A stretch of 64,000 nucleotides of DNA. Origin: Armatimonadota bacterium. Lineage in GTDB: Bacteria; Armatimonadota; UBA5829; DTLH01. Each line of letters starts with the position of its first letter. Within the stretch, counting starts at the first letter, position 1. The notes beneath the pieces were generated by a model. The model had not been told where the DNA came from. It saw only the letters and a program-made list of their open reading frames with translations, and searched no databases. Positions 1 through 64,000 of this stretch are shown here, piece after piece. The stretch lies in NCBI GenBank assembly GCA_039679675.1, contig JBDKUN010000030.1, positions 743 through 64,742 of the forward strand, in the 5' to 3' direction. The position numbers were made by a program, and so were the translations under genes.

Positions 1-1028
1 CCAATGATGCGACCCTCGGCAAACCCATGCCCAATGTAGCCTGTATCTAGCAACTTGGTCTTCATGTCCTCAAAAAGGAATAACAGTATTTTGCAGTCAT
101 CGGACAATCCGGGTATCCCCAGAAATTCAACAATTTGAGTATATCCTTGCTCCCTGGCCTGTGCCAGTGAGTCAAGTTCCCGTTCGGCGGTGGAGTTCTT
201 GTAGTAGTGGACCTCAAAGTGCTGAGTATTGAAAGTCAGTGTTTTTGCTAGCACAAGCCTTAGCCAATCGCTACTATCTGGAATATGAAGAATCGCGGGC
301 TCAAAGCCACTGATCCAGTCGATGTGCCAGTCGCTCTCGGAGGGGATGAAATCGATTAGCCAAGTCTCCTCGTCGTTCGTCACCGAAAGGACGGTAAGAT
401 TGCCCGAACTGCTCACGGAAGCGGGGTGCATGCCCAGCAGAACATCTCGATCCCAATACAGCAAGGAAGTCGGGATATCACCTGTCAGAGCCTTCTCAAA
501 AATGTCCGGTGACTGCATGCCTGCGTTACGGTAGTCTTCGGAGAAGACAGTGTCCCATATCTCGCGATAATGTCCCTCACGGATAAGCTTCTGAAATGAC
601 ATAAATACACGCCTGACCTCGACTGCCCTAATATCGGACTCCGGTAAGATATTAAGTTTTACTGGCGTTTTCAACCGTAAATCGCTCAGGCTAAATAGCT
701 GCTGCTGAAAATACTGACCATAGTCACAACTCTCCGCCGAGACTGGTTCGTAAAATCTGAGAGTTACCGAAGAATTCTCCGCAATTTCTCCGATAAAAGA
801 GAATGCACAACGAACCTGCCTTGTTTCTCCAGCATTTACGGTTGCAGTGTACTGGCGTTCCCACGCGATATAACCATCTGTTCGAATATCTACGAAGAAG
901 ATCTTCTGCTTAGGCATCGGATTCGAAACGCTAACCTGCACCACATTCTTGCCGGAACCAATTGGCTCTAACTCCACTGATTGAATTCTCAAATCACTCT
1001 GCGCGGGTCCTGCACTGATTTCTGGCAT
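1..1028 (-). CDS. Hypothetical protein, N-terminal 342 aa only (ORF continues past window start)
   Basis: Uninterrupted minus-strand reading frame from ATG at 1028 (preceded by GGGGG SD-like run) to position 1; absent from ORF track only because no stop in window; no recognisable motif. Confidence 0.45.
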   Translation of the reverse strand, partial: MPEISAGPAQSDLRIQSVELEPIGSGKNVVQVSVSNPMPKQKIFFVDIRTDGYIAWERQYTATVNAGETRQVRCAFSFIGEIAENSSVTLRFYEPVSAESCDYGQYFQQQLFSLSDLRLKTPVKLNILPESDIRAVEVRRVFMSFQKLIREGHYREIWDTVFSEDYRNAGMQSPDIFEKALTGDIPTSLLYWDRDVLLGMHPASVSSSGNLTVLSVTNDEETWLIDFIPSESDWHIDWISGFEPAILHIPDSSDWLRLVLAKTLTFNTQHFEVHYYKNSTAERELDSLAQAREQGYTQIVEFLGIPGLSDDCKILLFLFEDMKTKLLDTGYIGHGFAEGRII

Positions 1029-1253
1029 ACACCAACCCCCTGATAAAAGTGTTAGAATAAGCACAATCCCCAACTATAAACAATGGCACTCTTCTCGATA
1101 TATCAGTCTCAGCTTTTTCAATGCTTCGGTGCGCTTTTTGCGCCGAAGCCCCCATTATCGGCATCCACGGTCTGAACAATCCATCCTACCATCCGCCTGC
1201 ATTGTTTATCACTAAAGAACCGGTACGCCATCTATATATGATGTCTCTTCTAA

Positions 1254-1320
1254 TAAAAAAACCAGGTCATCACAACGTCGGCGTGATATAAACGACGGCG
1301 CGGATGAGCCTGGTTTTTAA
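1254..1320 (-). terminator. Putative rho-independent terminator for gene 1372..2778
   Basis: Long imperfect inverted repeat aaaccaggtcatc ... gatgagcctggttt (1256-1316) flanked by A-run on + strand / T-run on - strand, 55 nt downstream of the minus-strand stop at 1372. Confidence 0.5.
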
Positions 1321-1371
1321 TTTCACTGGATGATCTGAGAGTTCAACCTCTCTATCTTCCACGGTACCTCG

Positions 1372-2778
1372 CTACTTATTTTTCACTAGTTCCTTCGTTA
1401 TTGTTAGTCTTATTCTGACCTGAGTCTGCCCTGTTCCAGACGCTCCACCAGCGGACATGCCGCCGCCGGACATACGGGGCGAACTACTAAAGCCAGGTAT
1501 TTCATGCTGTGCAGCGGACGGAGGCATCCCCGGCATATAACTGCCAGAATTACCGCCGACTAGAGACTGTGAGCCGGAAGAAGCGGTGTCACTTCCGGTT
1601 TTTGGAGCAGGCATCTGCTGCTGAATAGCCGCAACTGTCTCATTGCTCATGACCGCGCCAAACTCAACTAAAGTCACATCTTTCAGGAGCTTACCCGGTT
1701 TGTAGGCAAAATACGCGGTATTGACTGCTCTGATCTCATCCATTTTTCCGAGACCGAGGAAGTAAAGCGTGGCAGACCCGCTTATGTTCGAGACAATTTT
1801 CGCGCACTCATAGCCGCCTTCCCATTCAAGGTTTTCCAGAACGCTCGTGCCCTTATACTTTCCATAACTGGAAAGCCCTTCGAGCTTCATATGCATACTG
1901 GTCGGCCACTTGTCGCCTACCTGGATCGGATAACCCGGCAGCGACAACAGACAATCCGTTACTTCCACCTTCGATCTTTCGGACATAACGCTTGCATCTA
2001 TAACTCTTCCGAAAACATCTACGAGCTTGTATACAGATTGGTATTTTTGCGACTGCCCCAGCAGGCTGACCTGTCCAAACATCTGGGTAAAAGCGCTGTC
2101 TTTATCAACTTTGTATCGAAGAAGTGCCGAACCACTTGGTTCTAGGTCTTCGACCATCTGGATTACATCATATTCGCCGAGTACAGGGGCTTGACCGCCC
2201 GTCAAACTGTAACCGGTAGCATCGAGAACCTCACAGGTAGTAGAAACTTTGTATCTGCTCTCCGTGCCCAGATAATAATGGTATTTCATACGGACAGGAG
2301 GGGCAGGATTTGGCCTCTGTACCTGGTTCTGCAGAGTCACGTTAACTGTAGCGGACTCAATAGCCACATCCTTTGAGGTTGTAGCACTGCCTATAGAAAA
2401 TGCCTCGACACGAATTACATGCCGTCCATCGCGATAGCTTCGCTGATCAGCAGGAAGAGTTGTATCATTTATCGAGCGCTTGGTATCCCACATATATACG
2501 ATGTTGGGATTCAATGGGGCCTTGCCGGTCACAGGCGGAATGGAAGCGTCAACCGCCGCCAAAAATCTACCGTCTACCTTAACGGTAATAAAACCAGCTC
2601 TGGCGACCTCAGCCGGAAGAGAATAGCGAGGTATAACAATCGGCACCTTATCACGCACCAAACGATTCTCAGTTGGTGAAGCAATCGTAATCGCAAGAGC
2701 GGATGCGGCCGTAAACAGCACTGATCCAAGCAGCACAGCTGCTGTGGTAATAGAACGAACCTTGTGGGTAAAACGCAT
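1372..2778 (-). CDS. Secreted protein of unknown function with Gly/Ser/Met-rich low-complexity C-terminus
   Basis: ORF 1372..2847; preferred start ATG 2778 (MRFTHKVRSITTAAVLLGSVLFTAASALA signal-peptide-like) preceded by AGAGGG SD; C-terminal GGNSGSYMPGMPP...SGGGMSAGGASGTGQ tail. Confidence 0.6.
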   Translation of the reverse strand: MRFTHKVRSITTAAVLLGSVLFTAASALAITIASPTENRLVRDKVPIVIPRYSLPAEVARAGFITVKVDGRFLAAVDASIPPVTGKAPLNPNIVYMWDTKRSINDTTLPADQRSYRDGRHVIRVEAFSIGSATTSKDVAIESATVNVTLQNQVQRPNPAPPVRMKYHYYLGTESRYKVSTTCEVLDATGYSLTGGQAPVLGEYDVIQMVEDLEPSGSALLRYKVDKDSAFTQMFGQVSLLGQSQKYQSVYKLVDVFGRVIDASVMSERSKVEVTDCLLSLPGYPIQVGDKWPTSMHMKLEGLSSYGKYKGTSVLENLEWEGGYECAKIVSNISGSATLYFLGLGKMDEIRAVNTAYFAYKPGKLLKDVTLVEFGAVMSNETVAAIQQQMPAPKTGSDTASSGSQSLVGGNSGSYMPGMPPSAAQHEIPGFSSSPRMSGGGMSAGGASGTGQTQVRIRLTITKELVKNK

Positions 2779-3079
2779 AGGGACCCTCTCTGAAGCCAAT
2801 TGGCCGGTCTGCATATTCCAGCTCAACATAATGCTACCACGGAGCAACAGTTTAAGTCAATCAAATGTCGAGCACAACCACATCATTGACTGTTTTTAAG
2901 GCCAGTATGTTCCTGCAGATGTAGATAGGATTACTGAATTGAAGCAATATGGAAAGCCGGCATGTGATAAAATGTAATATCAGCCTCAACAGCAAATTTG
3001 GCATTGATTTTGCCGATAGCCTGATTTGGGGGAAAGTCATAGCCATTATCGCCGTGCTGCTTTGGAGGCAGCTAACACA

Positions 3080-6000
3080 GTGACGCGCATATGTACGATA
3101 ATCATTATGCTGTTATCAGTCCTGGGGGCTGCAGTTTACGCCGCTTCCTGGGATTACTCGTACGAGTGTAACAATCTCCCTGAGAGCCCGATTTGTGCAA
3201 CTACAGAGCCAGTCACCGGTGATGTCCGCGAAGCCGTCAGCGGCTGCCTGCATATAGTGGACAGCGCAGCCAACCGTTCTCTCTACCAGGTGGACCTGAG
3301 CGGATGCTATTCCCCCGGAATACAAGCTGGTACAATCGAGACCATGCAGCAGTTCGTATCGTCGAGCAATATGAACAATATCATACTCATGATGCGGCAA
3401 GACACGAACGGCGCATCCGCCGAGATACGAATCGGATATTATGATGCCGGTGACGGCAGAAAAGGGCTCTGGAACGCAAATACAGGCCAGTATCTCGGCC
3501 CGACTGATCCGAACCTGTTTTACAAGATCAGAATGGTGCTCGACGGTCCGTCCGGCGGCCGCCTGTTCATAAACGACTCCTGCTTTGCCCACCTCGACGC
3601 AATCGCAGGCGGCACTTCACGCCTTTATTTCGGCGCAAATTCGACCCTTGGCACTGGCGAAGTCAACATAGACTATTTCCGGTGGAAATGCGCTGCCATG
3701 GCAGCCCCAGGCGACGCTGACGACCCCGGCGATCCGTCGGAGTTCATCAGTCCAAGGACTACATCGCTGCCCACAGCAGCGCCGGAACAGATGGCAGCCA
3801 CAATCACCTGGACTACCGATGTTCCAACCGACAGCACTGTCCGGTGGGGAACCGCATGGACCTGTCCGAATGCCACCCACGATGATACGCCCGTCACAAA
3901 TCACAGCGTCAGGATCGAAGGGCTGCAGCTTGGGACTACTTACAGGTTCTATGTCGAGTCATCCAACAGCACTACATACACTGCCCGGTCCGGCATACAA
4001 TCTTTTGCCACTCAAGACACCTTCAGGATAAGCTCCGGCCCGTTTGTCAGGACTGCTGCCGACGGCACATCCGCAACGGTCAGTTGGAATACGCCGTTCA
4101 CATCGGACTCGAAGCTCTTTATAAGGCAAAAGGGCCTCACTTCCTGGAATGAAGTCTGTAATCAGACGCCCGTAACGCTGCATGCGCTGGGCGCCTCGGA
4201 GCTTATCCCCAACACAGAGTATGAGTATTACGTTGTCTCTACGAGAGTAGGATCGACCGACGCGCAGTCACAGATATCCGGTTTCTTTACATATGTGTAT
4301 GACAACACTAACCCGCTACTTTCGAACTCCAGCTTCGAGCTGGGAAACACAGCCGGATGGTCCGGCACCGGAGCAGATGTGGGAGTGGTTTACGCCGGGC
4401 CTAAGTTCGACAGCATAATGCCGCACTCCGGCAACTACTTCCTTTGCGCGGAATCAAGCGGCGGAGCTAAAAGTGGCGCAGTATATCAGACTATCAGCAG
4501 CCTGCCCAAAGCGGATTACGTATATGCTTCTGTCTGGATTCACACCTATGAGACCGATTCGTCCGGCAATGAAGAACACAACTCAGCATTTTGCCAGATA
4601 GGTATAGATACAGTCCAACCGGCATCCGACGTACAGACGGATGCTTCGACTATCAAATGGTCAGCTCCTGTTTCTACCGCCAATACCGGCCCATGGGTAT
4701 GCATCGGGGTAAATATTCCGCTGTCAGGGTCAGACCATGCAACCGTCTTCCTCCGCCATGTGCAGACTGCGGACGGCGGGTTCAATGCGACGTGTTTCGA
4801 TGATGCCACAGTTTCCGTATCAGCTCAGACCTGCATAACTACCGGCCCAGCCATCACGATGAACGATGACCACACCAGCGCAGCTGTAGAATGGACGACC
4901 AGCGCTGAATCGACCAGCTTCATCCAGTATGGAAACGGAACAGCTGACAGTTACCAGTTCGGGAATTACCAACTGGACCTGACACCGAAGACTGCGCACC
5001 GGGTTGAGATCAGCATAGTTCCCGGTTCGAATTACGTGCTCCAGATAGGATCAGCGACACCAATGGGAATTTCACTTTCGGCTCCGATGGCGGTGTCCGC
5101 ACAGTCAAGTAACGAGCTTGTGAACTCCGATTTTGAAGCTGTCGATAGCCAGAATAATCCCACCCTGACGCCCTGGACGGTATTTCAGTATGACATCGAC
5201 GCACTCCAACGGTTCGCTTCGCCGGGACAGCCTGCCGGAGGCCCCATAGACGGGCTGACCGGCCCATATCCATATGGCGGCAGCAGTGACTGGCATGGAG
5301 TCACCTGCGAAAGTGACGGCGGCACGCACTTCATAGGGGCCTATTCCGAACCGGGAGAGAACAAAAACGGCGGAGTCTACCAGCAAGTGAAAGTAAGTCC
5401 CAGCAAATTGTATAAAGCATCTATGCGCTTTTTGACGCGCCAGGACCCTATCGACTTTACAAACCCTGCCGAATATACGGCATGCGCCATAGCAATCGAC
5501 CCGACCGGAGGGACGGATGTGCTGTCATCCAGCCTGATCTGGTCTCAGGACAAGAACAGCGCGACCAACGGCCAGTGGGAAGAAGTCGCAGTCTCCGCAC
5601 AGCCCAAAGGCGATGTTATCACCGTGTTTTGCATCATGGAGCAGCGGTATGACACCGCAACACATGTGAACGCCATAGACAATGTAAAACTCAAAGCAAT
5701 ACGGCCGGTTGCTGGAATACTCGGAAAAATGAAGCAGGACAATTCCATCGGCGGCACGGCCGCAATCGAGTCCGCAGTCGTCACCTGCGTTCACAGGCCG
5801 GAGATGTTAGGACAGCCTATACGCATTTACATCGAAGACCTCGACAGGTCTTGCGGAATCGGCGCAATATCGACAGACTGGAACCTCTGGTCCAATCCGC
5901 CCGCCGTAGGAGAAAGTATTTCTGTTCATGGGACTCTGACGACAGTATCGCTGAACGGATATCCGGCAGCTACCGGCGAAGCCGCGATAAATGATGCTGT

Positions 6001-6424
6001 CATAACTAGGCTGACAGACCCGCCCATTCTCCTTCAGCCGCTCGCCTTGACGCAGCGGCACCTGGGAGGCGGCACGTTCGGAATCCAACCCGGAGTAACC
6101 GGCGGCAGCGGGCTATCCAACATAGGACTTTTGATAAAAACGGTAGGAAAAGTCACGAGCGGGGACTCAAGCAGCGGCTGGATTACGGACGCAGACTCAA
6201 ACACCTGTATATACATCGATGACGGCTCGAAGATAAACTCAGGAACGGGCATCTACGGCATTAAAATCGTTGCCAATTCATCGACACCTTCGGTCTGCCC
6301 ACTTGCAGCCGGAGATATGGTCATGGTTACAGGGATTTCTACGGTCGAAGAAGTTAACGGCAGCCTGAAACCGGTATTGATCCTGCAGATGGACAGCGCC
6401 ATATCGGTCATTAATCAACAGTAG
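3080..6424 (+). CDS. Large secreted multi-domain protein (FN3-like and CBM4/9-like sugar-binding modules)
   Basis: GTG start at 3080, 11 nt after GGAGG; signal peptide MTRICTIIIMLLSVLGAAVYAAS. FN3-like segments (ATITWTTDVPTDSTVRWG ... TYRFYVESSN) and two CBM4/9-like segments beginning NSSFELGNTAGWSG and LVNSDFEAVDSQNNPTLTPW. Confidence 0.7.
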   Translation: MTRICTIIIMLLSVLGAAVYAASWDYSYECNNLPESPICATTEPVTGDVREAVSGCLHIVDSAANRSLYQVDLSGCYSPGIQAGTIETMQQFVSSSNMNNIILMMRQDTNGASAEIRIGYYDAGDGRKGLWNANTGQYLGPTDPNLFYKIRMVLDGPSGGRLFINDSCFAHLDAIAGGTSRLYFGANSTLGTGEVNIDYFRWKCAAMAAPGDADDPGDPSEFISPRTTSLPTAAPEQMAATITWTTDVPTDSTVRWGTAWTCPNATHDDTPVTNHSVRIEGLQLGTTYRFYVESSNSTTYTARSGIQSFATQDTFRISSGPFVRTAADGTSATVSWNTPFTSDSKLFIRQKGLTSWNEVCNQTPVTLHALGASELIPNTEYEYYVVSTRVGSTDAQSQISGFFTYVYDNTNPLLSNSSFELGNTAGWSGTGADVGVVYAGPKFDSIMPHSGNYFLCAESSGGAKSGAVYQTISSLPKADYVYASVWIHTYETDSSGNEEHNSAFCQIGIDTVQPASDVQTDASTIKWSAPVSTANTGPWVCIGVNIPLSGSDHATVFLRHVQTADGGFNATCFDDATVSVSAQTCITTGPAITMNDDHTSAAVEWTTSAESTSFIQYGNGTADSYQFGNYQLDLTPKTAHRVEISIVPGSNYVLQIGSATPMGISLSAPMAVSAQSSNELVNSDFEAVDSQNNPTLTPWTVFQYDIDALQRFASPGQPAGGPIDGLTGPYPYGGSSDWHGVTCESDGGTHFIGAYSEPGENKNGGVYQQVKVSPSKLYKASMRFLTRQDPIDFTNPAEYTACAIAIDPTGGTDVLSSSLIWSQDKNSATNGQWEEVAVSAQPKGDVITVFCIMEQRYDTATHVNAIDNVKLKAIRPVAGILGKMKQDNSIGGTAAIESAVVTCVHRPEMLGQPIRIYIEDLDRSCGIGAISTDWNLWSNPPAVGESISVHGTLTTVSLNGYPAATGEAAINDAVITRLTDPPILLQPLALTQRHLGGGTFGIQPGVTGGSGLSNIGLLIKTVGKVTSGDSSSGWITDADSNTCIYIDDGSKINSGTGIYGIKIVANSSTPSVCPLAAGDMVMVTGISTVEEVNGSLKPVLILQMDSAISVINQQ

Positions 6425-6430
6425 AATATC

Positions 6431-7198
6431 TCAGCCTTTTTTGAAGGTAATCGCCGCTATTACGGCGGAAAAAGCTCCGAACACTACCATCAACAGCGGC
6501 ACAGGCATATTTATGGCTGCAGCAGTCCCGGCACATGCGCCGAGCGCCCCTCCTGCAGCAAGCTGAAGCATAATCTTCCGGTCCGCCCTGTTACCGATGT
6601 AGTAGAGCATGACAAGAGGCAGCGATGCCGGGATAATTACCGCCAGTGCAACAGCCTGCGCCAGTTTTTGAGGCACCGCAAGGAAAACCACGAGCGCGGG
6701 AATCAGGAGCGCGCCCCCGGCAACACTCGCCATGCCGCCGATAAGCCCTGCGCCAAAGCCGATTGTAAGCCCCTGTAAAATCGATATGGCTGATGATCCA
6801 GGCTGGCCCGAAGAGACCACAGCTATGTATATACCGGCGGCTGCCAGGACAAGCGCGACCAGCCTTCGGAAAACTGACCGGTTTTTACCTATAGTCAACC
6901 GCGTGCCGATAATCGCACCGGCAACCATGCCGAGCGCCGCCAAACCTGCCGGAGCCCAGTCCATGTATCCCGCTTTTGTGTAGATAATAACGGAAGGTAA
7001 CGCAGCGGCAAGCATCAGAGTCATCGCCGTGCCGCGCGCCCGGTTGGCACTGAGCCCGAACATATAAGCAATGAGAGGCATAGTAAGCGAACCTATCCCT
7101 ACTCCCGTCAAGCCTGTCAAGGCCCCGACCATAAAACCAACTGCCGCCACAAAAACCGTTCTAAGGCTTATATAAAGCTCTTCAGCTCCCGTTTGCAT
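6431..7198 (-). CDS. TauE/SafE (TSUP) family sulfite/anion exporter-like membrane protein
   Basis: 255 aa, about 8 hydrophobic helices, Gly-rich TM segments, internal two-fold repeat typical of TSUP proteins. Confidence 0.75.
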   Translation of the reverse strand: MQTGAEELYISLRTVFVAAVGFMVGALTGLTGVGIGSLTMPLIAYMFGLSANRARGTAMTLMLAAALPSVIIYTKAGYMDWAPAGLAALGMVAGAIIGTRLTIGKNRSVFRRLVALVLAAAGIYIAVVSSGQPGSSAISILQGLTIGFGAGLIGGMASVAGGALLIPALVVFLAVPQKLAQAVALAVIIPASLPLVMLYYIGNRADRKIMLQLAAGGALGACAGTAAAINMPVPLLMVVFGAFSAVIAAITFKKG

Positions 7199-7213
7199 AC
7201 ACCTCCGCTTTTA

Positions 7214-8389
7214 CTAAAGAAAATCTGCCATTACTTCGTTGGCGATAAGCAGTCCGGCCTCTGTCAGCCTGAGAGATCTGCCGTCAATCTCGATCAGCCC
7301 CCGTGCAGACAGCTTTGCCAATTCGTCAGGGTACGATTCTTCGAGTTCGACGCCAAAACGGGCTCTAAACGCATCCAGGTCCAATCCATCGATCATTCTG
7401 AGCCCAAGCATTATAGTCTCACCCATTGCCTGCCGTCCTGTTAAGGCTTCCGATGTCGCTACCGCGCTCCGGCCAGCCGATATCGCATCTATATACCGGA
7501 CAGGTTCCTTTAGATTAGTATAGCGGACGCCTTCGACATAGCCTGAAGCACCCGCACCGAACCCGTAATACGGTTCGTTGCGCCAGTATGTCATATTGTG
7601 GCGGGAGCGCCTGCCCGAAAGAGCAAAATTCGAGATCTCGTAACGATCGTAACCTGCCGGCGCAAGAGTCTCTATTGCAGCCGTATACATCTCTATCTGC
7701 TGATCCTCATCCGGCAGGCGGAGCATGCACTTTTTCCTAAGGTTTCCGAATACTGTCCCCTCTTCCACTGTCAGTTCATACAGTGAAATGTGTTCAGGAG
7801 AAAGCTCCAGGGCAGTCTCGAGCGTCCTCTGCCATTCAGACACCGACTGTCCGGGCAGCGCATACATCAAGTCGATGCTTATGTTATCGAACCCGGCTTT
7901 CCGGCCTATATAAAACGCATCTCTCGCCTGTTCCGCCGTATGGATGCGGCCTATTCGGGCAAGAATACTGTCATTGAACGACTGGATCCCGATGCTCAGC
8001 CTGTTGAACCCTGCGCGCTTCAGTTCCGCCACGGACCGGCCGTTAATAGTCCCCGGATTGGCCTCGATGGTCGCTTCTATATCATCTGAAAAGCCGAAAT
8101 GCGCCCGAAGCGCGTCCAGCATCTTCAAAAGCAGGCCGGATGAAAGGACTGTGGGAGTTCCGCCGCCGAAATAAGCCGAGCTCAGGCTGAAACCTGACGG
8201 CTTTGTTGAATATATCTCCTGAACCAGCGCATCAGCGTAGTCGCCGAACCGGTCTTCCATGTGCGGATAGGAGTTGAAATCGCAGTAGAAGCATTTAGCC
8301 AGGCAAAACGGGATGTGCACATAAGCGGCGCGAACAGGGCCGGAACACGAATGCTCCGGCCCGTCATTACAAGTGTAATTATCGCTCAT
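7214..8389 (-). CDS. hemW: Radical SAM family heme chaperone / oxygen-independent coproporphyrinogen-III oxidase-like protein HemW
   Basis: N-terminal YVHIPFCLAKCFYCDFNS (CxxxCxxC radical SAM motif in HemN/HemW context); 391 aa (HemW size rather than HemN). Confidence 0.8.
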   Translation of the reverse strand: MSDNYTCNDGPEHSCSGPVRAAYVHIPFCLAKCFYCDFNSYPHMEDRFGDYADALVQEIYSTKPSGFSLSSAYFGGGTPTVLSSGLLLKMLDALRAHFGFSDDIEATIEANPGTINGRSVAELKRAGFNRLSIGIQSFNDSILARIGRIHTAEQARDAFYIGRKAGFDNISIDLMYALPGQSVSEWQRTLETALELSPEHISLYELTVEEGTVFGNLRKKCMLRLPDEDQQIEMYTAAIETLAPAGYDRYEISNFALSGRRSRHNMTYWRNEPYYGFGAGASGYVEGVRYTNLKEPVRYIDAISAGRSAVATSEALTGRQAMGETIMLGLRMIDGLDLDAFRARFGVELEESYPDELAKLSARGLIEIDGRSLRLTEAGLLIANEVMADFL

Positions 8390-8406
8390 CGTCCGAAAAT
8401 CATTGC

Positions 8407-11400
8407 TCAGAACAACCTCTGCACGCAGGTCGGCTGCTCCAGATTGGACGAGTTCTTCATCTTTTGAGTGTACGGCCCCAAGTCTGAATTATCCGCAGTA
8501 GGATCATTTCTCCAGATATCAGGGGTATACCACTCGATATAGTTCGGTGAGGAGTCTCGGTGGTAATCCACCTCGAACACCTCGCCGTTGAATTTGCTTC
8601 TGAACAGGTCGCCGATCTGACCAGCGTAGCTGTTCACGATAAGTATCCGGTTATTGGGCAGCATCTGCGCCCTGTACGGCATGAACGGTACCGGAACTAC
8701 AACATTATCCAGAGTAGACTCTTCTCCATTGACCGTGTTTACCTTGGTAATCTTCCTGGACAACGCAGCGTATTCTTTGGCAGTCAAATCCCAGATGATT
8801 TTGCCATCCGAGCCTTCCACCACATAGACCGCCGACGAATCGCAGATAAGCAGCCTCGGAAGAGTGGAATCCAAGGCATCGAAATACGTCGGGCCCGAAA
8901 GCGCGACCTTTGACCCATTACTGGCAGTCAACGTCGTAAGCTGGCTTACGATGACTGAATTGTCATCATAAGTCCACTGGAAGTCACCGGCACCCTCGCG
9001 GTATTTCATGGCGACTATTGCGCCGCCTAACTGCCCACCGCCTGTGCTTTCGGTCTTGACCAGATCATTCGCGGTTCCCAGTCCATAGTTCGAGAGCGAA
9101 GCCCAGACCTGGTTGATGTATATATTCGACCCAGACGATTTATCAACCCCGGAAATCAGCTTCACACTGTTATACGTGAACCGTTTGTCTCTGTCCGTCG
9201 TTCGGGATATCCAATTCAGCTGATGAATCGGCCTGCCGTTGCTGTCTGTCTTTACCGGGCCAAGTATTTGCCTGCTCGCATTTGCGTAATACCTGTCCAC
9301 TATATCAAGAATCCTGAAATTGCCGCTGTCAGCTACCATACAGTGGTTCAGATAATACCAATTACCGTCAATTTTCTCGAACTCGCTCCACATAATGGCA
9401 TCGCTTGGAGACTCAAGCTTTTTCGGCTCTCCGGAGCGAAGGAGACTCCTAAACGAATCATCGAACACTGTGCATGACCATGCTATCTGGCCGCCCCTGT
9501 CGATCCTGAGTATCCGGTCGTTGCCTGAATCGACAACAAGATAATCAGAGCCGTTATACTTCTGAGCGACAAGCGGCTTGTTCAGCGGCTGCGAGGTAGC
9601 TCCATAAATAGTCCCGGTTCCGGAGCCGCTGAGCGGCGCGTATTCTGAAACGGAATCACAGGACCATGAAACCTTGCCGTCCGTCCCGACTTCGAGTAAG
9701 CGGTGGTTGTCTGTCAGCAGGCTCAACTCGTTCTTGAAAAGATAAATCCCGCAGGGTGAAGGCACAACCAGCATACCGTTCCCGCCGGCAAGCGACGATC
9801 TGAAGCTCCCGGTCATGGTGTTGATATCCGGGTCGATGCGCTGTTTCATCTCCGCGATCTTGCCGGCATCGACTATCTTTGTCTTGGAGTCCTCCGGCGT
9901 CGCGTCTACTGGCACGGCGAATATGTAGCCGTCATCACAGGTAAAGTAAACATAATCGCCAAGGACTATTGGCGAACTCGATACACCGGAGCACGGAACA
10001 CCGTCATGGTCAGGCACAGCCATGGACCAAAGCAGGTTGTCCCAGCTGGAGAAATCTACCTGGTCCAGCGGAATAAGCTGGTGGTCGACGAATACCCATA
10101 CAGGAAGCGATGTCGAGAGCATGTTCGTCTGTATCTGCACACCACCCACTGTCAGACCCTGCAGCCTGATTCGGCTGAAATTACTGACCGTAATCGTTCC
10201 CGAATCGTAGTCTATCATATCGCTCGGCACTCTCGTTGCTGCATTGGCGGGTGTCAGAGTCGATGCGCCATCAGCGAATAGGAAATCCGGCTGCCAGACC
10301 GATACATCATACTTCCTGTCCGGCACAGATGGGTCCTTGAGTGACCTGTTCAGCCTGATCGTGAACTCCTGTCCAGCCTTGAGGCAGAGCAGATATCCTC
10401 TGGACATTGCCGAATTACCGGGATCATGAGTAGTAGCGGTGACAAACACTCTGTCGTTCGTTACCGCGGGAGTGCACTTAGCCTCAAGATTGGCGACCGG
10501 ATATATTATCTCCTTTTGCGGATCGGTCGGGTCCGGCAAGCTTGCCTGAACGCCCCAAAATCTGTCCGGCACTCCTGTCATGGAGTTTCTGGTCGCGTCA
10601 AGAAGCGACATCATACCCCCGGCTGTACTACTATCTGCAGCTGGATTAATGAAACTCCCTGCACCGTGCAGAAAATAATTAAAGCCGAGCTTCGCGGAGC
10701 GCGATGTACCGTCAAACCACATCGAGTAGATGGACGAGCGGCCCGAACCTGGAGTGTCTCCCCAATCGACTCCCATATAGAAGGTATCATTGGAACTTAT
10801 CGCTGGAGTCGATGCGGCTTCGAGCTGCTGAGTCAAAACGTCTCCCATGTTAGGCGGCAGTTCATAGTTTGGCGGTATAAAGTTCGTGACTTTGCTATAG
10901 TCTATCGCATAGGACATGTACACCTTGACATTAGGGCCCAGGACGCCGCTTGTTGTTCTGATCGTCACCTGTCCCACTGTACTCGAGATATCAGGCGTAT
11001 CCAGAGGGATAGAATTGCCTGCTCCGTCGACTGCCCACGCCTCTGGCGCCGGATATGACGATATTGGGAGCATGCCATAAGATGTTCTGAACTTGGCAGA
11101 CGTTGGATTGTATCTCAACATAGCCGGGCTGATGGGACTCAACTTGTCACTCGACACAAAGACCGGCAGCGAATAGATATAGTCGTTAGGCGAAGGAGAC
11201 ATTACTTTGGGCGGCCTCCCTATGACCGAGAGCATCTGCACTACGGCGCCGTTGGTCTGGTTCTTCACAAACGCAAGCGTCGGACCGGACTTGACCTTAA
11301 CAGGATTAGCTGAGTTCATGTTAAGAGGAAGCGACCAGTCAGAAGATTGATTGAACATGCTTTTTGAAGCTGCTTCCTTTAGCATCGGACTGTAGGCATA

Positions 11401-12861
11401 GATCTTCCCGTCGCGTCCGGCAACATAAATCCATCCGTTCTGCACGACCGGCGGCAGCAGCGCTCCGTCGCCATCACCAATCGAGCCTGTCCAAAGATCA
11501 TCTCGTAGAGTGTCAGAAGCTAAATTGGATGAGAGAGCACTAAACACATATACATGCCCATCCCTGCAGGTGACGAGCACGAAATCTCTCGGCTCAAGCG
11601 GATCAGCAGATGGATCCAGCATAGTTACTACTGTCGGGCTGGAAATCTCATCCGGGCAATTATGGCTCCAGATCACATCGCAGTCAGCATTTGCCCCATC
11701 GGGCACACCGTCATCCGCGACACCGTTCATGTCGATGTCGTTACCGGGGTTGGCATCCATCGCGTAGAGTGTATTACCTGATGAATAGAATATGATGCCT
11801 TTCCAGATAACAGGGCTGTTCTCTATGTCTCCCCTGCTGATCGCCTGGCTGCAGCGCCATTGTTTCAGAAGCGGTGCACCGAGAGTCTCGACGGAATAGC
11901 CTGTACGGCGATACTCTTTTCTGAATGTTGTATAGGAAGTCGCATACCCGACGACGTTATAAGCAAACCTTACATTAGCCGGAGAAGCGGCCATTATATT
12001 AATGTTGGATGAATTGAGATCCAGATGATCGGGAATAGGACTCGCCCCGTTAATTATCGGATTCTGGATATTTCCGCCTATGAAACCGGAAGTAAAAACC
12101 ACCCGGCCGCTGCCGTACTCTATTGCAGCGATTGTAGGTGGATCGCTGCTGATCCCGCTGCCGCTGGTGGAGACCAGAATCGGCGAAAGCGTGGTAGGGC
12201 TGGGAATCGACGGCCCCCAGCTTGATTCATACCCCGGATTTATGGCTTTGGAAGTCGAGCTGAGCGAAGCAAGCTCAAGCGGATTCAATCTATAAGGCGT
12301 CGTGACCAGCGGGTGAAGTGACTGCAGAAGCATCGGTGTTCCGCCGCCGCCCGATACGAAGTTTATACCAGGAAGGAAAAACTCATCCGCGCCGCTTGGG
12401 AACTTCATATTCCCGCCGTTATCCACCCAGAGACACCCGCCGCCGTCAACATACCTGCGGAGTTTGTCTCTATCGTCCATGGGGAATCTCACAGCCTCGT
12501 CCGCGCTCATATAGAGCACATCGAACTTGGCAAGGTTCTCGTATGTCGTATTCCCCAGCGAGACTTCCCAATATCCTGCATAGTTCTTATAGGCAGCATT
12601 ACCGCCTGCCAGCGGATTGACAAATGTCCAGCCATGCGGTTTGAGGTCGTCTCTCAGCCCCATTATATAGAAGATGTACGGAGCCATCGGCGCGGCTACA
12701 GCGTCTTTATTTATGCCGCTGTCTTTTCTCGGAAGCAGCACCCCCGCGTTAATAACATGCTGTTTATCGACATACGTCTGCGCGCCTGCGAACGCAATCT
12801 GCGCGAGCAGTATGGTTAGGACCAGTATAGCTATTGCTATATATGAAAATCTGCGTATCAT
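8407..12861 (-). CDS. 1484-aa secreted protein; putative PilY1-like pilus-associated adhesin (N-terminal GATase1/ThuA-like region, C-terminal beta-propeller-like repeats)
   Basis: Signal peptide MIRRFSYIAIAILVLTILLAQIAFAGA. N-terminal DVLYMSADEAVRFPMDDRDKLRRYVDGGGCLWVDNGG (ThuA/DUF4159-like). Repeated ...DG.IYA / ..W.. segments suggest PQQ-like propeller blades; sits immediately downstream of the pseudopilin genes in the same operon. Confidence 0.5.
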   Translation of the reverse strand: MIRRFSYIAIAILVLTILLAQIAFAGAQTYVDKQHVINAGVLLPRKDSGINKDAVAAPMAPYIFYIMGLRDDLKPHGWTFVNPLAGGNAAYKNYAGYWEVSLGNTTYENLAKFDVLYMSADEAVRFPMDDRDKLRRYVDGGGCLWVDNGGNMKFPSGADEFFLPGINFVSGGGGTPMLLQSLHPLVTTPYRLNPLELASLSSTSKAINPGYESSWGPSIPSPTTLSPILVSTSGSGISSDPPTIAAIEYGSGRVVFTSGFIGGNIQNPIINGASPIPDHLDLNSSNINIMAASPANVRFAYNVVGYATSYTTFRKEYRRTGYSVETLGAPLLKQWRCSQAISRGDIENSPVIWKGIIFYSSGNTLYAMDANPGNDIDMNGVADDGVPDGANADCDVIWSHNCPDEISSPTVVTMLDPSADPLEPRDFVLVTCRDGHVYVFSALSSNLASDTLRDDLWTGSIGDGDGALLPPVVQNGWIYVAGRDGKIYAYSPMLKEAASKSMFNQSSDWSLPLNMNSANPVKVKSGPTLAFVKNQTNGAVVQMLSVIGRPPKVMSPSPNDYIYSLPVFVSSDKLSPISPAMLRYNPTSAKFRTSYGMLPISSYPAPEAWAVDGAGNSIPLDTPDISSTVGQVTIRTTSGVLGPNVKVYMSYAIDYSKVTNFIPPNYELPPNMGDVLTQQLEAASTPAISSNDTFYMGVDWGDTPGSGRSSIYSMWFDGTSRSAKLGFNYFLHGAGSFINPAADSSTAGGMMSLLDATRNSMTGVPDRFWGVQASLPDPTDPQKEIIYPVANLEAKCTPAVTNDRVFVTATTHDPGNSAMSRGYLLCLKAGQEFTIRLNRSLKDPSVPDRKYDVSVWQPDFLFADGASTLTPANAATRVPSDMIDYDSGTITVSNFSRIRLQGLTVGGVQIQTNMLSTSLPVWVFVDHQLIPLDQVDFSSWDNLLWSMAVPDHDGVPCSGVSSSPIVLGDYVYFTCDDGYIFAVPVDATPEDSKTKIVDAGKIAEMKQRIDPDINTMTGSFRSSLAGGNGMLVVPSPCGIYLFKNELSLLTDNHRLLEVGTDGKVSWSCDSVSEYAPLSGSGTGTIYGATSQPLNKPLVAQKYNGSDYLVVDSGNDRILRIDRGGQIAWSCTVFDDSFRSLLRSGEPKKLESPSDAIMWSEFEKIDGNWYYLNHCMVADSGNFRILDIVDRYYANASRQILGPVKTDSNGRPIHQLNWISRTTDRDKRFTYNSVKLISGVDKSSGSNIYINQVWASLSNYGLGTANDLVKTESTGGGQLGGAIVAMKYREGAGDFQWTYDDNSVIVSQLTTLTASNGSKVALSGPTYFDALDSTLPRLLICDSSAVYVVEGSDGKIIWDLTAKEYAALSRKITKVNTVNGEESTLDNVVVPVPFMPYRAQMLPNNRILIVNSYAGQIGDLFRSKFNGEVFEVDYHRDSSPNYIEWYTPDIWRNDPTADNSDLGPYTQKMKNSSNLEQPTCVQRLF

Positions 12862-12918
12862 TTTGGCTACACACCTTCTTACAAGACTTCAACCCGGCAG
12901 GAATAGCTTTGCCGGCAG

Positions 12919-15639
12919 TTATGTAGGCTCTCCGTAATAGTAAAGCGATCTGCAGACAGGCAGACGCGGCGTAATAGGAAGCGGACGGCCATAATCGTCC
13001 TTACGTACCGGAGTCATCACCCCGCCGTTCTCATATACAGGCCAGCCGACCATCGAATCGTAAAGGAGCGTAAGGCCGTCTCCCTTATGCGCCGTTGCAA
13101 CACTGGACGTGCCGTATTTGTCAGGTATATTACTCCATTTTGAGTACCACTCGCTGACATCTCCGACGGATGCGGGCAGGTTTTCGGTGATCGCTCCATC
13201 TATGGTAATCTTGGTATCGAGCGGCTGCCCGAAAAGCGGCCATTTTTGGTTTACACCCCTGGGCCGGTATCCGTCCTTGCCGGTATCAGCGGCGTTCATG
13301 TTGAACCAGTTGCCTGGAATGATGAAAAACGACCGGTTCTGGGCATACATGACCGCTTCGATGCGAATATCCAGCGGCTGTATGGTGAATGCCGACAATA
13401 AGTAATTATTTCTGGAGTAAGATGACTGATCGAGTCCGATCTCGAAATAGTTCGGCCTTCCGATAGCGTTGTATAACCCGGCCTGATCGAACCCGTTCGC
13501 ACTATCGAATATTTTGTGCTCGAACAAGCTCGAAAGCCCTGTGCCCTCTAGGCAATATCGCGGGTCGCCGCAGCCATAGACCCAATCCGGCGGCAGATAC
13601 TGGCTATTCTGCCCAATATGGAGGAGTCCCTGTGTGCCGCTTCCGCGATTCAGCCACATATTGATGTAAGACGGGCCGTATTGTCCGGCATGCCTTACGA
13701 AAAGCATCGTATCGTTACCCATCTGCCAGCTTCCGGTCGGCGGGCCGAACGAGAACGACGAGAAAAACGTGGTCGAAGGTTCCGGCGTCACTATCAGGTG
13801 ATACGGCGGCTGCCCCGTTCCCGAATCAGACCCGATTGAAGTCGGTCCGAGCGAAGACAGGAGCGATACGAACTGAGTAGTATTTACGCAGACATACTGC
13901 TTGGCAAGAAGCGATACTGCGGAAGTCGGATCGACATTACCATCTGTATCGCGATATTTCAGCAAATTGCCTTCCACATAGATGATCCCGCCGGAGACCA
14001 CAGTAAGCTGCTTGCCCTGGGCCAGCATACCTTTGATACGTATATTCCCTTCGGCATAGATAACGCCGTTTCGGTCGATGGTTATATCCTGCGCTGTCTT
14101 GTTTCCGCTGTCATCCACATTGTAATGAGTGAACGTCTGTGTCCCCTGCGGATACGGAATAGTTATGGTAGAACCCTTGTCGTTCATCGGAACCCCGAAA
14201 GAGTTGTACCAAACAGACTTCTTGCCGTAAAGGGCGTCACTCCTCTTGCTCTTGATGTCTGTCCTTGTGATAGTGATATCCGGCTGGTTGTCCCCGTCCG
14301 TATCGTATGGGTTCAAGGTGATGACAACGCCTGGCGGGACGTAATAGGGTCCCTGCCAGTAGGCGGACATATCGTTGTTCGGCTTCATCCAGTCCGCTCT
14401 GGGGGTGTAACCTCCGAAAAGTGTCTCACTTTCCTGCTGAATATCATCGCTGTTATCGATATAAATGCCGCGGCCCCAACCATATCGGCCGCTGTTCACC
14501 CACCTTTGGGTTCCCCAGCCCTGCTGGAGCCATATACCCGAGTCGCGCGTAAGCGCTATGTATCTGGAGACCTTGGTAGGCGTGTCTTCATCGTCCAAAA
14601 GCGGCGGTTCCAGCCGTTTGATGCCTCTGGCGTTTTTGCCGGCATCCGGGCTATCAGAACCATCGCGGTAAAAACCATATGCTGTAGTAAACGGCTGAGT
14701 ATAATCCGACGGCTGGACAGGATAACTGTTCACCGTGCCTCCGTTGATTACCTCATAAAGAGTTACAGGGACCGGCTGGCTGCTATTGTTGACATCAACA
14801 TTTTCATGTTTGATCGTTCCGGAGACTTCCACCATATCGAGCGGCATGTAATCGGTATTTGAGCCGTCCTGATAACTGGTTCCCCTGAGCACCAGGTCTA
14901 TTCTATTGCCGTACCATTCAAGGTTGCCGTTTACCCTGATCGGCGCCCCACGGACGCCCTCCCCTGCTGTTGTTTCGTTGCCGTATTTCACATTGAACCC
15001 GGCAGCGCCGAGCGGAATATCCTCTGATTTTTTCTCCAGATTTGTCACGAACCTGAGATAGTCCGTAACGCCGATCGGTTTATATGCAGTGAGTTCCCGG
15101 CGAAGACGGACATTGCTGTCCCAGGTGGTAGGGTCGTCATTTTCGACGGTACCGATCCGGCCTATGGACTCGATCTTTATATATTTGGACATCGGGTCTT
15201 TCGGATCCGGATTGTAGCTGACACGAAGCAGGTACCGGCCATCTCCCATTCTGAAGGTAGTATACCCGCCGGTCGGGCCGGTGCTGCCATCTGTAGCTTC
15301 GGCAGCAGAATAAGGCCTTAGCCATTGAAAATCGGGGTTAAGTGTGTTATCGACTCCTGCAGTACTGGTCTTCGGCATATTGTCCGGTACAGGACGCCAA
15401 TCAGCGCCGTCATCGCTCGTCATGAGCATGTTATCCGCGTAATGTATGCCTGCTTCCGACAGGTATTGTGCCGTAATGACGTCTCTCGACCGTCCGGCGC
15501 GGCCCTGGTTCCGGGCGACGAGCACGACAAACACTACACTGATGAACGCGAGCAAAAGCATCACTATGATTGCGATCACCAGTGATTGCCCACGCTCGTT
15601 TCCAAGCTGCACCTTGCTTTTATTCATCGATTTCATCAT
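12919..15639 (-). CDS. Giant (906 aa) GspK/PilX-like minor pseudopilin lacking Glu+5
   Basis: N-terminus KVQLGNERG/QSLVIAIIVMLLLAFISVVFVVLV has a class-III signal-peptide-like leader plus hydrophobic helix, but Ile instead of Glu at +5 (a GspK hallmark); last pilin gene in the operon, as gspK is. Confidence 0.55.
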   Translation of the reverse strand: MMKSMNKSKVQLGNERGQSLVIAIIVMLLLAFISVVFVVLVARNQGRAGRSRDVITAQYLSEAGIHYADNMLMTSDDGADWRPVPDNMPKTSTAGVDNTLNPDFQWLRPYSAAEATDGSTGPTGGYTTFRMGDGRYLLRVSYNPDPKDPMSKYIKIESIGRIGTVENDDPTTWDSNVRLRRELTAYKPIGVTDYLRFVTNLEKKSEDIPLGAAGFNVKYGNETTAGEGVRGAPIRVNGNLEWYGNRIDLVLRGTSYQDGSNTDYMPLDMVEVSGTIKHENVDVNNSSQPVPVTLYEVINGGTVNSYPVQPSDYTQPFTTAYGFYRDGSDSPDAGKNARGIKRLEPPLLDDEDTPTKVSRYIALTRDSGIWLQQGWGTQRWVNSGRYGWGRGIYIDNSDDIQQESETLFGGYTPRADWMKPNNDMSAYWQGPYYVPPGVVITLNPYDTDGDNQPDITITRTDIKSKRSDALYGKKSVWYNSFGVPMNDKGSTITIPYPQGTQTFTHYNVDDSGNKTAQDITIDRNGVIYAEGNIRIKGMLAQGKQLTVVSGGIIYVEGNLLKYRDTDGNVDPTSAVSLLAKQYVCVNTTQFVSLLSSLGPTSIGSDSGTGQPPYHLIVTPEPSTTFFSSFSFGPPTGSWQMGNDTMLFVRHAGQYGPSYINMWLNRGSGTQGLLHIGQNSQYLPPDWVYGCGDPRYCLEGTGLSSLFEHKIFDSANGFDQAGLYNAIGRPNYFEIGLDQSSYSRNNYLLSAFTIQPLDIRIEAVMYAQNRSFFIIPGNWFNMNAADTGKDGYRPRGVNQKWPLFGQPLDTKITIDGAITENLPASVGDVSEWYSKWSNIPDKYGTSSVATAHKGDGLTLLYDSMVGWPVYENGGVMTPVRKDDYGRPLPITPRLPVCRSLYYYGEPT

Positions 15640-15653
15640 TGCTCGCCTTATCC

Positions 15654-17432
15654 TTATCTCAACAGGTTTCTCACACGGACCTTGTTCGTAAGCTCCATTG
15701 GATGAACTTTCTGGGTGTTCCGGTCGTAGTATCGAATGCCCATGGTTATCTGCATAAGAGTCTTAGTCGTATAATTGCCTATGACCACATCACCATCACG
15801 GTTACACTGGAATTTGTAGCTTATCTCGAACCTGGAAACTCCAGTGGACATTGTCTCCGGGATCACTTCGTCGTAGGCCGGGCTGAAAACAATCCAACCA
15901 ACCCTTTTGTCCGCGTTCGCGCTGTCGCTCATGCCGTAATCTATCTTGTACTGGTTCCTTCTCGGATCGCCGAGATTGAACGGCACGCGCTCATACCTGA
16001 CCATCCTGATTTCTTCCGGCTGCAGCCCCGGAGTCATATCCGGGCCCATAACCACTTCGCTTCCAGGGACTATCCTCGGCTTAAATTCGGAGTTCGACGG
16101 AACATTGCTGAACATCGTGAGCCGGTATATACGGGCCGGAGCGTTGCCGGGAGCGGTATTGGCCGCACGTTGGTTCATGGCAATAATATCGTCCTGGTGT
16201 ATCACATCCGAATCAGGAAAATCGAACCGCACCTCGCCTTTGACAGGATCGACATCAAACGCGACTTCGGGATTATTCGCTGGGAAAACTTTGTTCGTCT
16301 CGTAATCGGTGATGTCGAAAACAAAGGTCGGTTTACCTGCAGAATCATACCTATTGATTATCAGGTGTTTATTATCACCTTGGCGCGCGGTCCGGTACCA
16401 GATATCGTTGGCCTGCGTTGCCGGATTGTAGCGGTTCAGCGACACATTGTACATCTCAAGGTTGGAATCCCCTACCGAACTCGCCCACGCACCGTAACTG
16501 GCTCTAAAAACAGTCGGAATGCTCACCGGTGACTCTTTGCCCTCATCGGTGACATATGCCGGTTTGAAGGTGTCATCCGTTACCGGGGACGACTGGAACC
16601 GTACGCTCGGAACTACTGCCACGATCTTGTCTTTCGCATCGTTCATCCTCAAAAGCACGAGGTCGGTATCCGCCTGCGGGCCGACAGGCTTCGAGACAGC
16701 CTTCCAATTCTCCCAGAAAGGCTTACCATTTCCACCATTAGGAATATCCGTGCTGTAGAAGAAATCCGGGTCGTCGAGGATGGGTTTACCGTCAGTATCG
16801 AATTTGAAAAGGTTTTTATCGTATGGATCGACTTCAGCACGGTAGAGAATAAACCCGTTCAACGGAGAAGCGGAATCAGCCCAGTCCCGGTAGTTCGCTG
16901 CGGGATATGATGTAGAATTTGCATTGGGATCGTTATTGACCAGACCCACGAAATAACGCACGATCTTACCATCGGCAACGAGAGGCTCCTTCGGACGGGC
17001 TTCCACATCGGTAGACCCACACACTGGGCACGGCGGCCATGCGTCATCGCCTCGTTCATAATCACGAGGCTCGCTCTCGTCATGTTGAGGGTTGTTGCAG
17101 TGCATAACCAGCTTGGGCATTATAAGGTCGATCTTGCCGTACAGCGCCGTTATTTGTTCCCTGGTGCCGTTCGGCTGTTCGACCGGAAAGACAATCGGGC
17201 TGTTCGAGTTGTCATAGACAAACATCGCCTGGCTGACCTCCCGGCTCACCTGTTCCAGGGTCGTCCGGGCGGTATCCTGGGCCATAACCATCGCATTGGC
17301 CTGGCTGGTCATGTTGAATGTCTGGACGATAGGATAAAAGATCAGGCCCATCAGGATAATCGTGATAGTAATGACCACGAGAAGCTCAATTAACGTAAAA
17401 CCTGCTCTTGTCCTCTTATTGAACATAACCAC
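15654..17432 (-). CDS. Large (592 aa) prepilin-type N-terminal cleavage/methylation domain pseudopilin
   Basis: MVMFNKRTRAG/FTLIELLVVITITIIL is the canonical G|FTLIE prepilin motif with Glu+5, followed by a large periplasmic domain. Confidence 0.75.
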   Translation of the reverse strand: MVMFNKRTRAGFTLIELLVVITITIILMGLIFYPIVQTFNMTSQANAMVMAQDTARTTLEQVSREVSQAMFVYDNSNSPIVFPVEQPNGTREQITALYGKIDLIMPKLVMHCNNPQHDESEPRDYERGDDAWPPCPVCGSTDVEARPKEPLVADGKIVRYFVGLVNNDPNANSTSYPAANYRDWADSASPLNGFILYRAEVDPYDKNLFKFDTDGKPILDDPDFFYSTDIPNGGNGKPFWENWKAVSKPVGPQADTDLVLLRMNDAKDKIVAVVPSVRFQSSPVTDDTFKPAYVTDEGKESPVSIPTVFRASYGAWASSVGDSNLEMYNVSLNRYNPATQANDIWYRTARQGDNKHLIINRYDSAGKPTFVFDITDYETNKVFPANNPEVAFDVDPVKGEVRFDFPDSDVIHQDDIIAMNQRAANTAPGNAPARIYRLTMFSNVPSNSEFKPRIVPGSEVVMGPDMTPGLQPEEIRMVRYERVPFNLGDPRRNQYKIDYGMSDSANADKRVGWIVFSPAYDEVIPETMSTGVSRFEISYKFQCNRDGDVVIGNYTTKTLMQITMGIRYYDRNTQKVHPMELTNKVRVRNLLR

Positions 17433-17499
17433 TACCTCTTTGCCGGACGGTTATTATGCTTCCGACACGCTTATGCTTTCTCTCAAAGGTAATCCGGCA

Positions 17500-19158
17500 T
17501 TAATCCGAAGATTTTTTCGCAATAATCGAATCCAGATCGACATGCCGCCACTTTTCAGTCTCGCGCCAGATGACTCTCGCTCTCACGGAAACGCCGTTGA
17601 CCGAGAGAATCCTTGTCGGCTCGTTGCTGAGATCGATATAAGTGCTATCGATGCCGCCATATCGGAGCAACGCGTCGGATGTCTTATGGCACTCGCCAAG
17701 GACCCTTCTGGTCTGCCCGTTCAGAGCGTATTCGTAATCGACCGAGATCGTATGACAGGCATTACAGGCCGCGAGCCACAACCGCTGTGGGTTATTTGAT
17801 TCATCAATGGCATAACTCTTATAATCCAGCTGGCCGGAGTTGTAGTCTCTATCGTACTGTACATAGGCTTTTTGGAACTGGAGCGACCAATCGCCTTCTG
17901 CTTTGTAGTAGAACCGGATATTCCGCCCCGCCGGAGAAATAGTAACATTTGAATTTCCACCGGTCCCGAAAAGCTCAATATTCTCGGGTAGATCTACTGT
18001 ACCGTTCTCATAATCGACCCACTCGGAGTCAAACGCAATCTGCCGGCCTGACTCAAGGTCCACAGCGATCATATCGGGGACAAATTTGGTTCCATTCGGC
18101 CCCGGAACGCTAAATCGCGGGTTCAGTCCTGCATACGGTTCACCGTTCAACTCCATGGACACGCCGCTCTCTTTTATGTGGTTGAGCGTCATATGCACAC
18201 GGTAAGGCGCATTCGTAGGAACGCGCTTGTCCTCATGGATAATCTCCAGATCGAGAATATCGTAATCGATCCGCGCCTTGAGCGGACGGCCGAACTCCTG
18301 TTGGCTGTAGCCGATTGGGTTGAACGATATAATACCGAGCAACGGATCCACCATCATGTATTCATACGGATCAGATGACCAGCTTGTAACCTCTGAAAAC
18401 CCACGTGCCACTGTGTCGCTGTATCTGTCGATACCCGCGTACGAAGCACCGGATGCCATACGATCCTGGATCGCCGGACCGAAATTGATCCACCCCTCTG
18501 TCCCGCCCGGAACTTCTATTTTTATGTTCGTGACCGTCCGCAGGTGAGGATTACTGCTTCCGTTCGGCGTTTCCCACCAGGAACAGCTGAGATAATAAAT
18601 ATGTGTCTGGCTCGATTCGCGGAAGCATACCGACAGGTTATCATAATCTATGGCATACTGGGAGGACCTAAGGAACTTCCATGGCTCCGTGTTGTCATCG
18701 GAATCCATCACCCGTCGTGATAGATTGCTTCCCTTTATGACAATTCCACCGTGAGTTGTATCTATCGGGCTGAAAGAGAGCACATAAGTCGAACCGCTCA
18801 ATGGCCCAGTGGACCATCCGCCGAAGGGTATGCGAACAGTCTCGCCTATGATCCGGCGAAAAGAGGTAGCATTGTCATCACCGACCGGCGGTCCCGGAAA
18901 ACAATCGTTAAGGACAACACCTGATGAATCTATCGGCAGAACGCCATCCGGCAGGTTCTCGGAATTGTTTTTCCACCGCTCCATCTCGAACTGAGCAAGC
19001 CGACCGGCCAGAGTCACATGTTCGGCATGGCGGACAGACCGGAACCCAGGCGGGTACAGCCTGACCACAGTCAGAATTCCCACCACGAGCACGATCAATA
19101 CAACCAGCACCTCGACTAACGAGGTGCCCCGATTATCTTTAGCTCTCAAGCACACCAT
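17500..19158 (-). CDS. Large (about 552-559 aa) prepilin-type pseudopilin
   Basis: ORF 17500..19179; leader MVCLRAKDNRG/TSLVEVLVVLIVLVVGIL has Gly-1 and Glu+5. Start is either 19179 or the internal ATG at 19158, which gives a short leader. Confidence 0.7.
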   Translation of the reverse strand: MVCLRAKDNRGTSLVEVLVVLIVLVVGILTVVRLYPPGFRSVRHAEHVTLAGRLAQFEMERWKNNSENLPDGVLPIDSSGVVLNDCFPGPPVGDDNATSFRRIIGETVRIPFGGWSTGPLSGSTYVLSFSPIDTTHGGIVIKGSNLSRRVMDSDDNTEPWKFLRSSQYAIDYDNLSVCFRESSQTHIYYLSCSWWETPNGSSNPHLRTVTNIKIEVPGGTEGWINFGPAIQDRMASGASYAGIDRYSDTVARGFSEVTSWSSDPYEYMMVDPLLGIISFNPIGYSQQEFGRPLKARIDYDILDLEIIHEDKRVPTNAPYRVHMTLNHIKESGVSMELNGEPYAGLNPRFSVPGPNGTKFVPDMIAVDLESGRQIAFDSEWVDYENGTVDLPENIELFGTGGNSNVTISPAGRNIRFYYKAEGDWSLQFQKAYVQYDRDYNSGQLDYKSYAIDESNNPQRLWLAACNACHTISVDYEYALNGQTRRVLGECHKTSDALLRYGGIDSTYIDLSNEPTRILSVNGVSVRARVIWRETEKWRHVDLDSIIAKKSSD

Positions 19159-19301
19159 AATCAGCTCCCAGTTGAGCATTATCTGTTTTTAATACTCTAC
19201 GAGTAACGATTCACCCTTACACGCCACTTCGAAACAAATACGTCACTCTGCACAACTAATACATCACCCTAAACGAAGGGCCATCGCCCTGAACGAGGAG
19301 A

Positions 19302-19329
19302 CGTCACCCTGAACTTGATTCAGGGTCCA
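19302..19329. repeat. 28-bp hairpin repeat cgtcaccctgaacttgattcagggtcca, copy 1
   Basis: Exact match to 41099-41126; stem accctgaa/ttcagggt; preceded by degenerate tandem units tcaccctNaacg. Confidence 0.8.
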
Positions 19330-19431
19330 CCGGATTCCGAATCAAGTTCGGAATGGCGCTCTATTCATTCAGCATGACATTATATTCACAGTTTGTGAAC
19401 ACTCACATCAACATATGTTGACTATCACCGG

Positions 19432-20190
19432 CTATTTATTAGGCCCAATCCTCCAGCGGGATCCGGGATCGGAGGTAGTATTCGAGCCTTCTATGTTAGA
19501 AATCGGAACCATATCGGAATGTCCGTCCAAAAACAACACCGGGACCATCGACTTGGCGTCGCCTTGGCGCTGATGGTAGCTGCACCAGGTCACGACAGTA
19601 TCATCTGACGGGTTGCGGAACCTGAGCTGCCTTTTGTAGTCATAAGCATCATCTGAAGTAGTCGATGCGGCTTTGTATTGGCCTACATTATTCGTGGTAT
19701 CAGCCCACTTGGTGGTATACCGGACATCGTACGGGTAATTTGCCGTAGCAGTATCGTTTACTACTCCCGGTGTGTATATATCATAACTGCTGTATGCATA
19801 GTACCAGTAATCCTTGCCGTCATCTTTGGTCACTTTAACTGTCGCAGTGGTTGATGACGTTACTGCTAGCGGGCAGTGGAAGCCTTTGATAGACTTGACA
19901 TACTCCGGGTACAGACCACCGCCGGTCCTGGCACGCTCCAGCGGAACAGGTGTATTACCCTGAAACTCGACGTAACCAGCGAGTGAGTCCGGATACCGCC
20001 TGTTGTCCTGCTGGAACATCTTGATCGCTATAGCCAGGTTATGCAGGTTAGTCATACACTGAACCCGTCTAGCATTGTTCTTCACGGACCCCATTACCGG
20101 GAAAATAATCGCCGAAAGTATCGCAATGATCGCGATTACTGTGAGGAGTTCCACCAGGCTGAATCCCTGCTTACCGCGCATCGTTTTCAT
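19432..20190 (-). CDS. Prepilin-type pilin with C-terminal H-X9-DG-type (DUF1559-like) domain
   Basis: MKTMRGKQG/FSLVELLTVIAIIAIL prepilin leader with Glu+5; C-terminal TWCSYHQ...VLFLDGHSD motif; TNLHNLAIAIKMFQQD region typical of PVC-type DUF1559 pilins. Confidence 0.8.
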   Translation of the reverse strand: MKTMRGKQGFSLVELLTVIAIIAILSAIIFPVMGSVKNNARRVQCMTNLHNLAIAIKMFQQDNRRYPDSLAGYVEFQGNTPVPLERARTGGGLYPEYVKSIKGFHCPLAVTSSTTATVKVTKDDGKDYWYYAYSSYDIYTPGVVNDTATANYPYDVRYTTKWADTTNNVGQYKAASTTSDDAYDYKRQLRFRNPSDDTVVTWCSYHQRQGDAKSMVPVLFLDGHSDMVPISNIEGSNTTSDPGSRWRIGPNK

Positions 20191-20302
20191 ATCTCATCCC
20201 TCCAAGGCAGTTGATACCTGCTCTCCTTGTATATTATTGACTAACAGTTAAATTCGAATGTTCCTTTATATGCTATATAAACAGGCGAAATCGCATCGTT
20301 TA

Positions 20303-20935
20303 TCATTTCGGACGCGTATTCCACCTGCTTCCGACTGATCCATTATTGCCTTCGACGGCTGCAGCTGAGCATATGTCTGAATGACCATCATAAAACAACA
20401 CCGGCAGGCCGCCCTCTCTGTGATAGCTGCACCAAGTGATTACAGTGTTATCTTCAGCTTTTTTTGCACCGGGAAGCGATGGGTTGTAACGCAGCGCATC
20501 TGTGCCGAGCTTCACAACACCATCCGATTCTTTCGGCGTATATACATCGTAGCTGTCGTAAGCGTAGTATCTGCGGACTTTACCGCCTACCAGTATCTCC
20601 GCCACAGTATCTGTTCGTTCTACAGGTGATAACCGGCAGTGGAACCCTTTCATTACCTTAATGTACTCAGGATAGAGTCCTCTGCTCTTTCTAAAATGAA
20701 CAGCCTTCCCTGCGTCCATCTCTACATAACCCGCGAGACTTTCAGGAAACCCTTTATAGTCCTGTTCATACATCTTAAATCCAATAGCTATGTTGTGCAG
20801 GTTCGTCATACATGTGACTTTTGGACTAATAGGATCAACATACGCAAACATAGGAACCAGCACTGCGATAACAACTACAACCGCGAGTATTGCAACTATG
20901 GCCCCAAAAACGCTCCAGCCTCTACTGTTACGCAT
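20303..20935 (-). CDS. H-X9-DG-type pilin paralog with degenerate prepilin leader
   Basis: Paralog of 19432..20190 (shared CMTNLHNIAIGFKMYEQD, SLAGYVE, TWCSYHREGGLPVLFYDGHSD), but N-terminus MRNSRGWSVFGAIVAILAVVVV lacks Glu+5 and the F/T/L/I/E pattern. Confidence 0.7.
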   Translation of the reverse strand: MRNSRGWSVFGAIVAILAVVVVIAVLVPMFAYVDPISPKVTCMTNLHNIAIGFKMYEQDYKGFPESLAGYVEMDAGKAVHFRKSRGLYPEYIKVMKGFHCRLSPVERTDTVAEILVGGKVRRYYAYDSYDVYTPKESDGVVKLGTDALRYNPSLPGAKKAEDNTVITWCSYHREGGLPVLFYDGHSDICSAAAVEGNNGSVGSRWNTRPK

Positions 20936-20979
20936 AACACAGACCCCTCCCGGTTCTTTGCCGCTGCCTTAAATAAGCT

Positions 20980-21849
20980 CTAGAACCCGTGATGAAGAAA
21001 CTGCATATACCAATTGATTAACTGATTTCCAAAGAACATCGTGATCAGCACGCCACTGACCATCATCGGGCCGAACGGCAGCGTATTGCTGTTTTCCTGC
21101 CCTTTATGGGCGATCATCCACCCGATCCCTATAATACTGCCTGCAAAAACGGCGATGAAAAACGACAATAACGCCAATCCCAGCCCCAAACCGCTCGTAA
21201 CAGCCCCGCAAAAGACTGCACCGATCGCACCGGCAAGTTTGACATCACCGCCGCCCATCGCCTCCTTTTTGAAAGCTCTTGTGCCAAGCTCCGCTATAGC
21301 TAAAAATATGCCGCCGCATATAAACAATCCGGCGACAGACCACAACATCGGAATCTCAATACCGGTAAACGGTACTGGAATATGGAGGAGGGTATGCCCC
21401 TCCTCATGCATCACTAATCCGTAAATGTCCCGAACTACCCCTATGCTCATTCCGAACCACACCGAAAGCTGGTCTGGAATGACCCAGTGCTCCAGGTCGA
21501 TAAAAAACACCGCTATCAGCGCAGCCGTAAAAAGCGCGTAGAGAAAGAAATTGACCGCAAAACCATATTCGGCGAAAAGCGCCACGGATATAAGCCCTGT
21601 AATCAACTCTACAGTAAAATACCGCCAGCTTATCGGCTCGCCGCAGTAGCGGCATTTACATCTAAGCATCAAAAAGCTCAAAAGCGGAATATTATCTATC
21701 CATCTAAGCTTTTTGTTGCATTTTGGGCAGTGCGACGGCGGATAGATGATCGACTGCTCTATCGGCATCCGGTAGATACAGACGTTCAAAAAGCTGCCGA
21801 TTACAGCGCCATAAATAAATACAACAAGCGCCCAAAACCAAAACTGCAC
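20980..21849 (-). CDS. pilD: Prepilin peptidase (A24 family, PilD/GspO-like)
   Basis: 289 aa polytopic protein with N-terminal CPKCNKKL...CKCRYCGEPIS tetracysteine zinc-finger typical of PilD and multiple TM helices. Confidence 0.85.
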   Translation of the reverse strand: MQFWFWALVVFIYGAVIGSFLNVCIYRMPIEQSIIYPPSHCPKCNKKLRWIDNIPLLSFLMLRCKCRYCGEPISWRYFTVELITGLISVALFAEYGFAVNFFLYALFTAALIAVFFIDLEHWVIPDQLSVWFGMSIGVVRDIYGLVMHEEGHTLLHIPVPFTGIEIPMLWSVAGLFICGGIFLAIAELGTRAFKKEAMGGGDVKLAGAIGAVFCGAVTSGLGLGLALLSFFIAVFAGSIIGIGWMIAHKGQENSNTLPFGPMMVSGVLITMFFGNQLINWYMQFLHHGF

Positions 21850-21854
21850 TAAGA

Positions 21855-23078
21855 CTACTCCGATGCGCCAGAAAGATTCTGAATTACCGCAATAAGCGGC
21901 AGGAAGATCGATATAACAATAAACCCTACCGCTCCTCCGAGGAATACGATCATAACAGGCTCAATAGTCGCCGTAAGACTGTCAAGCGCGGCATCAACCT
22001 CAGCCTCATAGAACTCAGCGACTTTATGAAGCATCGGATCGAGTGCACCGGACTCCTCACCGATGGAGATCATCTGGACAACCATCGGAGGGAACAGTTT
22101 ACTTCTCTGCAACGGGTCTCCGATCCGGTCACCTTCCCGAATCCTTGCCCTTGCTTCAAGTATGGCATCGCTTACAATCTCATTCGAGACCGTTCCTGCA
22201 ACCGTTTCAAGTGCCTGCAGGATCGGGACTCCTGAAGCAAGCAGTGTCCCAAGCGTTCTCGAGAACCTGGCAAGAACGATTTTGTGATTCAGTTTTCCAA
22301 AGACCGGAGCCTTCAGTTTAAACCTGTCATAAACACGCCTGCCGGCCTTCGACTTGATAAACAGCTTGAAAGCGATGACAAACACCACCAGGCATACGAT
22401 CATGATATACCACTTGCTGGTCAGAAAGTGGCTGAATCCCATCAGCAATCTTGTAGGCGCAGGAAACTCTTTGACACCGAGGTCATCGAACAGGGACATA
22501 AACTTAGGCAGGATGAACGTAACCAGGCCGATTACGATACCGACAGCCACGATCATAACAATGATCGGATAAGTCATCGCTGACTTGACCTTTCGCCGTA
22601 GTTCCATGTCGCCTTCAAGGAACTGCGAAAGCCTCTGTAAGCTTTCCTCAAGAACACCGCCGACTTCGCCTGCCTTGATCAGACCGATAAACAGGTTCGA
22701 GAACACGTTCGGGTACTTGCTCAGCGCTCTTGAGAGTGTCTGGCCTGCCTCTACTTCCATCTGCATGTCGTTGATGATCCTTTTGAGCTTCGGGCTTACC
22801 GTCTGCTCCGCAAGGACGGACAGGCACCTGACCATCGACACACCGGCGTCAATCATAGTGGAAAACTGACGGCAAAAGACCGAAAGGTCGCTCAGCTTTA
22901 TCCTTCCGAACCCTCCGCCAGCATTCTTCTTCTTAGCGCCTTTGGTTTCTTTGATGTCGACAACCGTAAATCCCTGCTCGGTCAGCCTCCGCCTCAGCAA
23001 TCCTTCACTTTCGGCCTCGACTGTTCCGGGGATCTGGTTTCCGCTTGCATCACGTACTGTGTATGCAAAATTTGGCAT
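21855..23078 (-). CDS. pilC: Type IV pilus / T2SS inner-membrane platform protein (PilC/GspF family)
   Basis: 407 aa with duplicated GspF-like cytoplasmic domains and 3 TM segments; N-terminus MPNFAYTVRDASGNQIPGTVEAESEGLLRRRLTEQGFTVVDI is a typical PilC opening. Confidence 0.85.
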   Translation of the reverse strand: MPNFAYTVRDASGNQIPGTVEAESEGLLRRRLTEQGFTVVDIKETKGAKKKNAGGGFGRIKLSDLSVFCRQFSTMIDAGVSMVRCLSVLAEQTVSPKLKRIINDMQMEVEAGQTLSRALSKYPNVFSNLFIGLIKAGEVGGVLEESLQRLSQFLEGDMELRRKVKSAMTYPIIVMIVAVGIVIGLVTFILPKFMSLFDDLGVKEFPAPTRLLMGFSHFLTSKWYIMIVCLVVFVIAFKLFIKSKAGRRVYDRFKLKAPVFGKLNHKIVLARFSRTLGTLLASGVPILQALETVAGTVSNEIVSDAILEARARIREGDRIGDPLQRSKLFPPMVVQMISIGEESGALDPMLHKVAEFYEAEVDAALDSLTATIEPVMIVFLGGAVGFIVISIFLPLIAVIQNLSGASE

Positions 23079-23201
23079 ATGCCTTCACTCCTATCCTGAT
23101 TCGTATTCCTAATCCGTAGTTCGAAGGTATTTATAAAGTATGAACTAAGGCCGGCCTTACAGTCTGCAAGAACACACGGACTGGACTACGAAACTTTTGT
23201 A

Positions 23202-24398
23202 CTATCTCCTGTTCATGCCGTTCGGTACGTCCGTCGACATCGGCGCAGCGATCATTTTCTTGAGTTCTTCAGGGTTCATAGCACGCGTCATAGCATCATC
23301 ATAAGTAATGGCGCCTCTATGATAGAGTTCCCTCAAGTGCTGGTCCATCGTCTGCATACCAACATTGGCGCTCGTCTGGATAATAGACGTAATCTGGTGG
23401 CTCTTCGCCTCTCGGATAAGGTTCCTGATAGCCGGAGTAGCTATCATAATCTCCATCGCGCAGACTCGTCCGGGCATACCGGCCCTCGGCATGAGCTGCT
23501 GGCAGAGGACGGCTTCCAAACTGTTCGAAAGCATCAATCGTATCTGGTCCTGCTGGTTTGCAGGGAATGAATCTACGATCCTGTCGACTGTCGATGCGGC
23601 ACTGTTCGTGTGCAGCGTGGCGAAAACAAGGTGTCCTGTTTCTGCAGCGCGGATTGCGTTCGACATCGTCTCAAGGTCTCTCATCTCACCGACCAGTATC
23701 ACGTCAGGATCTTCTCGAAGGGCAGCCCTTAGGGCATTTGCGAACTCATGTGTATCCTGGCCGACTTCGCGCTGGTTGATAATACAATATTTATGCTGAT
23801 GCAGATATTCAACCGGGTCCTCGATTGTGATGATATGGCAGCTTCGCTCATTATTCATCTGGTTGATCATAGCCGCAAGCGATGTAGACTTGCCGCTTCC
23901 CGTCGGCCCGGTAACAATGATCATACCTCTTGGCCTTCGGGTAAGTTCCTCCAGAATCGGAGGAAGCCCCAGGTCTTGTATGGTCGGAATCTTCGTCGGG
24001 ATCAACCTGAAAGCCCCTGCGACAGCACCTTTATCACGATACACATTGACACGGAACCGTGCTACCTTACCAAGAGCATATGAAAGGTCAAGCTCAAGAT
24101 TCTCTTCAAACCGCTGTATCTGCTCATCCGAGAGAATATCGTACATAATTCTCTGGCATTGGATGGTCTCGACCCTTGTATAGTTAAGCGGTAAAAGCTG
24201 ACCGTCGACGCGGATAATCGGCGGTACACCCACACAGAGATGCAGGTCCGATGCGCCTTTCTCTACTACAATTCTGAGAAGATCATCGACGTGTGTATCG
24301 CCTATCTCAATCGGCTTGTTCGCGTTTTGAGTCTGAGTTATCTGCGCAGCCTGCTCCGGCGGAATCTGCTGTGCATGGTTTGTTATCTGCTGTTCCAA
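23202..24398 (-). CDS. pilT: PilT-type retraction ATPase (twitching motility protein family)
   Basis: Walker A GPTGSGKSTSLAAMI; PilT/PilU-size core with an N-terminal extension of about 35 aa; ...DPIE...RE... motifs. Confidence 0.8.
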   Translation of the reverse strand: MEQQITNHAQQIPPEQAAQITQTQNANKPIEIGDTHVDDLLRIVVEKGASDLHLCVGVPPIIRVDGQLLPLNYTRVETIQCQRIMYDILSDEQIQRFEENLELDLSYALGKVARFRVNVYRDKGAVAGAFRLIPTKIPTIQDLGLPPILEELTRRPRGMIIVTGPTGSGKSTSLAAMINQMNNERSCHIITIEDPVEYLHQHKYCIINQREVGQDTHEFANALRAALREDPDVILVGEMRDLETMSNAIRAAETGHLVFATLHTNSAASTVDRIVDSFPANQQDQIRLMLSNSLEAVLCQQLMPRAGMPGRVCAMEIMIATPAIRNLIREAKSHQITSIIQTSANVGMQTMDQHLRELYHRGAITYDDAMTRAMNPEELKKMIAAPMSTDVPNGMNRR

Positions 24399-24479
24399 TC
24401 CCTATTGCCTCCGACTAAAGAAAGTTCAGAGTTCAAAGTGCAGTGTGCACAGTTCATGCACCCGCACCAAATACCTCTA

Positions 24480-26246
24480 TTAATGTCCCGCGGTGAAGAC
24501 TACTCTCATAATCTCATCCGGGGTCGTCAAACCTTCAAGAACCTTTGTGAGTCCGTCTTCGCGAAGCTCATGCATACCGTTTGCCTTGGCAGCTTCGCGG
24601 ACATCGGCGAGCGGAGCGCGCCTTACGACAAGCTCGGCGATCTCATCGTTCATTCTCATCAATTCGTAAAGGCCGACCCGGCCTTTGTAACCTGTCTGCC
24701 TGCATACTTCGCATCCAGTGCCCCGGTAAAGCGTAACCGGCTGCTCTGGATCATCGGTCTTCATCCCAAACCGTCTGAGTTCCTTTGCCGCCACGGTGTA
24801 GCTGGTCTTGCAGTTCTGGCAAACTCTTCTTGCAAGCCTCTGTGCAAGGACTCCGATAATCGTCGCCGAAATAAGGAACGGTTCGACACCCATATCCACA
24901 AGCCTGATAACGCACGAAGGAGCATCGTTCGTGTGAAGCGTCGAAAGAAGGAGGTGTCCTGTAAGCGCCGCTTCGACAGCGACCTCAGCCGTCTCAAGGT
25001 CTCGGATTTCACCGACCATGATGATATCAGGGTCCTGTCTCAGGAAACATCTCAGCGCGCTGGAGAACGTAAGTCCTGCTTTTCTGTTTACATGCACCTG
25101 GGATATTCCGCTTAGCTGGTACTCGACAGGGTCTTCGACCGTAATAATGTTCTTATCGACCGTATTGATCTTGTGCAGAACGGAATACTGTGTAGTCGTC
25201 TTTCCGCTACCCGTTGGCCCCGTCGAAAGGAACATACCGTTCGGCTGCTGTGTGATCTCATCGATCTGCGCCTGCGTCTCCGGTGTAAACCCGAGTTTGT
25301 TCAAGCCGAGGAGAACGCTCGATTTATCGAGGATTCTCATAACGATCTTTTCGCCGTGAATGGTAGGAAGACAGGATACACGGAGGTCATAGTCTTTATT
25401 TTCCCAGCGGATCGGGATACGCCCATCCTGAGGGATTCGCCGCTCGGCGATGTTCATATCGGCCATAATCTTGAGGCGCGAGATAAGCGGAGCCTGGATA
25501 TATTTAGGAAGCGACATAACTTCGTGCAAAACGCCGTCAATTCTATAACGGACGCGCATGCCGCGCCGGTCCGGCTCTACGTGAATATCACTAGCCGCGT
25601 CGCGGATCGCCTGCTGGATGATAGTGTGGGCAATACGGATGATCGGCGCTTCTTCAGCGGCCTGGCGGACCTGGTTTTCATCGTCCTCCACCACCTCTTC
25701 GTGCGCGCCGTAAGTAGCAATCGCTTCACTGATCGAGGACATTCCCGTGCTACCGCTGCCGCCGTTAGTCGGGGCGTTCACTGCGGGAACCGCAGCGCCG
25801 TTATCCGATGATGTCTTATAAATGCGGCGGATTGCGTCATCTACATCGTCTTCGGTCGCAAGGACTGTCATTATTTGAGCGCCGCCCACTACAAGCCTGA
25901 CATCCTGAAGAGCCATCGGGTTACCGGGGTCGGACATGGCGACGATCATCTTCCCGCCGACTTTGCCTATGGCAATGAGTTTATGCTGTTTAGAGATACG
26001 TTCGGGGATCGAGGTGGCGATCGACTCATCAATCTTCTGCGTGGAAAGATCGACGAACTGCATTCCTGAGACTTCGGCCTTGGCCTTTATGACTTCCTTA
26101 TCAGTGGCAAAGCCCAGGTCGATTATGATCCGACCGATATCACCAGGCGCGCTGCGCTGTGCATCCCGCGCCTGAGCAAGCTCCTCCGCCGTGATTATTT
26201 TCTTAGCGACGAGCACCTCGCCCAGATCTTTTCTCGCCATTACCAT
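24480..26246 (-). CDS. pilB: PilB/GspE-type assembly ATPase
   Basis: 588 aa; N-terminal T2SSE_N/GSPII-like domain (LGEVLVAKKIITAEELAQA); Walker A GPTGSGKTTT; CxxC...CxxC tetracysteine motif (CQNCK...CEVC). Confidence 0.85.
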   Translation of the reverse strand: MVMARKDLGEVLVAKKIITAEELAQARDAQRSAPGDIGRIIIDLGFATDKEVIKAKAEVSGMQFVDLSTQKIDESIATSIPERISKQHKLIAIGKVGGKMIVAMSDPGNPMALQDVRLVVGGAQIMTVLATEDDVDDAIRRIYKTSSDNGAAVPAVNAPTNGGSGSTGMSSISEAIATYGAHEEVVEDDENQVRQAAEEAPIIRIAHTIIQQAIRDAASDIHVEPDRRGMRVRYRIDGVLHEVMSLPKYIQAPLISRLKIMADMNIAERRIPQDGRIPIRWENKDYDLRVSCLPTIHGEKIVMRILDKSSVLLGLNKLGFTPETQAQIDEITQQPNGMFLSTGPTGSGKTTTQYSVLHKINTVDKNIITVEDPVEYQLSGISQVHVNRKAGLTFSSALRCFLRQDPDIIMVGEIRDLETAEVAVEAALTGHLLLSTLHTNDAPSCVIRLVDMGVEPFLISATIIGVLAQRLARRVCQNCKTSYTVAAKELRRFGMKTDDPEQPVTLYRGTGCEVCRQTGYKGRVGLYELMRMNDEIAELVVRRAPLADVREAAKANGMHELREDGLTKVLEGLTTPDEIMRVVFTAGH

Positions 26247-26388
26247 TGCTTAAGCACCTCTCCATACCCCTCGAAGATAAAATTCAACGGAACAAAGAAA
26301 CATCCCTTTGCTCCATGCGTAGCCGGGGCGAAACCTTCGATATGATTATCCACAGTAATCCGCGGTAAATGTGAGCCATTAATTATAG

Positions 26389-26397
26389 ATTATAGCA
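26389..26397 (-). promoter_or_regulatory. Candidate extended -10 element (TGCTATAAT) upstream of pilB
   Basis: Reverse complement of attatagca at 26389-26397 reads TGCTATAAT, about 140 nt upstream of the pilB ATG in the aroE-pilB spacer; no clear -35. Confidence 0.3.
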
Positions 26398-26408
26398 TTA
26401 AACAGGCT

Positions 26409-27269
26409 CTACCGGCTACTGCTGCCCAGCCGCTTCATGAGAGCGGCTTTCATCGTATGGATCAAAGGTTCGATACCCGTCCATATCTTAAATGACAGCG
26501 CTCCCTGATAAACAAGCATATCAAGCCCGTTTACGGTTTGCGCCCCTGCGGCTTCCGCAGCTTCGAGAAGGGCGGTCTTGACCGGGTTATATACAAGATC
26601 GTATACAACCATACCTCGCCTAAGCGCTTCTGCCGGAACAGGTGTCTTTCCAATATCAGGATACATTCCGACCGGCGTGCAATTCACCAGTAAATCAGCT
26701 TCAAGCCCCGAACATAAAGTCTGGAGCCTGGAAATATCTCCTGCACCGCACTCCCTGCCCAGAGACCTGATGTCCTCCGCCAGCCGTTCAGCTTTTGTCA
26801 ATGACCGGCTAAATACCGTCACTTCTGCTCCGGCTTTTGCCAATGCAAATGTTACCGCTCTGCCGGACCCACCGGCCCCAAGAACAACCGCGGTCTTCCC
26901 TTCGGGAGAAAACCCCGATTCTTCGAGCGATCTCAAAAACCCGGCTCCGTCTGTGCTCATTCCTGTCAGTCTTCCGTCGATATTGACTATCGTGTTGACC
27001 GAACCGACTTCGCGGGCATCGCCTGCAACCTCGTCCAGAAGCTCGATCACAGCCTCTTTATGAGGTATCGTAACATTAACGCCTGATACTCCAAGTGCGC
27101 AGACTCCGCAAAGAGCCTGCGTGAGATTTTCAGGCGTCACATCGAAAGGAACATAAACATAATTCAGGCCAAGAGACTCAATAACGGCGTTATGCATCAC
27201 CGGAGACAGGCTGTGCCCGACCGGATGGCCGAACACCCCCAAAACCTTAGTCTTGCCTGATACGAACAC
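26409..27269 (-). CDS. aroE: Shikimate dehydrogenase
   Basis: MFVSGKTKVLGVFGHPVGHSLSPVMHNA substrate-binding N-terminus; GAGG NADP-binding glycine motif (VVLGAGGSGRAV). Confidence 0.85.
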   Translation of the reverse strand: MFVSGKTKVLGVFGHPVGHSLSPVMHNAVIESLGLNYVYVPFDVTPENLTQALCGVCALGVSGVNVTIPHKEAVIELLDEVAGDAREVGSVNTIVNIDGRLTGMSTDGAGFLRSLEESGFSPEGKTAVVLGAGGSGRAVTFALAKAGAEVTVFSRSLTKAERLAEDIRSLGRECGAGDISRLQTLCSGLEADLLVNCTPVGMYPDIGKTPVPAEALRRGMVVYDLVYNPVKTALLEAAEAAGAQTVNGLDMLVYQGALSFKIWTGIEPLIHTMKAALMKRLGSSSR

Positions 27270-27272
27270 CTT

Positions 27273-27794
27273 TTATTCCTGTATTTCTGACGCTTTGTCC
27301 GGCGCCTTTGTTCCAAGCATGCCTTTCTTCAAAAGGTATGCCATTATCCGGTGTTCCAGCAGTCTGCTGAACTTGGTTCCGATAAACTCTTTCCTGTGCA
27401 TCGGTTTGACGAGGATCGTCAGAATAGAAAGCCTGTTGCCCCCTATTATATCCGTCAAAATCTGGTCTCCGATTATAGCAGTCGTTTCAGGAGTCGCTTC
27501 CATCGACTCCATAACCTCACGCAGTCCTTTTCTCCTGGGTTTGATGAGCTTATCCCTGCATGGTATCCCCAATTCTTCAGCTACAGCACGAAGCCTTGCC
27601 GGATTGTGGGTATTTGAGGCTATACAGAGCTTTATCCCCCGGTCCAGCGCATTTCGAACCCACTTAGCCGACTGCACGGGCACATTATGGTCTTTCCAGG
27701 GCAGGATCGTATTGTCCAGATCGAGCATAATAGCCTTGATCCCACGTGAGACAAGGTCATCCAGGTCCACATCCACGAGAGATGAAACGTACAT
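27273..27794 (-). CDS. HAD-superfamily (subfamily IIIA, YqeG-like) phosphatase
   Basis: IMLDLDNTILPW (DxD HAD motif I), 173 aa; yqeG-aroE adjacency as in Firmicutes. Confidence 0.7.
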   Translation of the reverse strand: MYVSSLVDVDLDDLVSRGIKAIMLDLDNTILPWKDHNVPVQSAKWVRNALDRGIKLCIASNTHNPARLRAVAEELGIPCRDKLIKPRRKGLREVMESMEATPETTAIIGDQILTDIIGGNRLSILTILVKPMHRKEFIGTKFSRLLEHRIMAYLLKKGMLGTKAPDKASEIQE

Positions 27795-27823
27795 CCCCGG
27801 GCAGAGGATATCTATCAGTTTTT

Positions 27824-28873
27824 TCAGGGTCGGCCTCCCTTCCTTAAACGATTTATGGCAGCATCATGTTCTGAAAGTGTTCTTGAGAAAATATGCGAGC
27901 CATCCGTCCGGGCAACGTAGTAAAGATAATCGGCCTTTTCTGGATGGAGCGCAGCTTTAATAGACTCGATACCGGGATTCGCAATCGGTCCCGGAGGCAA
28001 GCCAGGGTGGATATAGGTATTATAAGGAGATTCGACCGCAAGGTCTTTGTAATATAACCGTTTTCGATGTCCTCCCAGCGCATACTGCACAGTAGCATCT
28101 ATATCGAGCTTCATGCCGATCCTCAGCCTGTTCCAGATGACTGCAGAAATAAGGGTGCGATCTTTGGGAACCCGCGCTTCACGCTCTATAAGTGAAGCCA
28201 CGATTATAATCCTGTTCAGGGCCTCCCCTTTTGATTCGGCATCGGAGCCGCCAGCAATCTGCTCGATCTCAGAAGACATGGGATCGGCCACCTGCGACTT
28301 GAAAGTCTTGAGCATCTGGGTGACAATCTCCCGCGGGCTGGCATTCAGCGGGACCAGATAAGTGTCCGGGAACAAATAGCCTTCGAGTCCCGAAGAAGGT
28401 ACGGAGACAATATCTTTAAAGTCTCCTGCACAGGCAGTCACGAGCGTCAGAAACTCGTTTTCATTCACCAACCGCTTGTCCGCCAGCCGCCTGGCCAGTT
28501 GCTGCGCCGTAAACCCTTCCGGTACAGTGACCCACACAGCGGCGATATCACCATGGACCATCGCATCCAGCATCCGCCGGACCGACATCGATCTGTTGAA
28601 TAGATACGCACCCGGTTTGAGCTTACTTGCATCCTCGCGGGCGCGTGCAATCACGCTGAACCCAAACGCCGACCGCACAAGGCCGACTTCCTTAAGTTTA
28701 CAGCCGACCTTCGCGGCTGTCGCGCCTTGCGGCACGATAACCATAACCGGAGACGTACTGCCTCCGACCGGGGCTCCGAGATAAAAAAGCAACCCCAGTA
28801 CCATTACGGCCAGCACCAGGAGTGTTATCAGATAATTTCGTCCTTCGCGGGCGTATTCCAGAATGAATCTCAA
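27824..28873 (-). CDS. mltG: Endolytic murein transglycosylase MltG (YceG family)
   Basis: N-terminal TM anchor, YceG-like domain, conserved C-terminal LYYVARTDGSHIFSRTLSEH; 4-bp overlap with ruvX. Confidence 0.85.
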   Translation of the reverse strand: MRFILEYAREGRNYLITLLVLAVMVLGLLFYLGAPVGGSTSPVMVIVPQGATAAKVGCKLKEVGLVRSAFGFSVIARAREDASKLKPGAYLFNRSMSVRRMLDAMVHGDIAAVWVTVPEGFTAQQLARRLADKRLVNENEFLTLVTACAGDFKDIVSVPSSGLEGYLFPDTYLVPLNASPREIVTQMLKTFKSQVADPMSSEIEQIAGGSDAESKGEALNRIIIVASLIEREARVPKDRTLISAVIWNRLRIGMKLDIDATVQYALGGHRKRLYYKDLAVESPYNTYIHPGLPPGPIANPGIESIKAALHPEKADYLYYVARTDGSHIFSRTLSEHDAAINRLRKGGRP

Positions 28874-29292
28874 CTATCGTTTCCTTTTGCGTCTATATAG
28901 CTCTGGAGAATAACTGCCGCGGCAGCTTTATCAATTATATTTTTCCTCGCTTCACGGCTTTTGCCTGCATCAATAAGCATCCGTTCCGCTTCCGCAGTCG
29001 AATACCGCTCATCCCAATATTCCAGCGGGATTCTAAGCCTTCTAGCAAGTTTACCGGCAAATGCGCGGATCTTTTCCGCCTGCACTGCTTCCTGCCCACT
29101 CAGCATTATCGGGATTCCAGCTATAACCTTCGAGACATTTTCCTCTTCAATTATACGCACAATCGACCTCAGATCGGCTTTTTCGCTCACCGTACGCACG
29201 ATTGTTGTAAATGGAAACGCAAACGAGCCTGTATCATCGCTCAGAGCAACGCCGATCCGTTTTTCGCCGATATCCAACCCCATCAGCTTCAT
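28870..29292 (-). CDS. ruvX: Holliday-junction resolvase-like YqgF/RuvX
   Basis: MKLMGLDIGEKRIGVALSD RNase H-like N-terminus; 140 aa. Confidence 0.85.
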   Translation of the reverse strand: MKLMGLDIGEKRIGVALSDDTGSFAFPFTTIVRTVSEKADLRSIVRIIEEENVSKVIAGIPIMLSGQEAVQAEKIRAFAGKLARRLRIPLEYWDERYSTAEAERMLIDAGKSREARKNIIDKAAAAVILQSYIDAKGNDS

Positions 29293-31535
29293 GACAGCGC
29301 GGGTTCCTGCCTATCGAGGAGCGAGTAGAGGACTGCCATCACAAGGAAGCCAAAAATAAGCCCGCCGGCAACGATACCGGAATCGTTGAACAGGAACGCG
29401 GCTCCGGCTCCGACAATTGATGCGACAATACCAGAATGGAATGTCGGTCTGCCTTGAGACAACTCATCGATCTTCCGTCCAATCGAGGAAAACCAGAAGA
29501 TGAAAAACGGTATCGCACCGATAAGGGCCGTCTGCGCCTGTGTAGTGCCTATCAGGCTGATATTCATCGACAGTTTCCGGACTATGGTAGCGAGCAGGAT
29601 CGAATACCCTCCCCGGCTCCCAACAGAAGCCGCCAGGCCTATATGCGACTGGGCGCCGCGAGATAGAAACGCCTCCATAAAGCCGACACATGCGACAACA
29701 AGGCAACCGAGAATGACCAGCGCTGCTACATCGCGCGCACCAAACTTGCCCTTCACGCCCGATATATACACAGCTCCAAGCCCAACCACTGCTGCAAGCA
29801 TTCCTCCGGCATTGGCGCCGAATGCAGGGACTCCCAACCACAGTATGACAACCATAGAGGCTGCAAGTGCAGCCAGTTTTCCTTTATAACCGGCTGCCCA
29901 TCCGGGAAAACACTCTCTCAGCCACACCATTGCAATAAAAACGCAGCCCAGCCAGACTCCCATATACTCGTTACCAATCCCGTAAAACCTGTAACCTCTG
30001 AAATCCGTTACGCTGGGAAGAGCATATCTGATGATCTGGCCGCCGCCGCAGGCTTCAATAAACAGGACCACCATCGTAATCAGCGACAGGGCTACCAAAG
30101 GAAGCGCTCCAGGCAGGCGGTTGATCCGGTCTCCCAGCACACGTTTCAGTAAACTACTCATACCAAACGCGGCTGCAGTCAGAGCGACCATCCAGACACT
30201 GAGCCTTAATGCATAGGAAACTACGGACGGGCTCCCCGGCACGGCGAAAAACATGGCAAGCGGACTAGCCATTGTAGCAACAAGCAGGACTCTAAGGGCC
30301 ATCCCTGGCACTACCGGCCTGAACCCTTTGAATACTACAGCAGCGCCAGCAGCTGTGACGGCAATTATGCCTATCGCCGCAAGCACGCCAAGCACTGGCC
30401 AGACTGTTTTTCTGCAAAGCAGCACCATGCTATCGAGCCACTTTACCTGGTCTTCCTTACCTTGAATAGAGGTTATGGGTGTGCCGACCATCTTTTCAGG
30501 CTTCGATATGTCAAGCGCTGCCAGCACTGTAGGAGCAATATCAAAACCGGATACGAGCCCCACCGTCCGTGTGGTAGATGATGTGAGACTGCCGGACGAA
30601 CCTCCAGAATGCCATATGACTATCGGTGCAAGCCTGGACTTATCCCCCCGAACCGGGATTTTGGCAGCCATCGACGCAAGAATCACTGTCTCCCGTCCAT
30701 CACTGTCTTTCAAAATCCGCGACAAAAACTGATCCAGGTTCGCAAACGCCTTTGCGCGCTGCTTGGAATAGGCATAATCCGAAAGGTTTGTCTTGTTCAA
30801 CTCGACCCGAGCTGTGTCTCCAAAGTCTGCGACGGCAAAATCGACCGATTTGAGTGCGCTGTCAACGTCTGTGGCGAGTTTCGCTGAATCCGTAACGAAG
30901 CCCGTCGCGCTGACCGGATCGCGGCGAAGCATCCTATTACTGGTATCACCCACAGCGACTGCTCCGATCTCGTTCGCAGCCATAATCGCAGCCCTGCGGC
31001 GCTTTTGATCGGCGAGGTCTGAGTTTCCGAAAGCGGCGGTCTTTTTCCCGTTCTTATAAAGTGTATCTCCAAGGACACCTGGGAATGAGTTGGACCCTTT
31101 TTCCAGATTTATGGCGTCAAGCAGTGGGACTTCAAGCTGTACGACCGCAGGCATACTGCGCAGGCCCGTCCGGCGCTTGAATATCGTCCCAGCCGATCCA
31201 TACTCATCATCATCTGGTGATTCAAAGCTTGAATAGGCCTGATCCACATTACTATCGGCCCAGCAGTATGCCCCTGCGCTTACAGACGCATAACTGGATT
31301 GGACCGATCCCTTTCCGGTCGTTCCGGGGCAAATCAGCCCGACAGCACCTTCTGAAGCCAACTTATGAATGCCGGGCAGCTTGCTGTCCAGAAGGTCTGA
31401 CAGGGTTATGTAGTCGGCGATGACGAGCACGACCTTCGGACGCGCGGAAGCGCCCTGAGCAGGCATTGCAAGCGCTGTGAGCGCCAGGACAAGAAGAATG
31501 AAATTACGTATTACAGACATATTACTAGTTTTCAA
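29289..31535 (-). CDS. 748-aa membrane protein: N-terminal periplasmic alpha/beta-like domain plus C-terminal polytopic (at least 10 TM) domain, function unknown
   Basis: Signal peptide MKTSNMSVIRNFILLVLALTALAMPAQGA, soluble domain of about 330 aa (KVVLVIADYITLSDLLD), then many hydrophobic helices; translationally coupled to ruvX by a 4-bp overlap. Confidence 0.5.
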   Translation of the reverse strand: MKTSNMSVIRNFILLVLALTALAMPAQGASARPKVVLVIADYITLSDLLDSKLPGIHKLASEGAVGLICPGTTGKGSVQSSYASVSAGAYCWADSNVDQAYSSFESPDDDEYGSAGTIFKRRTGLRSMPAVVQLEVPLLDAINLEKGSNSFPGVLGDTLYKNGKKTAAFGNSDLADQKRRRAAIMAANEIGAVAVGDTSNRMLRRDPVSATGFVTDSAKLATDVDSALKSVDFAVADFGDTARVELNKTNLSDYAYSKQRAKAFANLDQFLSRILKDSDGRETVILASMAAKIPVRGDKSRLAPIVIWHSGGSSGSLTSSTTRTVGLVSGFDIAPTVLAALDISKPEKMVGTPITSIQGKEDQVKWLDSMVLLCRKTVWPVLGVLAAIGIIAVTAAGAAVVFKGFRPVVPGMALRVLLVATMASPLAMFFAVPGSPSVVSYALRLSVWMVALTAAAFGMSSLLKRVLGDRINRLPGALPLVALSLITMVVLFIEACGGGQIIRYALPSVTDFRGYRFYGIGNEYMGVWLGCVFIAMVWLRECFPGWAAGYKGKLAALAASMVVILWLGVPAFGANAGGMLAAVVGLGAVYISGVKGKFGARDVAALVILGCLVVACVGFMEAFLSRGAQSHIGLAASVGSRGGYSILLATIVRKLSMNISLIGTTQAQTALIGAIPFFIFWFSSIGRKIDELSQGRPTFHSGIVASIVGAGAAFLFNDSGIVAGGLIFGFLVMAVLYSLLDRQEPALS

Positions 31536-31568
31536 CTTTCAGCAGGGAGGGGATTAGCGAAGATTCGT

Positions 31569-31927
31569 GCTTCGGGATGAACTGCGATCCCGAAGCATAG
31601 GGTTAGGTGCTGTAAATTTTATTTATGCTGCGGGAATGGCAGGTCTGTATAATTTACTAACTTACACAGATTTAATTCCCGCAGCAACGGAAATTGGCGA
31701 ATGTCGCAATAGCTGCGGGAACTAAGTTAGGAACAATAGAAAATTATTCACATATTTTCCGTTTCCGCAGCATAGAAATTTCTTGTTATTTCGGGACGCC
31801 CTCGTCCCGAAATCTACCCTCCGTAGTTAGGCCGGTATCGGGACAAGGTGTCCCGATACAACAGGCAATCACCCTCACCCTGTTCCACACTCCGCACTTT
31901 CCTAAATCCTCGAATCCTCAATCCTTT
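31569..31927. repeat. Composite intergenic repeat region (REP-like palindromes)
   Basis: gcttcgggat-N10-atcccgaagc (31569-31596); ctgcgggaat-N37-attcccgcag (31628-31684); ttcgggacg-ccc-cgtcccgaa (31790-31813); atcgggac-aaggt-gtcccgat (31846-31866); (aatcct)3 tail 31904-31927. Modules recur at 39687-39708, 41193-41219, 41290-41310, 56433-56490, 56547-56574. Confidence 0.65.
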
Positions 31928-31930
31928 CCC

Positions 31931-34579
31931 CTAACCCGCCTGTTTGCGGACCAGTTCGACAGCTGTCTGCAGTGCTTCATCGACTTTAGATGCGTCTCTG
32001 CCGCCAGCCTGGGCGAACTCCGGTCTTCCACCGCCGCCGCCGCCAGCGACTTTCGCAACTTCGCGTATCAGGTTTCCAGCATGGAACCCGCGCTTCACAA
32101 GATCAGGTGTGACTTTGCTGATAAAGAGCACTTTGCCGTCGCCTACTCCGCCGAGCACCACGACACCGGACTTCAATTTATCGGCTATGCCGTCTGCGAG
32201 AGCACTGAGCACCTGAGCGTTCGCCGTCTGGACTTTGTTCGCAACCAGATTTACGCCGGATATGTCATGCGCGGCCGCTGCAAGTTCCTGCGACTGCTCC
32301 GCGGCTGATTTTGCCTGAATCTGCTCGATCTTCCGCTGAGTCTCCTTCAGGTTCGTCTGCAGCCGCTCGATAGCCGAAGCTGCTTCAAGCGGCGAGGAAC
32401 CAAGCTTTTCCGACACCTCATGCAAAAGGTCTTCTATATCATGAACGTGCTGCACTGCGCCGCTCCCGGTCACAGCTTCGATCCTTCTCAAGCCCGCGCC
32501 GACGCTCGACTCGCTCACAAGCTTGAAAAGCCCCACCTGTGACGTCCGGCTGAGGTGAGTTCCACCGCAAAGCTCGGTGCTGTAATCGCCGACCTTCATC
32601 ACGCGGACATGCTTGCCGTATTTCTCACCGAAGAGAGCCATCGCGCCCATTTTTCTGGCTTCGTCTATGTTGGTCTCTGTGACTTCGACCGGAAGATCGG
32701 CTAGAATTTTATCGTTTACCTCATCCTCTATCTGCCTGAGCTCGTCCGATGTCACCGCCTGAAAGTGCGAAAAATCGAACCTCAACCTTCCGGGTTCGAC
32801 AACCGAACCTGCCTGAAGCGCGTGCGGTCCCAAAATATGTCTGAGAGCCGCGTGCAAAAGGTGTGTCGCAGTGTGATTCCGGGCAATAGCCATCCGCCGC
32901 TCAACATCGACCTCACAGTGGACATCATCGCCGACCTTTATCTCGCCGGAAACGACTTCTACCGCATGTAAGAATACGTGCGCAGCCTTCACAGTGTTCT
33001 TGACTCTCAGCATTGCGCCGCGGGACATTATCTGGCCTTCGTCGCCGACCTGTCCGCCGGACTCAGCATAAAACGGCGTCCTGTCGAGCACTAAATCGAC
33101 CAGATTGCCCTCTTTTGCTACGCTTATCTGCTCGCCGCGTTCGAGTATCGCAAGTACCTTCGCATCTGACTTCAGACTGTGATAGCCCACGAACTCCGTG
33201 GCTGGAACGGTCTGCTCGAGCTCAAGAATCGCACCGTTGCCGCCGCCGAAGAGGGATGCCGCGAAGTCGCTGGACTCCTTTGCGCGTTTACGCTGGTCTT
33301 CCATTGCGGTCTCGAACCCTGCTACATCTACCTCTATTCCTTCTGACTGGGCAATCTCCTGTGTAAGCTCCAGCGGGAATCCATAAGTGTCATGAAGCGA
33401 GAATGCCGCATCACCGGGAAGAAGGTTCCCGCCGCTCTTTTTGACATCCTCGATCTGCTGCATAAGTCTGGACATGCCGGAGTCCAACGTGTGAAGGAAC
33501 TTCTCTTCCTCGGCTTTGATAAGACTCGTGACATAATCCTGCCTGTCCTTCGGCTCGGTGTAAACATCCTTCATCAGGTCCGCGACGACTCCGACGAGTT
33601 CGTGCAGGAACGGCTTGTCTACTCCGAGAGAATTGCCCCTCAGCACCGCCCGCCGTATGATCCTGCGGAGAACATAGCCTCTGCCGATGTTCGACGGCAT
33701 AACTCCGTCGGCTATCGCGAAGACTGCGCCCCTGATATGGTCCGCTATGACCCGGATAGCTCTCGTGGTCTCCTCGTCCTTGCCATAACTTGCGCCCGTA
33801 ATCTTCTCGATTGCCTTGATTATAGGCTGGAACAGGTCAGTATCGTAGTTCGACGGAGCGTTGTTCAGGATGGCGATAGTCCGCTCAAGCCCCATACCCG
33901 TATCGATGTTCTTTGTGGGAAGCGGGTCGAGCGTTCCGTCCTCCTGGCGGTCGAACTGCTGGAAGACCAGGTTCCATATCTCGACGAAACGGTTGCCATC
34001 GTGGGCTATGGACCATGCCGGGTCCTCTGGTGCGCCCGCTTCAGGGTTCACATCGAGGAATATCTCATTGCAGGGGCCGCAGGGACCGTTCGGACCCATG
34101 GTAGGCGCGTTTGCAGGCCAGTAGTTCTTGTCCTCGCCGAGCCGCACGATCCTTTCCTTCGGGAAGCCGACTTCGTTGACCCAGATATCATAGGCCTCAT
34201 CGTCATCCAGATAAATACTCGTCCAGAGATTGTCCGGGTTGAGCTTCAGGGCATCCGTAAGGAACTCCCAGGCCCAGGTAATTGCTTCACGCTTGAAATA
34301 ATCGCCGAAGCTGAAGTTACCGAGCATCTCGAAGAAGGTATGATGCACCGCATCGCCGACTTCTTCTACGTCATCAGTCCGCATGCACTTCTGGGACGTG
34401 ACTAATCTCGGCGCCGGAGGAACCCTGTCCCCTATGAAATACGGCTTGAACTGCACCATTCCCGCTGCGGTATAAAGAAGGGACGGGTCGTTCGGCACTA
34501 GCGAATCACTTGGGTGGATAAGGTGTTTTTTACTCTCAAAAAATTTCAGATATGCTGTTCTAAGTTCACTACTTGTCAT
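31931..34579 (-). CDS. alaS: Alanine--tRNA ligase
   Basis: MTSSELRTAYLKFFESKKHLIHPSDSLVP...LLYTAAGMVQFKP class-II AlaRS N-terminus, HxxxH editing-domain motifs, 882 aa. Confidence 0.9.
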   Translation of the reverse strand: MTSSELRTAYLKFFESKKHLIHPSDSLVPNDPSLLYTAAGMVQFKPYFIGDRVPPAPRLVTSQKCMRTDDVEEVGDAVHHTFFEMLGNFSFGDYFKREAITWAWEFLTDALKLNPDNLWTSIYLDDDEAYDIWVNEVGFPKERIVRLGEDKNYWPANAPTMGPNGPCGPCNEIFLDVNPEAGAPEDPAWSIAHDGNRFVEIWNLVFQQFDRQEDGTLDPLPTKNIDTGMGLERTIAILNNAPSNYDTDLFQPIIKAIEKITGASYGKDEETTRAIRVIADHIRGAVFAIADGVMPSNIGRGYVLRRIIRRAVLRGNSLGVDKPFLHELVGVVADLMKDVYTEPKDRQDYVTSLIKAEEEKFLHTLDSGMSRLMQQIEDVKKSGGNLLPGDAAFSLHDTYGFPLELTQEIAQSEGIEVDVAGFETAMEDQRKRAKESSDFAASLFGGGNGAILELEQTVPATEFVGYHSLKSDAKVLAILERGEQISVAKEGNLVDLVLDRTPFYAESGGQVGDEGQIMSRGAMLRVKNTVKAAHVFLHAVEVVSGEIKVGDDVHCEVDVERRMAIARNHTATHLLHAALRHILGPHALQAGSVVEPGRLRFDFSHFQAVTSDELRQIEDEVNDKILADLPVEVTETNIDEARKMGAMALFGEKYGKHVRVMKVGDYSTELCGGTHLSRTSQVGLFKLVSESSVGAGLRRIEAVTGSGAVQHVHDIEDLLHEVSEKLGSSPLEAASAIERLQTNLKETQRKIEQIQAKSAAEQSQELAAAAHDISGVNLVANKVQTANAQVLSALADGIADKLKSGVVVLGGVGDGKVLFISKVTPDLVKRGFHAGNLIREVAKVAGGGGGGRPEFAQAGGRDASKVDEALQTAVELVRKQAG

Positions 34580-34627
34580 GTTTTTGGTTATGGACCATAG
34601 TAGGCCCGGCTTCTCCGATAATTTAAA

Positions 34628-34996
34628 CTAGCTGGACTTTTCAGGTTTCTTAATACGAAGCTTGTGTTCCGTAACAACCACAAAACAATCTCGCCAATTC
34701 TCTACATCCTCGGATGTAAACATCGATTCTACTAATTGAATTAGCGTTCTTATTCCTGGTTGAATCAAACGTATTACGAGAACACCACAATGAGTCCCCG
34801 GCTTGAATTTCCTCGTGTCGGAAAAATCCAAGTCCTGAGTCAGAAAAAATCTTCCAGAGTCCTGGGCAGCTTTCCACACTGCCTCATCGTCTCTTCCTGT
34901 AAGATTCTCATCTTGAACCGTATCTACATCGTGGCCTAGACTCGCCAAGACCGCCGAAAGCCCAACAGGAATGTTTTCGTCAAGTTTAATTCTCAT
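34628..34996 (-). CDS. DUF5615-family (PIN-like) putative toxin
   Basis: MRIKLDENIPVGLSAVLASLGHDVDTV...; 122 aa; 4-bp overlap with upstream DUF433 gene. Confidence 0.65.
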   Translation of the reverse strand: MRIKLDENIPVGLSAVLASLGHDVDTVQDENLTGRDDEAVWKAAQDSGRFFLTQDLDFSDTRKFKPGTHCGVLVIRLIQPGIRTLIQLVESMFTSEDVENWRDCFVVVTEHKLRIKKPEKSS

Positions 34997-35232
34997 GCCA
35001 CATCCGGAAGTTCAGCTACAGGTAAATCCTCCTGTGCTGAAGCAGCTGCAAAGGCTACAGCAGCCCGCACATGCTCCTCCGTAAGTGTTGGGAAACTCTT
35101 CAATATTTCGCTTGCGTCTGCACCTTCTGCCAAGCTGGCAAGTACAGTGCGGAGTGTAACGCGCGTGCCTTTCAAAACCGGCTCGCCGCCGCAGACTTTT
35201 GCGTTTCGCTCGATGTATTGATAATAATCCAT
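34993..35232 (-). CDS. DUF433-family putative antitoxin
   Basis: 79 aa, YIERNAKVCGGEPVLKGTRVTLRTVL is the DUF433 signature; upstream partner of the DUF5615 gene. Confidence 0.65.
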   Translation of the reverse strand: MDYYQYIERNAKVCGGEPVLKGTRVTLRTVLASLAEGADASEILKSFPTLTEEHVRAAVAFAAASAQEDLPVAELPDVA

Positions 35233-35308
35233 TTCACCATCTCCAAGGCAAAATTATACTTACACAACCAATATTGCGAATCACGCAGCACTTTAAGCGC
35301 GTAAATTG

Positions 35309-36103
35309 CTATTTCAGCTCCCAACCTTTGTCTTCGCCTATCTCAGGTGGCTCTTCTATCACTTTGTAACGGATGTAAAGCTCCCTCAATGCGTGAGTCA
35401 AAAGAATGGAAACAGTCCCGGCAAACAAAATCAGCATCCCAAACGCGCTCACTGCGCACAGGATGCTAAAGCCGAGTATAACAACAAAGAGCCCGATTGT
35501 AAACCCTGGATTATGAGCCGCGAGGAGCAGGCTTTTCTTGATTGCCGCAACTGCGCCCTTACGCTGGCCCATCGGTTTCTGTGCAGCAAGGACAGGCAGT
35601 TGGTAAAGCACCGTCATCAGCCATGTAACCAGCAGATACAGGAATAAAATCCCTGCGAGAGAAAAACCCAGGTTTCCTTTACCCTTAAGCGGGCCGAACA
35701 CTCCCATGAAGAACAGCGCATCGATCACGAGCATCGAGATGACCGCAATGTCGATCAGCGCGAGGCTAAGACTCGGCAAAAAGAGTTCACGCGCACCGGT
35801 CAGGATGTCGCCAAGACCGGGATCGTTATGGTAAACGATCTTATAGGCCATCTTGAATATGCCGGCGAAGACCGGAGTGCCGATAAATACGGCAATTGTC
35901 AGTCCGGCAAGAAAAATCCGGAATTTGGAAGGATTCCCTGTCCACAGGTCCCATCCGAGACCTAAAGGTACAGCGGTAATGACCGCCCAGATAAGGCTTG
36001 CCGCAATCGTCAGGCCAAACCGGTCGTATACATCGAAAAAGCCTTTTTTCAGAGCTTTTCCAAACCTCGCGGGGGATATATCTACTTGTTCTTCTTCGAC
36101 CAT
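35309..36103 (-). CDS. Polytopic membrane protein of unknown function (YesL/DUF624-like topology)
   Basis: ORF 35309..36238; preferred start MVEEEQVDISPARFGKALKKGFFDVYDRF at 36103, followed by about 6 TM helices; divergent from the sensor gene. Confidence 0.45.
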   Translation of the reverse strand: MVEEEQVDISPARFGKALKKGFFDVYDRFGLTIAASLIWAVITAVPLGLGWDLWTGNPSKFRIFLAGLTIAVFIGTPVFAGIFKMAYKIVYHNDPGLGDILTGARELFLPSLSLALIDIAVISMLVIDALFFMGVFGPLKGKGNLGFSLAGILFLYLLVTWLMTVLYQLPVLAAQKPMGQRKGAVAAIKKSLLLAAHNPGFTIGLFVVILGFSILCAVSAFGMLILFAGTVSILLTHALRELYIRYKVIEEPPEIGEDKGWELK

Positions 36104-36220
36104 AACACGCTGAAGGCGGGTACAATTTGCCCACCCAAACATCATTATACAGAAAGGCAGTGGGTGAGACAAACGGTCAGGCTTAGCAGAAAGATCAAAG
36201 GGGTAAATATTTGCGATGAT

Positions 36221-38683
36221 ATGAATACTACACTGCATCTCCTTATTATTGAAGACTCGGAAGAAGAAGCTCTGCGGATAGTGCGCGAACTGGAACGCGG
36301 AGGCTATAGCGTCGTATTCGAGCGAGTGGACACACCTGAGGTTATGTCTGCCGCGCTTGTCAACAGGTTCTGGGATGTAATTGTCGCTGGTTACAAAATG
36401 CCGCGTTTCAATGGGCTGGAGGCGCTGAAACTTCTAAGAAAAAAAGGGTTCCACCAACCGTTCATCCTGATCTCCGGCAAAATCGGGGAAGATGCTGTCG
36501 CGGAAGCATTGAAATCGGGCGCTGATGACTATATAAACAGAGATAATCTGGCACAATTGGCTCCTACTGTCCAGCGAGTGATAAATGAGGCAATGCGCCG
36601 GGAAGAGCACCTACAGGCGGATAATGAACTCAGGCAAAGCGAACGTTTACACAGGCAGATCATCGAGACTGCGCTTGAAGGCGTGTGGTTACTGGATTCG
36701 AATTGGAAAACCGCATTTCTGAACAAACGTGTGGCTGAAATGCTCGGCTACACGATGCAGGAATTGATGGATTACACTGTTTTTGATTTCGTATACGAAG
36801 CCGACCTGGAAAACGCAAAGAATTACTATGAGCGGCGCAAACAGGGTATCGCCGAGGTATTCGATTTCCGTTTCCGCCGCAAAGACGGCTCTGAACTATG
36901 GACACTGATCTCCACAACGCCGGTGTTCGACGATTCAGGCAACTTCGCGGGATCACTCGCAATGCTCACAGACATAACCGACCGTAAACATGCCGAAAAA
37001 GAGCGCGAGGAAGCGGAAGTCAAATACCAAATACTGGCAGAAGAATCACTGCTTGGAGTATATATCATACAAGATAGGAAATTCGTCTACGTGAACCCCC
37101 GCTTAGCTGAAATGACCGGTTACACACGTGAGGAGCTTACCGGCAAAATGTCTCCACTGGACATCGCCACTCCTGAAAGCCGAAAACTTGTCGAGGAGAA
37201 TTTACAGCAGCGTCTGGCAGGAGCAGCGAAAAGCATCCATTACAGCCTTAAAGCAATTCGCAAAGATGGTTCGCGGTTCGACATGGAGGTCATCGGATCG
37301 CGTGCCATGTACATGGGAAAACCTGCAATTCTCGGATCCGTCCTCGACATCACAGAGCGCAAACAAGCCGAAGAAGCCCTCGATGAAGAACGAAAGCTCT
37401 TTGCAGCCGGGCCAACTGTGGTTTTCAAGTGGAGAAACGCGGAAGGTTGGCCGGTAGAATACGTCTCCCCAAACATCAAGAGCCAGTTCGGCTATGATCC
37501 TGAAGATCTAGCCAGCGGTAAAATCAGCTATTCATCGTTAATTCACCCTGATGACCTGTTTCGAGTAGCAATGGAAGTGATGTCCCACAGTAAGTCCGGC
37601 GAACCCTACTTCGAGCAGGAATACCGGATTCTTCGCTCAGATGGTGAATATCGGTGGCTGCATGACTTTACGCTGGTAGTAAGGAATTCCAGTGGAGATA
37701 TTACACACTATCACGGCTATGTAGTGGATATGACCGACCGCAAGCATGCCGAAGAAGAACTGAAAGAAGCCGAAGCTAAATACCGGATACTGGCTGAGGA
37801 GTCATTGGTCGGCGTTTACATCATCCAGAACGATAAATTCGTCTATGTGAACCCTCGCTTTGCCGAAATGCTTGGCTACACACGTGAAGAGATTGTCGAT
37901 AAGGTATCTCCGCTAGATATTGTTTCTCCCGAAGATCGGGCTACAGTCGCTGAGAACATACGCCGCCGTATGGCAGGAGAAATAGAAAGCGTCCACTACA
38001 CACTCAAATGGCTGCGTAAGGATGGCACGACTGTAGACGGAGAAGTAATCGGCACTCTTGCAACATATAGGGGAAAACCGGCAATCATCGGGCTGTTCAT
38101 AGACATCACTGAGCGAGTAAGGGCCGAGGAAAGACGTCTGGAACTCGAAAACCAGCAAAGGCAGTTCTACAGGCAGACCATCCTGTCAGCCACCGGCGGA
38201 AAACTCATCATATCAGAGCCGTATGAGATCTCAGAGCTTGACCGGTACGTTACCAAAACCTATCCGCTCCGAACACCTGCCGATCTGGAAGCCATACGCG
38301 TAGAAACTAGGAATACAGCAATGTCTTACGGCATGTCTGAATCGAGAGCAGGAAATTTCGCCCTATGTGTAGGAGAGGCAGCAACCAATGCACTGAAACA
38401 TGCCGGTGGTGGAGAGGTAATGCTGATTCACCGGGACGATAGGATCCTGGCCCGCGTCAGTGACCATGGCCACGGAATGGATGCGCTGATCCTGCCGCTC
38501 GTGACACTGGAGCGAGGTTATTCCACTACCAAGTCGCTCGGTATGGGTTATGCGATCATCCTCAGCATAGCTGACCATGTTTTTCTGAACACCGGGCCTT
38601 TGGGGACTAATGTAGTGATAGAAATGGACATTAAGCCCAAACCCCCGGTATCGCTCATCGAAGCACTACCCGATACATGGTAA
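36221..38683 (+). CDS. Hybrid signalling protein: response-regulator receiver + 4 PAS domains + C-terminal RsbW/SpoIIAB-like GHKL ATPase (HATPase_c_2), no HisKA domain
   Basis: Preferred start MNTTLHLLIIEDSEEEALRI (receiver; D in IVAGYKMP). Four PAS blocks, two nearly identical (KHAEKEREEAEVKYQILAEESLLGVYII... and KHAEEELKEAEAKYRILAEESLVGVYII...). C-terminal GEAATNALKHAGGGEVMLIHRDD...DHGHGMD. Confidence 0.75.
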   Translation: MNTTLHLLIIEDSEEEALRIVRELERGGYSVVFERVDTPEVMSAALVNRFWDVIVAGYKMPRFNGLEALKLLRKKGFHQPFILISGKIGEDAVAEALKSGADDYINRDNLAQLAPTVQRVINEAMRREEHLQADNELRQSERLHRQIIETALEGVWLLDSNWKTAFLNKRVAEMLGYTMQELMDYTVFDFVYEADLENAKNYYERRKQGIAEVFDFRFRRKDGSELWTLISTTPVFDDSGNFAGSLAMLTDITDRKHAEKEREEAEVKYQILAEESLLGVYIIQDRKFVYVNPRLAEMTGYTREELTGKMSPLDIATPESRKLVEENLQQRLAGAAKSIHYSLKAIRKDGSRFDMEVIGSRAMYMGKPAILGSVLDITERKQAEEALDEERKLFAAGPTVVFKWRNAEGWPVEYVSPNIKSQFGYDPEDLASGKISYSSLIHPDDLFRVAMEVMSHSKSGEPYFEQEYRILRSDGEYRWLHDFTLVVRNSSGDITHYHGYVVDMTDRKHAEEELKEAEAKYRILAEESLVGVYIIQNDKFVYVNPRFAEMLGYTREEIVDKVSPLDIVSPEDRATVAENIRRRMAGEIESVHYTLKWLRKDGTTVDGEVIGTLATYRGKPAIIGLFIDITERVRAEERRLELENQQRQFYRQTILSATGGKLIISEPYEISELDRYVTKTYPLRTPADLEAIRVETRNTAMSYGMSESRAGNFALCVGEAATNALKHAGGGEVMLIHRDDRILARVSDHGHGMDALILPLVTLERGYSTTKSLGMGYAIILSIADHVFLNTGPLGTNVVIEMDIKPKPPVSLIEALPDTW

Positions 38684-38752
38684 TTACCCGTTTGAATGCC
38701 GGTCCGGCAGGGCAAAAGAAAGTGGGTTGCGCTGGAGTTGGAGGGGTTCGAA

Positions 38753-39616
38753 ATGCGGCGCATAGAAACACTGGAGGAAGGACAGGCGCATGGGCGGCTA
38801 AAAACTATATACGGAGAAATCCAACGTGATTTCAGTTCACCCTTTGTCGGCTCCATATTCAGGGCATTGGCGACGCAGCCAGGGTTATTGGAGGCAATCT
38901 GGCCGCAGCTCCAACCTGATGTGACAACACAGGCATTCGCCGATCTTGCGAGCCGCATAAGACAGCGGGCGGATACAATTGCCGGGCTGACGTTCGATCT
39001 CGACGATCTATATACATGGCTCCATGACCACAGATTTACCAGAGAGGATATCAGGCGCATTCTTTATGTCCTCGAAGTGCTGCACTATGTAAACCCGAAG
39101 CTGATGCTGGCAACAGCTGCACTTACGGTCTCGGTGACAGGAATCGAAACTTCCGGCATTAATCGATACAGGGCAACGCGGATCACAAAGGAAGAACCTG
39201 AGTATCCGAACAAAATTCCACAGGTCATGTTCGAACAGGCTTCGAACGGCATAAAAGAGGATTATTATGACATTTCGGATGTGATGGGAATACCGGTCAT
39301 CCCGGACGATTTTCAGGCGTTGGCTGAGTGGCCTCCGTTCCTGCACCGGGTTTGGAGCATGCTGAAACCTGGGATGCGATCGACAACCCTGCTCAATGAG
39401 GCCCAAGGCATCTCGCAGTCTGCCCTGGAACTGGCGCAGGAACTACCGAACCCTGTATCAATTGACTATCCCGACCAACAACATGTCCGGCAGCTGTTCG
39501 AGACGTTCCTCAGCCTGTATGCACGTATAATGGTCGGCATCTCAGCGGTCCGCTGGACGATGATCGAGGGGCAGCAGAATGCTCGAATCGCCGGCTGGGC
39601 TGTCGGGGCGGAGTAG
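38753..39616 (+). CDS. Hypothetical protein (DehI-like / AhpD-like helical fold suspected)
   Basis: ORF 38696..39616; start chosen at ATG 38753 after GGAGG; RLKTIYGEIQRDFSSPFVGSIFRALATQPGLLEAIW resembles halocarboxylic acid dehydrogenase DehI-type repeats. Weak. Confidence 0.4.
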   Translation: MRRIETLEEGQAHGRLKTIYGEIQRDFSSPFVGSIFRALATQPGLLEAIWPQLQPDVTTQAFADLASRIRQRADTIAGLTFDLDDLYTWLHDHRFTREDIRRILYVLEVLHYVNPKLMLATAALTVSVTGIETSGINRYRATRITKEEPEYPNKIPQVMFEQASNGIKEDYYDISDVMGIPVIPDDFQALAEWPPFLHRVWSMLKPGMRSTTLLNEAQGISQSALELAQELPNPVSIDYPDQQHVRQLFETFLSLYARIMVGISAVRWTMIEGQQNARIAGWAVGAE

Positions 39617-39972
39617 TTTTTGAGCAATCAGCTTTCAGCCGTCAGCTATCAGTGAAAAAGAACCATGCTCGGGAGGAATTTTGTTGTGCTGCGAGAATGG
39701 CAGATTTGGTGGATGTCGTGCTTCTCCCCGTGGTCCGGTAGGTCCACAGCTACTACCCCCGTGGTCCGGTAGGTCCACGGGGTAACTGCGGTCCCGAAGC
39801 ACAAAATATCCTGGACTCTTGCTCGGTAGGGGTTTGTAATCCCTACCGGATAGGCAAATGAGGCATCTCTGATGCAGGGTGATCGATTATAGTCGAATAA
39901 CCGGGATCTATAGATCCCTATCCGGCCATTCCGGGCTGCATTTCAAATACAGCCCGAGTAATCTATTCCCTG

Positions 39973-41022
39973 TCACCTGTTCCCTCTTTTCAACGAATGT
40001 CCTTTGCCGGTTGCCACAGTCCGGCCTACAGAGAGGATTCGGGCGGTGAGACACGAGCCGCATTTTTCAGGGTCTTCCGTGATACACCGCTTATTCGGAT
40101 AGATTTCGTAGTCCACACGGTAGACAAGCGGAGTGTGGTTCGGCATCACGACATTTGCCCCGGCCTGAAGCGCCTTTTCCCTGCCGAACTCGTCGACCGA
40201 CCCTGCGGCCGTAGTTGCAGGGAGGAGCGCGTTTCGCGTAACAATTCTGGCGAGAGCGACCATCCTGAGCGCCATTTCAAGCGAACCCTGAGCCGCACAC
40301 CCAAGCGGAGTATCGGGATGAGGGATAAACGGCCCGATTCCGGCCATATCGACATCGAGTTCTTTAAAGAGCAGAATATCATTCGCCATATCTTCGACTG
40401 TCTGGCCCGGAAGCCCGACCATACAGCCCGCTCCTATCTGATAACCAAGCCTCTTCAGCTCACGAAGGCATCCCAGCCGCTTCTCAAGAGTTGAGTCCGG
40501 GTGCATTTTCCTGAAAAGCTCCGGGTTGGATGTCTCATGGCGGAGCAAATAGCGGTCTGCCCCAGCCTCTTTCCAGAGCGCATAGTCATCGAACGGCCGC
40601 TCACCAAGGCAAAGAGTCACTGCAATGTCCGCGACGGACTTTATCCTCCGGACTATGTCCGCAACGACTTCCCTGGTGAAGCTCAAATCCTCGCCGGACT
40701 GGAGAACGATGGTTTGAATCTTCTTAGCCGAGAGCTTTACAGCCATTTCGACTATTTCGTCCGGGGTCATCCTGTAGCGGTTGACCGACTTGTTCGATCT
40801 CCTTAGCCCGCAGTAGAGGCAGTCGTTTTTGCATATATTCGAGAACTCGATCAGCCCACGAATATGGACATCATCGCCGCAGTACCGCTTTCTGACCTCG
40901 TCGGCGGCTGCAATCAGCCGCGCAACATCAGCCTCATCCTTAAGCGACAACAAAAAGATAATCTCGTCCCGGTTAAGATCGCCGGACTCTATGCATTTGG
41001 TTAATAAGTTATCTAGATTCAT
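39973..41022 (-). CDS. hydE: [FeFe]-hydrogenase maturase HydE (radical SAM)
   Basis: VHIRGLIEFSNICKNDCLYCGLRRSN...YRMTPDEIVE...IVLQSGED...GADRYLLRHET...GAGCMVGLPGQT...GIGPFIPHPDTPL closely matches conserved HydE blocks; 349 aa. Confidence 0.8.
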   Translation of the reverse strand: MNLDNLLTKCIESGDLNRDEIIFLLSLKDEADVARLIAAADEVRKRYCGDDVHIRGLIEFSNICKNDCLYCGLRRSNKSVNRYRMTPDEIVEMAVKLSAKKIQTIVLQSGEDLSFTREVVADIVRRIKSVADIAVTLCLGERPFDDYALWKEAGADRYLLRHETSNPELFRKMHPDSTLEKRLGCLRELKRLGYQIGAGCMVGLPGQTVEDMANDILLFKELDVDMAGIGPFIPHPDTPLGCAAQGSLEMALRMVALARIVTRNALLPATTAAGSVDEFGREKALQAGANVVMPNHTPLVYRVDYEIYPNKRCITEDPEKCGSCLTARILSVGRTVATGKGHSLKRGNR

Positions 41023-41098
41023 AGTTAGTTAGGGAACAGGTGACAGGGAAGAGGGAATAGAAAAGCTGTCAGCAAAGGCGTCACCATGAACAGACCGA

Positions 41099-41126
41099 CG
41101 TCACCCTGAACTTGATTCAGGGTCCA
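41099..41126. repeat. 28-bp hairpin repeat, copy 2
   Basis: Exact copy of 19302-19329 in the hydG-hydE spacer; also preceded by gcgtcaccatgaacaga / cgacgtcaccctgaac units. Confidence 0.8.
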
Positions 41127-41311
41127 TTTTTTCCTGGATGCTGAGTCAAGCTCAGCATGACGTTGTATCCAATGCTTCGAGTAGCACCCTATGCTTCGGG
41201 ATTCTTTTCTTCCCGAAGCACGAGTCTCCACTAATCCGTAGAGCTGGCTTGACGTTGTTACCTATCGAATCTCCATCAATCCCATCCCTGAATCCTGTAT
41301 CCTGTATCCTC

Positions 41312-42703
41312 TCACACATACACATCCCGCTTGCCGGATTCCACTTCGGCAAGGAGTGTTCTGATCCTCTCCTTGATGGTCGGCTCAAGCATTTCGAGCC
41401 GCTCTGCAATGGTTTTTTCGCCTTCGACGCGGGTGGCCTGGTCGGCATAGTCGATCAGATATTCCTTAAATGAAAGGAGCGCATCAGGCTCGCACATCTT
41501 GTGAATATCGCCGTGCTTTGCGAGCTTCATAAACCTTCCGCTGGTCCTTTTGCTCCGATAGCAGGCTGTGCAGAAGCTCGGAATACAGCCTTCATGACAC
41601 ATCCGGCGTGTCATCTCAGCAAGACTTCTCGTGTCTCCAGTTGGAAACTGCTCCGTCTCTGGATGATGGGCTTTCGCGTATCCGCCACCAGCGCTTGTCT
41701 GGGAGACTCCAAGGTCATACAGCTGGTTTCTGAGCTCCGGACTCTCTCTGGTCGGAAGAATAATCTCCGTATATGGGACAGCCAGCCTGAGGAGCGCCGC
41801 TATCCGCTTCATGTCTTCGCATGTAAGGGTAAACGGCGGGTTTTCGGCAGCGGGAGCGTTCGATTCAGGTTCCAGTCTCGAAATTGAAATGCTATGCGGG
41901 CCGATTCCGAACTTGGAGTCCAGATGTTCTGCGTGCATGAGAGTTGCCATCAACTCGAACTTCCAGTCGAAAAGCCCGAAGAGCGGGCCTATGCCTACAT
42001 TTTCGAGCCCAGCATCCATTGCCCTGTCCGCCGCCTCGATGCGCCAGTTGTAGAACCGCTTTGGACCGGACGGGTGCATCTGTCTGTAAGTTTCTCTGTA
42101 GTAGGTCTCCTGGAAAATCTGGTAGGTGCCGATTTTTGCGGCTTTCAGCCTTCTGAACTCCTCAGCTGATAATGGGGCGCAGTTGACGTTGACTCTTCGG
42201 ATTGATGCTTTACCGGAACGGGTCCGGTAGATGGCTGCAACGGCTTTTTCGATGTAATCTATGCCAGCCAGTCTTGGATTCTCTCCAACAACGACGAGGA
42301 TTCTTTTGTGTCCTTGATTGAGAATGTTTTTCGTCTCATTCTCGATCTCTTCTTCGGTCAAAACTTTACGGACGATGTCTTTGTTGTCTTTTCTGAAGCT
42401 GCAATAAAGGCAGTTGTTTACGCAGGTATTGGAAGCATAAAGCGGTGCGAAAAAGACCATTCTCGACCCATAAATGCGTTCTTTTACTGAGTGGGCTGCC
42501 TCAAAGACGGCATCCCGCACCTCTGGATCGTTATTCATAAGCAGCACTGCAAGTTCATCAGGCGAAAGCCCTGCAAAGGACTTCGACTTTTCGACAATAT
42601 CCAGCGATTGCGCTTTGGAGGCGGTTTTCGCTTGTTTTAGTGAATTTAGAATCTCTTCTTCGTCTATATACCCTGTGTCCCTGACTATTCTCCGGCTAAC
42701 CAT
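41312..42703 (-). CDS. hydG: [FeFe]-hydrogenase maturase HydG (radical SAM, ThiH-like with C-terminal auxiliary-cluster motif)
   Basis: CVNNCLYCSFRKDN radical SAM motif near residue 95; 463 aa; C-terminal CHEGCIPSFCTACY...C cysteine cluster consistent with HydG rather than ThiH. Confidence 0.7.
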   Translation of the reverse strand: MVSRRIVRDTGYIDEEEILNSLKQAKTASKAQSLDIVEKSKSFAGLSPDELAVLLMNNDPEVRDAVFEAAHSVKERIYGSRMVFFAPLYASNTCVNNCLYCSFRKDNKDIVRKVLTEEEIENETKNILNQGHKRILVVVGENPRLAGIDYIEKAVAAIYRTRSGKASIRRVNVNCAPLSAEEFRRLKAAKIGTYQIFQETYYRETYRQMHPSGPKRFYNWRIEAADRAMDAGLENVGIGPLFGLFDWKFELMATLMHAEHLDSKFGIGPHSISISRLEPESNAPAAENPPFTLTCEDMKRIAALLRLAVPYTEIILPTRESPELRNQLYDLGVSQTSAGGGYAKAHHPETEQFPTGDTRSLAEMTRRMCHEGCIPSFCTACYRSKRTSGRFMKLAKHGDIHKMCEPDALLSFKEYLIDYADQATRVEGEKTIAERLEMLEPTIKERIRTLLAEVESGKRDVYV

Positions 42704-42796
42704 CCATTCATTCCTTAACTAACAAGCTCTACATATAGTTTCCCACAGGCCGCTTCTGCTAAAAACTGAAGTTTGTGAATTTTCGTGCAATCAAAT

Positions 42797-42825
42797 TTTA
42801 TCATACATTGCACCTTACGTCGAGA
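42797..42825. promoter_or_regulatory. Candidate operator: 7-bp inverted repeat GTGCAAT-N15-ATTGCAC upstream of nanA-like/sialidase genes
   Basis: gtgcaatcaaattttatcatacattgcac; perfect arms, AT-rich centre containing tatcat, about 95 nt upstream of ATG 42918. Confidence 0.35.
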
Positions 42826-42917
42826 ATAGGATTTTGGGATGATAATAAAGAATCCTCCAGCTATTCCTTTGCATACAGAAAATGATAGAATGCAGCATCA
42901 ATAGCAGGAGAGCAAAG

Positions 42918-43817
42918 ATGTTAAGAAGTAAACTTGAAGGCGTAATTGTTCCGGTAATAACGCCTGTGGATGACAGAGACCGAGTGGATGAATCGGCATT
43001 CAGGCAGGTAATACGATACGTGCTTGGTGCAGGTGTAGACGGTATGTTCGTAGGAGGTTCAGCCGGGGAGGGACCTCTTCTCACCGCAGACCAGTGGGAT
43101 AGAATGATAGAAATAGCCATCGATGAGGCGGGAGAGGATACTTACCTTCTTGGAGGGGCTATTGATACTTCAACAGAAAGAGTCCTGGGCAAAATACGGC
43201 AACTGAAGGAAGCCGGTTACCACAACATAGTAGTCGCTCCTACTTTTTATACATCCATCAAAACGCCGGATGAGCATTTACGGCTTTTCGGAGCAGCAAA
43301 AGAAGCATGCGGAGATTCCGAGCTTATTGCTTATAATATCCCATCCTGCACAGGATCAGAGATAGCTGTAGATACAATGTGTGAGATGGCAAAGCGAGGC
43401 TGGATACAATATTGCAAAGAGAGTTCCGGCAATCTCGATTACTTCCGGCGGCTGCTCGAACAGGGAAAAGAAGCCGGACTGGAAGCATTCATGGGTGATG
43501 AGGCAGGCATCTCGGAAGGACTGCTTATGGGAGCTTGCGGGGTTGTTCCTGTGTGCGCCAACTACGAGCCCGAGACATTTATCAAAGCTTACAAGGCCGG
43601 TATACAGGGAAACCAGGATGAGCTCAGGCAACTGCAGCAGAGAATAGACTATCTCCGGCAAAGACTTCCTCTTGCAGGACCCTGCTGGATCGCCGGCGTG
43701 AAGTACGCTGTCGCAAGCCTGGGCATAGGTTCGGGAAAACCAGTCTCACCGCTGCAGCCCCTTGATGACCGGCAGAAGGCCCAAATAGACGAGCTGACTG
43801 CCGCCAGGTTACGCTAA
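42918..43817 (+). CDS. DapA/NanA-family aldolase (probable N-acetylneuraminate lyase)
   Basis: DHDPS family motifs (VPVITPVDD..., GMFVGGSAGEGPLLT, YNIPSCTG); directly upstream of the sialidase. Start moved to MLRSKLEG. Confidence 0.65.
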   Translation: MLRSKLEGVIVPVITPVDDRDRVDESAFRQVIRYVLGAGVDGMFVGGSAGEGPLLTADQWDRMIEIAIDEAGEDTYLLGGAIDTSTERVLGKIRQLKEAGYHNIVVAPTFYTSIKTPDEHLRLFGAAKEACGDSELIAYNIPSCTGSEIAVDTMCEMAKRGWIQYCKESSGNLDYFRRLLEQGKEAGLEAFMGDEAGISEGLLMGACGVVPVCANYEPETFIKAYKAGIQGNQDELRQLQQRIDYLRQRLPLAGPCWIAGVKYAVASLGIGSGKPVSPLQPLDDRQKAQIDELTAARLR

Positions 43818-43829
43818 CAGGAGAAACGG

Positions 43830-44906
43830 ATGACCGGTTCAAACATCAAAATCGAGCAGCTCGACCTGTTCGTAAACGGCGAGGGAGGCTACAATACCTA
43901 CAGGATTCCAGCCATTATCACAACCACCAATGGGACAATGCTTGCTTTTTGTGAAGGCAGGAAGCATGGCGCCGATGATTTCGGAGAAATAGACATTCTG
44001 CTCAGACGCAGCACTGACGGAGGCAAAACCTGGAGCAAATTCCAGACCGTTGCATCAGAAAAAGGCATGACTTGCGGCAATCCATGCCCTGTAGTGGATG
44101 CAAGCGACGGCACAGTCTGGCTTCCATTCTGTAAAAACCTCGCGGACGGGCCGGAAGAGATGATACTCCGGGGCGAGGCGCCGCGTACCGTCTGGATTAC
44201 CAAATCTACAGATGACGGCCTTGCTTGGAGCCAGCCGATAGAGATAACCGGACAAACCAAACTACCTGACTGGACATGGTATGCTACCGGACCATGCCAC
44301 GGCATCCAACTGAGAGACGGACGGTTGGTTATCCCTTGTGATCATGTTGTTGGAAACACTCCTCGCTACCATTCGCACGTAATACTGAGCGACGACCATG
44401 GCAAAAGCTGGAGGATCGGCGGTATAGTGGATGAAGGCACCAACGAATCTGCTGTAGTCGAAACGGAAGACGGAGCAGTATACATCAACTGTAGAAATTT
44501 TGGAGAACCGCCACAGAAACGCGCTTACGCATGGAGTCATGACGGAGGAGAGACCTTCTGTGAGGTTGCGAGAGATGAAACACTGATAGAACCGGTATGC
44601 CAGGCCGGCCTTGCCAGATTTACGAGCAGAACAAGGCACAGCTGGAACCGGGTTCTTTTTTCCAACCCTGCAAACGGTGTAAGGGTGAATATGACGGTCA
44701 GGATGAGCTATGATGAGTGCAGGACATGGCCTGTCGCAAAGGCTCTTTACTCCGGGGCGTCGTCTTATTCCGACATAGCTATCGCCCCCGACATGACCAT
44801 TTGCTGCATATATGAAAACGGCGAAATCTACCCATGTGAGCGGCTGACTCTTGCACGCTTCAACGTCGAGTGGCTGACAGACGGCAAAGATACGATTGAA
44901 GGGTAG
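43830..44906 (+). CDS. Exo-alpha-sialidase (GH33)
   Basis: YRIP (FRIP-type) motif at N-terminus plus three Asp-boxes (STDGGKTWS, SDDHGKSW, SHDGGETF). Confidence 0.85.
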   Translation: MTGSNIKIEQLDLFVNGEGGYNTYRIPAIITTTNGTMLAFCEGRKHGADDFGEIDILLRRSTDGGKTWSKFQTVASEKGMTCGNPCPVVDASDGTVWLPFCKNLADGPEEMILRGEAPRTVWITKSTDDGLAWSQPIEITGQTKLPDWTWYATGPCHGIQLRDGRLVIPCDHVVGNTPRYHSHVILSDDHGKSWRIGGIVDEGTNESAVVETEDGAVYINCRNFGEPPQKRAYAWSHDGGETFCEVARDETLIEPVCQAGLARFTSRTRHSWNRVLFSNPANGVRVNMTVRMSYDECRTWPVAKALYSGASSYSDIAIAPDMTICCIYENGEIYPCERLTLARFNVEWLTDGKDTIEG

Positions 44907-44952
44907 AATTAGCCGGAATCATCATCCAACAAGCAGGTTATTGCGGTAAAAT

Positions 44953-44986
44953 GCAGTCTCGGCGCATGCACTCGCGCCGAGACTGC
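44953..44986. terminator. GC-rich perfect hairpin between convergent genes (bidirectional terminator candidate)
   Basis: gcagtctcggcgc-atgcactc-gcgccgagactgc, 13-bp perfect stem; lies between the sialidase stop (44906) and the stop of the minus-strand gene at 44997. No strong U-run. Confidence 0.45.
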
Positions 44987-44996
44987 TCAAAGTTCT

Positions 44997-46088
44997 TTAC
45001 TTCCCGACCTTCCACAGCCGGGAGACTTCGTTGACATACCAAACGACGGGTTTGCACACCGAGTCCATGGCTGCCGCAAAGCCCACATCCGTCGTCTGGA
45101 GCTTTACCGGCGCTCCATTTGGAGGCGTGGGGTTGTCCATAGACATGGATTCCTTGAAATTGAGGTCATCCAGGCTGGCTGCCCAGCGTTTATTGGCTTT
45201 AAAGTACCTCTTCTGGGCGTAATAGACTTCCATCAGATAGTTACGGATGGGTTCATCGGGGTCTCGGACGAACTCAACTTCGCCTTTACCGGCAACGGTG
45301 TTCGTAAACTGCACATATCCCCATCTTTCCGGCAGATGGATGTTGCGGGCATACTGAGGTGTCCATGTCTGGTCGTTCGAGAGCCTGTTTTTCACCTTTT
45401 CATACTTGCCGTCGACGATCTCATGGTCCCACTCGACCCGTGAGAAGTTGACTCTCCACTGGTCTCCCTCTCCCGGAGGTGTCCGCATATAAGCGCATTC
45501 CCTCAGCACTGCCCAGGGGATCGCAAACTCTACTGTCCAGCCTTTGTCCACATCGCTCGAATCGTTCAAGGTGCCGTCTACATGCACAGCGTGCTTTAAG
45601 CCGTTGATGTCCCAGTTATATATCGCTGGAGCGCCGTCACGGTAGGGCTTTACCAAAAACAGGTCCCATACTGTGTTGAGCGCGTTTATCTCGATCTCGT
45701 AATACAGGTGTGTGTCGCCGTCCGGGTCGATGAACACCTCGAAATCGTTGTCCATGTATATAATCGAGTCGCGCTTCGTGAGAGTCCCCCACACATGCGG
45801 CTCCTCCATCTCGGCGGCGATGTAGAAATACTCATCGTCCCACAGCATCTTCACCCTTGTTTTGTACCGGGGTTTGGGCTGCACATCCCCTTCGATGTCG
45901 GCAAAATAATTCGTCCACGGAGCGTTTTTCCAGGACTCCTCGTCCATCTTGCCGTCTATTTCAATCGGACCGGATGCGCGGTAGCAGATATAGCCGTACG
46001 GCGGCTTGATAGGATGCTCAGGCTGTTCGGGATACCTCTCGGCAACTACGGCCTCAGGTGTAGTGTCTGATTTTGACTCGCTATTCAA
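44997..46088 (-). CDS. CBM9-like / DOMON-like carbohydrate-binding domain protein
   Basis: IEIDGKMDEESWKNAPWTNYFADIEG...KMLWDDEYFYIAAEMEE resembles family-9 carbohydrate-binding module proteins; no obvious signal peptide. Confidence 0.5.
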   Translation of the reverse strand: MNSESKSDTTPEAVVAERYPEQPEHPIKPPYGYICYRASGPIEIDGKMDEESWKNAPWTNYFADIEGDVQPKPRYKTRVKMLWDDEYFYIAAEMEEPHVWGTLTKRDSIIYMDNDFEVFIDPDGDTHLYYEIEINALNTVWDLFLVKPYRDGAPAIYNWDINGLKHAVHVDGTLNDSSDVDKGWTVEFAIPWAVLRECAYMRTPPGEGDQWRVNFSRVEWDHEIVDGKYEKVKNRLSNDQTWTPQYARNIHLPERWGYVQFTNTVAGKGEVEFVRDPDEPIRNYLMEVYYAQKRYFKANKRWAASLDDLNFKESMSMDNPTPPNGAPVKLQTTDVGFAAAMDSVCKPVVWYVNEVSRLWKVGK

Positions 46089-46180
46089 AATGACTTTCTC
46101 CTCAATTTCGTTTTCTGACTTTAATGATTTCTATAGCGGCGGTCTAATTCCTCTGTAGAAGTGACTGCGTTAGGTGCTTA

Positions 46181-46543
46181 TTAAATGCTCACTTTACGCC
46201 ACATGAGCTGCATTATGAACGACATCGCAGCCAAAAGCCCGAACAGAACGGCCAGCCATACAAAACCCTTAACTAACGCTGCTATGAAGAGGCAGAGCAT
46301 CACGATAAAGCGAAATCTGGAGAATCTGCGGGAATAACCTGCGGCAGTCTGGACAGTTATACTGCCGTCTTCCACACGCTTAGCCCCAATCAATGTCAAG
46401 AGCCATGAAGCTGCTGCTACAATCAGGGCTATCGATATCATCGCAGCCGCGGCTGTCCCCCATGGGCCTCGTGTAAAGACGAATACTACCGCGACAACTG
46501 CCAACTTAATGCATACCAATACCAGCCACCACGATTTCCTCAA
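46181..46543 (-). CDS. Small membrane protein, hypothetical
   Basis: 120 aa, 3-4 hydrophobic helices, no motif. Confidence 0.4.
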   Translation of the reverse strand: MRKSWWLVLVCIKLAVVAVVFVFTRGPWGTAAAAMISIALIVAAASWLLTLIGAKRVEDGSITVQTAAGYSRRFSRFRFIVMLCLFIAALVKGFVWLAVLFGLLAAMSFIMQLMWRKVSI

Positions 46544-46695
46544 AGCTCTATTCTCCTTTACTTTAATAAGCGTTTTTGTTTCGCAAACAGGAATATATCA
46601 GTAAATACCGGCAGCTTTAATCAGAAAACTTTCGAGCCAATCAAAATCCCGCCTCTCAACCCCCTTGGCACGCAGTGCCTGGAGTATTATAAGCA

Positions 46696-46995
46696 TCAGC
46701 TGATCCTTAAGGCGATATCACGGCCAAGGCAATGATTCTCCTCGTAAAGAATCAGGTCAAATAGTGACCCAGACCCGCCCCAAAAGTTATTGCTGATCGC
46801 TTCCTTCATTGCCGTATTCGGGTCTTCATCCAGCAGTTGCAAGATTTTCTCTACATAAGACGCAAAATGGTAAGCTTTTGCGCGCTCAAGCAACTCATAG
46901 AGTTCTTTTAGCGCTGAATGAAGCTGCTCATCAGCAGAATCAATATCGTTCAGCATATTTTCGCCCGCCTGTTCGTCATTCATGAGTTCAGCCAA
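46696..46995 (-). CDS. Small acidic hypothetical protein
   Basis: 99 aa, acidic helical N-terminus, WGGSGSLFDLIL motif; no assignable family. Confidence 0.35.
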   Translation of the reverse strand: MAELMNDEQAGENMLNDIDSADEQLHSALKELYELLERAKAYHFASYVEKILQLLDEDPNTAMKEAISNNFWGGSGSLFDLILYEENHCLGRDIALRIS

Positions 46996-47127
46996 CCGAA
47001 TGTTACGCCACTATACTGCACCAGTCAATAGTTTAACACTAAATCAGGCATGCCCAAAGCTGTTTCTCATCAAGACTTCACGCCTGGCAGCATATGCCTT
47101 ATAATCGTATAAAACGAGGGTTGAGTA

Positions 47128-47682
47128 ATGAGCATATTTTCGACAGTGGAAACCGAGAGGCTGGTCTTGAGACCACTTACGCCTCAGGATGTAGATTTCA
47201 TATACAGGCACTTTTCGGATGAAGATGTCTGCAGGTATCTGTTCGACGCTGAGCCGCTGACAAGTATCGATGGGGCACAGGCGATAATCGACTTCTACGT
47301 AAATTCGGAAAATCACGACCGGAACAGGTGGTGCATCATCAATAAAGAATCCAATAAAACGATCGGCACATGCGGTTATCACCGTTGGGATAAAACGAAT
47401 AACATAGCAGAGCTTGGTTATGATATGGAACGCGGGTCATGGGGACATGGTTATATGCAGGAAGCCCTGAACGCGGCGTTCAAGGCAGGTTTCTGCACTA
47501 CGAACCTGAACCGGATAGAGGCATTCACATCCGTTGAGAACGAAAGGTCCATCAAGATTCTAAAAAGGCTCGGATTTACCAAAGAAGGAATTGTCAGGAG
47601 CAAACACTATTTCCGGGGAGAGTATTACGATCATTACTGCTTTTCACTTCTAAGGCGAGAGTGGACCGGCAACTGCGTTTGA
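47128..47682 (+). CDS. GNAT family N-acetyltransferase (RimL/Acetyltransf_3-like)
   Basis: ETERLVLRPLTPQDVDFIYRHFSDEDVCRYL N-terminus typical of RimJ/RimL-like GNATs; 184 aa. Confidence 0.8.
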   Translation: MSIFSTVETERLVLRPLTPQDVDFIYRHFSDEDVCRYLFDAEPLTSIDGAQAIIDFYVNSENHDRNRWCIINKESNKTIGTCGYHRWDKTNNIAELGYDMERGSWGHGYMQEALNAAFKAGFCTTNLNRIEAFTSVENERSIKILKRLGFTKEGIVRSKHYFRGEYYDHYCFSLLRREWTGNCV

Positions 47683-47693
47683 GATAATACCGG

Positions 47694-48980
47694 CTATACC
47701 GTGTCTGTCCGGCCTGTCTTGCCGATACTCCGAACTAACAAAATGGCGGCTAGTGTTCCCAGTATGATTAGAACCAAAAGCGGAGTGTACGAGTCCAGAG
47801 TGAGAATCCCTATGCGGCCCGATATATGCTTCGCATGCTCAAGTATGAAACCCGCCAAAATCGGGCTCAAGCCGCCGATCAAGCCTGACCAGGCATAATA
47901 GAGCGCCATGTACCTGGTGCTATTATCTGCCGGTACCAGGTTCACGTACATAATCTGCAAGGAGGCAGTCGTATTCCCCGTCGTGAAAGCTCCTGAGCCG
48001 AACATTATCGCCGAAGCAGCCAAAAAACTCCACTCACTGTGCCTGGGCATCAGCATCAGAAAGATCGGGACCATCAGACTTAATCTCAGGCAAAACAGGA
48101 GCGCCCGCTTTCCCCCGTACTTATCTGCTGCCCATCCCCACACATAGCTGATCACACCACCCAGTGACGCGGCAATCGAGAGCAGCACGACATTTGCGGA
48201 TGAAATTCCCACCTCATGCGCGAAATAAAGAGGGAAGAAAGCTGCGATTCCAACAGTGAATGCAATTGCGCCGATTCCGAGGAGGTATCGCAGGAAGTTG
48301 GGGTCCCTGGCCGGATCGATAATATCCCTGAAATACCTTGTTTCCGATGAATCCACACTTTGAGGAGCGCCGCCCGGTATACGGGTTGAAGACCAGACCG
48401 CTATAAAGCCGAAAAATATGCCTATGGCCATCAAGAGCATGAATGAGTTCAAGGTGTCAGAGCGCCCGATTACATATCCGGCGAACCCAATCGATATTAT
48501 GGTTATAACGTTAGCTACCACGCTGTTCGTAGCAAAAAACCTGCCGCGTATGTCATCCGGTATTACTTCCTGAAGCCAGGGGTAAAACGCACTTTCCCCG
48601 ACCGCGCGGCATATGGCAAACATCAGGATAACAGCAGCAACGAAGGTAAAAGCACTGCCTGCGCCATACCGAAATAGCACCAATGGGGTCAAAAGCAGAA
48701 AGCATGTCACGATCTTTCGCGCGCCCCAGAAGATAACGAGCGTGCGCTTCAGCCCAAACCGCGCGATATGCGGCGCTATGAAGAGCGCTACGACGCCGCA
48801 GAACGGAAACAGAGAGAGAATGAAACCTATCCGGCTCTTCGGCAGGCCGAGCTTATCCAGAAAGAGGATAAACACATTTCCAAACACCGTCAGCGTCGTA
48901 AAGATGGTATTTGCTGCCGCGAAGGCGTAGTTCCACCTTAAGCTCCGGATTTTCTGGGCATACGTCAGCTGCTCAACCAT
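47694..48980 (-). CDS. MFS transporter
   Basis: 428 aa, 12 predicted TM helices, GxxxDKxGxR-like loop (WAADKYGGKRALLF). Confidence 0.75.
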   Translation of the reverse strand: MVEQLTYAQKIRSLRWNYAFAAANTIFTTLTVFGNVFILFLDKLGLPKSRIGFILSLFPFCGVVALFIAPHIARFGLKRTLVIFWGARKIVTCFLLLTPLVLFRYGAGSAFTFVAAVILMFAICRAVGESAFYPWLQEVIPDDIRGRFFATNSVVANVITIISIGFAGYVIGRSDTLNSFMLLMAIGIFFGFIAVWSSTRIPGGAPQSVDSSETRYFRDIIDPARDPNFLRYLLGIGAIAFTVGIAAFFPLYFAHEVGISSANVVLLSIAASLGGVISYVWGWAADKYGGKRALLFCLRLSLMVPIFLMLMPRHSEWSFLAASAIMFGSGAFTTGNTTASLQIMYVNLVPADNSTRYMALYYAWSGLIGGLSPILAGFILEHAKHISGRIGILTLDSYTPLLVLIILGTLAAILLVRSIGKTGRTDTV

Positions 48981-48985
48981 TTCAG

Positions 48986-49813
48986 TTATTTTCTGCCCTT
49001 TTCTGCTCCCTTTGAATGCCGAAGGTTGTGCAGCCCCTGGTTCAGGATGTGCAGCGGAGTAACCTTCGCTGCAAAATCCTGAAGCGGTTTTCTGGCTGAT
49101 ACGCTGACTCTTCGGAGTGCATACAAGTCATTATGCCAGATGGTTGTCCCACTGGATATTGCCAGTGCAGCTTTATAAGAGGCACTTGCCAGCCGCCTGA
49201 CACGGCCGTCGAAGTTCCCGTAAGGGTAACAGAGAAAGTCTACCGGCACGTTCAGCAATGACTCAAGAGCTTTCTTGCTGTCCGTCAGTTCTCTTGCTAT
49301 CTCTTCCTCTGTCAGTTCGGAAAGCCGTGGATGGCTTACTGTGTGAGCCCCAATTTCAAGCCCCGCATCCAGCCACTCACGGAGTTGATCGAGGTCCATT
49401 GTACGGCAGACCGGTCTTCCGGGCCGCTGCACCTCCCATTCATTTTGCTTGCCGATCCAGTCACTTATAACAAATACTATCGCTGTCATGCCGTGTTTTT
49501 TCAGCACAGGCATTGCGTTGGTGAAGTTATCCTCATATCCATCATCAAATGTTATGACAACCGGCTTTCGAGGAAGTGGAGTGCCTTTCGTAAGGTGATC
49601 GTGCAGCATACTCAGGTTGACCGTATGATACCCATGCGATGCCAGATATTCCATCTGGCGCCTAAAATCCTCAGGATGCACGCTCAGTCCGTCTCCGGGA
49701 AAATCCATTATGCGGTGGTACATCAGAATGGGAACTTCCCGTCTGAACCTAAGCCATAGATACATTAGGGCAGCTGATCCACATATTACTATCAAAATAC
49801 CAAATGGCATCAT
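48986..49813 (-). CDS. Polysaccharide deacetylase (NodB-homology, CE4) family protein
   Basis: VVITFDDGYEDNFTNAMPVLKKHGMTAIVFV (TFDDG motif), HTVSHP His motif, N-terminal TM anchor. Confidence 0.8.
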   Translation of the reverse strand: MMPFGILIVICGSAALMYLWLRFRREVPILMYHRIMDFPGDGLSVHPEDFRRQMEYLASHGYHTVNLSMLHDHLTKGTPLPRKPVVITFDDGYEDNFTNAMPVLKKHGMTAIVFVISDWIGKQNEWEVQRPGRPVCRTMDLDQLREWLDAGLEIGAHTVSHPRLSELTEEEIARELTDSKKALESLLNVPVDFLCYPYGNFDGRVRRLASASYKAALAISSGTTIWHNDLYALRRVSVSARKPLQDFAAKVTPLHILNQGLHNLRHSKGAEKGRK

Positions 49814-50970
49814 TATATTTTATCCGCCTTATGATGCTCTATCAGCACTTGATTATAGACCTGCTCAACACAGTCAGTCATCTGTTCAATATTAAATGAT
49901 TCAGCCACCCGTGTCCGGCCCTGCTGGCCAAGTTTCTTTCTCATATCTGGGTCCTTGCTCAACAGGTTCAGCTTCTCTGCCAATCCGTCTATATCTCCTG
50001 AAGGTATAAGGAAACCCGTGTGTCCATCTATCACAATCTCAGGTATACCCCCTACAGAGTAAGCTACAACCGGTTTCGCCATAGCCATAGCTTCAGCAAT
50101 AGCCAGTCCGAATGTCTCCTTATCAGAAGGCAGCGCCATAGCATCTATCGCATCGAGAACCGGAGTAATATCCACTAGATTTCCGAGAAAGTGCACGCGG
50201 TCCGTCAGTCCAAGGTTTGAAACCATTCTGCGCAGTCCGGGAAGGGCTTTCCCCTCGCCGGCTACAGCCAGGTGCCATGATTTTGCTTCAGGGCGCTCAG
50301 CCAGCAGGTGAATTAAATCTCTATGACCTTTATGGTTTTCTGAATAGATTCGCGCTATGATTCCGATAAGAAACCTGTCCTCCGGGATTTTCCATTTACG
50401 GCGAAACCCGGCACCTTGCCCGCGTGGAGTGAACCTTTCCATATCGATGCCGTTGTAAATGGTCACAAGCTTATCCTTGGGCACATTAGTGTTCGCTGCA
50501 GCCCAATCACTAAGGTACTGACTGACACACATCATACGGTCTGTCTGGGCAAGAACGACATCTGACGGTGAATGTCCAAAAAGGCTGTGAGCCGTCATCA
50601 CCCAGGGCAAGCCGGTTTGCTCACACATCTTCGCGACGCATTTGCCCGCTGTAGTCATGTTTGCATGGACCAGATCGACTTTTGCCCGACGCGCCACAAT
50701 CCGCAGCATCAGTGCGCCCAGCGGTTTGTAAAATCGCATGTTCACATAAAAATGAGTGATTCCCAGCTTATTAGCAATTGATTTTGCAAGAATCCCTCTC
50801 CCGGACGCAAGGATCACTCGGTAGCCGCGGCTCTTTAATGCGTGCGAGAGAGAAAGAACGCACCATTCAGCCCCGCCTATACGAAGTGAAGCTACTACAA
50901 GGAGCACTGTTGGCTTGCCCGGTAGAGAACCGCTCGAAGTCGTTTGTTCCTCACATTGACTGATAGACAT
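49813..50970 (-). CDS. Glycosyltransferase family 4 (GT4)
   Basis: EGFGLAIAEAMAMAKPVVAYSVGGIPEIV (E-x7-E GT4 motif). ORF starts with TTG at 51030; ATG at 50970 (MSISQ..) preferred; 1-bp overlap with deacetylase gene. Confidence 0.75.
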   Translation of the reverse strand: MSISQCEEQTTSSGSLPGKPTVLLVVASLRIGGAEWCVLSLSHALKSRGYRVILASGRGILAKSIANKLGITHFYVNMRFYKPLGALMLRIVARRAKVDLVHANMTTAGKCVAKMCEQTGLPWVMTAHSLFGHSPSDVVLAQTDRMMCVSQYLSDWAAANTNVPKDKLVTIYNGIDMERFTPRGQGAGFRRKWKIPEDRFLIGIIARIYSENHKGHRDLIHLLAERPEAKSWHLAVAGEGKALPGLRRMVSNLGLTDRVHFLGNLVDITPVLDAIDAMALPSDKETFGLAIAEAMAMAKPVVAYSVGGIPEIVIDGHTGFLIPSGDIDGLAEKLNLLSKDPDMRKKLGQQGRTRVAESFNIEQMTDCVEQVYNQVLIEHHKADKI

Positions 50971-51110
50971 CCGAGCATCCTGTGCTCCTCTTTTTTTAAT
51001 GCACAACATTCCTGCAGCGGTTCTCCTCAAGTCGTTATAGCTCGTTTGAATGAATAGATATTACATCAGTTAATGTTTCAGCGTAAAGCTGGGCTTGGGG
51101 TCCAAAGTAA

Positions 51111-51572
51111 TTAACGGGTGAATTCGATCAACCCAAGGCGGATGAGGCCTTCAACAGCAAATTTGTCCGCTTTGGTCTGTTTGTAGCGGCCGTTTCGCCC
51201 CTCCATGTGGTCGAGGTAGTGGGAGAACTCATGCAGGAATATCCCCACCATCAGGTGCTCAGCGCAGCTGAATTTCTCCGAACGGAGCTTCTGATAAGTC
51301 AACTCCCGCCCACGCAGGTCGGTCTTTTTGTAATATTCCGATGTCTTGAACGGCACTGTGACCGGATAACGGTTCGTGTGGTTTATCCTGAGCCGGATAA
51401 GCCTGCCGTCCGGCGTGGATTTTGTCCAGCGGTAGTACGTGCCGGATATGGAACGCCGAGACCCCACCGGACAGTATTTCACTTCGACAACCAGCCCGTC
51501 ATGGTCGTAGTCCGAAACAGACTCTTGAAATAAATGTTCGATGTTATATTTTGTGAGATTACGAATGATCAT
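51111..51572 (-). CDS. HExxH zinc-metallopeptidase-like small protein (SprT/DUF45-like)
   Basis: LHEFSHYLDHME contains an HExxH motif near the C-terminus; 153 aa; 14-bp overlap with the upstream membrane gene. Confidence 0.4.
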   Translation of the reverse strand: MIIRNLTKYNIEHLFQESVSDYDHDGLVVEVKYCPVGSRRSISGTYYRWTKSTPDGRLIRLRINHTNRYPVTVPFKTSEYYKKTDLRGRELTYQKLRSEKFSCAEHLMVGIFLHEFSHYLDHMEGRNGRYKQTKADKFAVEGLIRLGLIEFTR

Positions 51573-52815
51573 GTGGCCGGTAAATGCTTATTCCAATTAG
51601 TCCAAACACGAGTGCAAGGACAAATCCGAGGGCAAACGACTCTGCGATTGACGGGCCGAGCGTTATTGCAGCCTGGTTGGTAGTATTTTCGATGGTAAAG
51701 CTCGATTTCTGAACGAGCATGTAAAGCGGCGCAAATAGAGCCATAAGAACCGCGTAAGCTATGGCAATCCCGGCAGCAAGCTGCCCCTTTTTGACAGGCT
51801 TGTTCGATGTCTTTGCGGCGTGATGCCCTCCAAGAACGAGTGCCACGGCCGGAATGATAAGCGCGAGGTACGCGAGCGCCGGGACATGCTTCTTCTTGCC
51901 GTCCGTCTCGATTCCTCTGATGAGTCCGGCGCGCAGCTTGAACCCGCTTTCCTCATCGATAGTCGAAGACGCGCCTCCACGGACGGTCACTCCGTGCGAA
52001 ATGTAGTATGCAAGCCCGGACGCTGCAGGAAGGAGTGTCACAGCACTCTTGACCCGCTCGGTTTTTTCCGCTTTAGTGTGTCCTTTGAGTCCGAAGCCGA
52101 TGTATGCAGCAAACAGGAGGAAAAATATGAGCTGTCCGACCAGAAATGAGATCAGCGCGCCGCGTATCCATGCCGGAAGCCATGCATCTTTTCCGAAAAG
52201 GCCGTTTTTGATGGCTTTACAGCCGCCTAGTGCCCCAATTCCACCGAAAATTATCCCGAATATTAACCCATAGAATATCGTGCTGCCTATAGCAGGAATA
52301 AGTTTCGCTGCAATCAATTCGGGAGCGGGGTTCCATCCGCCTATTTCGAACTGCGGCAGATGGATGGCACCGGTCGTCGCCGTAAAGAACGGTCTTGCGA
52401 TCAAAAGGAAGATAACGTAAGGTATCGCAACGAGCGCTCCAGTCGTAAACCGGCCTGAGTCTTTTGCTCCGGCCAGCTTCGCGCTCGCCAGCCCTCCGAG
52501 CGCAAGCGCTATGGCCGGCACTACCGCCCACAGGGTCAGCGGCCATAAAATGTTCAGCGTCAGCCCCGGTATTCCTCCGGGCATACCGTTACCGGCTATA
52601 TTTATGTGGTGGATTGCGTAAAAGTTAAGCCCGGCACGGCCTATGAACTGGCTGATCGTCGATATTTTCCCAGATGGGATAATCAACCCAAGCCCAAGCA
52701 TTTGAAACCAGGCGCTCAACCCGAATCCCAATATGGCTGCGACGACCGCGCCCGATGCCGCGCCATAGACAAGCCTGACCCATCCTGGAGAGGCATTATT
52801 TTCAGTTTCCCGCAC
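51559..52815 (-). CDS. Polytopic Gly-rich membrane protein, unknown function
   Basis: 418 aa, about 10 hydrophobic helices; overlaps the HExxH gene. Confidence 0.5.
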   Translation of the reverse strand: MRETENNASPGWVRLVYGAASGAVVAAILGFGLSAWFQMLGLGLIIPSGKISTISQFIGRAGLNFYAIHHINIAGNGMPGGIPGLTLNILWPLTLWAVVPAIALALGGLASAKLAGAKDSGRFTTGALVAIPYVIFLLIARPFFTATTGAIHLPQFEIGGWNPAPELIAAKLIPAIGSTIFYGLIFGIIFGGIGALGGCKAIKNGLFGKDAWLPAWIRGALISFLVGQLIFFLLFAAYIGFGLKGHTKAEKTERVKSAVTLLPAASGLAYYISHGVTVRGGASSTIDEESGFKLRAGLIRGIETDGKKKHVPALAYLALIIPAVALVLGGHHAAKTSNKPVKKGQLAAGIAIAYAVLMALFAPLYMLVQKSSFTIENTTNQAAITLGPSIAESFALGFVLALVFGLIGISIYRPHDHS

Positions 52816-52844
52816 TACACAGTATCCTCGTATGAATTAATCGC

Positions 52845-53282
52845 TCAAAACGGCCATCTATCGGATCGGTAAAGTGCAAACGCCCCCGGTCCCGAAAGCA
52901 CGAGCGACAGCGCCATGGCTATAAGGGCAAGATTATACTCGAACCCGCCGCCTCCGGCAAAGAACCCTTTCCTCCCATGGATTAGGGCAACTGCCACAAC
53001 CATGTCTATGATTATTAAGACGCTCACAATCCGGGTGAATAGACCAATCACCAGAAAAAGGCCGCCAAGGAATTCCACGAGCGCTACAATCCATGCCGAA
53101 AATGCCGGCAGCGGAATACTGAGTGACTGCATAAACTGTGTAGTGCCGCTGATTCCGCCGCCGCCGAACAAGCCGAACAGCTTCTGCGCTCCATGGGCCA
53201 TAAAGATAATCCCAAGCACCAACCGGATAACGAACGGAGCCCAGATTGCGGCCGGTTTGAGATAAATCGAAAGATCAGGCAT
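52845..53282 (-). CDS. DoxX family membrane protein
   Basis: 145 aa, 4 TM helices, LGGLFLVIGLFTRI...ALIHG typical of DoxX. Confidence 0.7.
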   Translation of the reverse strand: MPDLSIYLKPAAIWAPFVIRLVLGIIFMAHGAQKLFGLFGGGGISGTTQFMQSLSIPLPAFSAWIVALVEFLGGLFLVIGLFTRIVSVLIIIDMVVAVALIHGRKGFFAGGGGFEYNLALIAMALSLVLSGPGAFALYRSDRWPF

Positions 53283-53478
53283 ATTTATCGCCTCCGTCTT
53301 CTGTTCCTACCATATTCGCTTCAGATAATATACCCGGCGGGCTGTAGATTAAAAGCCAAGATACGGTTTAGAGATGGCTGAGAGCCATGTGTCAGGTAAA
53401 AGCTGACCGCTATTTCTTGACATTGCAGCGCTATGTGCGGTTTCATGATGGGTATTACTTGGACAGCAGGAGGCGAAT

Positions 53479-54588
53479 ATGGCAGATTATAAAGCTAAGT
53501 ATTTCAGCAGAAATGAGGGTGAATTCCCGGATGAGATCACGATCATCGATACAAAGTATACCAAGGTCGATGACCTGCGTTACGGGACTAACCCGCATCA
53601 ATCAGCAGCTTATTACCGTCCCAAGGGGTCTTCAGGCCTGCCCTTCGCCGACATGGAGATACTGAAGACTGGTAAATCGGGGCTATCCGAGACCAACCTG
53701 TCCGATATTCATCACGGAATATCGATAGTCAAATACTTCGTCAACCCTGCATGCACGGTGATGAAGCACCTGAACCCAAGCGGCGCGGCGGTCTCTGGTG
53801 CCGGTGATACCCAGGCAGACGCCTACATCCACGCACGCGACGCAGACTCCCGCGCGGCGTTCGGAGGAACAGTCTGCTTCAACACACCTCTCGATGCAAC
53901 TACGGCTGAAGAGATTATGCAGTCGGTAGTCGAGGTTGTCGCTGCGCCGGACTTTGAAGATGGTGCGCTGGACGTGCTGAATGACTTCGCGAAGTTCAAG
54001 AAAAACAAAGAACTCCGCGCAATAAAGGTTCCGGGGATAGCTGCACTGCCGAAATTCGTCGGCGATCCCGCAGCACCGACTATCAAAGTCCTCGGAGACG
54101 GTTCCTTGATTCTTGCAGAGCCGCTTTTAACGAAGATTCGGACTGCGGCAGACCTTCAGCCTGCCGTAACGGACCACCCGAAGCAGGGACATTTCGAGAT
54201 AGCGCGGGTCCCTACCGAGCAGGAATACGACGATCTTATTTTCTCATGGTATGTGAACCTGAATGTCCGTTCGAACGGCATTGTCATCGCGCGCGACGGC
54301 GTAACGCTTGCGGTCGGCACGGGCGAGCAGGACAGGGTAGGCGCAGTCGAGCAGGCTATCGATAAGGCGAAGCGCAAGTTCGTCGGCGATGCTGATCTCA
54401 AGGGTGCGGTGCTGTCATCTGACGGCTTCTTCCCCATGCGGGACTCGATAGATATATGCGCTGCTGAAGGTATCACAGCAATCGTCCAGCCGGGCGGCTC
54501 CGTGCGCGACTGGGAAGTCATCCAGGCCGCGAACGAGCACGGCATTGCTATGGTATTCACTGATGAGAGGATATTCTCGCATCACTAA
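53479..54588 (+). CDS. Stand-alone AICAR transformylase domain protein (PurH C-terminal domain-like, no IMP cyclohydrolase/MGS domain)
   Basis: LRYGTNPHQ (compare PurH LRYGENPHQ), VVAAPDFE, C-terminal AIVQPGGSVRDWEVIQAANEHGIAMVFTDERIFSHH mirrors the PurH C-terminus; 369 aa. Confidence 0.7.
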   Translation: MADYKAKYFSRNEGEFPDEITIIDTKYTKVDDLRYGTNPHQSAAYYRPKGSSGLPFADMEILKTGKSGLSETNLSDIHHGISIVKYFVNPACTVMKHLNPSGAAVSGAGDTQADAYIHARDADSRAAFGGTVCFNTPLDATTAEEIMQSVVEVVAAPDFEDGALDVLNDFAKFKKNKELRAIKVPGIAALPKFVGDPAAPTIKVLGDGSLILAEPLLTKIRTAADLQPAVTDHPKQGHFEIARVPTEQEYDDLIFSWYVNLNVRSNGIVIARDGVTLAVGTGEQDRVGAVEQAIDKAKRKFVGDADLKGAVLSSDGFFPMRDSIDICAAEGITAIVQPGGSVRDWEVIQAANEHGIAMVFTDERIFSHH

Positions 54589-54604
54589 GGTAAGATTTAG
54601 AGTG

Positions 54605-54637
54605 TGGCCGGGCTGAAGTCCCGGCCTTTTTCTTTTT
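54605..54637 (+). terminator. Rho-independent terminator after purH-like gene
   Basis: ggccgggc-tgaagt-cccggcc hairpin followed by tttttcttttt, 17 nt after the stop. Confidence 0.7.
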
Positions 54638-54888
54638 GAACCGCGGAGACGCGGAATAATGGGAAACGCGGAAGGTAGAGATTTACAGCATTTACTCTTA
54701 TGCTACAAATCTCTGCCAATCTCTTTGGAGTGCGGAAGCTGGCGCTTCCGCTTTTCTATCGGCATACTCTATCCCGTCCTATGCGTCGGGCCCCGTGGAC
54801 CCACTGGACCACGGGGAGAAACACAATTTTCTACTAATTTGGCAAGCTAGCTTTGATGCAAACTACAAGCATCCGAAGGAAGGACGAT

Positions 54889-55470
54889 ATGGAAGATAAA
54901 TCAAGTTTGTATGATATGTTTCTCAAAGCTGAAAAGTTATGGAAAAAGAGGAAATCGGAAGACGAGAAGGAGAGCGTAGTTAAGGCAGTAAAGATTCTCA
55001 ATCGGATACTGAAAGAAGATCCTGATCATGTCCTTTCACTCATCCTAATGGGAGGTATCTTAGAATTTAGCAAGGGATGTTTTCAGGAACTAGGATTATC
55101 TGATGAGGCACAGGCATATACCAAAGCCTTGGAATACTGCGACCGTGCTTTAGAGATAGACCCATTGTCTGCTGAAGCCTGGGCTTGTAAAAGTGAAATA
55201 CTATTGCTGCGTATTGGACAGCCGGCGCAGGCCCTTGATGCAGTTAAAAAGGGTATGCAAGCCTTTGTAGGTGGTAGTCCAAGCCCGGAGGATGACCCAA
55301 AACTGCGGTTGTGGGTGGGGGAAACGCTATATTCGAACAAGGTCTGGGCACTTGCGGCTCTAGGAAGGGAAGATGAAGCTCGTGAGACGCTTGCGGAAGG
55401 TTTCCGGCACTATCCAGGCAGTAAATTTCTGCAAGAGACGGAAGAGAGATTCCTACCAGCAGGAAATTAG
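54889..55470 (+). CDS. TPR-repeat protein
   Basis: Start at ATG 54889 after AAGGAAGGA SD; tetratricopeptide-like helical repeats (AQAYTKALEYCDRALEIDPLSAEAWACKSEIL). Confidence 0.6.
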   Translation: MEDKSSLYDMFLKAEKLWKKRKSEDEKESVVKAVKILNRILKEDPDHVLSLILMGGILEFSKGCFQELGLSDEAQAYTKALEYCDRALEIDPLSAEAWACKSEILLLRIGQPAQALDAVKKGMQAFVGGSPSPEDDPKLRLWVGETLYSNKVWALAALGREDEARETLAEGFRHYPGSKFLQETEERFLPAGN

Positions 55471-55491
55471 CATAAAGTCTCCATTATTCCC

Positions 55492-55537
55492 TTTTCGCGT
55501 CTTTTGTGCTTCTTCGCGTCCATCGCGATTCGAAACA
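55492..55537. repeat. 45-bp direct repeat, copy 1 (ttttcgcgtcttttgtgcttcttcgcgtccatcgcgattcgaaaca)
   Basis: Matches 56593-56636 with 2 mismatches; the pair brackets the Mrr-like gene plus a repeat-element segment (about 1.1 kb). Confidence 0.7.
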
Positions 55538-55538
55538 A

Positions 55539-56345
55539 CTAGTAATCTATAGTTCCACGGCATGAAGGATAGGCAGTGCAACCCCAGAACTTGCTGCCTG
55601 CTCGGTTCCCACGGCGCGCAGTTCGAATCACCATTTGCCTGCCGCAAAAAGGACAATAAGGTGATAACGGCACATTGACGCTCTCTGCAGGCTGCGTCGA
55701 TTGATTTTTTGTCTGGACTGATCGGATCATTTCAGCCAATGTCCGGCCATCAATCAGCTTTACACCATTTTCCTTCGCGAAAACAACGGCATCAGAAGTA
55801 TATCTGCCGAAAGTGACAAATATGCCTTTGCTTCCCTGGTACATCTTGCTGTGAGTGAGGCCATGAAGCTCTCTAATCAGCGCCACACCTACCTTGGATG
55901 ATCGCCAGTGCTTACACTGTACAAGAGTCTGCTCTCCGCCTCGGCTAAGGACGATATCAATTCCCCCATCCGCACCGCTACCGGTCATGATTGCTCCATA
56001 CCCTTGCTTACGAAAAACGGCTGCAACAAGCTCTTCGAATTCGCGCCAACTCAAGTCCTTGATCGTGTCCAACCCGGTTTGTTTAGCAAGAAGCAATCCG
56101 CTGCTCCTTCTCTTCAATCCCGCTATAAGGCCCATTGCCAGAATCAAGCCTGCCGCCCATGGCGCAAACAGCCGTGACACACCACCCACTTCTTTTAGCA
56201 TTGGATTTATGCCAAATGATAACGGAATAACCTGGGACAGCATCAGGTAAATCGCAGCAGCCACACAAAGACAAGTCCACCAGGGTGCCACCACAAACAA
56301 ATTCTTCAAAACTGTGAATGCATCATCTGAACGGCGTTTTGACAT
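55539..56345 (-). CDS. Mrr-cat-type restriction endonuclease-like domain protein with C-terminal topoisomerase-type C4 zinc ribbon and N-terminal TM segments
   Basis: WREFEELVAAVFRKQGYGAIMTGSGADGGIDIVLSRGGEQTLVQCKHW (Mrr_cat D..E.K-like core); C-terminal CPFCGRQMV...CTAYPSCRG zinc ribbon; 2 N-terminal TM helices. Confidence 0.65.
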   Translation of the reverse strand: MSKRRSDDAFTVLKNLFVVAPWWTCLCVAAAIYLMLSQVIPLSFGINPMLKEVGGVSRLFAPWAAGLILAMGLIAGLKRRSSGLLLAKQTGLDTIKDLSWREFEELVAAVFRKQGYGAIMTGSGADGGIDIVLSRGGEQTLVQCKHWRSSKVGVALIRELHGLTHSKMYQGSKGIFVTFGRYTSDAVVFAKENGVKLIDGRTLAEMIRSVQTKNQSTQPAESVNVPLSPYCPFCGRQMVIRTARRGNRAGSKFWGCTAYPSCRGTIDY

Positions 56346-56432
56346 TAGAACATCCTTTGCATCATATTATTATTAAATATGAATGACACAAAGTGATTGT
56401 TCCATATCATGTATTTCGGAATCGCTTCATTG

Positions 56433-56574
56433 CTGCGGGAATTGATTCTGTGCATATCGCACAATTATCCGAAATCTGCCATTCCCGCAGCGTACCCCTC
56501 GTCCCACCCTTCTCCCGCAAGGGACAAATAGTGCTAAATTCCTATGTTTCGGGACCGCAGTTCGTCCCGAAACA
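56433..56574. repeat. Second copy of composite repeat modules
   Basis: ctgcgggaat-N38-attcccgcag (56433-56490) then cctcgtccc, then gtttcgggac-cgcagttc-gtcccgaaac (56547-56574); same module order as 31628-31813. Confidence 0.65.
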
Positions 56575-56592
56575 CGAGTTTCTATCAATCTC

Positions 56593-56636
56593 TTTCGCGT
56601 CTTTCGTGCTTCTTCGCGTCCATCGCGATTCAAAGC
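56593..56636. repeat. 45-bp direct repeat, copy 2
   Basis: tttcgcgtctttcgtgcttcttcgcgtccatcgcgattcaaag; ends at the rsmG stop codon. Confidence 0.7.
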
Positions 56637-57343
56637 GGCTTTTTGACGATTTTTGCGCCGTGGCGGGGAAACTCATCCGGTGTGGGCTTCTGTTTCTTGA
56701 TAACGACCAGGCTGCGCTCTATATCCGTGCCGGGGAGAGCAAGGCGGATAACTTCGGGGTGTCCGCCGCCAAGTGTTCCTATACCGGGTCTTGCGCCGTC
56801 GAGCTCGCTGTCTACACCAGGTCCTTTCATAGCGATAAACACGCCCCCTACCCTTACAAGCGGCAGGCAATACTCGACCAGCACCCTCATATCGGCAACA
56901 GCCCTTGCGGTGACTATGTTGTAGTGCTCTCTGTGCTCCGGTATCCGCCCTGCTTCTTCCGCGCGGGAATGCACAAGCTCGATATTGGAAAGATTCAGCC
57001 GTTGGCGGACTTCATCCAGAAAAGTCAGCTTCTTGTTTGTAGCTTCGATCAGCGTGACTTTGACATCCGGCCGCACAATCGCTATTGGAACACCCGGAAA
57101 CCCGGCTCCGGTCCCTACATCGGCAACTCCGTCGCCGTTTCGGAACCTGGCCGCCCTAAAGCATGAGAGCGAGTCGAGATAATGCTTCACACCTATCTCG
57201 CCGGGGTCAGTGATGGATGTTAAGTTGAACTTCTGGTTCCATTCCAAAAGAAGCTCCGTATATTCCGCAAACTTCTCCGCCTGTTCGTTATCTATCTTTA
57301 CTCCCAGTTCAAAAGCGCCATTAACAAGCCGTTCCTTGATCAC
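56630..57343 (-). CDS. rsmG: 16S rRNA (guanine527-N7)-methyltransferase RsmG (GidB)
   Basis: LLEWNQKFNLTSITDPGEIGVKHYLDSL and DVGTGAGFPGVPIAI SAM-binding motif; 237 aa. Confidence 0.85.
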   Translation of the reverse strand: MIKERLVNGAFELGVKIDNEQAEKFAEYTELLLEWNQKFNLTSITDPGEIGVKHYLDSLSCFRAARFRNGDGVADVGTGAGFPGVPIAIVRPDVKVTLIEATNKKLTFLDEVRQRLNLSNIELVHSRAEEAGRIPEHREHYNIVTARAVADMRVLVEYCLPLVRVGGVFIAMKGPGVDSELDGARPGIGTLGGGHPEVIRLALPGTDIERSLVVIKKQKPTPDEFPRHGAKIVKKPL

Positions 57344-57443
57344 ACAGCCCTCCGTCTCTCATTCACAATCTGTTTCAGATTATACCTGAAACTCATTAAT
57401 AGTATAACAAACCCTAAAGCAGTGGATTATAGATTAGCAGTGT

Positions 57444-57755
57444 TTGGGAAAAATAAAAATGCTCCATTTACTCAGCGGTTCCACAGACACGATTACCGCT
57501 TGCGATGAGTGTGGAAAGGAAGTGTTTCAGATGCCGATGATCTTCGATGCAGCTATGGGCCAGCTCATAAGAGAACGCCTGCAGCAGGACAAGCGCACAG
57601 CGGGAGTAACAGTCGAAATTAACTGTGCGGACGGATGCATCAGCCTGATCGGTGCAGTGGACTCGGAAGAACAGAAAAACACAGCGCTGTTTCTTATCGA
57701 AGGGCTGTCTGGAGTGAGGTCTGTAATGGACCAGATCATTATCAGACCCCACTGA
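57444..57755 (+). CDS. BON-domain protein
   Basis: GVTVEINCADGCISLIGAVDSEEQKNTALFLIEGLSGVRSVMDQI fits the BON pattern; 103 aa. Confidence 0.55.
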   Translation: MGKIKMLHLLSGSTDTITACDECGKEVFQMPMIFDAAMGQLIRERLQQDKRTAGVTVEINCADGCISLIGAVDSEEQKNTALFLIEGLSGVRSVMDQIIIRPH

Positions 57756-57766
57756 TTCTATCTTTA

Positions 57767-58813
57767 TTACTTGCTAAGTAGCGGAAGATAAGGCGACATG
57801 GCAAGCTGCGCCAGTAGGCAGCATACTGTCGACTCAGAACCCTGGTTCAAGTTGACACCCGACCTCATAAGGCCGTCGTAGCATCCGCCCGTTACAGGGT
57901 CATAGAGCGCTTCGTTGATACTGTTGCCGCCGAAGAACCAATCGAACGCAATCCTGGCCTGGTCAAGATAGTTGCGGTCGTTCGTAGCATCGTACGCTGA
58001 CAGGTTAGCCATGACTGACGCCATCGGATCGACCGCCTGCTGGTCAAACCAGGCTCTTTCCTCATTCTTGATGTACCAACCGTTGCAACCGATGGGATGA
58101 TGGACTCCATCTATATTGGTAACGCTGTTCAGAAAATCGAGACTGCGGGACGCCACGTCCAGATATTCCTGCTTTCCAAACACCTGATACGCGAGGAAGA
58201 GCGCTCTCGGCGGGATTCCATTGGAATAAGTCAGGTAGTTATCGAACCACGGCCAGTCATCCGTAGCGTTTTTGTGGAACGCTTTGCACATCGTATCTGC
58301 AAGTTTTCCCAGGTGCACGCGCACTGCATCCGCTTCGGGTTCGCCCTTCAGGTAGAAGTAGCATCCCAGTGCGGAATACGCATGTCCCCTGGTCCAGGTA
58401 ATGGCCGGGAGCCATCTTATAGCATCGTCGAACAGCCTGCGCGCAACTTTTTTTACATTTTCGTGTATGTTGGTTGCAAGCGCTTCTCCGCAGGCCCATA
58501 GAACCCTTCCGAAGCAGTCTTCGGACCCCTCATCGTCCAGAAATATCTGGTCGAACGACATGAAATTGTGGAACCGCTTGCCGGATGTCTGCGCATAATG
58601 CAGGAAACTCAAGTAAGTGCTGACCAGCCTGAGCATCCGCCTGTCACCGCTGCGTTCATATTCCTGCAGCGCAACGATCAAAGCGCGGGCATTGTCATCG
58701 GTGGTATAGCCTGTCCGTCTGTTTGGTATCGAATAAATGGCATGCTGGATAACGCCCGTGCGGTCCGTGAGCGTTTCCAGATGCTCAAGCACAATCGGTG
58801 GATAATCCGTCAC
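57767..58813 (-). CDS. (alpha/alpha)6-barrel glycoside-hydrolase-like protein, family unassigned
   Basis: 348 aa; TGYTTDDNARALIVAL and aromatic-rich helical repeats; 4-bp overlap with upstream GT4 gene. Weak. Confidence 0.45.
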   Translation of the reverse strand: MTDYPPIVLEHLETLTDRTGVIQHAIYSIPNRRTGYTTDDNARALIVALQEYERSGDRRMLRLVSTYLSFLHYAQTSGKRFHNFMSFDQIFLDDEGSEDCFGRVLWACGEALATNIHENVKKVARRLFDDAIRWLPAITWTRGHAYSALGCYFYLKGEPEADAVRVHLGKLADTMCKAFHKNATDDWPWFDNYLTYSNGIPPRALFLAYQVFGKQEYLDVASRSLDFLNSVTNIDGVHHPIGCNGWYIKNEERAWFDQQAVDPMASVMANLSAYDATNDRNYLDQARIAFDWFFGGNSINEALYDPVTGGCYDGLMRSGVNLNQGSESTVCCLLAQLAMSPYLPLLSK

Positions 58814-60144
58814 TGCTGAACCTCTACTGCATCTTCTTTCGGCGTTGTCTCAGCCGCGGCTCGTCTCCGCAGCAGGATCCTGTGGAACATGTCCAGATAA
58901 TCTATAGCAACATTGAACCACGCTGTCCGCCTGCCGAATTTGTAGGCCAGAGCTTCCATTTGCTCTCTCTTTGCAGGATTATCCAATAAATCTATAATGG
59001 CATCCGCCATAGCACCAGGATCCTTGAAATCTACCAGCATTCCTCTGCCGTCGGCCAGTATTTCCTCGGCGTAAAGATAAGGGGTAGATACTATAGCTTT
59101 GCCGCAACCCAACGCATAAGCAAGCGTGCCGCTTACGATCTGGTCTTTATTCAGATAAGGGGTAATATACACATCGGTTGCGCACAGGTATCTGACGAGC
59201 TCTGTGAGAGATAGGAAACGGTTGTTGAACCGAACATTGTTCTCCAAATTGTTGCGCCGGACAGTCTCGATCATCTCGTTGCGGTAAGTTTCGCCTTCCC
59301 AGGCTCTAACGCCGGGGTGTGTCTCACCGAGCACAAGGTAAAGCGCTTCCGGATATTTGGCAACCACGCGAGCCATGGCCTCTATTGCAAACTCTATACC
59401 CTTGCCGCGATTAATCAGGCCAAAAGTGGATATGATCTTGCGGTCAGCGATCCCCAGAGATCTCTTCACCGCAGCTGTCGATACTCTGTGAACGTTCGGC
59501 ACTCCGTGGTGGATAATCGTTATCTTCTTTGGGTCGATGTCGTATGTATCGAGCAGTATCTGCCGACCCGTGCGGACCATAACTACCACAACTTCGCAAA
59601 GGTCCGCCAGTTCCTGCAGCACCCGTTTCTGGTCCGGGTCAGGGTTATTGAGCACGGTATGCAGCGTAGCAACGGCTGGCTTTTTGAGGTTTTTGATCAG
59701 GTCGAGCACATACTCTCCCTGCGTGCCGCCGTAAATTCCATACTCGTGCTGGATACTGACGATATCGACTGTGGAATCGTTGATATACTTCGCCGCATCC
59801 AGGTAACTCTGCCGGTCATCGCGGAATATCTGAGCCCGGACTATCCTTCCGTAAGGCTCGATCTCTTCTTTCCGCTTAACGGCTATGACCGTCGGCTTGG
59901 AGAATGGGGTATACTTGGCTACTGAAGTCACCACGTCTTTTGTGAAAGTCGCAATACCGCATTCGCTTGGAGGATATGTAGCGACATACGCAGGCTCAAT
60001 CTTGTTCATCGATTCCTGGAGGAACTTGAACAGCTTATTGTCTTCGGCCTTGAGCCACCTTACCTCGTCTCTAAGGACATACTCCTCCGGAACATCTGTT
60101 TCATATGGCGATTTGCCATCGGGTTTTGTTTTATCTTTTTGCAT
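58810..60144 (-). CDS. Glycosyltransferase family 4 with N-terminal extension
   Basis: GT4 C-terminal domain (GLINRGKGIEFAIEAMARV...LVLGE...) and E-x7-E-like region; 444 aa. Confidence 0.7.
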   Translation of the reverse strand: MQKDKTKPDGKSPYETDVPEEYVLRDEVRWLKAEDNKLFKFLQESMNKIEPAYVATYPPSECGIATFTKDVVTSVAKYTPFSKPTVIAVKRKEEIEPYGRIVRAQIFRDDRQSYLDAAKYINDSTVDIVSIQHEYGIYGGTQGEYVLDLIKNLKKPAVATLHTVLNNPDPDQKRVLQELADLCEVVVVMVRTGRQILLDTYDIDPKKITIIHHGVPNVHRVSTAAVKRSLGIADRKIISTFGLINRGKGIEFAIEAMARVVAKYPEALYLVLGETHPGVRAWEGETYRNEMIETVRRNNLENNVRFNNRFLSLTELVRYLCATDVYITPYLNKDQIVSGTLAYALGCGKAIVSTPYLYAEEILADGRGMLVDFKDPGAMADAIIDLLDNPAKREQMEALAYKFGRRTAWFNVAIDYLDMFHRILLRRRAAAETTPKEDAVEVQQ

Positions 60145-60234
60145 AACTTTTCCGAAGCCAAGCGACTACCGCTTGACTCGCTGCGAGCACAAGAACTACT
60201 AAATTTGGATAATCTACGGAGCAATTAACGCGGT

Positions 60235-60585
60235 TTAAGGCGTAAGTGTGACTGCTGCTTCCGATTCATCCTCGAACAGGGGAAAAACCTTCTCCAAACC
60301 TGTGATTTCGAAGACTTTTCGGATCTGGTTGGAACTGCACACTACTGCGATCTTGCCGCCGCTCTCGCTGGCTCGCTTAAGACCTCCCACCAGTGTTCCC
60401 AGACCGGAACTGTCGATATATTCTACCCCAGCCATGCTGACCACGACACTCGGATGACCTTGCTCTATGACATCTATCATCGTATCTCTGAATTGGGCAC
60501 AAGTGTAAGAATCCAGTTCGCCAACTAACTCGATGATGGGGATGTCCTTCACCATTTTCGTCCTGATTCGCAAATCCATTTCCAT
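60235..60585 (-). CDS. STAS-domain anti-sigma factor antagonist (SpoIIAA/RsbV-like)
   Basis: Start at MEMDLRI; IIELVGELDSYTCAQFRD...VEYIDSSGLGTLV contains the conserved DSSGLG phospho-serine motif. Confidence 0.75.
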   Translation of the reverse strand: MEMDLRIRTKMVKDIPIIELVGELDSYTCAQFRDTMIDVIEQGHPSVVVSMAGVEYIDSSGLGTLVGGLKRASESGGKIAVVCSSNQIRKVFEITGLEKVFPLFEDESEAAVTLTP

Positions 60586-60933
60586 TATTCTGGCACTCCT
60601 TCTCCAGCAGGTAACGCGGACGTGTCGAGCGGCCGTCTGCGGGCTTGACTGCGATACGCACGAAGGCATCAGGTTGCGGGGCGATGTGGAACTGCCGCCA
60701 CATATTGAGTTTCAGCGTTCCTCATGCCTGAAACCCGTCCTCAAGATTTCCGGCAACAGCCAGAAATCTATAATTACTTATTCCTTGGGACAGTCCAAAT
60801 CGAAACATGACATCCTCGGCATCGTCTCGTCGGAGGAAGTTTATCATTTACGCAGGACAATGTCAACTGCACCCCCGCCAAATTGCACCCTCGCCAAATC
60901 TGATAGTTGACAGGTTATTGATGGGGCTAAATA

Positions 60934-61383
60934 TCATGCATACTGCGGAAACTCGTCTTTCAACCACCTACGCACGAGTTTATCGAACTCCTCTGCTTCT
61001 TTATAGAGTTCATCAGCTTCCGTTCTACTCACAACAGAAGATTGGTGATAAATGGCAGTGCTTCGTTTAGCTCGGCAGGTCTGGAAATAATCGGCGATTT
61101 CAGCAGTTTTATCGCCCATAATGTCAGGAAGTGCATTGAAGACTGCCCAATGATGCCCTTCACCGCGAGTTCTATAGCCTTTACATCGAAGTGGAATAGT
61201 CGAAAGCTGTAGAACAGCATCATAAGCAAGGGCAAAACGTCCTTCGGGAGAAAGCCCCTCTGCATTCGCATCCTGCAGTGATCGGGCAGCAACACGCAGC
61301 AGTTCTTGTATCTCACTTTTTGAGGTTTCCTGCTGAACTATATTGCCCCCATCCACCAAATCCTTAAAGCCCATTTTCATCAC
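60934..61383 (-). CDS. HEPN-like domain protein (putative toxin of HEPN/MNT pair)
   Basis: 149 aa helical protein with R-x5-HH (RTRGEGHH) candidate Rx4-6H motif; 20-bp overlap with upstream MNT gene. Confidence 0.5.
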   Translation of the reverse strand: MMKMGFKDLVDGGNIVQQETSKSEIQELLRVAARSLQDANAEGLSPEGRFALAYDAVLQLSTIPLRCKGYRTRGEGHHWAVFNALPDIMGDKTAEIADYFQTCRAKRSTAIYHQSSVVSRTEADELYKEAEEFDKLVRRWLKDEFPQYA

Positions 61384-61951
61384 CTATCAAGAACAGCTTC
61401 GGCGAGTTTATCAGTGAAGTTATGAAGTGGTCATCTTCGTTTTTACGGAAATTAAACTCATCTTCGGACATAACAATGGGGTTTATTACCCTGGACACAT
61501 TCGCTGACTTTAGAAGCGAAGTCAGCTTGCGAAGCGTTATGCTGCCGATGATAAACAAGTCTATATCACTTTCTGGTCTGACTTCACCTGTGGCAAAAGA
61601 GCCAAAGATGAATGCTGTGCGTATAGATTTGATTTCAGGTTGTAATGCTTCCTTTATGGCGTCAACCACACCAACAGTTTTAATGAAGATTGACCGAAGT
61701 TCAGGAATTATTGGACACAGCGGGTCTAGCTGATAATATGTCTGTCTGCCACTTGTTTCCTTCGTCAGGATTCCGGCTTTGAGTAGTTGGGCAAGCTCAC
61801 GCTGCACACTGCCTTGTGCAAGGCCAGTTTTTGCAACTAGCTCTCTGAGATAAAAACGCCTATTATCACCCAGAAGGAATATTTTAAGAAGATCAATTCT
61901 TGTTTTTGACTGTATAATGGCTTCCAGCATCTCTAGCATCTCCGTACGCAA
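61364..61951 (-). CDS. Winged-HTH + minimal nucleotidyltransferase (MNT) domain protein (putative antitoxin)
   Basis: FIFGSFATGEVRPESDIDLFIIG (GS-x9-DxD NTase motif); N-terminal ArsR-like wHTH. Confidence 0.75.
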   Translation of the reverse strand: MRTEMLEMLEAIIQSKTRIDLLKIFLLGDNRRFYLRELVAKTGLAQGSVQRELAQLLKAGILTKETSGRQTYYQLDPLCPIIPELRSIFIKTVGVVDAIKEALQPEIKSIRTAFIFGSFATGEVRPESDIDLFIIGSITLRKLTSLLKSANVSRVINPIVMSEDEFNFRKNEDDHFITSLINSPKLFLIGDENGL

Positions 61952-62020
61952 TATGCGTACAATTGTACCTTATTTGCGTACGATGTCAAGCTTCCACCCG
62001 CCAGAATGGTTACGCAATGG

Positions 62021-62611
62021 TCAGGAGTGTTTGCGTGGAATTAGCAAGCGGTTCAGCCGGTTTTCGCTTGCGGTGCTTTCAGCAACGGACTGCAGAGTTA
62101 TCTCGGTGACATACCACTGGTTTACTACCGGTAAGCCCAGTTGTTTCAGCCTTATGAGCATAGCCGGTCTGGACACATAAAACTTGTCGGACAGAACTGA
62201 CAGCCGCCAGTCCGGGTCGTCCTCCAGAAAATTATACATTTCGACGACCAGTGGCTCGGGCATCAGGAGGCACGCGGCAAACTGCGACGCATACCGCTCT
62301 TCCGCGTCCCCGTCTGCCCCAGCCTCTCTCATGAGGAGCCGCATTTGAGGACGTGCTGAGCCTATGATGTGATGCCCCAACTCATGAGCTATGGAAAACT
62401 GCCTTCTCCTGGGCGAATCGAGAGAGTTCACTACAATCTCGGTCCTGCCGCTCGGCAGAGTCAAATAGAATGCGGAAACTTCGTCTCCCAAAGGCCGGCG
62501 TATCAAGTCTATATTGTAGTGACTGCAGACAGCGCCGACATCACAGGGAATGATAAGGCCCAACTGCTTCCATATCCGGGCTGATTGTTCCTCCAGCAAG
62601 TCATTGACCAT
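62021..62611 (-). CDS. ImmA/IrrE-family metallo-endopeptidase (DUF955)
   Basis: SIAHELGHHIIG HExxH motif in DUF955 context; overlaps the upstream XRE gene by 11 bp. Confidence 0.75.
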   Translation of the reverse strand: MVNDLLEEQSARIWKQLGLIIPCDVGAVCSHYNIDLIRRPLGDEVSAFYLTLPSGRTEIVVNSLDSPRRRQFSIAHELGHHIIGSARPQMRLLMREAGADGDAEERYASQFAACLLMPEPLVVEMYNFLEDDPDWRLSVLSDKFYVSRPAMLIRLKQLGLPVVNQWYVTEITLQSVAESTASENRLNRLLIPRKHS

Positions 62612-62957
62612 GTTCGGAGTTCCTGTCTATCTCGAGCCTTTCTCTTACCACTTCTTCTATAATCTTTCTGGACTCCTCCGACAGAGTATCATTTCGCCTG
62701 AGCGCTATCCGCACTACTTCGATAGTATCCTTTGGCTCAATATAACCGGCAGCGATCATAAGCGGCTCTGCGGATGTCTTGTAGCCTTTTGCGAATTTTT
62801 CTACGATCTCGCGGGACGGCACTTTTCCGCCTTTCATTGCATGGAGGTAAGCCTGGCTTATACCGGTCTTTATCGTGGCTTTGCCATAGCTGTCCTCTCC
62901 CATTATTTCCTTGACTATATGTCCAAAGTCTTCGCTTACACGGGTCTCAACTGGCAT
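62601..62957 (-). CDS. XRE-family helix-turn-helix regulator
   Basis: 118 aa; HTH-like GISQAYLHAMKGGKVPSREIVEKFAKG; classic XRE/ImmA gene pair arrangement. Confidence 0.6.
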   Translation of the reverse strand: MPVETRVSEDFGHIVKEIMGEDSYGKATIKTGISQAYLHAMKGGKVPSREIVEKFAKGYKTSAEPLMIAAGYIEPKDTIEVVRIALRRNDTLSEESRKIIEEVVRERLEIDRNSEHGQ

Positions 62958-63094
62958 TGTTCACCTCACTACAAAGGTTAGCATACGAACACAAAGAATT
63001 CCAAAAGTTCCTTAATGAAAGCCTTTACAACGTAGCGAAGAACGTTTAGAATCAATATGATACACGTCATTCACTATGATAAGAATAATGACCT

Positions 63095-63547
63095 ATGTCA
63101 GATAATCACATCAACGATAACACTGAATTTGAAGTATCATCCGAGCAATCGCAGGTTGACTTCCACTTCAAGGCAACTGCGGAAGCGGCAGCACAGGCCC
63201 GCAGGCAATTCAGACATATACTGGACAACTGGTGTCCGAACTGCAGTGCCACCAGAGATGAGCTGCTGCTCGCTGTCGGAGAAGCAATAAGCAATGCTTG
63301 CCGCCACGGCTGCGGCGGCAAGCCCTTACCTATCCATGTCAGCGCGTCCTGGGATGCAAAAGACCGAGAAGTGACTGTGGAAGTGCATGACCCCGGCTCC
63401 GGGTTTGATTACCCGCTGTTTATGCGCCGTACGCATGCCGATGAAGACTACTCATGCGGCCTCTTCCTGATGGTCAACAGCGCGGACAGCGTAAGCTATG
63501 AACGCCGGGACAATTCCTTCGTTTGCACGATCAAAAAACGGCTCTGA
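63095..63547 (+). CDS. Anti-sigma regulatory factor / Ser-protein kinase (RsbW/SpoIIAB-like HATPase_c_2)
   Basis: LAVGEAISNACRHGCGG...VEVHDPGSGFD matches the GHKL N, G1 boxes of RsbW-type kinases; 150 aa. Confidence 0.75.
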   Translation: MSDNHINDNTEFEVSSEQSQVDFHFKATAEAAAQARRQFRHILDNWCPNCSATRDELLLAVGEAISNACRHGCGGKPLPIHVSASWDAKDREVTVEVHDPGSGFDYPLFMRRTHADEDYSCGLFLMVNSADSVSYERRDNSFVCTIKKRL

Positions 63548-63671
63548 CACTCCATCTAACCTAATATTTAAACCATCACACCCTCACATCCTGCATTACG
63601 ACATACAAACTCTTTCAAATCACTCCTGTATGAAGGATAATCCGGCGAATACGGCGTATATTTTATAGATA

Positions 63672-64000
63672 ATGGAAATTATTGGTATCGGAACCGATAT
63701 TATTGAAATAGAGCGGATCGCGAAGGTGATGGCGGAAAACCATCGGTTTGCTTCGCGCATCTTCACCAGGGCAGAACTCGACTACTGCCGGGACAAGAAG
63801 AACTGCTACCCTCATTTTGCCGCAAGGTTCGCCGCCAAAGAGGCTGTCGGAAAAGCAATCGGCAGGCCGCTTTCGTGGCAGGATGTGGAAGTAGTGAAAG
63901 GCGATTGGGGAAAGCCGGAAATCAAGCTCCACGGCGAGGCAAAAGCTGCAGCGGAAGGCTGCAGGGTTTTTGTAACCATATCACACTCAAGAGACTACGC
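63672..64000 (+). CDS. acpS: Holo-[acyl-carrier-protein] synthase (partial, runs off window end)
   Basis: MEIIGIGTDIIEIERI and FAAKEAVGKA AcpS motifs; ATG at 63672; no stop before 64000. Confidence 0.8.
   Translation, partial: MEIIGIGTDIIEIERIAKVMAENHRFASRIFTRAELDYCRDKKNCYPHFAARFAAKEAVGKAIGRPLSWQDVEVVKGDWGKPEIKLHGEAKAAAEGCRVFVTISHSRDY

Follow-up and report, generated by a model that had tools for sequence, protein, structure and literature searches.

Oversized minor pilins in a probable retractile type IV pilus operon of Armatimonadota

In the type IVa minor-pilin operons of Proteobacteria and myxobacteria (fimU-pilV-pilW-pilX-pilY1-pilE), pilY1 lies directly after pilX. [quoted passage not shown] Also among the closest systems is the Thermus thermophilus pilA1-pilA2-pilA3-comZ-pilA4 locus, with structures for ComZ (PDB 6QVI) and for TTHA1219, a type IV-like pilin (PDB 5G23). 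The case has been made that ComZ, a DNA-binding protein without Glu5, is a tip pilin paired with the neighboring PilA2 (PMC6561018). [quoted passage not shown] Finally, modular type IV pilins (Streptococcus sanguinis PilB and PilC; CofB), whose modules were found through recognizable domain signatures, are thought to be exposed at the tip (Raynaud et al. 2021; PMC8179133).

The locus described here occupies positions 8407-26246 of a 64,000-nt stretch, hereafter the window, of a contig (JBDKUN010000030.1) in the metagenome-assembled genome of an uncultured Armatimonadota bacterium. It is a single minus-strand block: pilB, pilT, pilC, pilD, two DUF1559-type pilins (210 and 252 aa), three giant pilins (559, 592, and 906 aa), and a gene for a 1484-aa protein. 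All ten ORFs lie, on that strand, where an initial annotation had placed them. ORF coordinates and HMM matches bear out its view that the genes run in one direction as a single type IV filament operon, pilT included, and the motifs and leaders it quoted are all found in the translations. Three pilin-type proteins do indeed reach two to three times the usual size. In our view, the block likely encodes the core of a retractile, type IVa-like pilus whose assembly is primed by an oversized PilV-PilW-PilX tip complex.

The machine genes match familiar models. The extension ATPase PilB (24480..26246; 588 aa; Walker A GPTGSGKTTT) matches T2SSE (455 bits), and its N-terminal MshEN-type domain (54.9 bits) is accompanied by a match to the c-di-GMP-binding MshE-related domain (38.4 bits; cut-off 38). 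It scores 634 bits on the TIGR02538 type_IV_pilB model and 598 bits on the GspE model, each slightly under the model's own trusted cut-off. The retraction ATPase PilT (23202..24398; 398 aa; Walker A GPTGSGKSTS) matches TIGR01420 PilT/PilU (512 bits; cut-off 319) and T2SSE (179 bits); the family match starts at residue 37, counted from a TTG start. The inner-membrane platform protein PilC (21855..23078; 407 aa) matches T2SSF in two stretches (223 bits), and its best NCBIfam model is the Thermus-type PilC (441 bits), ahead of Myxococcus-type PilC (422) and GspF (391). PilD (20980..21849; 289 aa), the prepilin peptidase and N-methyltransferase, matches A24_N_bact (125 bits) and Peptidase_A24 (36.8 bits), and displays the Cys cluster CPKC...CKCRYC.

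The 252-aa DUF1559-type pilin (19432..20190), preceded by a GGAGGG ribosome-binding site, has the class III leader GKQG/FSLVELL (slash, leader junction) and exceeds the cut-offs for both N_methyl (30.1 bits) and DUF1559 (25.6 bits). Its N-terminus best matches GspG (41.5 bits; TIGR02532, 29.9 bits). In 42 of 49 loci, exactly one such gene lies between pilD and the 559-aa ortholog. This protein is a candidate major pilin; alternatively, since three minor pilins are found here and four are usual, it could be a linker equivalent to FimU or GspH. The 210-aa paralog (20303..20935; 37% identity) matches DUF1559 (27.2 bits; cut-off 23.3) and not Pfam N_methyl, and its leader is degenerate (RG/WSVFG, without Glu5). 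It is missing from the closest relative, and a second pilin gene occupies its position in just six of 49 other loci. On the 3' side of the 252-aa gene lies a structured intergenic region (19180..19431) with 20-nt tandem repeats (Tandem Repeats Finder: period 20, 2.7 copies) and a predicted RNA fold of -95.6 kcal/mol (z-score -4.7 relative to shuffles); the closest relative keeps it in part.

The canonical G/xxxxE class III motif occurs in just three ORFs of the whole window, and leaders of this type, with Glu5, are kept in the 252-, 559-, and 592-aa families. The 559-aa protein (17500..19179; leader NRG/TSLVEVLVV) falls below the N_methyl cut-off (15.4 bits), yet 21 of its 28 orthologs match N_methyl, and G-1 and Glu5 are kept throughout the family across the phylum. 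Its N-terminus resembles PilV over residues 17-76 (TIGR02523; 31.9 bits, under the model's 52.2 cut-off). Only these roughly 60 residues, together with gene position, suggest its placement as PilV/GspI; it has the alpha1 helix alone in common with the 592-aa family (hhalign). The 592-aa protein (15654..17432; 590 aa in the NCBI call; leader RAG/FTLIELLVV) matches N_methyl (26.7 bits; cut-off 21.2) and has a conserved zinc-ribbon-like motif of Cys and His residues (C112, H117, C135, and C138). The 906-aa protein (12919..15639; ERG/QSLVIAIIV) belongs to a family with a conserved RGQ[ST]L[IV] N-terminus that lacks Glu5, as do GspK, PilX, and ComZ.

AlphaFold2 models of the 592- and 906-aa proteins, both of high confidence, open with a helix of 54-57 residues, as is typical of pilins. 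The 592-aa structure matches GspJ/XcpW/EpsJ and Thermus TTHA1219; the 906-aa structure, in which a beta-solenoid and a CBM-like jelly roll accompany the pilin module, matches GspK/XcpX. The I-J-K order proposed in the initial annotation is therefore backed by structure for J and K, and by N-terminus and position alone for I. No Pfam or NCBIfam model, N_methyl, PilX_N, and T2SSK included, matches the 906-aa protein of the window or 21 members of its family. Lack of N_methyl in the large proteins had been named as evidence against pilin identity; the 906-aa protein does lack it, but its predicted fold is nonetheless that of a pilin.

How novel is this architecture? Like ComZ, the 906-aa protein joins a GspK-like pilin module to a large, ice-binding-protein-like beta-solenoid, and its gene likewise follows other minor-pilin genes. 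However, it has no sequence-level match to ComZ, exceeds it in length by about 350 residues, and bears the additional jelly roll; a ComZ match was not reproduced in a Foldseek search. Constructs of Thermus PilA2 and PilA3 end at residues 193 and 233, whereas the PilV- and PilW-position proteins here have 559 and 592 aa. Moreover, the Armatimonadota locus adds the 1484-aa propeller protein, and its minor-pilin genes share one operon with pilB, pilT, pilC, and pilD. The cyanobacterial PilX proteins offer a second parallel: the EPS subtype is, like the 906-aa protein, greatly enlarged with extra unknown domains (bioRxiv 10.64898/2026.02.12.705559), and the 592- and 252-aa N-termini weakly match HpsC/HpsB pseudopilin models. 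Unlike the cyanobacterial sets, this one comprises just three minor pilins and a single pilin, and a giant non-pilin partner is kept. An architecture "not like textbook" systems, as first described, is thus only half right, since its parallels, the solenoid-bearing PilX proteins of cyanobacteria and the Thermus pilA1-3/comZ locus, had both been described.

The T2SS tip shares the I-J-K order and a K protein with an inserted extra domain. The Armatimonadota pilins, however, are two to three times larger and accompanied by pilT; the inserted domain is solenoid plus jelly roll, not alpha-helical; and the T2SSK, T2SSJ, and T2SSI HMMs leave all giant pilins unmatched. Compared with known modular pilins, no Pfam model matches the extra modules, modularity extends to all three tip pilins of a single system, and 906 aa exceeds the 860-residue extreme of the Raynaud et al. 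2021 survey.

The 1484-aa protein (8407..12861) is a Sec-secreted non-pilin (signal peptide AFA/GAQ, with similar signals in its orthologs). An N-terminal DUF4159 domain (31.1 bits; cut-off 25.9) precedes PQQ-type (PQQ_2, 26.6 bits) and NHL-type beta-propeller repeats; among 28 orthologs, DUF4159 is found in 24, PQQ_2 in 13, and NHL in five, and a profile search against PDB sequences returned propeller-blade matches only. The label "PilY1-like" fits its position and its nature as a secreted non-pilin, but not its family: Neisseria_PilC/PilY1 matches none of the 28 orthologs, no test identifies it as a PilY1 homolog, and the N-terminal domain is vWA in Pseudomonas aeruginosa PilY1. It is a positional analog of PilY1 only. 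As in type IVa operons, PilV-, PilW-, and PilX-like pilins are followed by a large Sec-secreted beta-propeller protein, so that assembly priming and tip adhesion would be expected by analogy; the pilins are far larger, though, and equivalents of FimU and PilE are not recognizable in the locus.

Synteny alone ties the 1484-aa protein to the pilus. It could instead be a secreted enzyme or an envelope protein with no relation to the pilus, one that shares the transcription unit and stays outside the fiber: its Sec signal is ordinary, the PilY1 domain is absent, DUF4159 and PQQ-like and NHL propellers are common in non-pilus proteins, and housekeeping genes directly follow it in the window. We regard this as rather unlikely. 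A match comes immediately downstream of the 906-aa ortholog in nearly every locus that reaches past that gene, including loci that lack adjacent pilB, pilT, and pilC (L039, L041, L065, L067, L068, and L077), and the gene slot is exactly that of pilY1.

The nine-gene order pilB-pilT-pilC-pilD-pilin-I-J-K-Y and the large protein sizes are kept in most of the sufficiently long ones among 79 related loci, a recurrence in independent loci far above chance. Fimbriimonadia, Chthonomonadia, Armatimonas, and Abditibacteriota are all represented. A "PVC-type" system, as initially supposed, is not borne out: the 906-aa protein matches a protein of an Armatimonadota metagenome-assembled genome with 100% identity, and related loci are nearly all labeled Armatimonadota or Abditibacteriota, or lack a taxon. 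(Two carry labels of other phyla that look like binning errors.) The host is a diderm member of the Terrabacteria, which include both Armatimonadota and Cyanobacteria; Armatimonadetes are counted among the diderm Terrabacteria phyla that have an OmpM homolog. In keeping with the initial annotation, a Pfam scan of the window's other large ORFs found neither a secretin nor pilMNOP. This is no peculiarity, because Fimbriimonas ginsengisoli, a fimbriated member of the same phylum, encodes PilQ, PilM, and four PulD-type proteins elsewhere in its genome (PMC4072686).

Could the filament serve DNA uptake? The 906-aa protein would then be a ComZ-like tip DNA receptor with a PilV-like neighbor, and PilT retraction would bring in DNA. 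The order of PilV-, PilW-, and ComZ-like genes parallels Thermus pilA2-pilA3-comZ, ComZ binds DNA (PMC6561018), and PilX_Com has the same architecture (bioRxiv 10.64898/2026.02.12.705559). A competence pilus is nevertheless improbable, given the lack of sequence-level similarity to ComZ and of a Foldseek match to it, the added jelly roll, the size of the PilV- and PilW-position proteins, and a co-conserved propeller protein without parallel in competence loci; nor did Pfam detect comEA or comEC in the window's other large ORFs.

More improbable still is a T2SS-like machine, in which a short periplasmic pseudopilus with a giant GspI-J-K-type cap pushes folded exoproteins (which might include the 1484-aa protein and many DUF1559-type proteins) through a secretin: despite the GspG-like N-terminus of the 252-aa pilin, the GspE score of PilB, the GspJ- and GspK-like folds, the transfer of some generic Armatimonadetes systems to the T2SS class by Denise et al. 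(PMC6668835), and the 21 T2SS and 79 PulG-like genes tallied in F. ginsengisoli (PMC4072686), a PilT-family ATPase above its trusted cut-off is part of the operon in the large majority of loci with enough upstream sequence, PilC fits type IV pilus models better than GspF, and GspC/L/M and a secretin were not found among the window's large ORFs. The folds do not discriminate, since Thermus type IV pilus minor pilins likewise resemble T2SS pseudopilins.

For the retractile pilus that we favor, the sequences and models show gene content, leaders, the folds of the 592- and 906-aa pilins, and phylum-wide synteny; the placement of the giant pilins at the tip, their I-J-K complex, the part played by the 1484-aa protein, the identity of the major-pilin gene, and the ligand are inferred. 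PilD would cleave the 252-, 559-, and 592-aa proteins at their class III leaders, and may also act on the Glu5-less 906-aa protein. Through their N-terminal alpha1 helices, the giant minor pilins would assemble on the PilC platform into a GspI-J-K or PilV-W-X-type priming complex, with the 559-aa protein in the PilV/GspI position, the 592-aa protein as the GspJ/PilW-class subunit, and the 906-aa protein, of the GspK/PilX/ComZ class, at the apex. Beneath it, PilB would polymerize the approximately 250-aa DUF1559-type pilin, and PilT would retract the fiber. Presumably, the genes for a secretin and for PilMNO-type alignment proteins lie elsewhere in the genome. One point against this reading is that a tip complex of about 3,500 residues may be too bulky for a normal secretin channel.

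The tip complex is probably adhesive or ligand-binding. The extra modules would form a head displayed on the fiber tip: the solenoid and jelly roll of the 906-aa protein; a zinc-ribbon-bearing beta domain of the 592-aa protein; and the remaining 480 or so residues of the 559-aa protein. The co-conserved DUF4159/beta-propeller protein probably docks on this head, taking the part that PilY1 plays in Proteobacteria. Adhesion to polysaccharides or surfaces is the favored function, with DNA a possible ligand. Phylum-wide conservation, together with resemblance to Thermus and cyanobacterial tip pilins, argues that this is an uncharacterized variant of a type IV pilus and no new kind of machine.

The block at 8407-26246 is tiled by ten minus-strand ORFs with gaps of 5 to 252 nt, and every motif quoted in the initial annotation is present. 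It encodes the full set of cytoplasmic and inner-membrane parts of a type IV pilus engine, retraction ATPase included. PilB (24480-26246) matches T2SSE (455 bits) and MshEN, and its best NCBIfam model is that of the PilB-type extension ATPase, TIGR02538, at 634 bits, slightly below the trusted cut-off of 675.65. The remaining type IVa components are a PilT-family retraction ATPase (23202-24398; TIGR01420, 512 bits against a cut-off of 319); a PilC platform protein (21855-23078), with two T2SSF stretches and the Thermus-/Myxococcus-type type IV pilus PilC as its best NCBIfam model; and the prepilin peptidase PilD (20980-21849), with A24_N_bact and Peptidase_A24 domains. All four genes lie on the minus strand. 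PilB residues 8-56 match the MshE-related c-di-GMP-binding domain at 38.4 bits (NCBIfam cut-off, 38), and this N-terminus hints at a possible c-di-GMP control of pilus extension.

As first read, the window holds no secretin and no pilM/N/O/P: Pfam scans of its other large ORFs found none in the 64 kb. The constituents of a type II secretion system are absent from the window as well (GspC/L/M and the GspD secretin), and the operon does contain PilT. Genes for the secretin and alignment proteins presumably lie elsewhere in the genome. Armatimonadetes are among the diderm Terrabacteria phyla listed as having an OmpM homologue. Fimbriimonas ginsengisoli, a cultured member of the same phylum, has fimbriae, and PilQ, PilM, and four PulD-type genes are found elsewhere in its genome (PMC4072686).

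Housekeeping genes flank the block, with alaS a few genes upstream and, immediately downstream, a radical-SAM gene that by eye resembles hemW. A mobile element or foreign island was considered and dropped, because scans for tRNAs and Rfam families gave no match in the window and composition is even along the whole block.

Two small pilins follow pilD. The 252-aa protein (19432-20190) has the class III signal of type IVa pilins, G-1 and Glu+5, in its leader G|FSLVE, and matches N_methyl (30.1 bits) and TIGR02532 (29.9 bits). After the N-terminal helix comes DUF1559 (PF07596), at 25.6 bits in this protein and 27.2 bits in the 210-aa protein (20303-20935), against a cut-off of 23.3. DUF1559 is the sole match of the 210-aa protein, whose degenerate leader, RG|WSVFG, has lost Phe+1 and Glu+5; the two proteins share 37% identity. 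A single DUF1559-type pilin gene separates pilD from the 559-aa gene in 42 of 49 loci; six loci have two such genes, and those second copies, unlike the 210-aa protein, keep an intact leader. Because the 210-aa gene is missing from the closest relative (locus L001), it is a lineage-specific tandem duplicate and a paralogue of the 252-aa pilin. Three core minor pilins are recognisable (PilV/GspI, PilW/GspJ, and PilX/GspK) and a separate GspH/FimU-like gene was not seen; that part might fall to the 252-aa pilin.

Orthologues of the 252-aa protein keep the G-1/Glu+5 leader, apart from a minority with Ala at -1. Gly at this position of prepilins is normally invariant. Replacement by Ala (for example RA|FTMVE and RA|FTLIE) occurs in pilin or 559-aa orthologues of L036, L042, L043, L045, L052-L054, and L070-L072, which suggests that PilD specificity may be relaxed in some Armatimonadota lineages.

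The three giant pilins come next, and here HMMs, leaders, synteny, and gene order bear out the original proposal of a single type IV operon with giant pseudopilins arranged by I-J-K logic. The 559-aa protein (17500-19179; leader RG|TSLVE) scores 15.4 bits against N_methyl, below the cut-off, and its N-terminus scores 31.9 bits against the PilV model. The 592-aa protein (15654-17432; leader AG|FTLIE) matches N_methyl at 26.7 bits, a model that 70 of its 75 homologues also match, and combines a class III signal carrying Glu5 with a GspJ-like pilin fold, the features of the GspJ/PilW class. Orthologues of both keep G-1 and Glu+5, and hhalign finds only α1 in common between the two families. Searches of PDB sequences with both profiles returned nothing beyond the N-terminal helix, and Pfam scans of all three giant families gave no domain besides N_methyl. 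N_methyl is found in the 252- and 592-aa proteins and, for the 559-aa protein, in 21 of its 28 orthologues; the 906-aa family lacks it.

Residues 108-140 of the 592-aa protein contain MHCNNPxH...CPxC (C112, H117, C135, C138), nearly invariant in the 75 homologues. It looks like a zinc ribbon in a GspJ/PilW-class pilin, a feature not known from characterised minor pilins.

The 906-aa protein (12919-15639) begins RG|QSLVIA, and its family conserves the pattern RGQ[ST]L[IV][IV]A, without Glu5. Such an N-terminus is also seen in GspK, PilX, and ComZ. Neither the window copy nor 21 relatives matched T2SSK, PilX_N, N_methyl, or any other Pfam or NCBIfam model, and the family profile matched no PDB sequence at E <= 1, ComZ included. 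The GspK/PilX class is nevertheless recognisable in the hydrophobic α1 without Glu5 and the GspK-like fold with an inserted domain; the pairing of a pilin module with a large β-solenoid resembling ice-binding proteins is that of ComZ. The modular pilins of Raynaud et al. (2021), defined by an N-terminal pilin motif plus a module that is not pilus-specific, have their counterparts here: the 906-aa protein qualifies by its predicted structure, and in the 592-aa protein and across the 559-aa family N_methyl is joined to about 400-480 extra residues. These extra modules bear no Pfam signature.

The last gene (8407-12861) encodes a 1484-aa protein with a Sec signal peptide (AFA|GAQ), an N-terminal DUF4159, and weak matches to PQQ-type propellers. 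Its GenBank annotation reads 'DUF4159 domain-containing' or 'BamB family'. It had been called PilY1-like, and as a statement of family that is wrong. Among 28 orthologues, DUF4159 occurs in 24, PQQ_2 in 13, and NHL in five; the PilY1/Neisseria_PilC C-terminal propeller domain (PF05567 / IPR008707) occurs in none. The family profile, searched against PDB sequences, found propeller blades only (designed PQQ-like proteins, BamB, quinoprotein dehydrogenases, and NHL repeats), with no PilY1 or PilC. Likeness to PilY1 is of another kind: the gene directly follows a PilX-class gene, a position kept across loci; the product is a non-pilin exported by Sec, with ordinary Sec signals throughout the family; and an N-terminal domain precedes β-propeller repeats. 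On synteny alone, the 1484-aa protein is probably a functional analogue of PilY1.

In 33 loci, a very large same-strand gene stands directly 3' of the 1484-aa orthologue (these include L024, L027, L030, L032, L039-L041, L043-L046, L053, L056, L060, L062-L064, L068, L069, and L073-L079). It encodes at least 1,500-2,000 aa, often ending at the locus edge, and its product has a signal peptide as well as propeller-like segments. The window has no such gene, and the hemW-like gene takes its place. In most Armatimonadota, the tip apparatus may include the product of this large gene as an additional part.

A hypothetical protein from an Armatimonadota MAG matches the 906-aa protein with 100% identity. 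Full-length relatives number more than 200 (38-74% identity), none with a Pfam domain, and those with names are nearly all from Armatimonadota or Abditibacteriota. Among 1.84 billion cluster representatives, a profile search found 871 family members at E <= 1e-3 (counted at 50% identity) and 472 at E <= 1e-30; neither Pfam nor NCBIfam has a model for the family. Scanning a single genome for each species recovered 79 related loci, from Fimbriimonadia, Chthonomonadia, Armatimonas, and Abditibacteriota as well as many unnamed lineages; gene order was established by tblastn and ORF calling. Most sufficiently long loci keep the order pilB-pilT-pilC-pilD-pilin-I-J-K-Y, where I, J, K, and Y are the positions of the 559-, 592-, 906-, and 1484-aa families. 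In a few, pilB, pilT, and pilC are not adjacent, yet the pilin-I-J-K-Y block is retained. Sizes are likewise maintained: about 245-300 aa for the pilin, 540-726 for I, 555-800 for J, 850-1100 for K, and about 1300-1800 for Y. Given this shared order and these sizes, the system is a phylum-level feature of Armatimonadota, neither a PVC trait nor a one-off. The PVC-type affiliation first assigned to the locus is rejected because of the 906-aa identity and because related loci are nearly all labelled Armatimonadota or Abditibacteriota or carry no label.

Two loci of Armatimonadota type carry other labels, L016 (DIVW01000042.1; Propionibacteriaceae) and L031 (DATKWR010000502.1; Sedimentisphaerales); these are probably binning or labelling errors.

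The 252-nt gap between the 252- and 559-aa genes (19180-19431, minus strand) folds at -95.6 kcal/mol, with a z-score of -4.7 against shuffled sequence. The gap contains tandem repeats of about 20 nt with the core CAGGGTGAYG and is partly conserved in L001. It may act as an attenuator or regulatory element and so set how much pilin is made relative to the minor pilins. Upstream of pilB, within 26287-26400 (minus strand), an extended -10-like element, TGCTATAAT, lies just past the stop codon of a shikimate dehydrogenase-like gene (aroE by eye), and a 13-bp hairpin (26316-26287) whose tail is T-rich occurs in the likely pilB leader; these two elements are no more than consensus matches. Promoter-like sites were no commoner in the scan than in shuffled sequence, and the terminator scan gave no site attributable to a gene boundary.

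Modular pilins are an established concept, comprising more than 1,200 proteins with an extreme of 860 residues (PMC8179133). In ComZ, a β-solenoid is inserted into a GspK-like pilin that lacks Glu5, and a tip position with PilA2 has been argued for it (PMC6561018). All cyanobacterial PilX proteins have a solenoid, proposed as a replacement for PilY1, and their EPS/HpsA subtype is greatly enlarged (bioRxiv 10.64898/2026.02.12.705559). The locus belongs to the Terrabacteria-type design shared with ComZ and cyanobacterial PilX. New here are the joint enlargement of all three tip pilins; the Cys/His motif in the PilW-class protein; the jelly roll added to the PilX-class protein; the constant presence of a giant partner that is not PilY1; and the union of the entire set with pilB, pilT, pilC, and pilD in one operon, phylum-wide. 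A search of the accessible literature found no description of the locus, of Armatimonadota minor pilins, or of DUF4159 function.

By analogy with ComZ and the established GspI-J-K and PilV-W-X-Y1 priming complexes, we infer how the tip might assemble. The three giant pilins would join through their α1 helices into a priming or tip complex, with the Glu5-less 906-aa protein at the apex and the 1484-aa protein docked onto it. PilB would polymerise the DUF1559-type pilin below this complex, and PilT would retract the fibre. With its β-solenoid and CBM-like jelly roll, the tip looks suited to binding a ligand, with polysaccharide or surface adhesion as our first choice of function and DNA capture as the second.

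A bolder and rather improbable reading is that the giant pilins and their DUF4159/β-propeller crown form an undescribed Armatimonadota megacomplex, with a head too bulky for a conventional secretin channel. In most lineages another secreted protein, of 1,500-2,000 aa, is encoded alongside, and the summed mass would be well over 400 kDa. Such a head would therefore call for an unusually wide outer-membrane conduit or for extracellular assembly, and might be a polysaccharide-binding or enzymatic 'grappling' organelle, not a simple adhesin.

The primed tip complex remains the preferred reading. Minor pilins set type IV pilus function: besides priming assembly, they make up the tip that contacts DNA, surfaces, or hosts. 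Here, across a whole phylum that has received little study, all three tip pilins are enlarged at once and paired with a propeller giant unrelated to PilY1. Together with ComZ and cyanobacterial PilX, this suggests that the β-solenoid PilX is ancient in the diderm Terrabacteria and not peculiar to Thermus. The locus defines at least four sizeable protein families without full-length descriptions and provides testable structural hypotheses. Moreover, it raises a mechanical question, the passage of so large a tip through the outer membrane, which cultured Fimbriimonas, Chthonomonas, and Armatimonas make experimentally accessible.

Follow-up and report, generated by a model that had tools for sequence, protein, structure and literature searches.

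A large secreted protein encoded behind the minor pilin genes of Armatimonadota as a possible non-homologous analogue of PilY1

The window analyzed here, a 64,000-nucleotide stretch of Armatimonadota DNA, encodes a secreted protein of 1484 residues, which we labelled T1484. We propose, at a probability of roughly 55%, that in the type IVa pilus of Armatimonadota T1484 joins the minor pilins in a priming and tip complex as its non-pilin member, and that it is an analogue of PilY1 without being homologous to it. The gene occupies the PilY1 slot but has no detectable PilY1 relationship, and T1484 is therefore probably the phylum's own tip or priming protein. If this is true, the role of PilY1 in Armatimonadota is filled by a protein made of different parts. 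T1484 is composed of a signal peptide, a GATase1-like domain, and two successive propellers, with the following features:

8407..12861, minus strand: T1484 gene, complete including the stop codon (ORF list and translation)
12787..12861, minus strand: type I signal peptide, aa 1-25, with predicted cleavage at AFA/GAQ (sequence and alignment)
11932..12765, minus strand: class-I-GATase-like (DUF4159/ThuA-like) domain, aa ~33-310 (Pfam, model, and Foldseek)
9727..11868, minus strand: propeller 1, aa ~332-1045, PQQ/BamB-like, probably 8 blades (model and Foldseek)
11698..11739, minus strand: acidic loop D375-x-D377-x-[DN]379-G380-x-x-D383-D384-G385-x-x-D388, a candidate Ca2+ site (column counts)
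8410..9726, minus strand: propeller 2, aa ~1046-1484, NHL-like, with repeated D-S-G-N-x-R-I-L motifs (model)
8416..8442, minus strand: C-terminal tail L-x-Q-P-[TS]-x-A-x-R, aa 1474-1482 (alignment)

The ORF list and translation gave an uninterrupted reading frame of 1484 aa with an ATG start and a Shine-Dalgarno-like motif, AAGAAGGTG, ~10 nt upstream, and an NCBI entry, 'MAG: DUF4159 domain-containing protein [Armatimonadota bacterium]', is identical to the protein. The signal peptide was read directly from the sequence as MIRR, a hydrophobic core, and AFA/G; the N-terminus, MIRRFSYIAIAILVLTILLAQIAFA followed by GAQ, has the make-up of type I, with n- and h-regions and an AXA c-region, and this signal peptide is kept across homologues in the alignment and was modelled by AlphaFold2 as one helix (aa 2-31). 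Neither a prepilin motif nor a lipobox was found at the N-terminus in the sequence, the alignment, or the model, and T1484 is predicted to be a secreted, soluble, non-pilin protein with a Sec-type signal peptide. Both the signal peptide and the 57-bp gap to the 906-aa pseudopilin gene reported in the first-pass annotation were borne out, the distance to the stop of that gene (12919..15639) being exactly 57 bp.

The genes accompanying T1484 are those of a pilus cluster:

12919..15639, minus strand: X906, 906-aa giant minor pilin, PilX/GspK-like (N-terminal pattern and synteny)
15654..17432, minus strand: W592, 592-aa giant minor pilin with a canonical G/FTLIELLVV prepilin N-terminus (N_methyl match)
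17500..19179, minus strand: V559, 559-aa giant minor pilin with a PilV-like N-terminus, G/TSLVEVL (TIGR02523)
19432..20190, minus strand: DUF1559-type prepilin, 252 aa, with a GspG-like N-terminus (N_methyl and SBP_bac_10/DUF1559 matches)
20303..20935, minus strand: extra DUF1559 paralogue, 210 aa, without the GFxxxE motif (ORF list and Pfam)
20980-21849, minus strand: prepilin peptidase (47% identical to an L001 gene carrying Peptidase_A24)
21855-23078, minus strand: PilC (NCBIfam, 5e-132)
23202-24398, minus strand: PilT (NCBIfam PilT family, 512 bits against a cut-off of 319)
24480-26246, minus strand: PilB (NCBIfam, 2.2e-190)

On this one strand the order is pilB, pilT, pilC, peptidase, pilin, V, W, X, with the T1484 gene last, and the peptidase-PilC-PilT-PilB block spans 20980..26246 (minus strand). 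The 252-aa DUF1559-type prepilin is likely the major pilin. W592 matches HpsC and Verru_Chthon cassette protein C at its N-terminus only, V559 matches the TIGR02523 PilV model at 1.6e-7, which is under the model's cut-off, and X906, with neither a Pfam nor an NCBIfam match, carries an N-terminal pattern, RGQ[ST]L[IV][IV]A, that was found in 75 loci. The mature N-terminus of X906, QSLVIA, is without Glu5, a residue present in both V559 and W592 (+,+,-). That the upstream genes are pilin-like, as first annotated, is upheld by the N_methyl and PilV matches, the N-terminal patterns, and the presence of PilB, PilT, and PilC in the cluster. Promoter- or terminator-like sites in the region showed no excess over shuffled sequence. 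In the closest relative, L007, one pilin gene stands in place of the 252-/210-aa pair.

Members of the T1484 family (E<=1e-30) were found in 86 species genomes and 234 clusters at 50% identity and, except for two oddly labelled MAGs, are limited to Armatimonadota. The architecture is uniform, at 1300-1840 aa, across at least 234 clusters, and there is about one copy per genome, with 80 distinct loci each coming from a different species genome. Within a synteny sample of 82 Armatimonadota loci, with identities down to ~23%, X906 lay directly upstream of T1484 in 73/73 loci, and W592 (61/61), V559 (57/59), and the pilin (56/56) were also found upstream. T1484 is strictly operon-linked to pilus genes across the phylum, and its location behind pilV-, pilW-, and pilX-like genes, noted earlier as the pilY1 slot, is conserved phylum-wide. 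PilX and GspK also lack Glu5, sit atop the minor-pilin complex, and touch PilY1, and the slot behind a pilX-type gene is that of tip proteins (PMC7541494). The invariant linkage of X906 and T1484 and the Glu5 pattern, both drawn from sequence, support the reading of T1484 as a PilY1 analogue. Counting against this reading, most other lineages encode another secreted protein, of 2100-3300 aa, downstream of the T1484 homologue, and this could be the real adhesin or a cargo.

The closest known systems are PilY1/PilC (P. aeruginosa PA4554, PDB 3HX6; M. xanthus PilY1.1-1.3; Neisseria PilC1/2). Like these, T1484 is large and soluble and carries a signal peptide of type I, is encoded directly after pilV/pilW/pilX-type genes in a T4aP cluster with PilB, PilT, and PilC, stands next to a PilX-like pilin without Glu5, and has a propeller whose blades are PQQ-like, together with an acidic calcium-type loop, a candidate by motif only. 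This general design (signal peptide, size, PQQ-like propeller, and acidic loop) supports the analogue reading. In contrast, T1484 has two propellers, of which the first seems to have 8 blades and two inserted beta-domains, whereas PilY1 has one modified 7-bladed propeller; the N-terminus of PilY1 is variable and often vWA, whereas that of T1484 is conserved and GATase1-like (DUF4159); and T1484 bears a conserved C-terminal QPxxAxR tail.

Neither the window protein (E<=0.1) nor any of its three regions searched separately (E<=10) matched PF05567, and the same held for 16 close and 6 distant homologues. The T1484 family profile did not find the PilY1 structure 3HX6 in the PDB at E<=1, a control profile from Acidithiobacillus PilY1 proteins found it at 1.6e-6, and 3HX6 was absent from the best 50 Foldseek matches of the 1160-residue propeller model. 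The T1484 profile (37 sequences) and the PilY1 profile (12 sequences) were aligned by hhalign along one 31-column blade motif, at a probability of 0.8%. T1484 shows no detectable PilY1 homology, and the PF05567, 3HX6, and hhalign results argue against membership in the PilY1 family; in that sense the 'PilY1-like' of the first-pass annotation is not supported. A true but extremely diverged PilY1 orthologue, with a propeller beyond the reach of sequence methods, would share the operon slot, signal peptide, PQQ-like blade motifs, and acidic loop, and in the PDB both profiles do hit one and the same set of designed 'Cake' propellers of the PQQ type. Moreover, the Pfam model misses real PilY1 proteins, because Acidithiobacillus PilY1 matches no Pfam PilY1 model either. 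We nevertheless consider such an orthologue very improbable given the hhalign, profile, and Foldseek results, the two propellers with inserted domains, and an N-terminus that is GATase1-like rather than vWA.

For the N-terminal domain, Pfam DUF4159 (PF13709) matched aa 107-154 (E=2.1e-7, 31.1 bits against a gathering score of 25.9), a partial match to model positions 46-94 of 202; the isolated domain scored 35.2 bits against the cut-off of 25.9, and the same match was present in 16/16 full-length homologues. An AlphaFold2 model of aa 1-335 (pLDDT 82.8) gave 47 PDB matches at E<=1e-3 in Foldseek, with modest TM scores of 0.3-0.48, among them GH42 domain B, ThuA-like 4jqs, STM3548 2gk3, the IFT52 N-terminal domain, and a GNB/LNB phosphorylase; the PDB entries matched include 5xb7, 2zuw, 5fmr, and 3soz. 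The modelling and these likenesses to DUF4159/ThuA/GIFT proteins point to a flavodoxin-like GATase1 fold, and not vWA; the segment initially described as ThuA/DUF4159 GATase-like lies inside the Pfam match, in agreement with the model and Foldseek. T1484 shares the VDGGG-L-W-D, HP-L, and YG-G motifs of the DUF4159 family, but ordinary DUF4159 proteins are stand-alone and ~200 aa, whereas in T1484 the domain forms the N-terminal part of a 1484-aa protein from a pilus operon.

No conserved GATase nucleophile (the Cys of the Cys-His-Glu triad) was found across 62 family sequences, the sole candidate, Cys143 in GGGC, being T/V/Q/L in most of them, which speaks against a catalytic class I glutamine amidotransferase. 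A GATase1-like fold without a conserved Cys suits a role in binding or docking better than an enzymatic one. The N-terminal domain was also the most conserved structured region: its median identity to the window protein was 0.32, compared with 0.16-0.26 in the remaining structured regions (linker, 0.33). A conserved internal partner would explain this at least as well as an exposed adhesin.

The remaining 1160 residues were modelled as all-beta (pLDDT 85.3, pTM 0.73) and matched multi-propeller proteins and BamB in Foldseek. Blade-like repeats forming a propeller had been anticipated, and propellers are present in the model, but as two rather than one of seven blades. BamB chains aligned to propeller 1 over ~735 query columns, with TM scores of 0.57-0.64 normalised to BamB, and a profile search placed PQQ-like blade motifs at aa ~350-370, 460-490, 685-715, and 951-985. 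With blade and insert boundaries inferred from the secondary-structure string, propeller 1 is apparently 8-bladed and probably carries inserted beta-domains at aa ~574-679 and ~839-941. Its DxDxDGxxDDG loop (aa 375-385) is a candidate calcium site by virtue of the DxDxDG motif, with the following residue counts among 62 sequences: D375 49, D377 44, G380 49, D383 58, D384 55, G385 60, and D388 51. Propeller 2 has a weak Pfam PQQ_2 match (aa 1217-1386), and NHL repeats are weakly matched in the homologue P0021. Of the Pfam PQQ-family models, PQQ_2 (26.6 against 27.6) and Beta-prop_ACSF4 both stayed below cut-off in the window protein, and some homologues exceed the PQQ_2 cut-off. The C-terminal tail, modelled as a terminal beta-strand, is strongly kept at P1477 (62/62), R1482 (58/62), A1480 (52/62), and L1474 (50/62).

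The structural matches bear on a second explanation, in which T1484 stays in the cell as a periplasmic or outer-membrane-associated assembly scaffold, either as a BamB-like platform guiding the large minor pilins or in place of an alignment or secretin-associated component. Among single-domain matches, BamB chains from BAM complexes come out best, one homologue bears the NCBI name 'BamB family protein', the whole of T1484 including its N-terminus is evenly conserved, as for fixed internal partners, and the window contains no secretin or PilMNO (PilMNOQ) genes, an absence that also counts against the tip reading. This explanation seems to us rather doubtful, however, as no lipoprotein Cys follows the signal peptide, the PQQ_2 match is under the Pfam cut-off, the propeller likeness is generic (DDB1 and Sro7 outrank BamB by Foldseek E-value), and machine components are as a rule not encoded behind a pilX-type gene, the slot of tip proteins (PMC7541494). 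Among PQQ-like 8-bladed propellers, BamB resembles T1484 in fold only, propeller 1 being the part that aligns: BamB is a lipoprotein of ~390 aa with a single 8-bladed propeller, whereas T1484 is a four times larger non-lipoprotein with three domains in a pilus operon. T1484 as BamB itself was rejected, with TIGR03300 (the BamB equivalog) far under cut-off at 16.9 bits against 285, no lipobox, and a length of 1484 aa with three domains.

Alternatively, T1484 might be the cargo of a T2SS-like piston, exported as a surface or extracellular binding protein or enzyme, as might the downstream 2100-3300-aa protein in most lineages. It is consistent with this that T1484 is large, soluble, and multi-domain and has a Sec signal peptide; secreted carbohydrate-related proteins often contain GATase1-like domains (GH42, ThuA, GIFT) and NHL/PQQ-like propellers, another giant secreted protein does lie behind T1484 in most lineages, and PilY1 itself may be viewed as an analogue of a T2SS substrate (PMC7541494). 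We judge the cargo explanation unlikely, since the bona fide PilT retraction ATPase argues for a retractile pilus and an enzymatic cargo would be at odds with the lack of a conserved catalytic nucleophile. T2SS cargo genes are usually variable and scattered, whereas the PilX-like linkage is invariant phylum-wide, the architecture is uniform, and there is one locus per species genome.

If T1484 is the PilY1 analogue that we favour, it would be exported by Sec with cleavage of the signal peptide after Ala25, and in the periplasm it would dock onto a V559/W592/X906 trimer held in the inner membrane via N-terminal helices. X906 is proposed to cap the minor-pilin stack, as PilX and GspK do, because it is without Glu5. 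With PilB and PilC driving polymerisation of the DUF1559-type major pilin, the complex would act as its primer and emerge at the filament tip. There the GATase1-like domain, taken to be non-catalytic, could form an adhesive or sensing head together with both propellers, and the DxDxDG loop may render the function of this head calcium-dependent; PilT would retract the fibre. We thereby infer contact of T1484 with the minor pilins, a tip location, and ligand and calcium binding.

Similar lineage-specific sets of pilin-like proteins with a large partner are the Verru_Chthon cassette (TIGR02596, TIGR02598, TIGR02599, TIGR02600) and cyanobacterial HpsB-D, but the matches of W592 to cassette protein C and HpsC cover only the prepilin helix (aa 6-77), and the Verru_Chthon cassette models matched neither T1484 nor X906 at E<=0.1. 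In Thermus thermophilus, ComZ, an example of a non-PilY1 tip protein, is a large non-pilin from a minor-pilin cluster that is thought to be located at the pilus tip and to give the pilus a specific function. ComZ shares its size and this gene setting with T1484, but it is a beta-solenoid DNA-binding protein unrelated to T1484 in sequence and fold.

T1484, the 1484-residue secreted protein, is encoded by the last gene of a co-directional pilus cluster, which runs as follows in the order of transcription:

24480-26246 (-), PilB (TIGR02538, 2e-190)
23202-24398 (-), PilT (512 bits, cut-off 319)
21855-23078 (-), PilC
20980-21849 (-), prepilin peptidase
20303-20935 (-) and 19432-20190 (-), two DUF1559-type pilins
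17500-19179 (-), V559, a very large pilin-like protein with a PilV-like N-terminus, G/TSLVE
15654-17432 (-), W592, very large and pilin-like, N-terminus G/FTLIE
12919-15639 (-), X906, very large and pilin-like, N-terminus G/QSLVI, without Glu5
8407-12861 (-), T1484, an unbroken ORF of 1484 codons with an ATG start

A Shine-Dalgarno-like AAGAAGGTG lies 5' of the T1484 ATG, and the distance from the stop of the 906-aa gene is 57 bp, the value given in the first-pass annotation. A charged, a hydrophobic and an AXA region, as in type I signal peptides, are seen in the N-terminus, MIRRFSYIAIAILVLTILLAQIAFA/GAQTY, which is conserved in homologues, bearing out the claim that the protein is secreted; inspection of this sequence found neither a prepilin motif nor a lipobox cysteine. 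Promoter and terminator scans gave the same counts as shuffled sequence. The identical protein in NCBI is named 'MAG: DUF4159 domain-containing protein [Armatimonadota bacterium]', and public annotation of the family is confined to 'DUF4159 domain-containing' or 'BamB family'.

Glu5 is present in V559 and W592 and then absent from X906, the same pattern as in PilV-PilW-PilX and GspI-J-K. In the Myxococcus model, the minor-pilin stack is topped by a PilX without Glu5, which touches PilY1 (PMC7541494). Beyond the N-terminal helix, no Pfam or NCBIfam model matched any of the three proteins, and membership of a Verru_Chthon cassette or Hps set was ruled out, the match being limited to the prepilin helices. 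Typical minor pilins have roughly 150-300 residues; those encoded here (12919-19179 (-)) are unusually large at 559, 592 and 906 residues, and reach ~1100 residues in other lineages. Neither secretin nor PilMNO genes were found within the 64-kb window. The 210-aa DUF1559 pilin at 20303-20935 (-) is an extra paralogue whose N-terminus, MRNSRGWSVFGAIVAIL, has neither the GFxxxE motif nor Glu5; in an 81% identical relative, L007, a single pilin gene separates the peptidase from V559.

A phmmer search with T1484 residues 1-1200 against 1.84 billion cluster representatives returned 580 proteins at E <= 1e-3 and 234 at E <= 1e-30, of 1300-1840 aa when fragments are set aside; a second, word-indexed search with a 37-sequence profile added no family members. 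Relatives occur in 86 genomes when each GTDB species is represented by one genome, and the taxon-labelled carriers are Armatimonadota (Chthonomonadales, Fimbriimonadales, Capsulimonadaceae and Armatimonadales) with two exceptions, MAGs labelled Janthinobacterium lividum and Sedimentisphaerales. The former contig (L064) has an Armatimonadota-type module with pilin, W592, X906 and T1484, the latter (L072), which is shorter, has W592, X906 and T1484, and both contigs were probably mis-binned into these public MAGs. Upstream of the T1484 homologue, X906 ends at a distance of less than 1.5 kb in all 73 loci with enough upstream DNA, and W592 (61/61), V559 (57/59) and a pilin (56/56) are likewise found upstream, so the pilY1-type position after the minor pilins, as first proposed, holds across the family. 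Gene order stays fixed down to ~23% protein identity, and gene calls and Pfam labels on three independent contigs are consistent with it. That T1484 works together with the minor pilins is strongly supported by this invariant linkage over the phylum.

Pfam DUF4159 matches T1484 at residues 107-154 (E = 2.1e-7, 31.1 bits, gathering score 25.9) and likewise all 16 full-length homologues, and the segment that the first-pass annotation had singled out lies inside this match; with the ORF, the gap and the signal peptide, this confirms the original observation. An AlphaFold2 model of residues 1-335 (36 sequences) had a mean pLDDT of 82.8 and gave 47 Foldseek matches to the PDB at E <= 1e-3. The top 50 matches listed were mostly class-I-glutamine-amidotransferase-like domains without known catalysis, among them domain B of GH42 enzymes (5xb7), galacto-N-biose/lacto-N-biose phosphorylase (2zuw), the ThuA-like protein 4jqs, STM3548 (2gk3), STM1381 (3soz) and the IFT52 N-terminal domain (5fmr). 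Because TM scores were modest (0.3-0.48), assignment of the fold leans on the Pfam match as well; together they uphold the proposed ThuA/GATase1-like N-terminal module. Motifs kept among 62 sequences are KP-GW-F-NP, YW, VDGGG-LW-D, HPL and YG-G. Cys143 of VDGGGC is the sole candidate nucleophile, and most of the 62 members have Thr, Val, Gln or Leu at that position. This rules out a glutamine amidotransferase or ThuA-type enzyme, and since no nucleophile is conserved we read the domain as a binding or docking module. Clear homology to a glycoside hydrolase, which would have spoken for an unrelated enzyme, was not found: the matched part of the GH42 and phosphorylase structures is just the GATase1-like domain, which is non-catalytic, and there was no match to a catalytic domain.

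The remainder of the protein (residues 325-1484, modelled from 37 sequences; pLDDT 85.3, pTM 0.73) is nearly all beta, and its top Foldseek matches in the PDB were the multi-propeller proteins DDB1 and Sro7. Combining the Foldseek matches with the secondary-structure string and the PQQ-type blade motifs found by profile search against PDB sequences (residues ~350-370, 460-490, 685-715 and 951-985), we read two propellers in this model. The first (residues ~332-1045) is PQQ/BamB-like and probably 8-bladed, with two predicted inserted beta-domains (~574-679 and ~839-941), boundaries and blade numbers being inferred; the second (~1046-1484) we read as NHL-like from repeated DSGNxRIL motifs, with support from a weak NHL match in one homologue (P0021). 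A propeller had thus been rightly predicted, as one seven-bladed unit in place of the two read here. BamB aligned with the model over ~735 query columns (TM 0.57-0.64 normalised to BamB), and a cell-bound, BamB-like assembly scaffold is an improbable alternative role; a BamB orthologue is ruled out by the missing lipobox cysteine. Two short motifs are strikingly conserved. The acidic loop D375-x-D-x-[DN]-G-x-x-D-D-G-x-x-D (62 sequences) is shaped like DxDxDG calcium-binding loops and may bind calcium, and the tail L-x-Q-P-[TS]-x-A-x-R near the C-terminus, with Pro1477 in 62/62, could be a closing propeller strand or a docking strand for a pilin. The tail (residues 1474-1482; window 8416-8442 (-)) ends 0-4 residues from the C-terminus family-wide.

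In type IV pili a complex that minor pilins form with PilY1 is needed for the start of assembly and for tip function, and most knowledge of PilY1 comes from Proteobacteria and Myxococcus. T1484 was first described as PilY1-like, and resembles PilY1 in having a signal peptide and a propeller and in its operon slot. The Pfam PilY1 model PF05567 matched neither the window protein, nor three isolated regions of it even at E <= 10, nor 16 close and 6 distant homologues; the family profile did not match the sequence of the solved PilY1 structure 3HX6 at E <= 1, and 3HX6 was not within the best 50 Foldseek matches of the propeller model. As a positive control, a published primer for the Acidithiobacillus pilY1 gene retrieved two loci from metagenomes, whose products are PilY1 in the literature:

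L085, 3117-6611 (+), Acidithiobacillus-type PilY1, 1164 aa
L086, 3509-6955 (-), Acidithiobacillus-type PilY1, 1148 aa

Neither protein matched a Pfam family at E<=1e-3, the PilY1 model included, and the Pfam model therefore misses part of the accepted family. As a single sequence the L085 protein matched no PDB chain; only the family profile (A5, built from homologues named 'type IV pilin biogenesis protein' or 'PilY1' by NCBI/JGI) reached 3HX6, at 1.6e-6. Aligned by hhalign with the 37-sequence T1484 profile, A5 gave a probability of 0.8% over one 31-column blade motif, and since both profiles match the same designed PQQ-type 'Cake' propellers, the common element in sequence is a generic PQQ-like blade. 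Unlike PilY1, T1484 has two propellers, its head is GATase1-like rather than vWA, and conservation within it peaks in the N-terminal domain, the part that varies in PilY1. We conclude that T1484 is analogous to PilY1 in position and architecture and not a demonstrable member of its family; that it is a true PilY1, diverged past recognition, is very unlikely.

We favour, with a probability of roughly 55%, a role for T1484 as partner of the V559-W592-X906 complex that primes pilus assembly and ends at the tip of a fibre retracted by PilT. After Sec export and cleavage of its signal peptide, T1484 would bind the inner-membrane-anchored complex, most likely via X906, which has no Glu5. The assembled complex would prime PilB/PilC-driven assembly of the DUF1559 pilin and reach the fibre tip, where the propellers and the GATase1-like domain, perhaps with calcium in the acidic loop, would bind substrate or surface, and PilT would retract the fibre. 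Slightly more doubtful than the scaffold is a secretion-type use of the machine with T1484 as its cargo. These two alternatives, and the diverged PilY1, stay alive because T1484 is evenly conserved as a whole and a secreted protein of 2100-3300 aa is encoded downstream in most other lineages.

More tentatively, and at somewhat less than even odds, Armatimonadota may have replaced the PilY1-type tip protein with this unrelated 160-kDa protein of a GATase1-like domain and two propellers. The head of a retractile type IV pilus would then be specific to the phylum and unusually massive, made up of this protein, the three giant minor pilins (560-1100 aa each) and, in most lineages, the large downstream protein; the family would be a new one of tip or priming proteins, with the conserved GATase1/GIFT-like domain as a docking or glycan-binding element. 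Large non-pilin partners in the tip or priming complex of type IV pili are known already; the novelty lies in T1484 as such a partner, in the giant minor pilins and in their being fixed across the phylum. A full-text literature search found no mention of the family and no function for DUF4159, which here gains its first concrete cellular context. If true, this would be a second, unrelated answer to PilY1's job, fixed over an entire poorly studied phylum, and the conserved feature would be the tip slot, not the PilY1 protein. Many Armatimonadota are surface-living and polysaccharide-degrading, and T1484 is a testable candidate for their attachment or movement.

The secreted giant ORF lies directly 3' of the T1484 homologue in most Armatimonadota lineages, for example at

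L011, 14366-21244
L032, 14696-21115
L051, 14238-22538
L028, 15103-23430

and also in L003, L004 and ~40 other loci. These proteins bear Golvesin_C and a PQQ-like propeller and are alike mainly over their C-terminal 500-900 aa; we found no relevant literature on golvesin, and no homologue within the window by tblastn. In the clade of the window a HemN-like gene follows T1484 in place of the giant, and the ancestral module may thus have had five genes. The genes beyond T1484 are:

7214-8389 (-), HemN-like radical SAM gene, starting 17 bp past the T1484 stop and co-oriented
6431-7198 (-), TauE-type exporter gene, after the HemN-like gene and co-oriented with T1484
3026-6424 (+), convergent ORF of 1132 aa

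The close relatives L005, L007 and L010 have the HemN gene after T1484, and L005 and L007 the TauE gene as well; both are absent from this place in distant lineages, so their adjacency looks lineage-specific, not functional. The 1132-aa ORF contains repeats like purple-acid-phosphatase-N/fn3 and modules like CBM_4_9; its product probably is secreted and binds carbohydrate, and has no relationship to the giants found downstream in other lineages.

What the first reader, a model, noticed from the sequence alone, without database searches (positions are those of the whole stretch)
12919..15639. 906-aa GspK-like terminal pseudopilin lacking Glu+5
The leader ERG|QSLVIAIIV has the prepilin Gly-1 and hydrophobic helix, but Ile at +5. 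Among pseudopilins, loss of Glu+5 is characteristic of GspK / tip-capping subunits. Position as the last pilin gene matches gspK. At 906 aa it is nearly three times the size of GspK, so most of the protein is uncharacterised extracellular or periplasmic domain.
Basis: partly seen in the sequence, partly recalled or inferred. Interest (0 to 1): 0.55.

Follow-up and report, generated by a model that had tools for sequence, protein, structure and literature searches.

The report
Giant pilus-tip cap pilin, Armatimonadota
This gene most likely encodes the subunit that caps the tip of a retractable type IV pilus in an Armatimonadota bacterium: a pilin-like base carrying a roughly 600-residue beta-rich head, an uncatalogued family but a design already known from Thermus and cyanobacteria.

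Summary
A 906-codon ORF lies on the minus strand at 12919-15639. Its N-terminus is MMKSMNKSKVQLGNERG|QSLVIAIIV..., with Gly-1, Gln+1 and Ile+5. In 221 of 264 family members the G|Q[STAGV][LIVM] motif is present and +5 is always I, V, L, M or F, never Glu. The three pilin genes upstream keep Glu+5.

The gene is the last prepilin-type gene of an operon: pilB-pilT-pilC-pilD, major pilin, 559-aa PilV/GspI-like, 592-aa PilW/GspJ-like, this gene, then a 1484-aa secreted beta-propeller protein. This order is kept in 80 Armatimonadota loci.

AlphaFold2 (pLDDT 92.7) gives a 57-residue helix, a four-strand sheet, then a large beta-rich mass. Covariation shows the last ~100 residues pack back onto the N-terminal module, so residues ~211-804 are an insertion.

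It is not a GspK family member. No Pfam, NCBIfam, PDB-sequence or Foldseek match to GspK, PilX or ComZ was significant. The operon has a PilT ATPase, so it is pilus-type, not a type II secretion system.

Best reading: a PilX/PilK/GspK-position tip-capping minor pilin built like Thermus ComZ and cyanobacterial PilX/HpsA. It is a new variant of a known kind, of moderate interest.

The parts
12919..15639 (-). Target CDS, 906 aa plus stop. It is the founding window copy of an unnamed family found across Armatimonadota.
15589..15639 (-). Residues 1-17: a short basic leader ending in ..ERG. The inferred prepilin-peptidase cleavage site follows Gly17.
   Evidence: The sequence itself. G17 and Q18 are at least 90% conserved. 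An A24 prepilin peptidase lies in the same operon. Cleavage itself is inferred.
15418..15588 (-). Residues 18-74: one continuous helix (alpha1). The first 25 or so residues are hydrophobic, +5 is Ile22, and an S/A-E-A-G motif lies at 61-64.
   Evidence: AF2 helix 18-74 in the full model and 16-74 in the truncated model. Sub-threshold PilX_N hits in 10 of 39 N-terminal fragments.
15010..15588 (-). Residues 18-210: the N-terminal pilin-like module, made of alpha1 plus four antiparallel strands at 127-131, 134-141, 154-162 and 180-187.
   Evidence: Covariation pairs 68-138, 69-187 and 50-157 link helix and sheet; 139-157, 141-155 and 131-136 link strands.
13228..15009 (-). Residues about 211-804: the inserted beta-rich head. 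It has beta-helix or solenoid-like and jelly-roll (CBM-like) parts.
   Evidence: AF2 secondary structure. Weak local Foldseek hits to CBM6/22/28/35/61, Cry toxin domains and pectate-lyase-like tailspikes. FapA beta-solenoid sub-threshold in 4 of 27 members. The boundaries are inferred from covariation.
14278..14304 (-). Residues 446-454, DTDGDNQPD: a DxDxDG-type loop that may bind Ca2+. It is conserved in most members of the family but not all.
   Evidence: Alignment. FG-GAP sub-threshold in 2 of 27 members. The function is inferred.
13957..14070 (-). Residues 524-561, NGVIYAEGNIRIKG...VVSGGIIYVEGNLLKY: the most conserved beta-solenoid-like rungs.
   Evidence: Invariant N524 G525 V526 A529 G531 G537 S549 I553 Y554 G557. 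These were the peptide patterns that recovered the 80 loci.
12922..13227 (-). Residues 805-906: the C-terminal segment that folds back onto the N-terminal module.
   Evidence: Top covariation pairs 196-819 (z 14), 77-892 (10.5), 208-821 (9.0), 191-818 (7.9) and 66-902 (6.9). After block shuffling the highest score between the two blocks is 1.09, against 4.19 in the real data.
12931..12990 (-). Residues 884-903, GRPLPITPRLPVCRSLYYYG: the conserved C-terminal motif and terminal beta-strand (L899-x-Y901-x-G903).
   Evidence: The motif is present in 70 of 75 orthologues. AF2 gives a strand at 901-903. There is a weak antiparallel ladder with strand 180-187.
15654..17432 (-). 592-aa minor pilin in the PilW/GspJ position. 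Its leader is ..AG|FTLIELL, with Glu+5.
   Evidence: N_methyl E 3.8e-6. N-terminal similarity to Verru_Chthon cassette protein C and HpsC. Synteny.
17500..19179 (-). 559-aa minor pilin in the PilV/GspI position. Its leader is ..RG|TSLVEVL, with Glu+5.
   Evidence: PilV TIGR02523 E 1.6e-7, below the cut-off and covering the N-terminus only..
19432..20190 (-). 252-aa probable major pilin (G|FSLVELL). It has N_methyl plus the N-terminal part of DUF1559 and is GspG-like.
20980..26246 (-). Machine genes: pilB-like ATPase (24480-26246), PilT/PilU-family ATPase (23202-24398), pilC/gspF platform (21855-23078) and A24 prepilin peptidase (20980-21849).
8407..12861 (-). 1484-aa secreted protein (Sec signal peptide) with beta-propeller repeats. 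It sits in the PilY1/MshQ position and has a conserved extreme C-terminus, LxxPxx[AGV]xR.
   Evidence: It is not a PilY1 family member by Pfam.

Best explanation
The protein is the apical (PilX/PilK/GspK-position) minor pilin of a type IVa-pilus-like machine of an Armatimonadota bacterium. The steps below are inferred unless marked as shown. It inserts into the inner membrane through its N-terminal hydrophobic helix. The operon's A24 prepilin peptidase cleaves it after Gly17. It then joins the 559-aa (I/V-like) and 592-aa (J/W-like) minor pilins through their alpha1 helices to form the priming complex, on which PilB polymerises the major pilin. As the first and topmost subunit it has no subunit above it whose N-terminus its residue 5 would have to neutralise. 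That explains why Glu+5 is replaced by a hydrophobic residue throughout the family, while the three partners keep it (shown). Its architecture is modular (shown by AF2 plus covariation). A pilin-like base consists of residues 18-210 plus the returning C-terminal 100 or so residues, including a conserved terminal beta-strand. That strand probably completes the base sheet in cis, as in GspK, ComZ and CpaL. The base is interrupted by an insertion of about 600 residues built of beta-helix and jelly-roll parts. This insertion would sit on the pilus axis as a bulky head that plugs or caps the tip and probably binds a ligand, most plausibly a glycan or a surface. The neighbouring 1484-aa beta-propeller protein is the likely PilY1/MshQ-type partner at the tip.
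For: Leader and loss of Glu+5 are conserved in 221 of 264 members with no Glu at +5, while the three upstream pilins keep Glu+5. Gene order is major pilin, I-like, J-like, this gene, large secreted protein, and it holds in 80 loci spanning Fimbriimonadales, Chthonomonadales, Armatimonas and Abditibacteriota. Operon context: PilB-like ATPase, PilT family (512 bits, above the 319 cut-off), PilC (best match is the Thermus type) and an A24 peptidase. The AF2 model has pLDDT 92.7 and pTM 0.90, with a 57-residue alpha1 and four antiparallel strands followed by beta-rich mass. The N-module alone also folds confidently (pLDDT 86.6). Covariation gives helix-sheet pairs typical of a pilin fold. The strongest couplings of all link residues 66/77 with 902/892 and residues 191-208 with 818-821, far above a block-shuffle null. 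The C-terminal motif is conserved in 70 of 75 orthologues. PilX_N is the most recurrent sub-threshold Pfam hit for the N-terminus (10 of 39). There are precedents. ComZ has a GspK-like pilin domain with a ~380-residue beta-solenoid inserted before the last strand (PMC6561018). All cyanobacterial PilX proteins carry such an insert, and PilX lacks Glu5 (bioRxiv 10.64898/2026.02.12.705559). The terminal strand is supplied in cis by GspK and CpaL or in trans by PilY1 and MshQ, and I-J-K synteny is near universal (PMC13533445). Fimbriimonas has fimbriae and PilB/C/D/Q/M/T genes (PMC4072686).
Confidence: 0.65

Rival explanations
1. It is a true GspK: the tip pseudopilin of a type II secretion system, forming the cap of a periplasmic piston that expels folded proteins.
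For: It has a Glu+5-less prepilin leader in the K position. The major subunit scores best against GspG, at 41 bits and below the cut-off. The PilB-like ATPase and the platform protein score almost as well against GspE and GspF as against PilB and PilC, all below their cut-offs. Denise et al. 2019 reassigned some Armatimonadetes systems to T2SS (PMC6668835).
Against: The operon contains a PilT/PilU-family ATPase above its curated cut-off, and it is conserved next to pilC in related loci. T2SSs lack a retraction ATPase (established knowledge). No T2SSK domain is found in any of the 27 full-length or 39 N-terminal sequences scanned. No GspC/L/M/D genes lie in the window. A head of about 600 residues plus a 1484-aa partner fits an exposed tip better than a periplasmic piston, though this point is inference.
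Confidence: 0.1
2. It is a bitopic membrane-anchored protein with an uncleaved signal anchor. Its beta-helix and CBM-like ectodomain would act in the periplasm or on the cell surface, for example as a polysaccharide lyase, hydrolase or binder, or as an assembly factor. It would be co-expressed with the pilus but not be part of the filament.
For: There is no scored similarity to pilins. Weak local fold hits go to pectate-lyase-like tailspikes, depolymerases and carbohydrate-binding modules. The +1 residue is the unusual Gln, a few relatives have Ala at -1, and Arg-rich sequence follows the helix.
Against: Gly-1 is near invariant and is preceded by a short basic leader. The 57-residue alpha1 plus four-strand sheet is not what a plain anchor needs. 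The gene has a fixed position after two Glu+5 minor pilins in 80 loci. Glu+5 is replaced by a hydrophobic residue only in this gene. No catalytic family is detected.
Confidence: 0.12
3. A variant of the best explanation: it is a tip minor pilin, but its base sheet is completed in trans by the conserved extreme C-terminus of the 1484-aa neighbour. This is PilY1/MshQ-type licensing. The protein's own C-terminal strand would then play another role.
For: The 1484-aa protein is always the next gene. It has a Sec signal peptide. The last 9-14 residues carry LxxPxx[AGV]xR in 49 of 62 orthologues, although the rest of the tail diverges. There is a precedent in MshQ and PilY1 (PMC13533445).
Against: The target's own C-terminal tail covaries strongly with its alpha1 C-terminal third (66-902, 77-892) and weakly with strand 180-187. 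It is also highly conserved. This is what a strand supplied in cis predicts. The neighbour's motif contains a Pro and was not shown to form a strand. No multimer modelling was possible.
Confidence: 0.1

Closest known systems
ComZ of Thermus thermophilus (PDB 6QVI; Salleh et al. 2019, PMC6561018)
   Same: Both are large pilin-like proteins in a minor-pilin operon. Both have a pilin-type base interrupted by a bulky beta-rich insertion placed before the last beta-strand, and both are argued to fit only at the pilus tip. Both hosts belong to the Terrabacteria-type lineages (my own knowledge). The operon's PilC scores best against the Thermus-type PilC model.
   Different: There is no detectable sequence similarity, and ComZ was not among the top 50 Foldseek hits. 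The target is 906 aa against about 554 aa. Its insert is about 600 residues with jelly-roll parts as well as solenoid-like rungs. ComZ binds DNA, and no such evidence exists here. Here a PilY1-position protein follows the gene.
Cyanobacterial PilX subfamilies, including the HpsA-like PilX-EPS (bioRxiv 10.64898/2026.02.12.705559)
   Same: [quoted passage not shown] The insert is proposed to act as a tip plug or adhesin. The J-position neighbour here has N-terminal similarity to HpsC.
   Different: The target does not match the NCBIfam library, which to my recollection includes an HpsA model (0 families at E<=1). According to that preprint, cyanobacteria generally lack PilY1/PilC homologues, whereas this operon always carries a 1484-aa beta-propeller protein downstream. 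The I-like and J-like partners here are also very large (559 and 592 aa).
GspK/XcpX (T2SS) and PilX/PilK (proteobacterial T4aP) core minor pilins
   Same: All are the last gene of the I-J-K series, have a prepilin-type leader with Gly-1 and lack Glu+5. The inferred role is the apical subunit of the priming complex. The terminal beta-strand is probably supplied in cis, as in GspK.
   Different: There is no T2SSK domain and no alpha-domain insert. PilX_N matches only below threshold. The target is about three times (GspK) to four and a half times (PilX) larger. The +1 residue is an invariant Gln.
CpaL/TadG of Tad pili (PMC13533445) and modular pilins of Streptococcus sanguinis (PilB with a vWA module, PilC with a lectin module; PMC8179133, PMC9934059)
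   Same: The principle is the same: a pilin module carries a functional module displayed at the tip. In CpaL the middle 470 or so residues are an insertion, and the extreme C-terminus returns as a beta-strand.
   Different: The machine type differs (Tad pili, or pili of a monoderm bacterium). No vWA or concanavalin-type lectin domain is detected here. The Tad/TadG N-terminal Pfam model matches below threshold in only 3 of 39 sequences.

Membership tests
GspK (T2SS minor pseudopilin K) | Prepilin-type leader with Gly at -1 followed by a hydrophobic helix | tested here: met
   ..NERG|QSLVIAIIVMLLL. G17, Q18 and L20 are at least 90% conserved. The motif is present in 221 of 264 members. Cleavage itself was not tested.
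GspK (T2SS minor pseudopilin K) | No Glu at +5 | tested here: met
   +5 is I, V, L, M or F in all 221 members with the motif, and never Glu. The partner pilins keep Glu+5.
GspK (T2SS minor pseudopilin K) | T2SSK domains (pilin fold with an alpha-helical insert) recognisable by the Pfam or NCBIfam models | tested here: not met
   No family at E<=10 (Pfam) or E<=1 (NCBIfam) for the window protein. T2SSK was not hit in any of the 27 full-length or 39 N-terminal sequences.
GspK (T2SS minor pseudopilin K) | Structural match of the pilin domain to GspK (3CI0) | tested here: inconclusive
GspK (T2SS minor pseudopilin K) | T2SS gene context (GspC/D/L/M present, no retraction ATPase) | tested here: not met
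   A PilT/PilU-family ATPase is in the operon, at 512 bits against a cut-off of 319. No GspC/L/M/D was found among the window ORFs scanned.
PilX/PilK-class core minor pilin of T4aP (functional class) | Last of the I-J-K minor pilin series, directly before the large tip-associated protein | tested here: met
   The order 252 (major), 559 (PilV-like), 592 (J-like), 906, 1484 holds in the window and in 80 loci.
PilX/PilK-class core minor pilin of T4aP (functional class) | PilX_N (PF14341) N-terminal domain | tested here: inconclusive
   It is the most frequent hit, but only below threshold: 10 of 39 N-terminal fragments with a best E of 0.074, and none for the window copy.
PilX/PilK-class core minor pilin of T4aP (functional class) | Co-encoded T4aP machine (PilB, PilT, PilC, PilD) | tested here: met
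   PilQ and PilMNO are not in the window.
PilX/PilK-class core minor pilin of T4aP (functional class) | Located at the pilus tip and needed to prime assembly | not testable with these tools
   This needs genetics, proteomics of sheared pili, or cryo-ET.
[quoted passage not shown] | N-terminal alpha1 plus beta-sheet base, with the chain returning to the base at the C-terminus so that the bulk is an insertion | tested here: met
   AF2 secondary structure. Strongest covariation pairs are 196-819, 77-892, 208-821, 191-818 and 66-902, against a block-shuffle null maximum of 1.09 and a real maximum of 4.19.
[quoted passage not shown] | Insertion point between the penultimate and last strand of the pilin sheet, with the last strand supplied in cis | tested here: inconclusive
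   AF2 gives a terminal strand at 901-903 and the L-x-Y-x-G motif is conserved. The ladder 899-185, 901-183, 904-181 reaches only z 3.4-3.9.
[quoted passage not shown] | The insert is a triangular beta-solenoid | tested here: inconclusive
   FapA beta-solenoid is sub-threshold in 4 of 27 members. Weak Foldseek hits go to pectate-lyase-like beta-helices, and also to jelly-roll CBMs.
[quoted passage not shown] | Sequence homology to ComZ | tested here: not met
   Profile searches of the PDB sequences gave no pilin or ComZ hit at E<=10.
HpsA / Verru_Chthon cassette protein A (NCBIfam models recalled from memory) | Match to the NCBIfam models | tested here: not met
   0 NCBIfam families at E<=1 for the target. 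Only the 592-aa neighbour resembles HpsC and cassette protein C, and only at its N-terminus.
PilY1/PilC tip adhesin (for the 1484-aa neighbour) | PilY1/PilC beta-propeller domain (Pfam) | tested here: not met
   Only DUF4159, PQQ_2 and a generic beta-propeller model were hit, and there was no PDB sequence hit. The protein is analogous by position, signal peptide and conserved C-terminal tail only.

The most novel reading that the evidence does not exclude
Armatimonadota pili may carry an outsized four-protein tip organelle of about 3,500 residues (559 + 592 + 906 + 1484 aa), in which every core minor pilin is three to five times the classical size. The 906-aa cap would combine both known licensing modes. 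Its own C-terminal strand would complete its base in cis, and the conserved tail of the 1484-aa beta-propeller protein would dock in trans. Its beta-helix and CBM-like head would be a glycan-binding or glycan-cutting device. The pilus would then be a retractile tool for capturing or adhering to polysaccharide, not a simple adhesin.
Probability: 0.15. Interest if true: 0.6.

Novelty: new variant of a known kind. Interest (0 to 1): 0.35.

Why it matters
The finding gives a testable function to a large, conserved protein family that no database names. The family has 655 clusters at 50% identity and no Pfam or NCBIfam model, and its host phylum is barely cultured. It extends the 'pilin base plus bulky beta-rich tip plug' design, known from Thermus ComZ and cyanobacterial PilX/HpsA, to Armatimonadota. 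Here the design occurs together with a PilY1-position protein and with unusually large I-like and J-like partners. That combination bears on two questions. One is how tip complexes are licensed, by a strand supplied in cis or in trans. The other is how very large tips cross the outer membrane. In practice, the conserved five-gene module is a ready marker for annotating these operons.

Tried and rejected

2. Foldseek with the full model gave only local jelly-roll and beta-helix hits with TM about 0.1. Foldseek with a separately predicted N-module (residues 1-215) gave nothing significant. A fold-level link to GspK or ComZ could therefore be neither shown nor excluded.

3. Profile searches of PDB sequences with the whole family and with the N-module gave no pilin hit. 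A weak beta-agarase match to the GADWRP loop (E 0.098) was dismissed as chance.

4. A first mean-field DCA that used gaps as a state was dominated by indel columns and was discarded. The analysis restricted to gap-free columns and run in the zero-sum gauge is the one used.

5. A profile search of the 5.8-billion-protein set with the N-module alone recovered only fragments of the same family and no named relatives.

6. A downstream start that would remove the leader was considered and rejected. The residues upstream of Met27 are conserved at the protein level across the phylum.

7. Horizontal spread outside Armatimonadota was considered. A few contigs are labelled Propionibacteriaceae, Sedimentisphaerales, Akkermansiaceae or Lysobacteraceae. 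They carry the same synteny or are partial sequences, so mis-binning is more likely. This was not resolved.

8. PDB sequence searches with the 1484-aa and 592-aa neighbours gave nothing useful.
Full report
OBSERVATION. The ORF at 12919-15639 is real but lies on the minus strand. It encodes 906 aa from an ATG that sits 14 nt after the TAA stop of the preceding gene, with an AAGG 7 nt upstream. An identical protein is deposited as a hypothetical protein of an Armatimonadota MAG. There are 209 word-index homologues, nearly all full length, and an exhaustive HMMER scan finds 655 clusters at 50% identity with E<=1e-3, of which 257 have E<=1e-30. None carries a Pfam domain or an informative name.

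LEADER. In alignments of 27 and 116 members, G17, Q18 and L20 are at least 90% conserved. Of 264 retrieved members, 221 have G|Q[STAGV][LIVM] within the first 150 residues. In these the +5 residue is I (136), V (39), L (37), M (5) or F (4), never Glu. Most of the rest are fragments or mis-started sequences, with a few variants such as A|QS or G|FTLIL that also lack Glu+5. The three upstream genes keep canonical leaders in orthologous loci: G|F[ST]L[VI]E, G|[TA]SL[VI]E and G|FTL[IVM]E. The loss of Glu+5 is therefore specific to this gene and is ancient.

CONTEXT. All genes from 26246 down to 6431 are on the minus strand with short gaps between them. In order they are:
- a PilB-like ATPase (T2SSE plus MshEN domains);
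- a PilT/PilU-family ATPase (512 bits against a curated cut-off of 319);
- a PilC/GspF platform protein, whose best model is the Thermus-type PilC;
- an A24 prepilin peptidase;
- a 210-aa pilin paralogue;
- a 252-aa GspG-like pilin;
- a 559-aa protein whose N-terminus resembles PilV;
- a 592-aa protein whose N-terminus resembles HpsC, Verru_Chthon cassette protein C and GspJ-type pilins;
- the target;
- a 1484-aa protein with a Sec signal peptide and beta-propeller repeats;
- hemN-like and tauE-like genes.

In 80 loci from one genome per species, the order pilin, 559, 592, 906, 1484 never changes. The loci are nearly all Armatimonadota, including Fimbriimonadales, Chthonomonadales, Armatimonas and Abditibacteriota. 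In most lineages pilB, pilT, pilC and pilD lie directly upstream. This matches the near-universal I-J-K(-PilY1/MshQ) synteny described by Ellison et al. (PMC13533445). The PilT gene argues for a retractile pilus and against a type II secretion system, although the ATPase and platform proteins score almost equally against the GspE and GspF models. Denise et al. also listed T2SS-like systems in this phylum. Fimbriimonas ginsengisoli is fimbriated and encodes PilB, C, D, Q, M and PilT (PMC4072686).

STRUCTURE. AlphaFold2 with the 116-sequence alignment gives a confident model (pLDDT 92.7, pTM 0.90). It has one helix spanning residues 18-74, then four antiparallel strands (127-131, 134-141, 154-162, 180-187), then about 700 residues that are almost all beta, ending in a short strand at 901-903. 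Residues 1-215 predicted alone keep the same helix and sheet (pLDDT 86.6). Coordinates are not exposed by the tool, so I inferred tertiary contacts from covariation. This was mean-field DCA on 291 sequences (effective number 206) over gap-free columns of residues 18-215 and 781-906.

Control pairs fit a pilin roll. Helix-to-sheet pairs are 68-138, 69-187 and 50-157, and strand pairs are 139-157, 141-155 and 131-136. The five strongest couplings between the N- and C-terminal blocks (five of the seven strongest overall) are 196-819 (z 14), 77-892 (10.5), 208-821 (9.0), 191-818 (7.9) and 66-902 (6.9). When the C-terminal block is permuted among sequences, the highest score between the two blocks falls from 4.19 to 1.09, and the number of pairs above 1.0 falls from 76 to 3. 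The last 100 or so residues therefore pack onto the N-terminal module, and residues about 211-804 form an insertion. A weak antiparallel ladder (899-185, 901-183, 904-181; z 3.4-3.9) suggests that the conserved terminal strand (L899-x-Y901-x-G903, present in 70 of 75 orthologues) pairs with strand 180-187. This signal is at the ceiling of the null and remains unproven.

WHAT THE HEAD LOOKS LIKE. Foldseek finds only local, low-TM similarities. They go to jelly-roll carbohydrate-binding modules, Cry-toxin domains and MAM domains, and to pectate-lyase-like beta-helices of phage tailspikes and depolymerases. Four of 27 members give sub-threshold FapA beta-solenoid hits around the invariant NGVIYAEGNIRI.G...IY.EGN.LK rungs. 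A DTDGDxxxD loop at 446-454 resembles Ca2+-binding DxDxDG loops; this is inference only. No catalytic family is detected.

COMPARISON WITH KNOWN FAMILIES. Membership of GspK is not supported. There is no T2SSK hit in any member, no PDB sequence hit, no Foldseek hit, and the operon is not a T2SS. PilX_N is the most frequent N-terminal Pfam hit, but only below threshold (10 of 39, best E 0.074). Functionally and architecturally the closest precedents are:
- Thermus ComZ, which has a GspK-like pilin domain with a ~380-residue beta-solenoid inserted before the last strand and was argued to be a tip pilin (PMC6561018);
- cyanobacterial PilX proteins, which all carry such an insert, include an expanded HpsA-like subfamily, and are proposed to act as a tip plug where PilY1 is absent (bioRxiv 10.64898/2026.02.12.705559);
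- CpaL/TadG, in which a middle insertion is dispensable and the C-terminal strand returns in cis (PMC13533445).

The Armatimonadota family differs in four ways. It has no detectable sequence relationship to these proteins. Its head is larger and mixed in composition. Its I-like and J-like partners are very large. A PilY1-position protein is always present, and its extreme C-terminus is conserved (LxxPxx[AGV]xR in 49 of 62 orthologues).

MECHANISM. The following are shown: the conserved Glu+5-less prepilin-like leader, the K position in a T4aP-type operon, the base-plus-insertion architecture, and conservation across the phylum. The following are inferred: cleavage by the operon's peptidase, assembly with the 559-aa and 592-aa proteins into the priming complex, apical position, a terminal strand supplied in cis, a ligand-binding or plug role for the head, and partnership with the 1484-aa protein.

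The main rivals are a true T2SS GspK (0.10), an uncleaved membrane-anchored ectoprotein or enzyme (0.12), and strand completion in trans by the 1484-aa protein (0.10). My confidence in the best explanation is about 0.65.

VERDICT. This is a new, uncatalogued variant of a known kind, the modular tip-capping minor pilin. Interest is moderate (0.35). It annotates a large family of unknown function and offers a natural system that contains both a strand apparently supplied in cis and a PilY1-position partner. The principle itself is already established elsewhere.

Noticed in passing
window 20303-20935 (-): A 210-aa paralogue of the 252-aa major pilin (37% identity, E 8e-49). Its leader is degenerate (..SRG|WSVFGAIV, with no Glu+5 and no FxLxE). 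The closest related locus, L001 (89% identical target), has no room for this gene between pilD and the pilin, so it looks like a recent duplicate that may no longer be a polymerisable pilin.
   Followed up: partly
window 8407-12861 (-), last 12 codons; loci L001-L080: The 1484-aa secreted beta-propeller protein always follows the target. Its extreme C-terminus keeps the motif LxxPxx[AGV]xR plus 0-5 residues in 49 of 62 orthologues, while the preceding tail diverges. This is the pattern expected if the tail docks into a partner, as the PilY1 and MshQ C-termini do. The protein also has an N-terminal DUF4159 hit.
   Followed up: partly
window 15654-17432 and 17500-19179 (-): The I-position and J-position minor pilins are 559 and 592 aa, about three to five times the size of classical GspI/PilV and GspJ/PilW. 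Only their first 60-80 residues match any model. The rest is uncharacterised and is conserved across the phylum.
   Followed up: no
loci L037-L050, L055, L059, L066, L069, L071, L073, L076 (mostly Fimbriimonadales): In these lineages the five-gene pilin module is intact, but no pilB, pilT, pilC or pilD homologue is detected in the ~5 kb upstream of the major pilin. The module and the motor genes are therefore separable.
   Followed up: no
L016 (labelled Propionibacteriaceae UBA6122), L031 (Sedimentisphaerales), P0274 (Akkermansiaceae, partial), P0288 (Lysobacteraceae, partial): These family members sit on contigs assigned to other phyla. L016 and L031 carry the typical Armatimonadota synteny. 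Mis-binning is likely, but transfer was not excluded.
   Followed up: no
window 14278-14304 (-), residues 446-454 of the target: A DTDGDNQPD loop of the DxDxDG type lies inside the head. It is conserved in most subfamilies but missing in one clade (for example P0099-P0108). It recalls the Ca2+ site of PilY1 that tunes extension and retraction; that comparison is from memory and was not tested.
   Followed up: no
window 34628-34996 (-): A small ORF with DUF5615 and PIN-like domains (E 6.5e-22). It looks like the toxin of a toxin-antitoxin pair and lies next to alaS.
   Followed up: no
window 36086-38683 (+): An 865-aa protein with a receiver domain, four PAS domains and an HATPase_c_2 (anti-sigma-factor-kinase-like) domain. 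Its ORF overlaps that of the divergent neighbour by about 150 nt as called.
   Followed up: no
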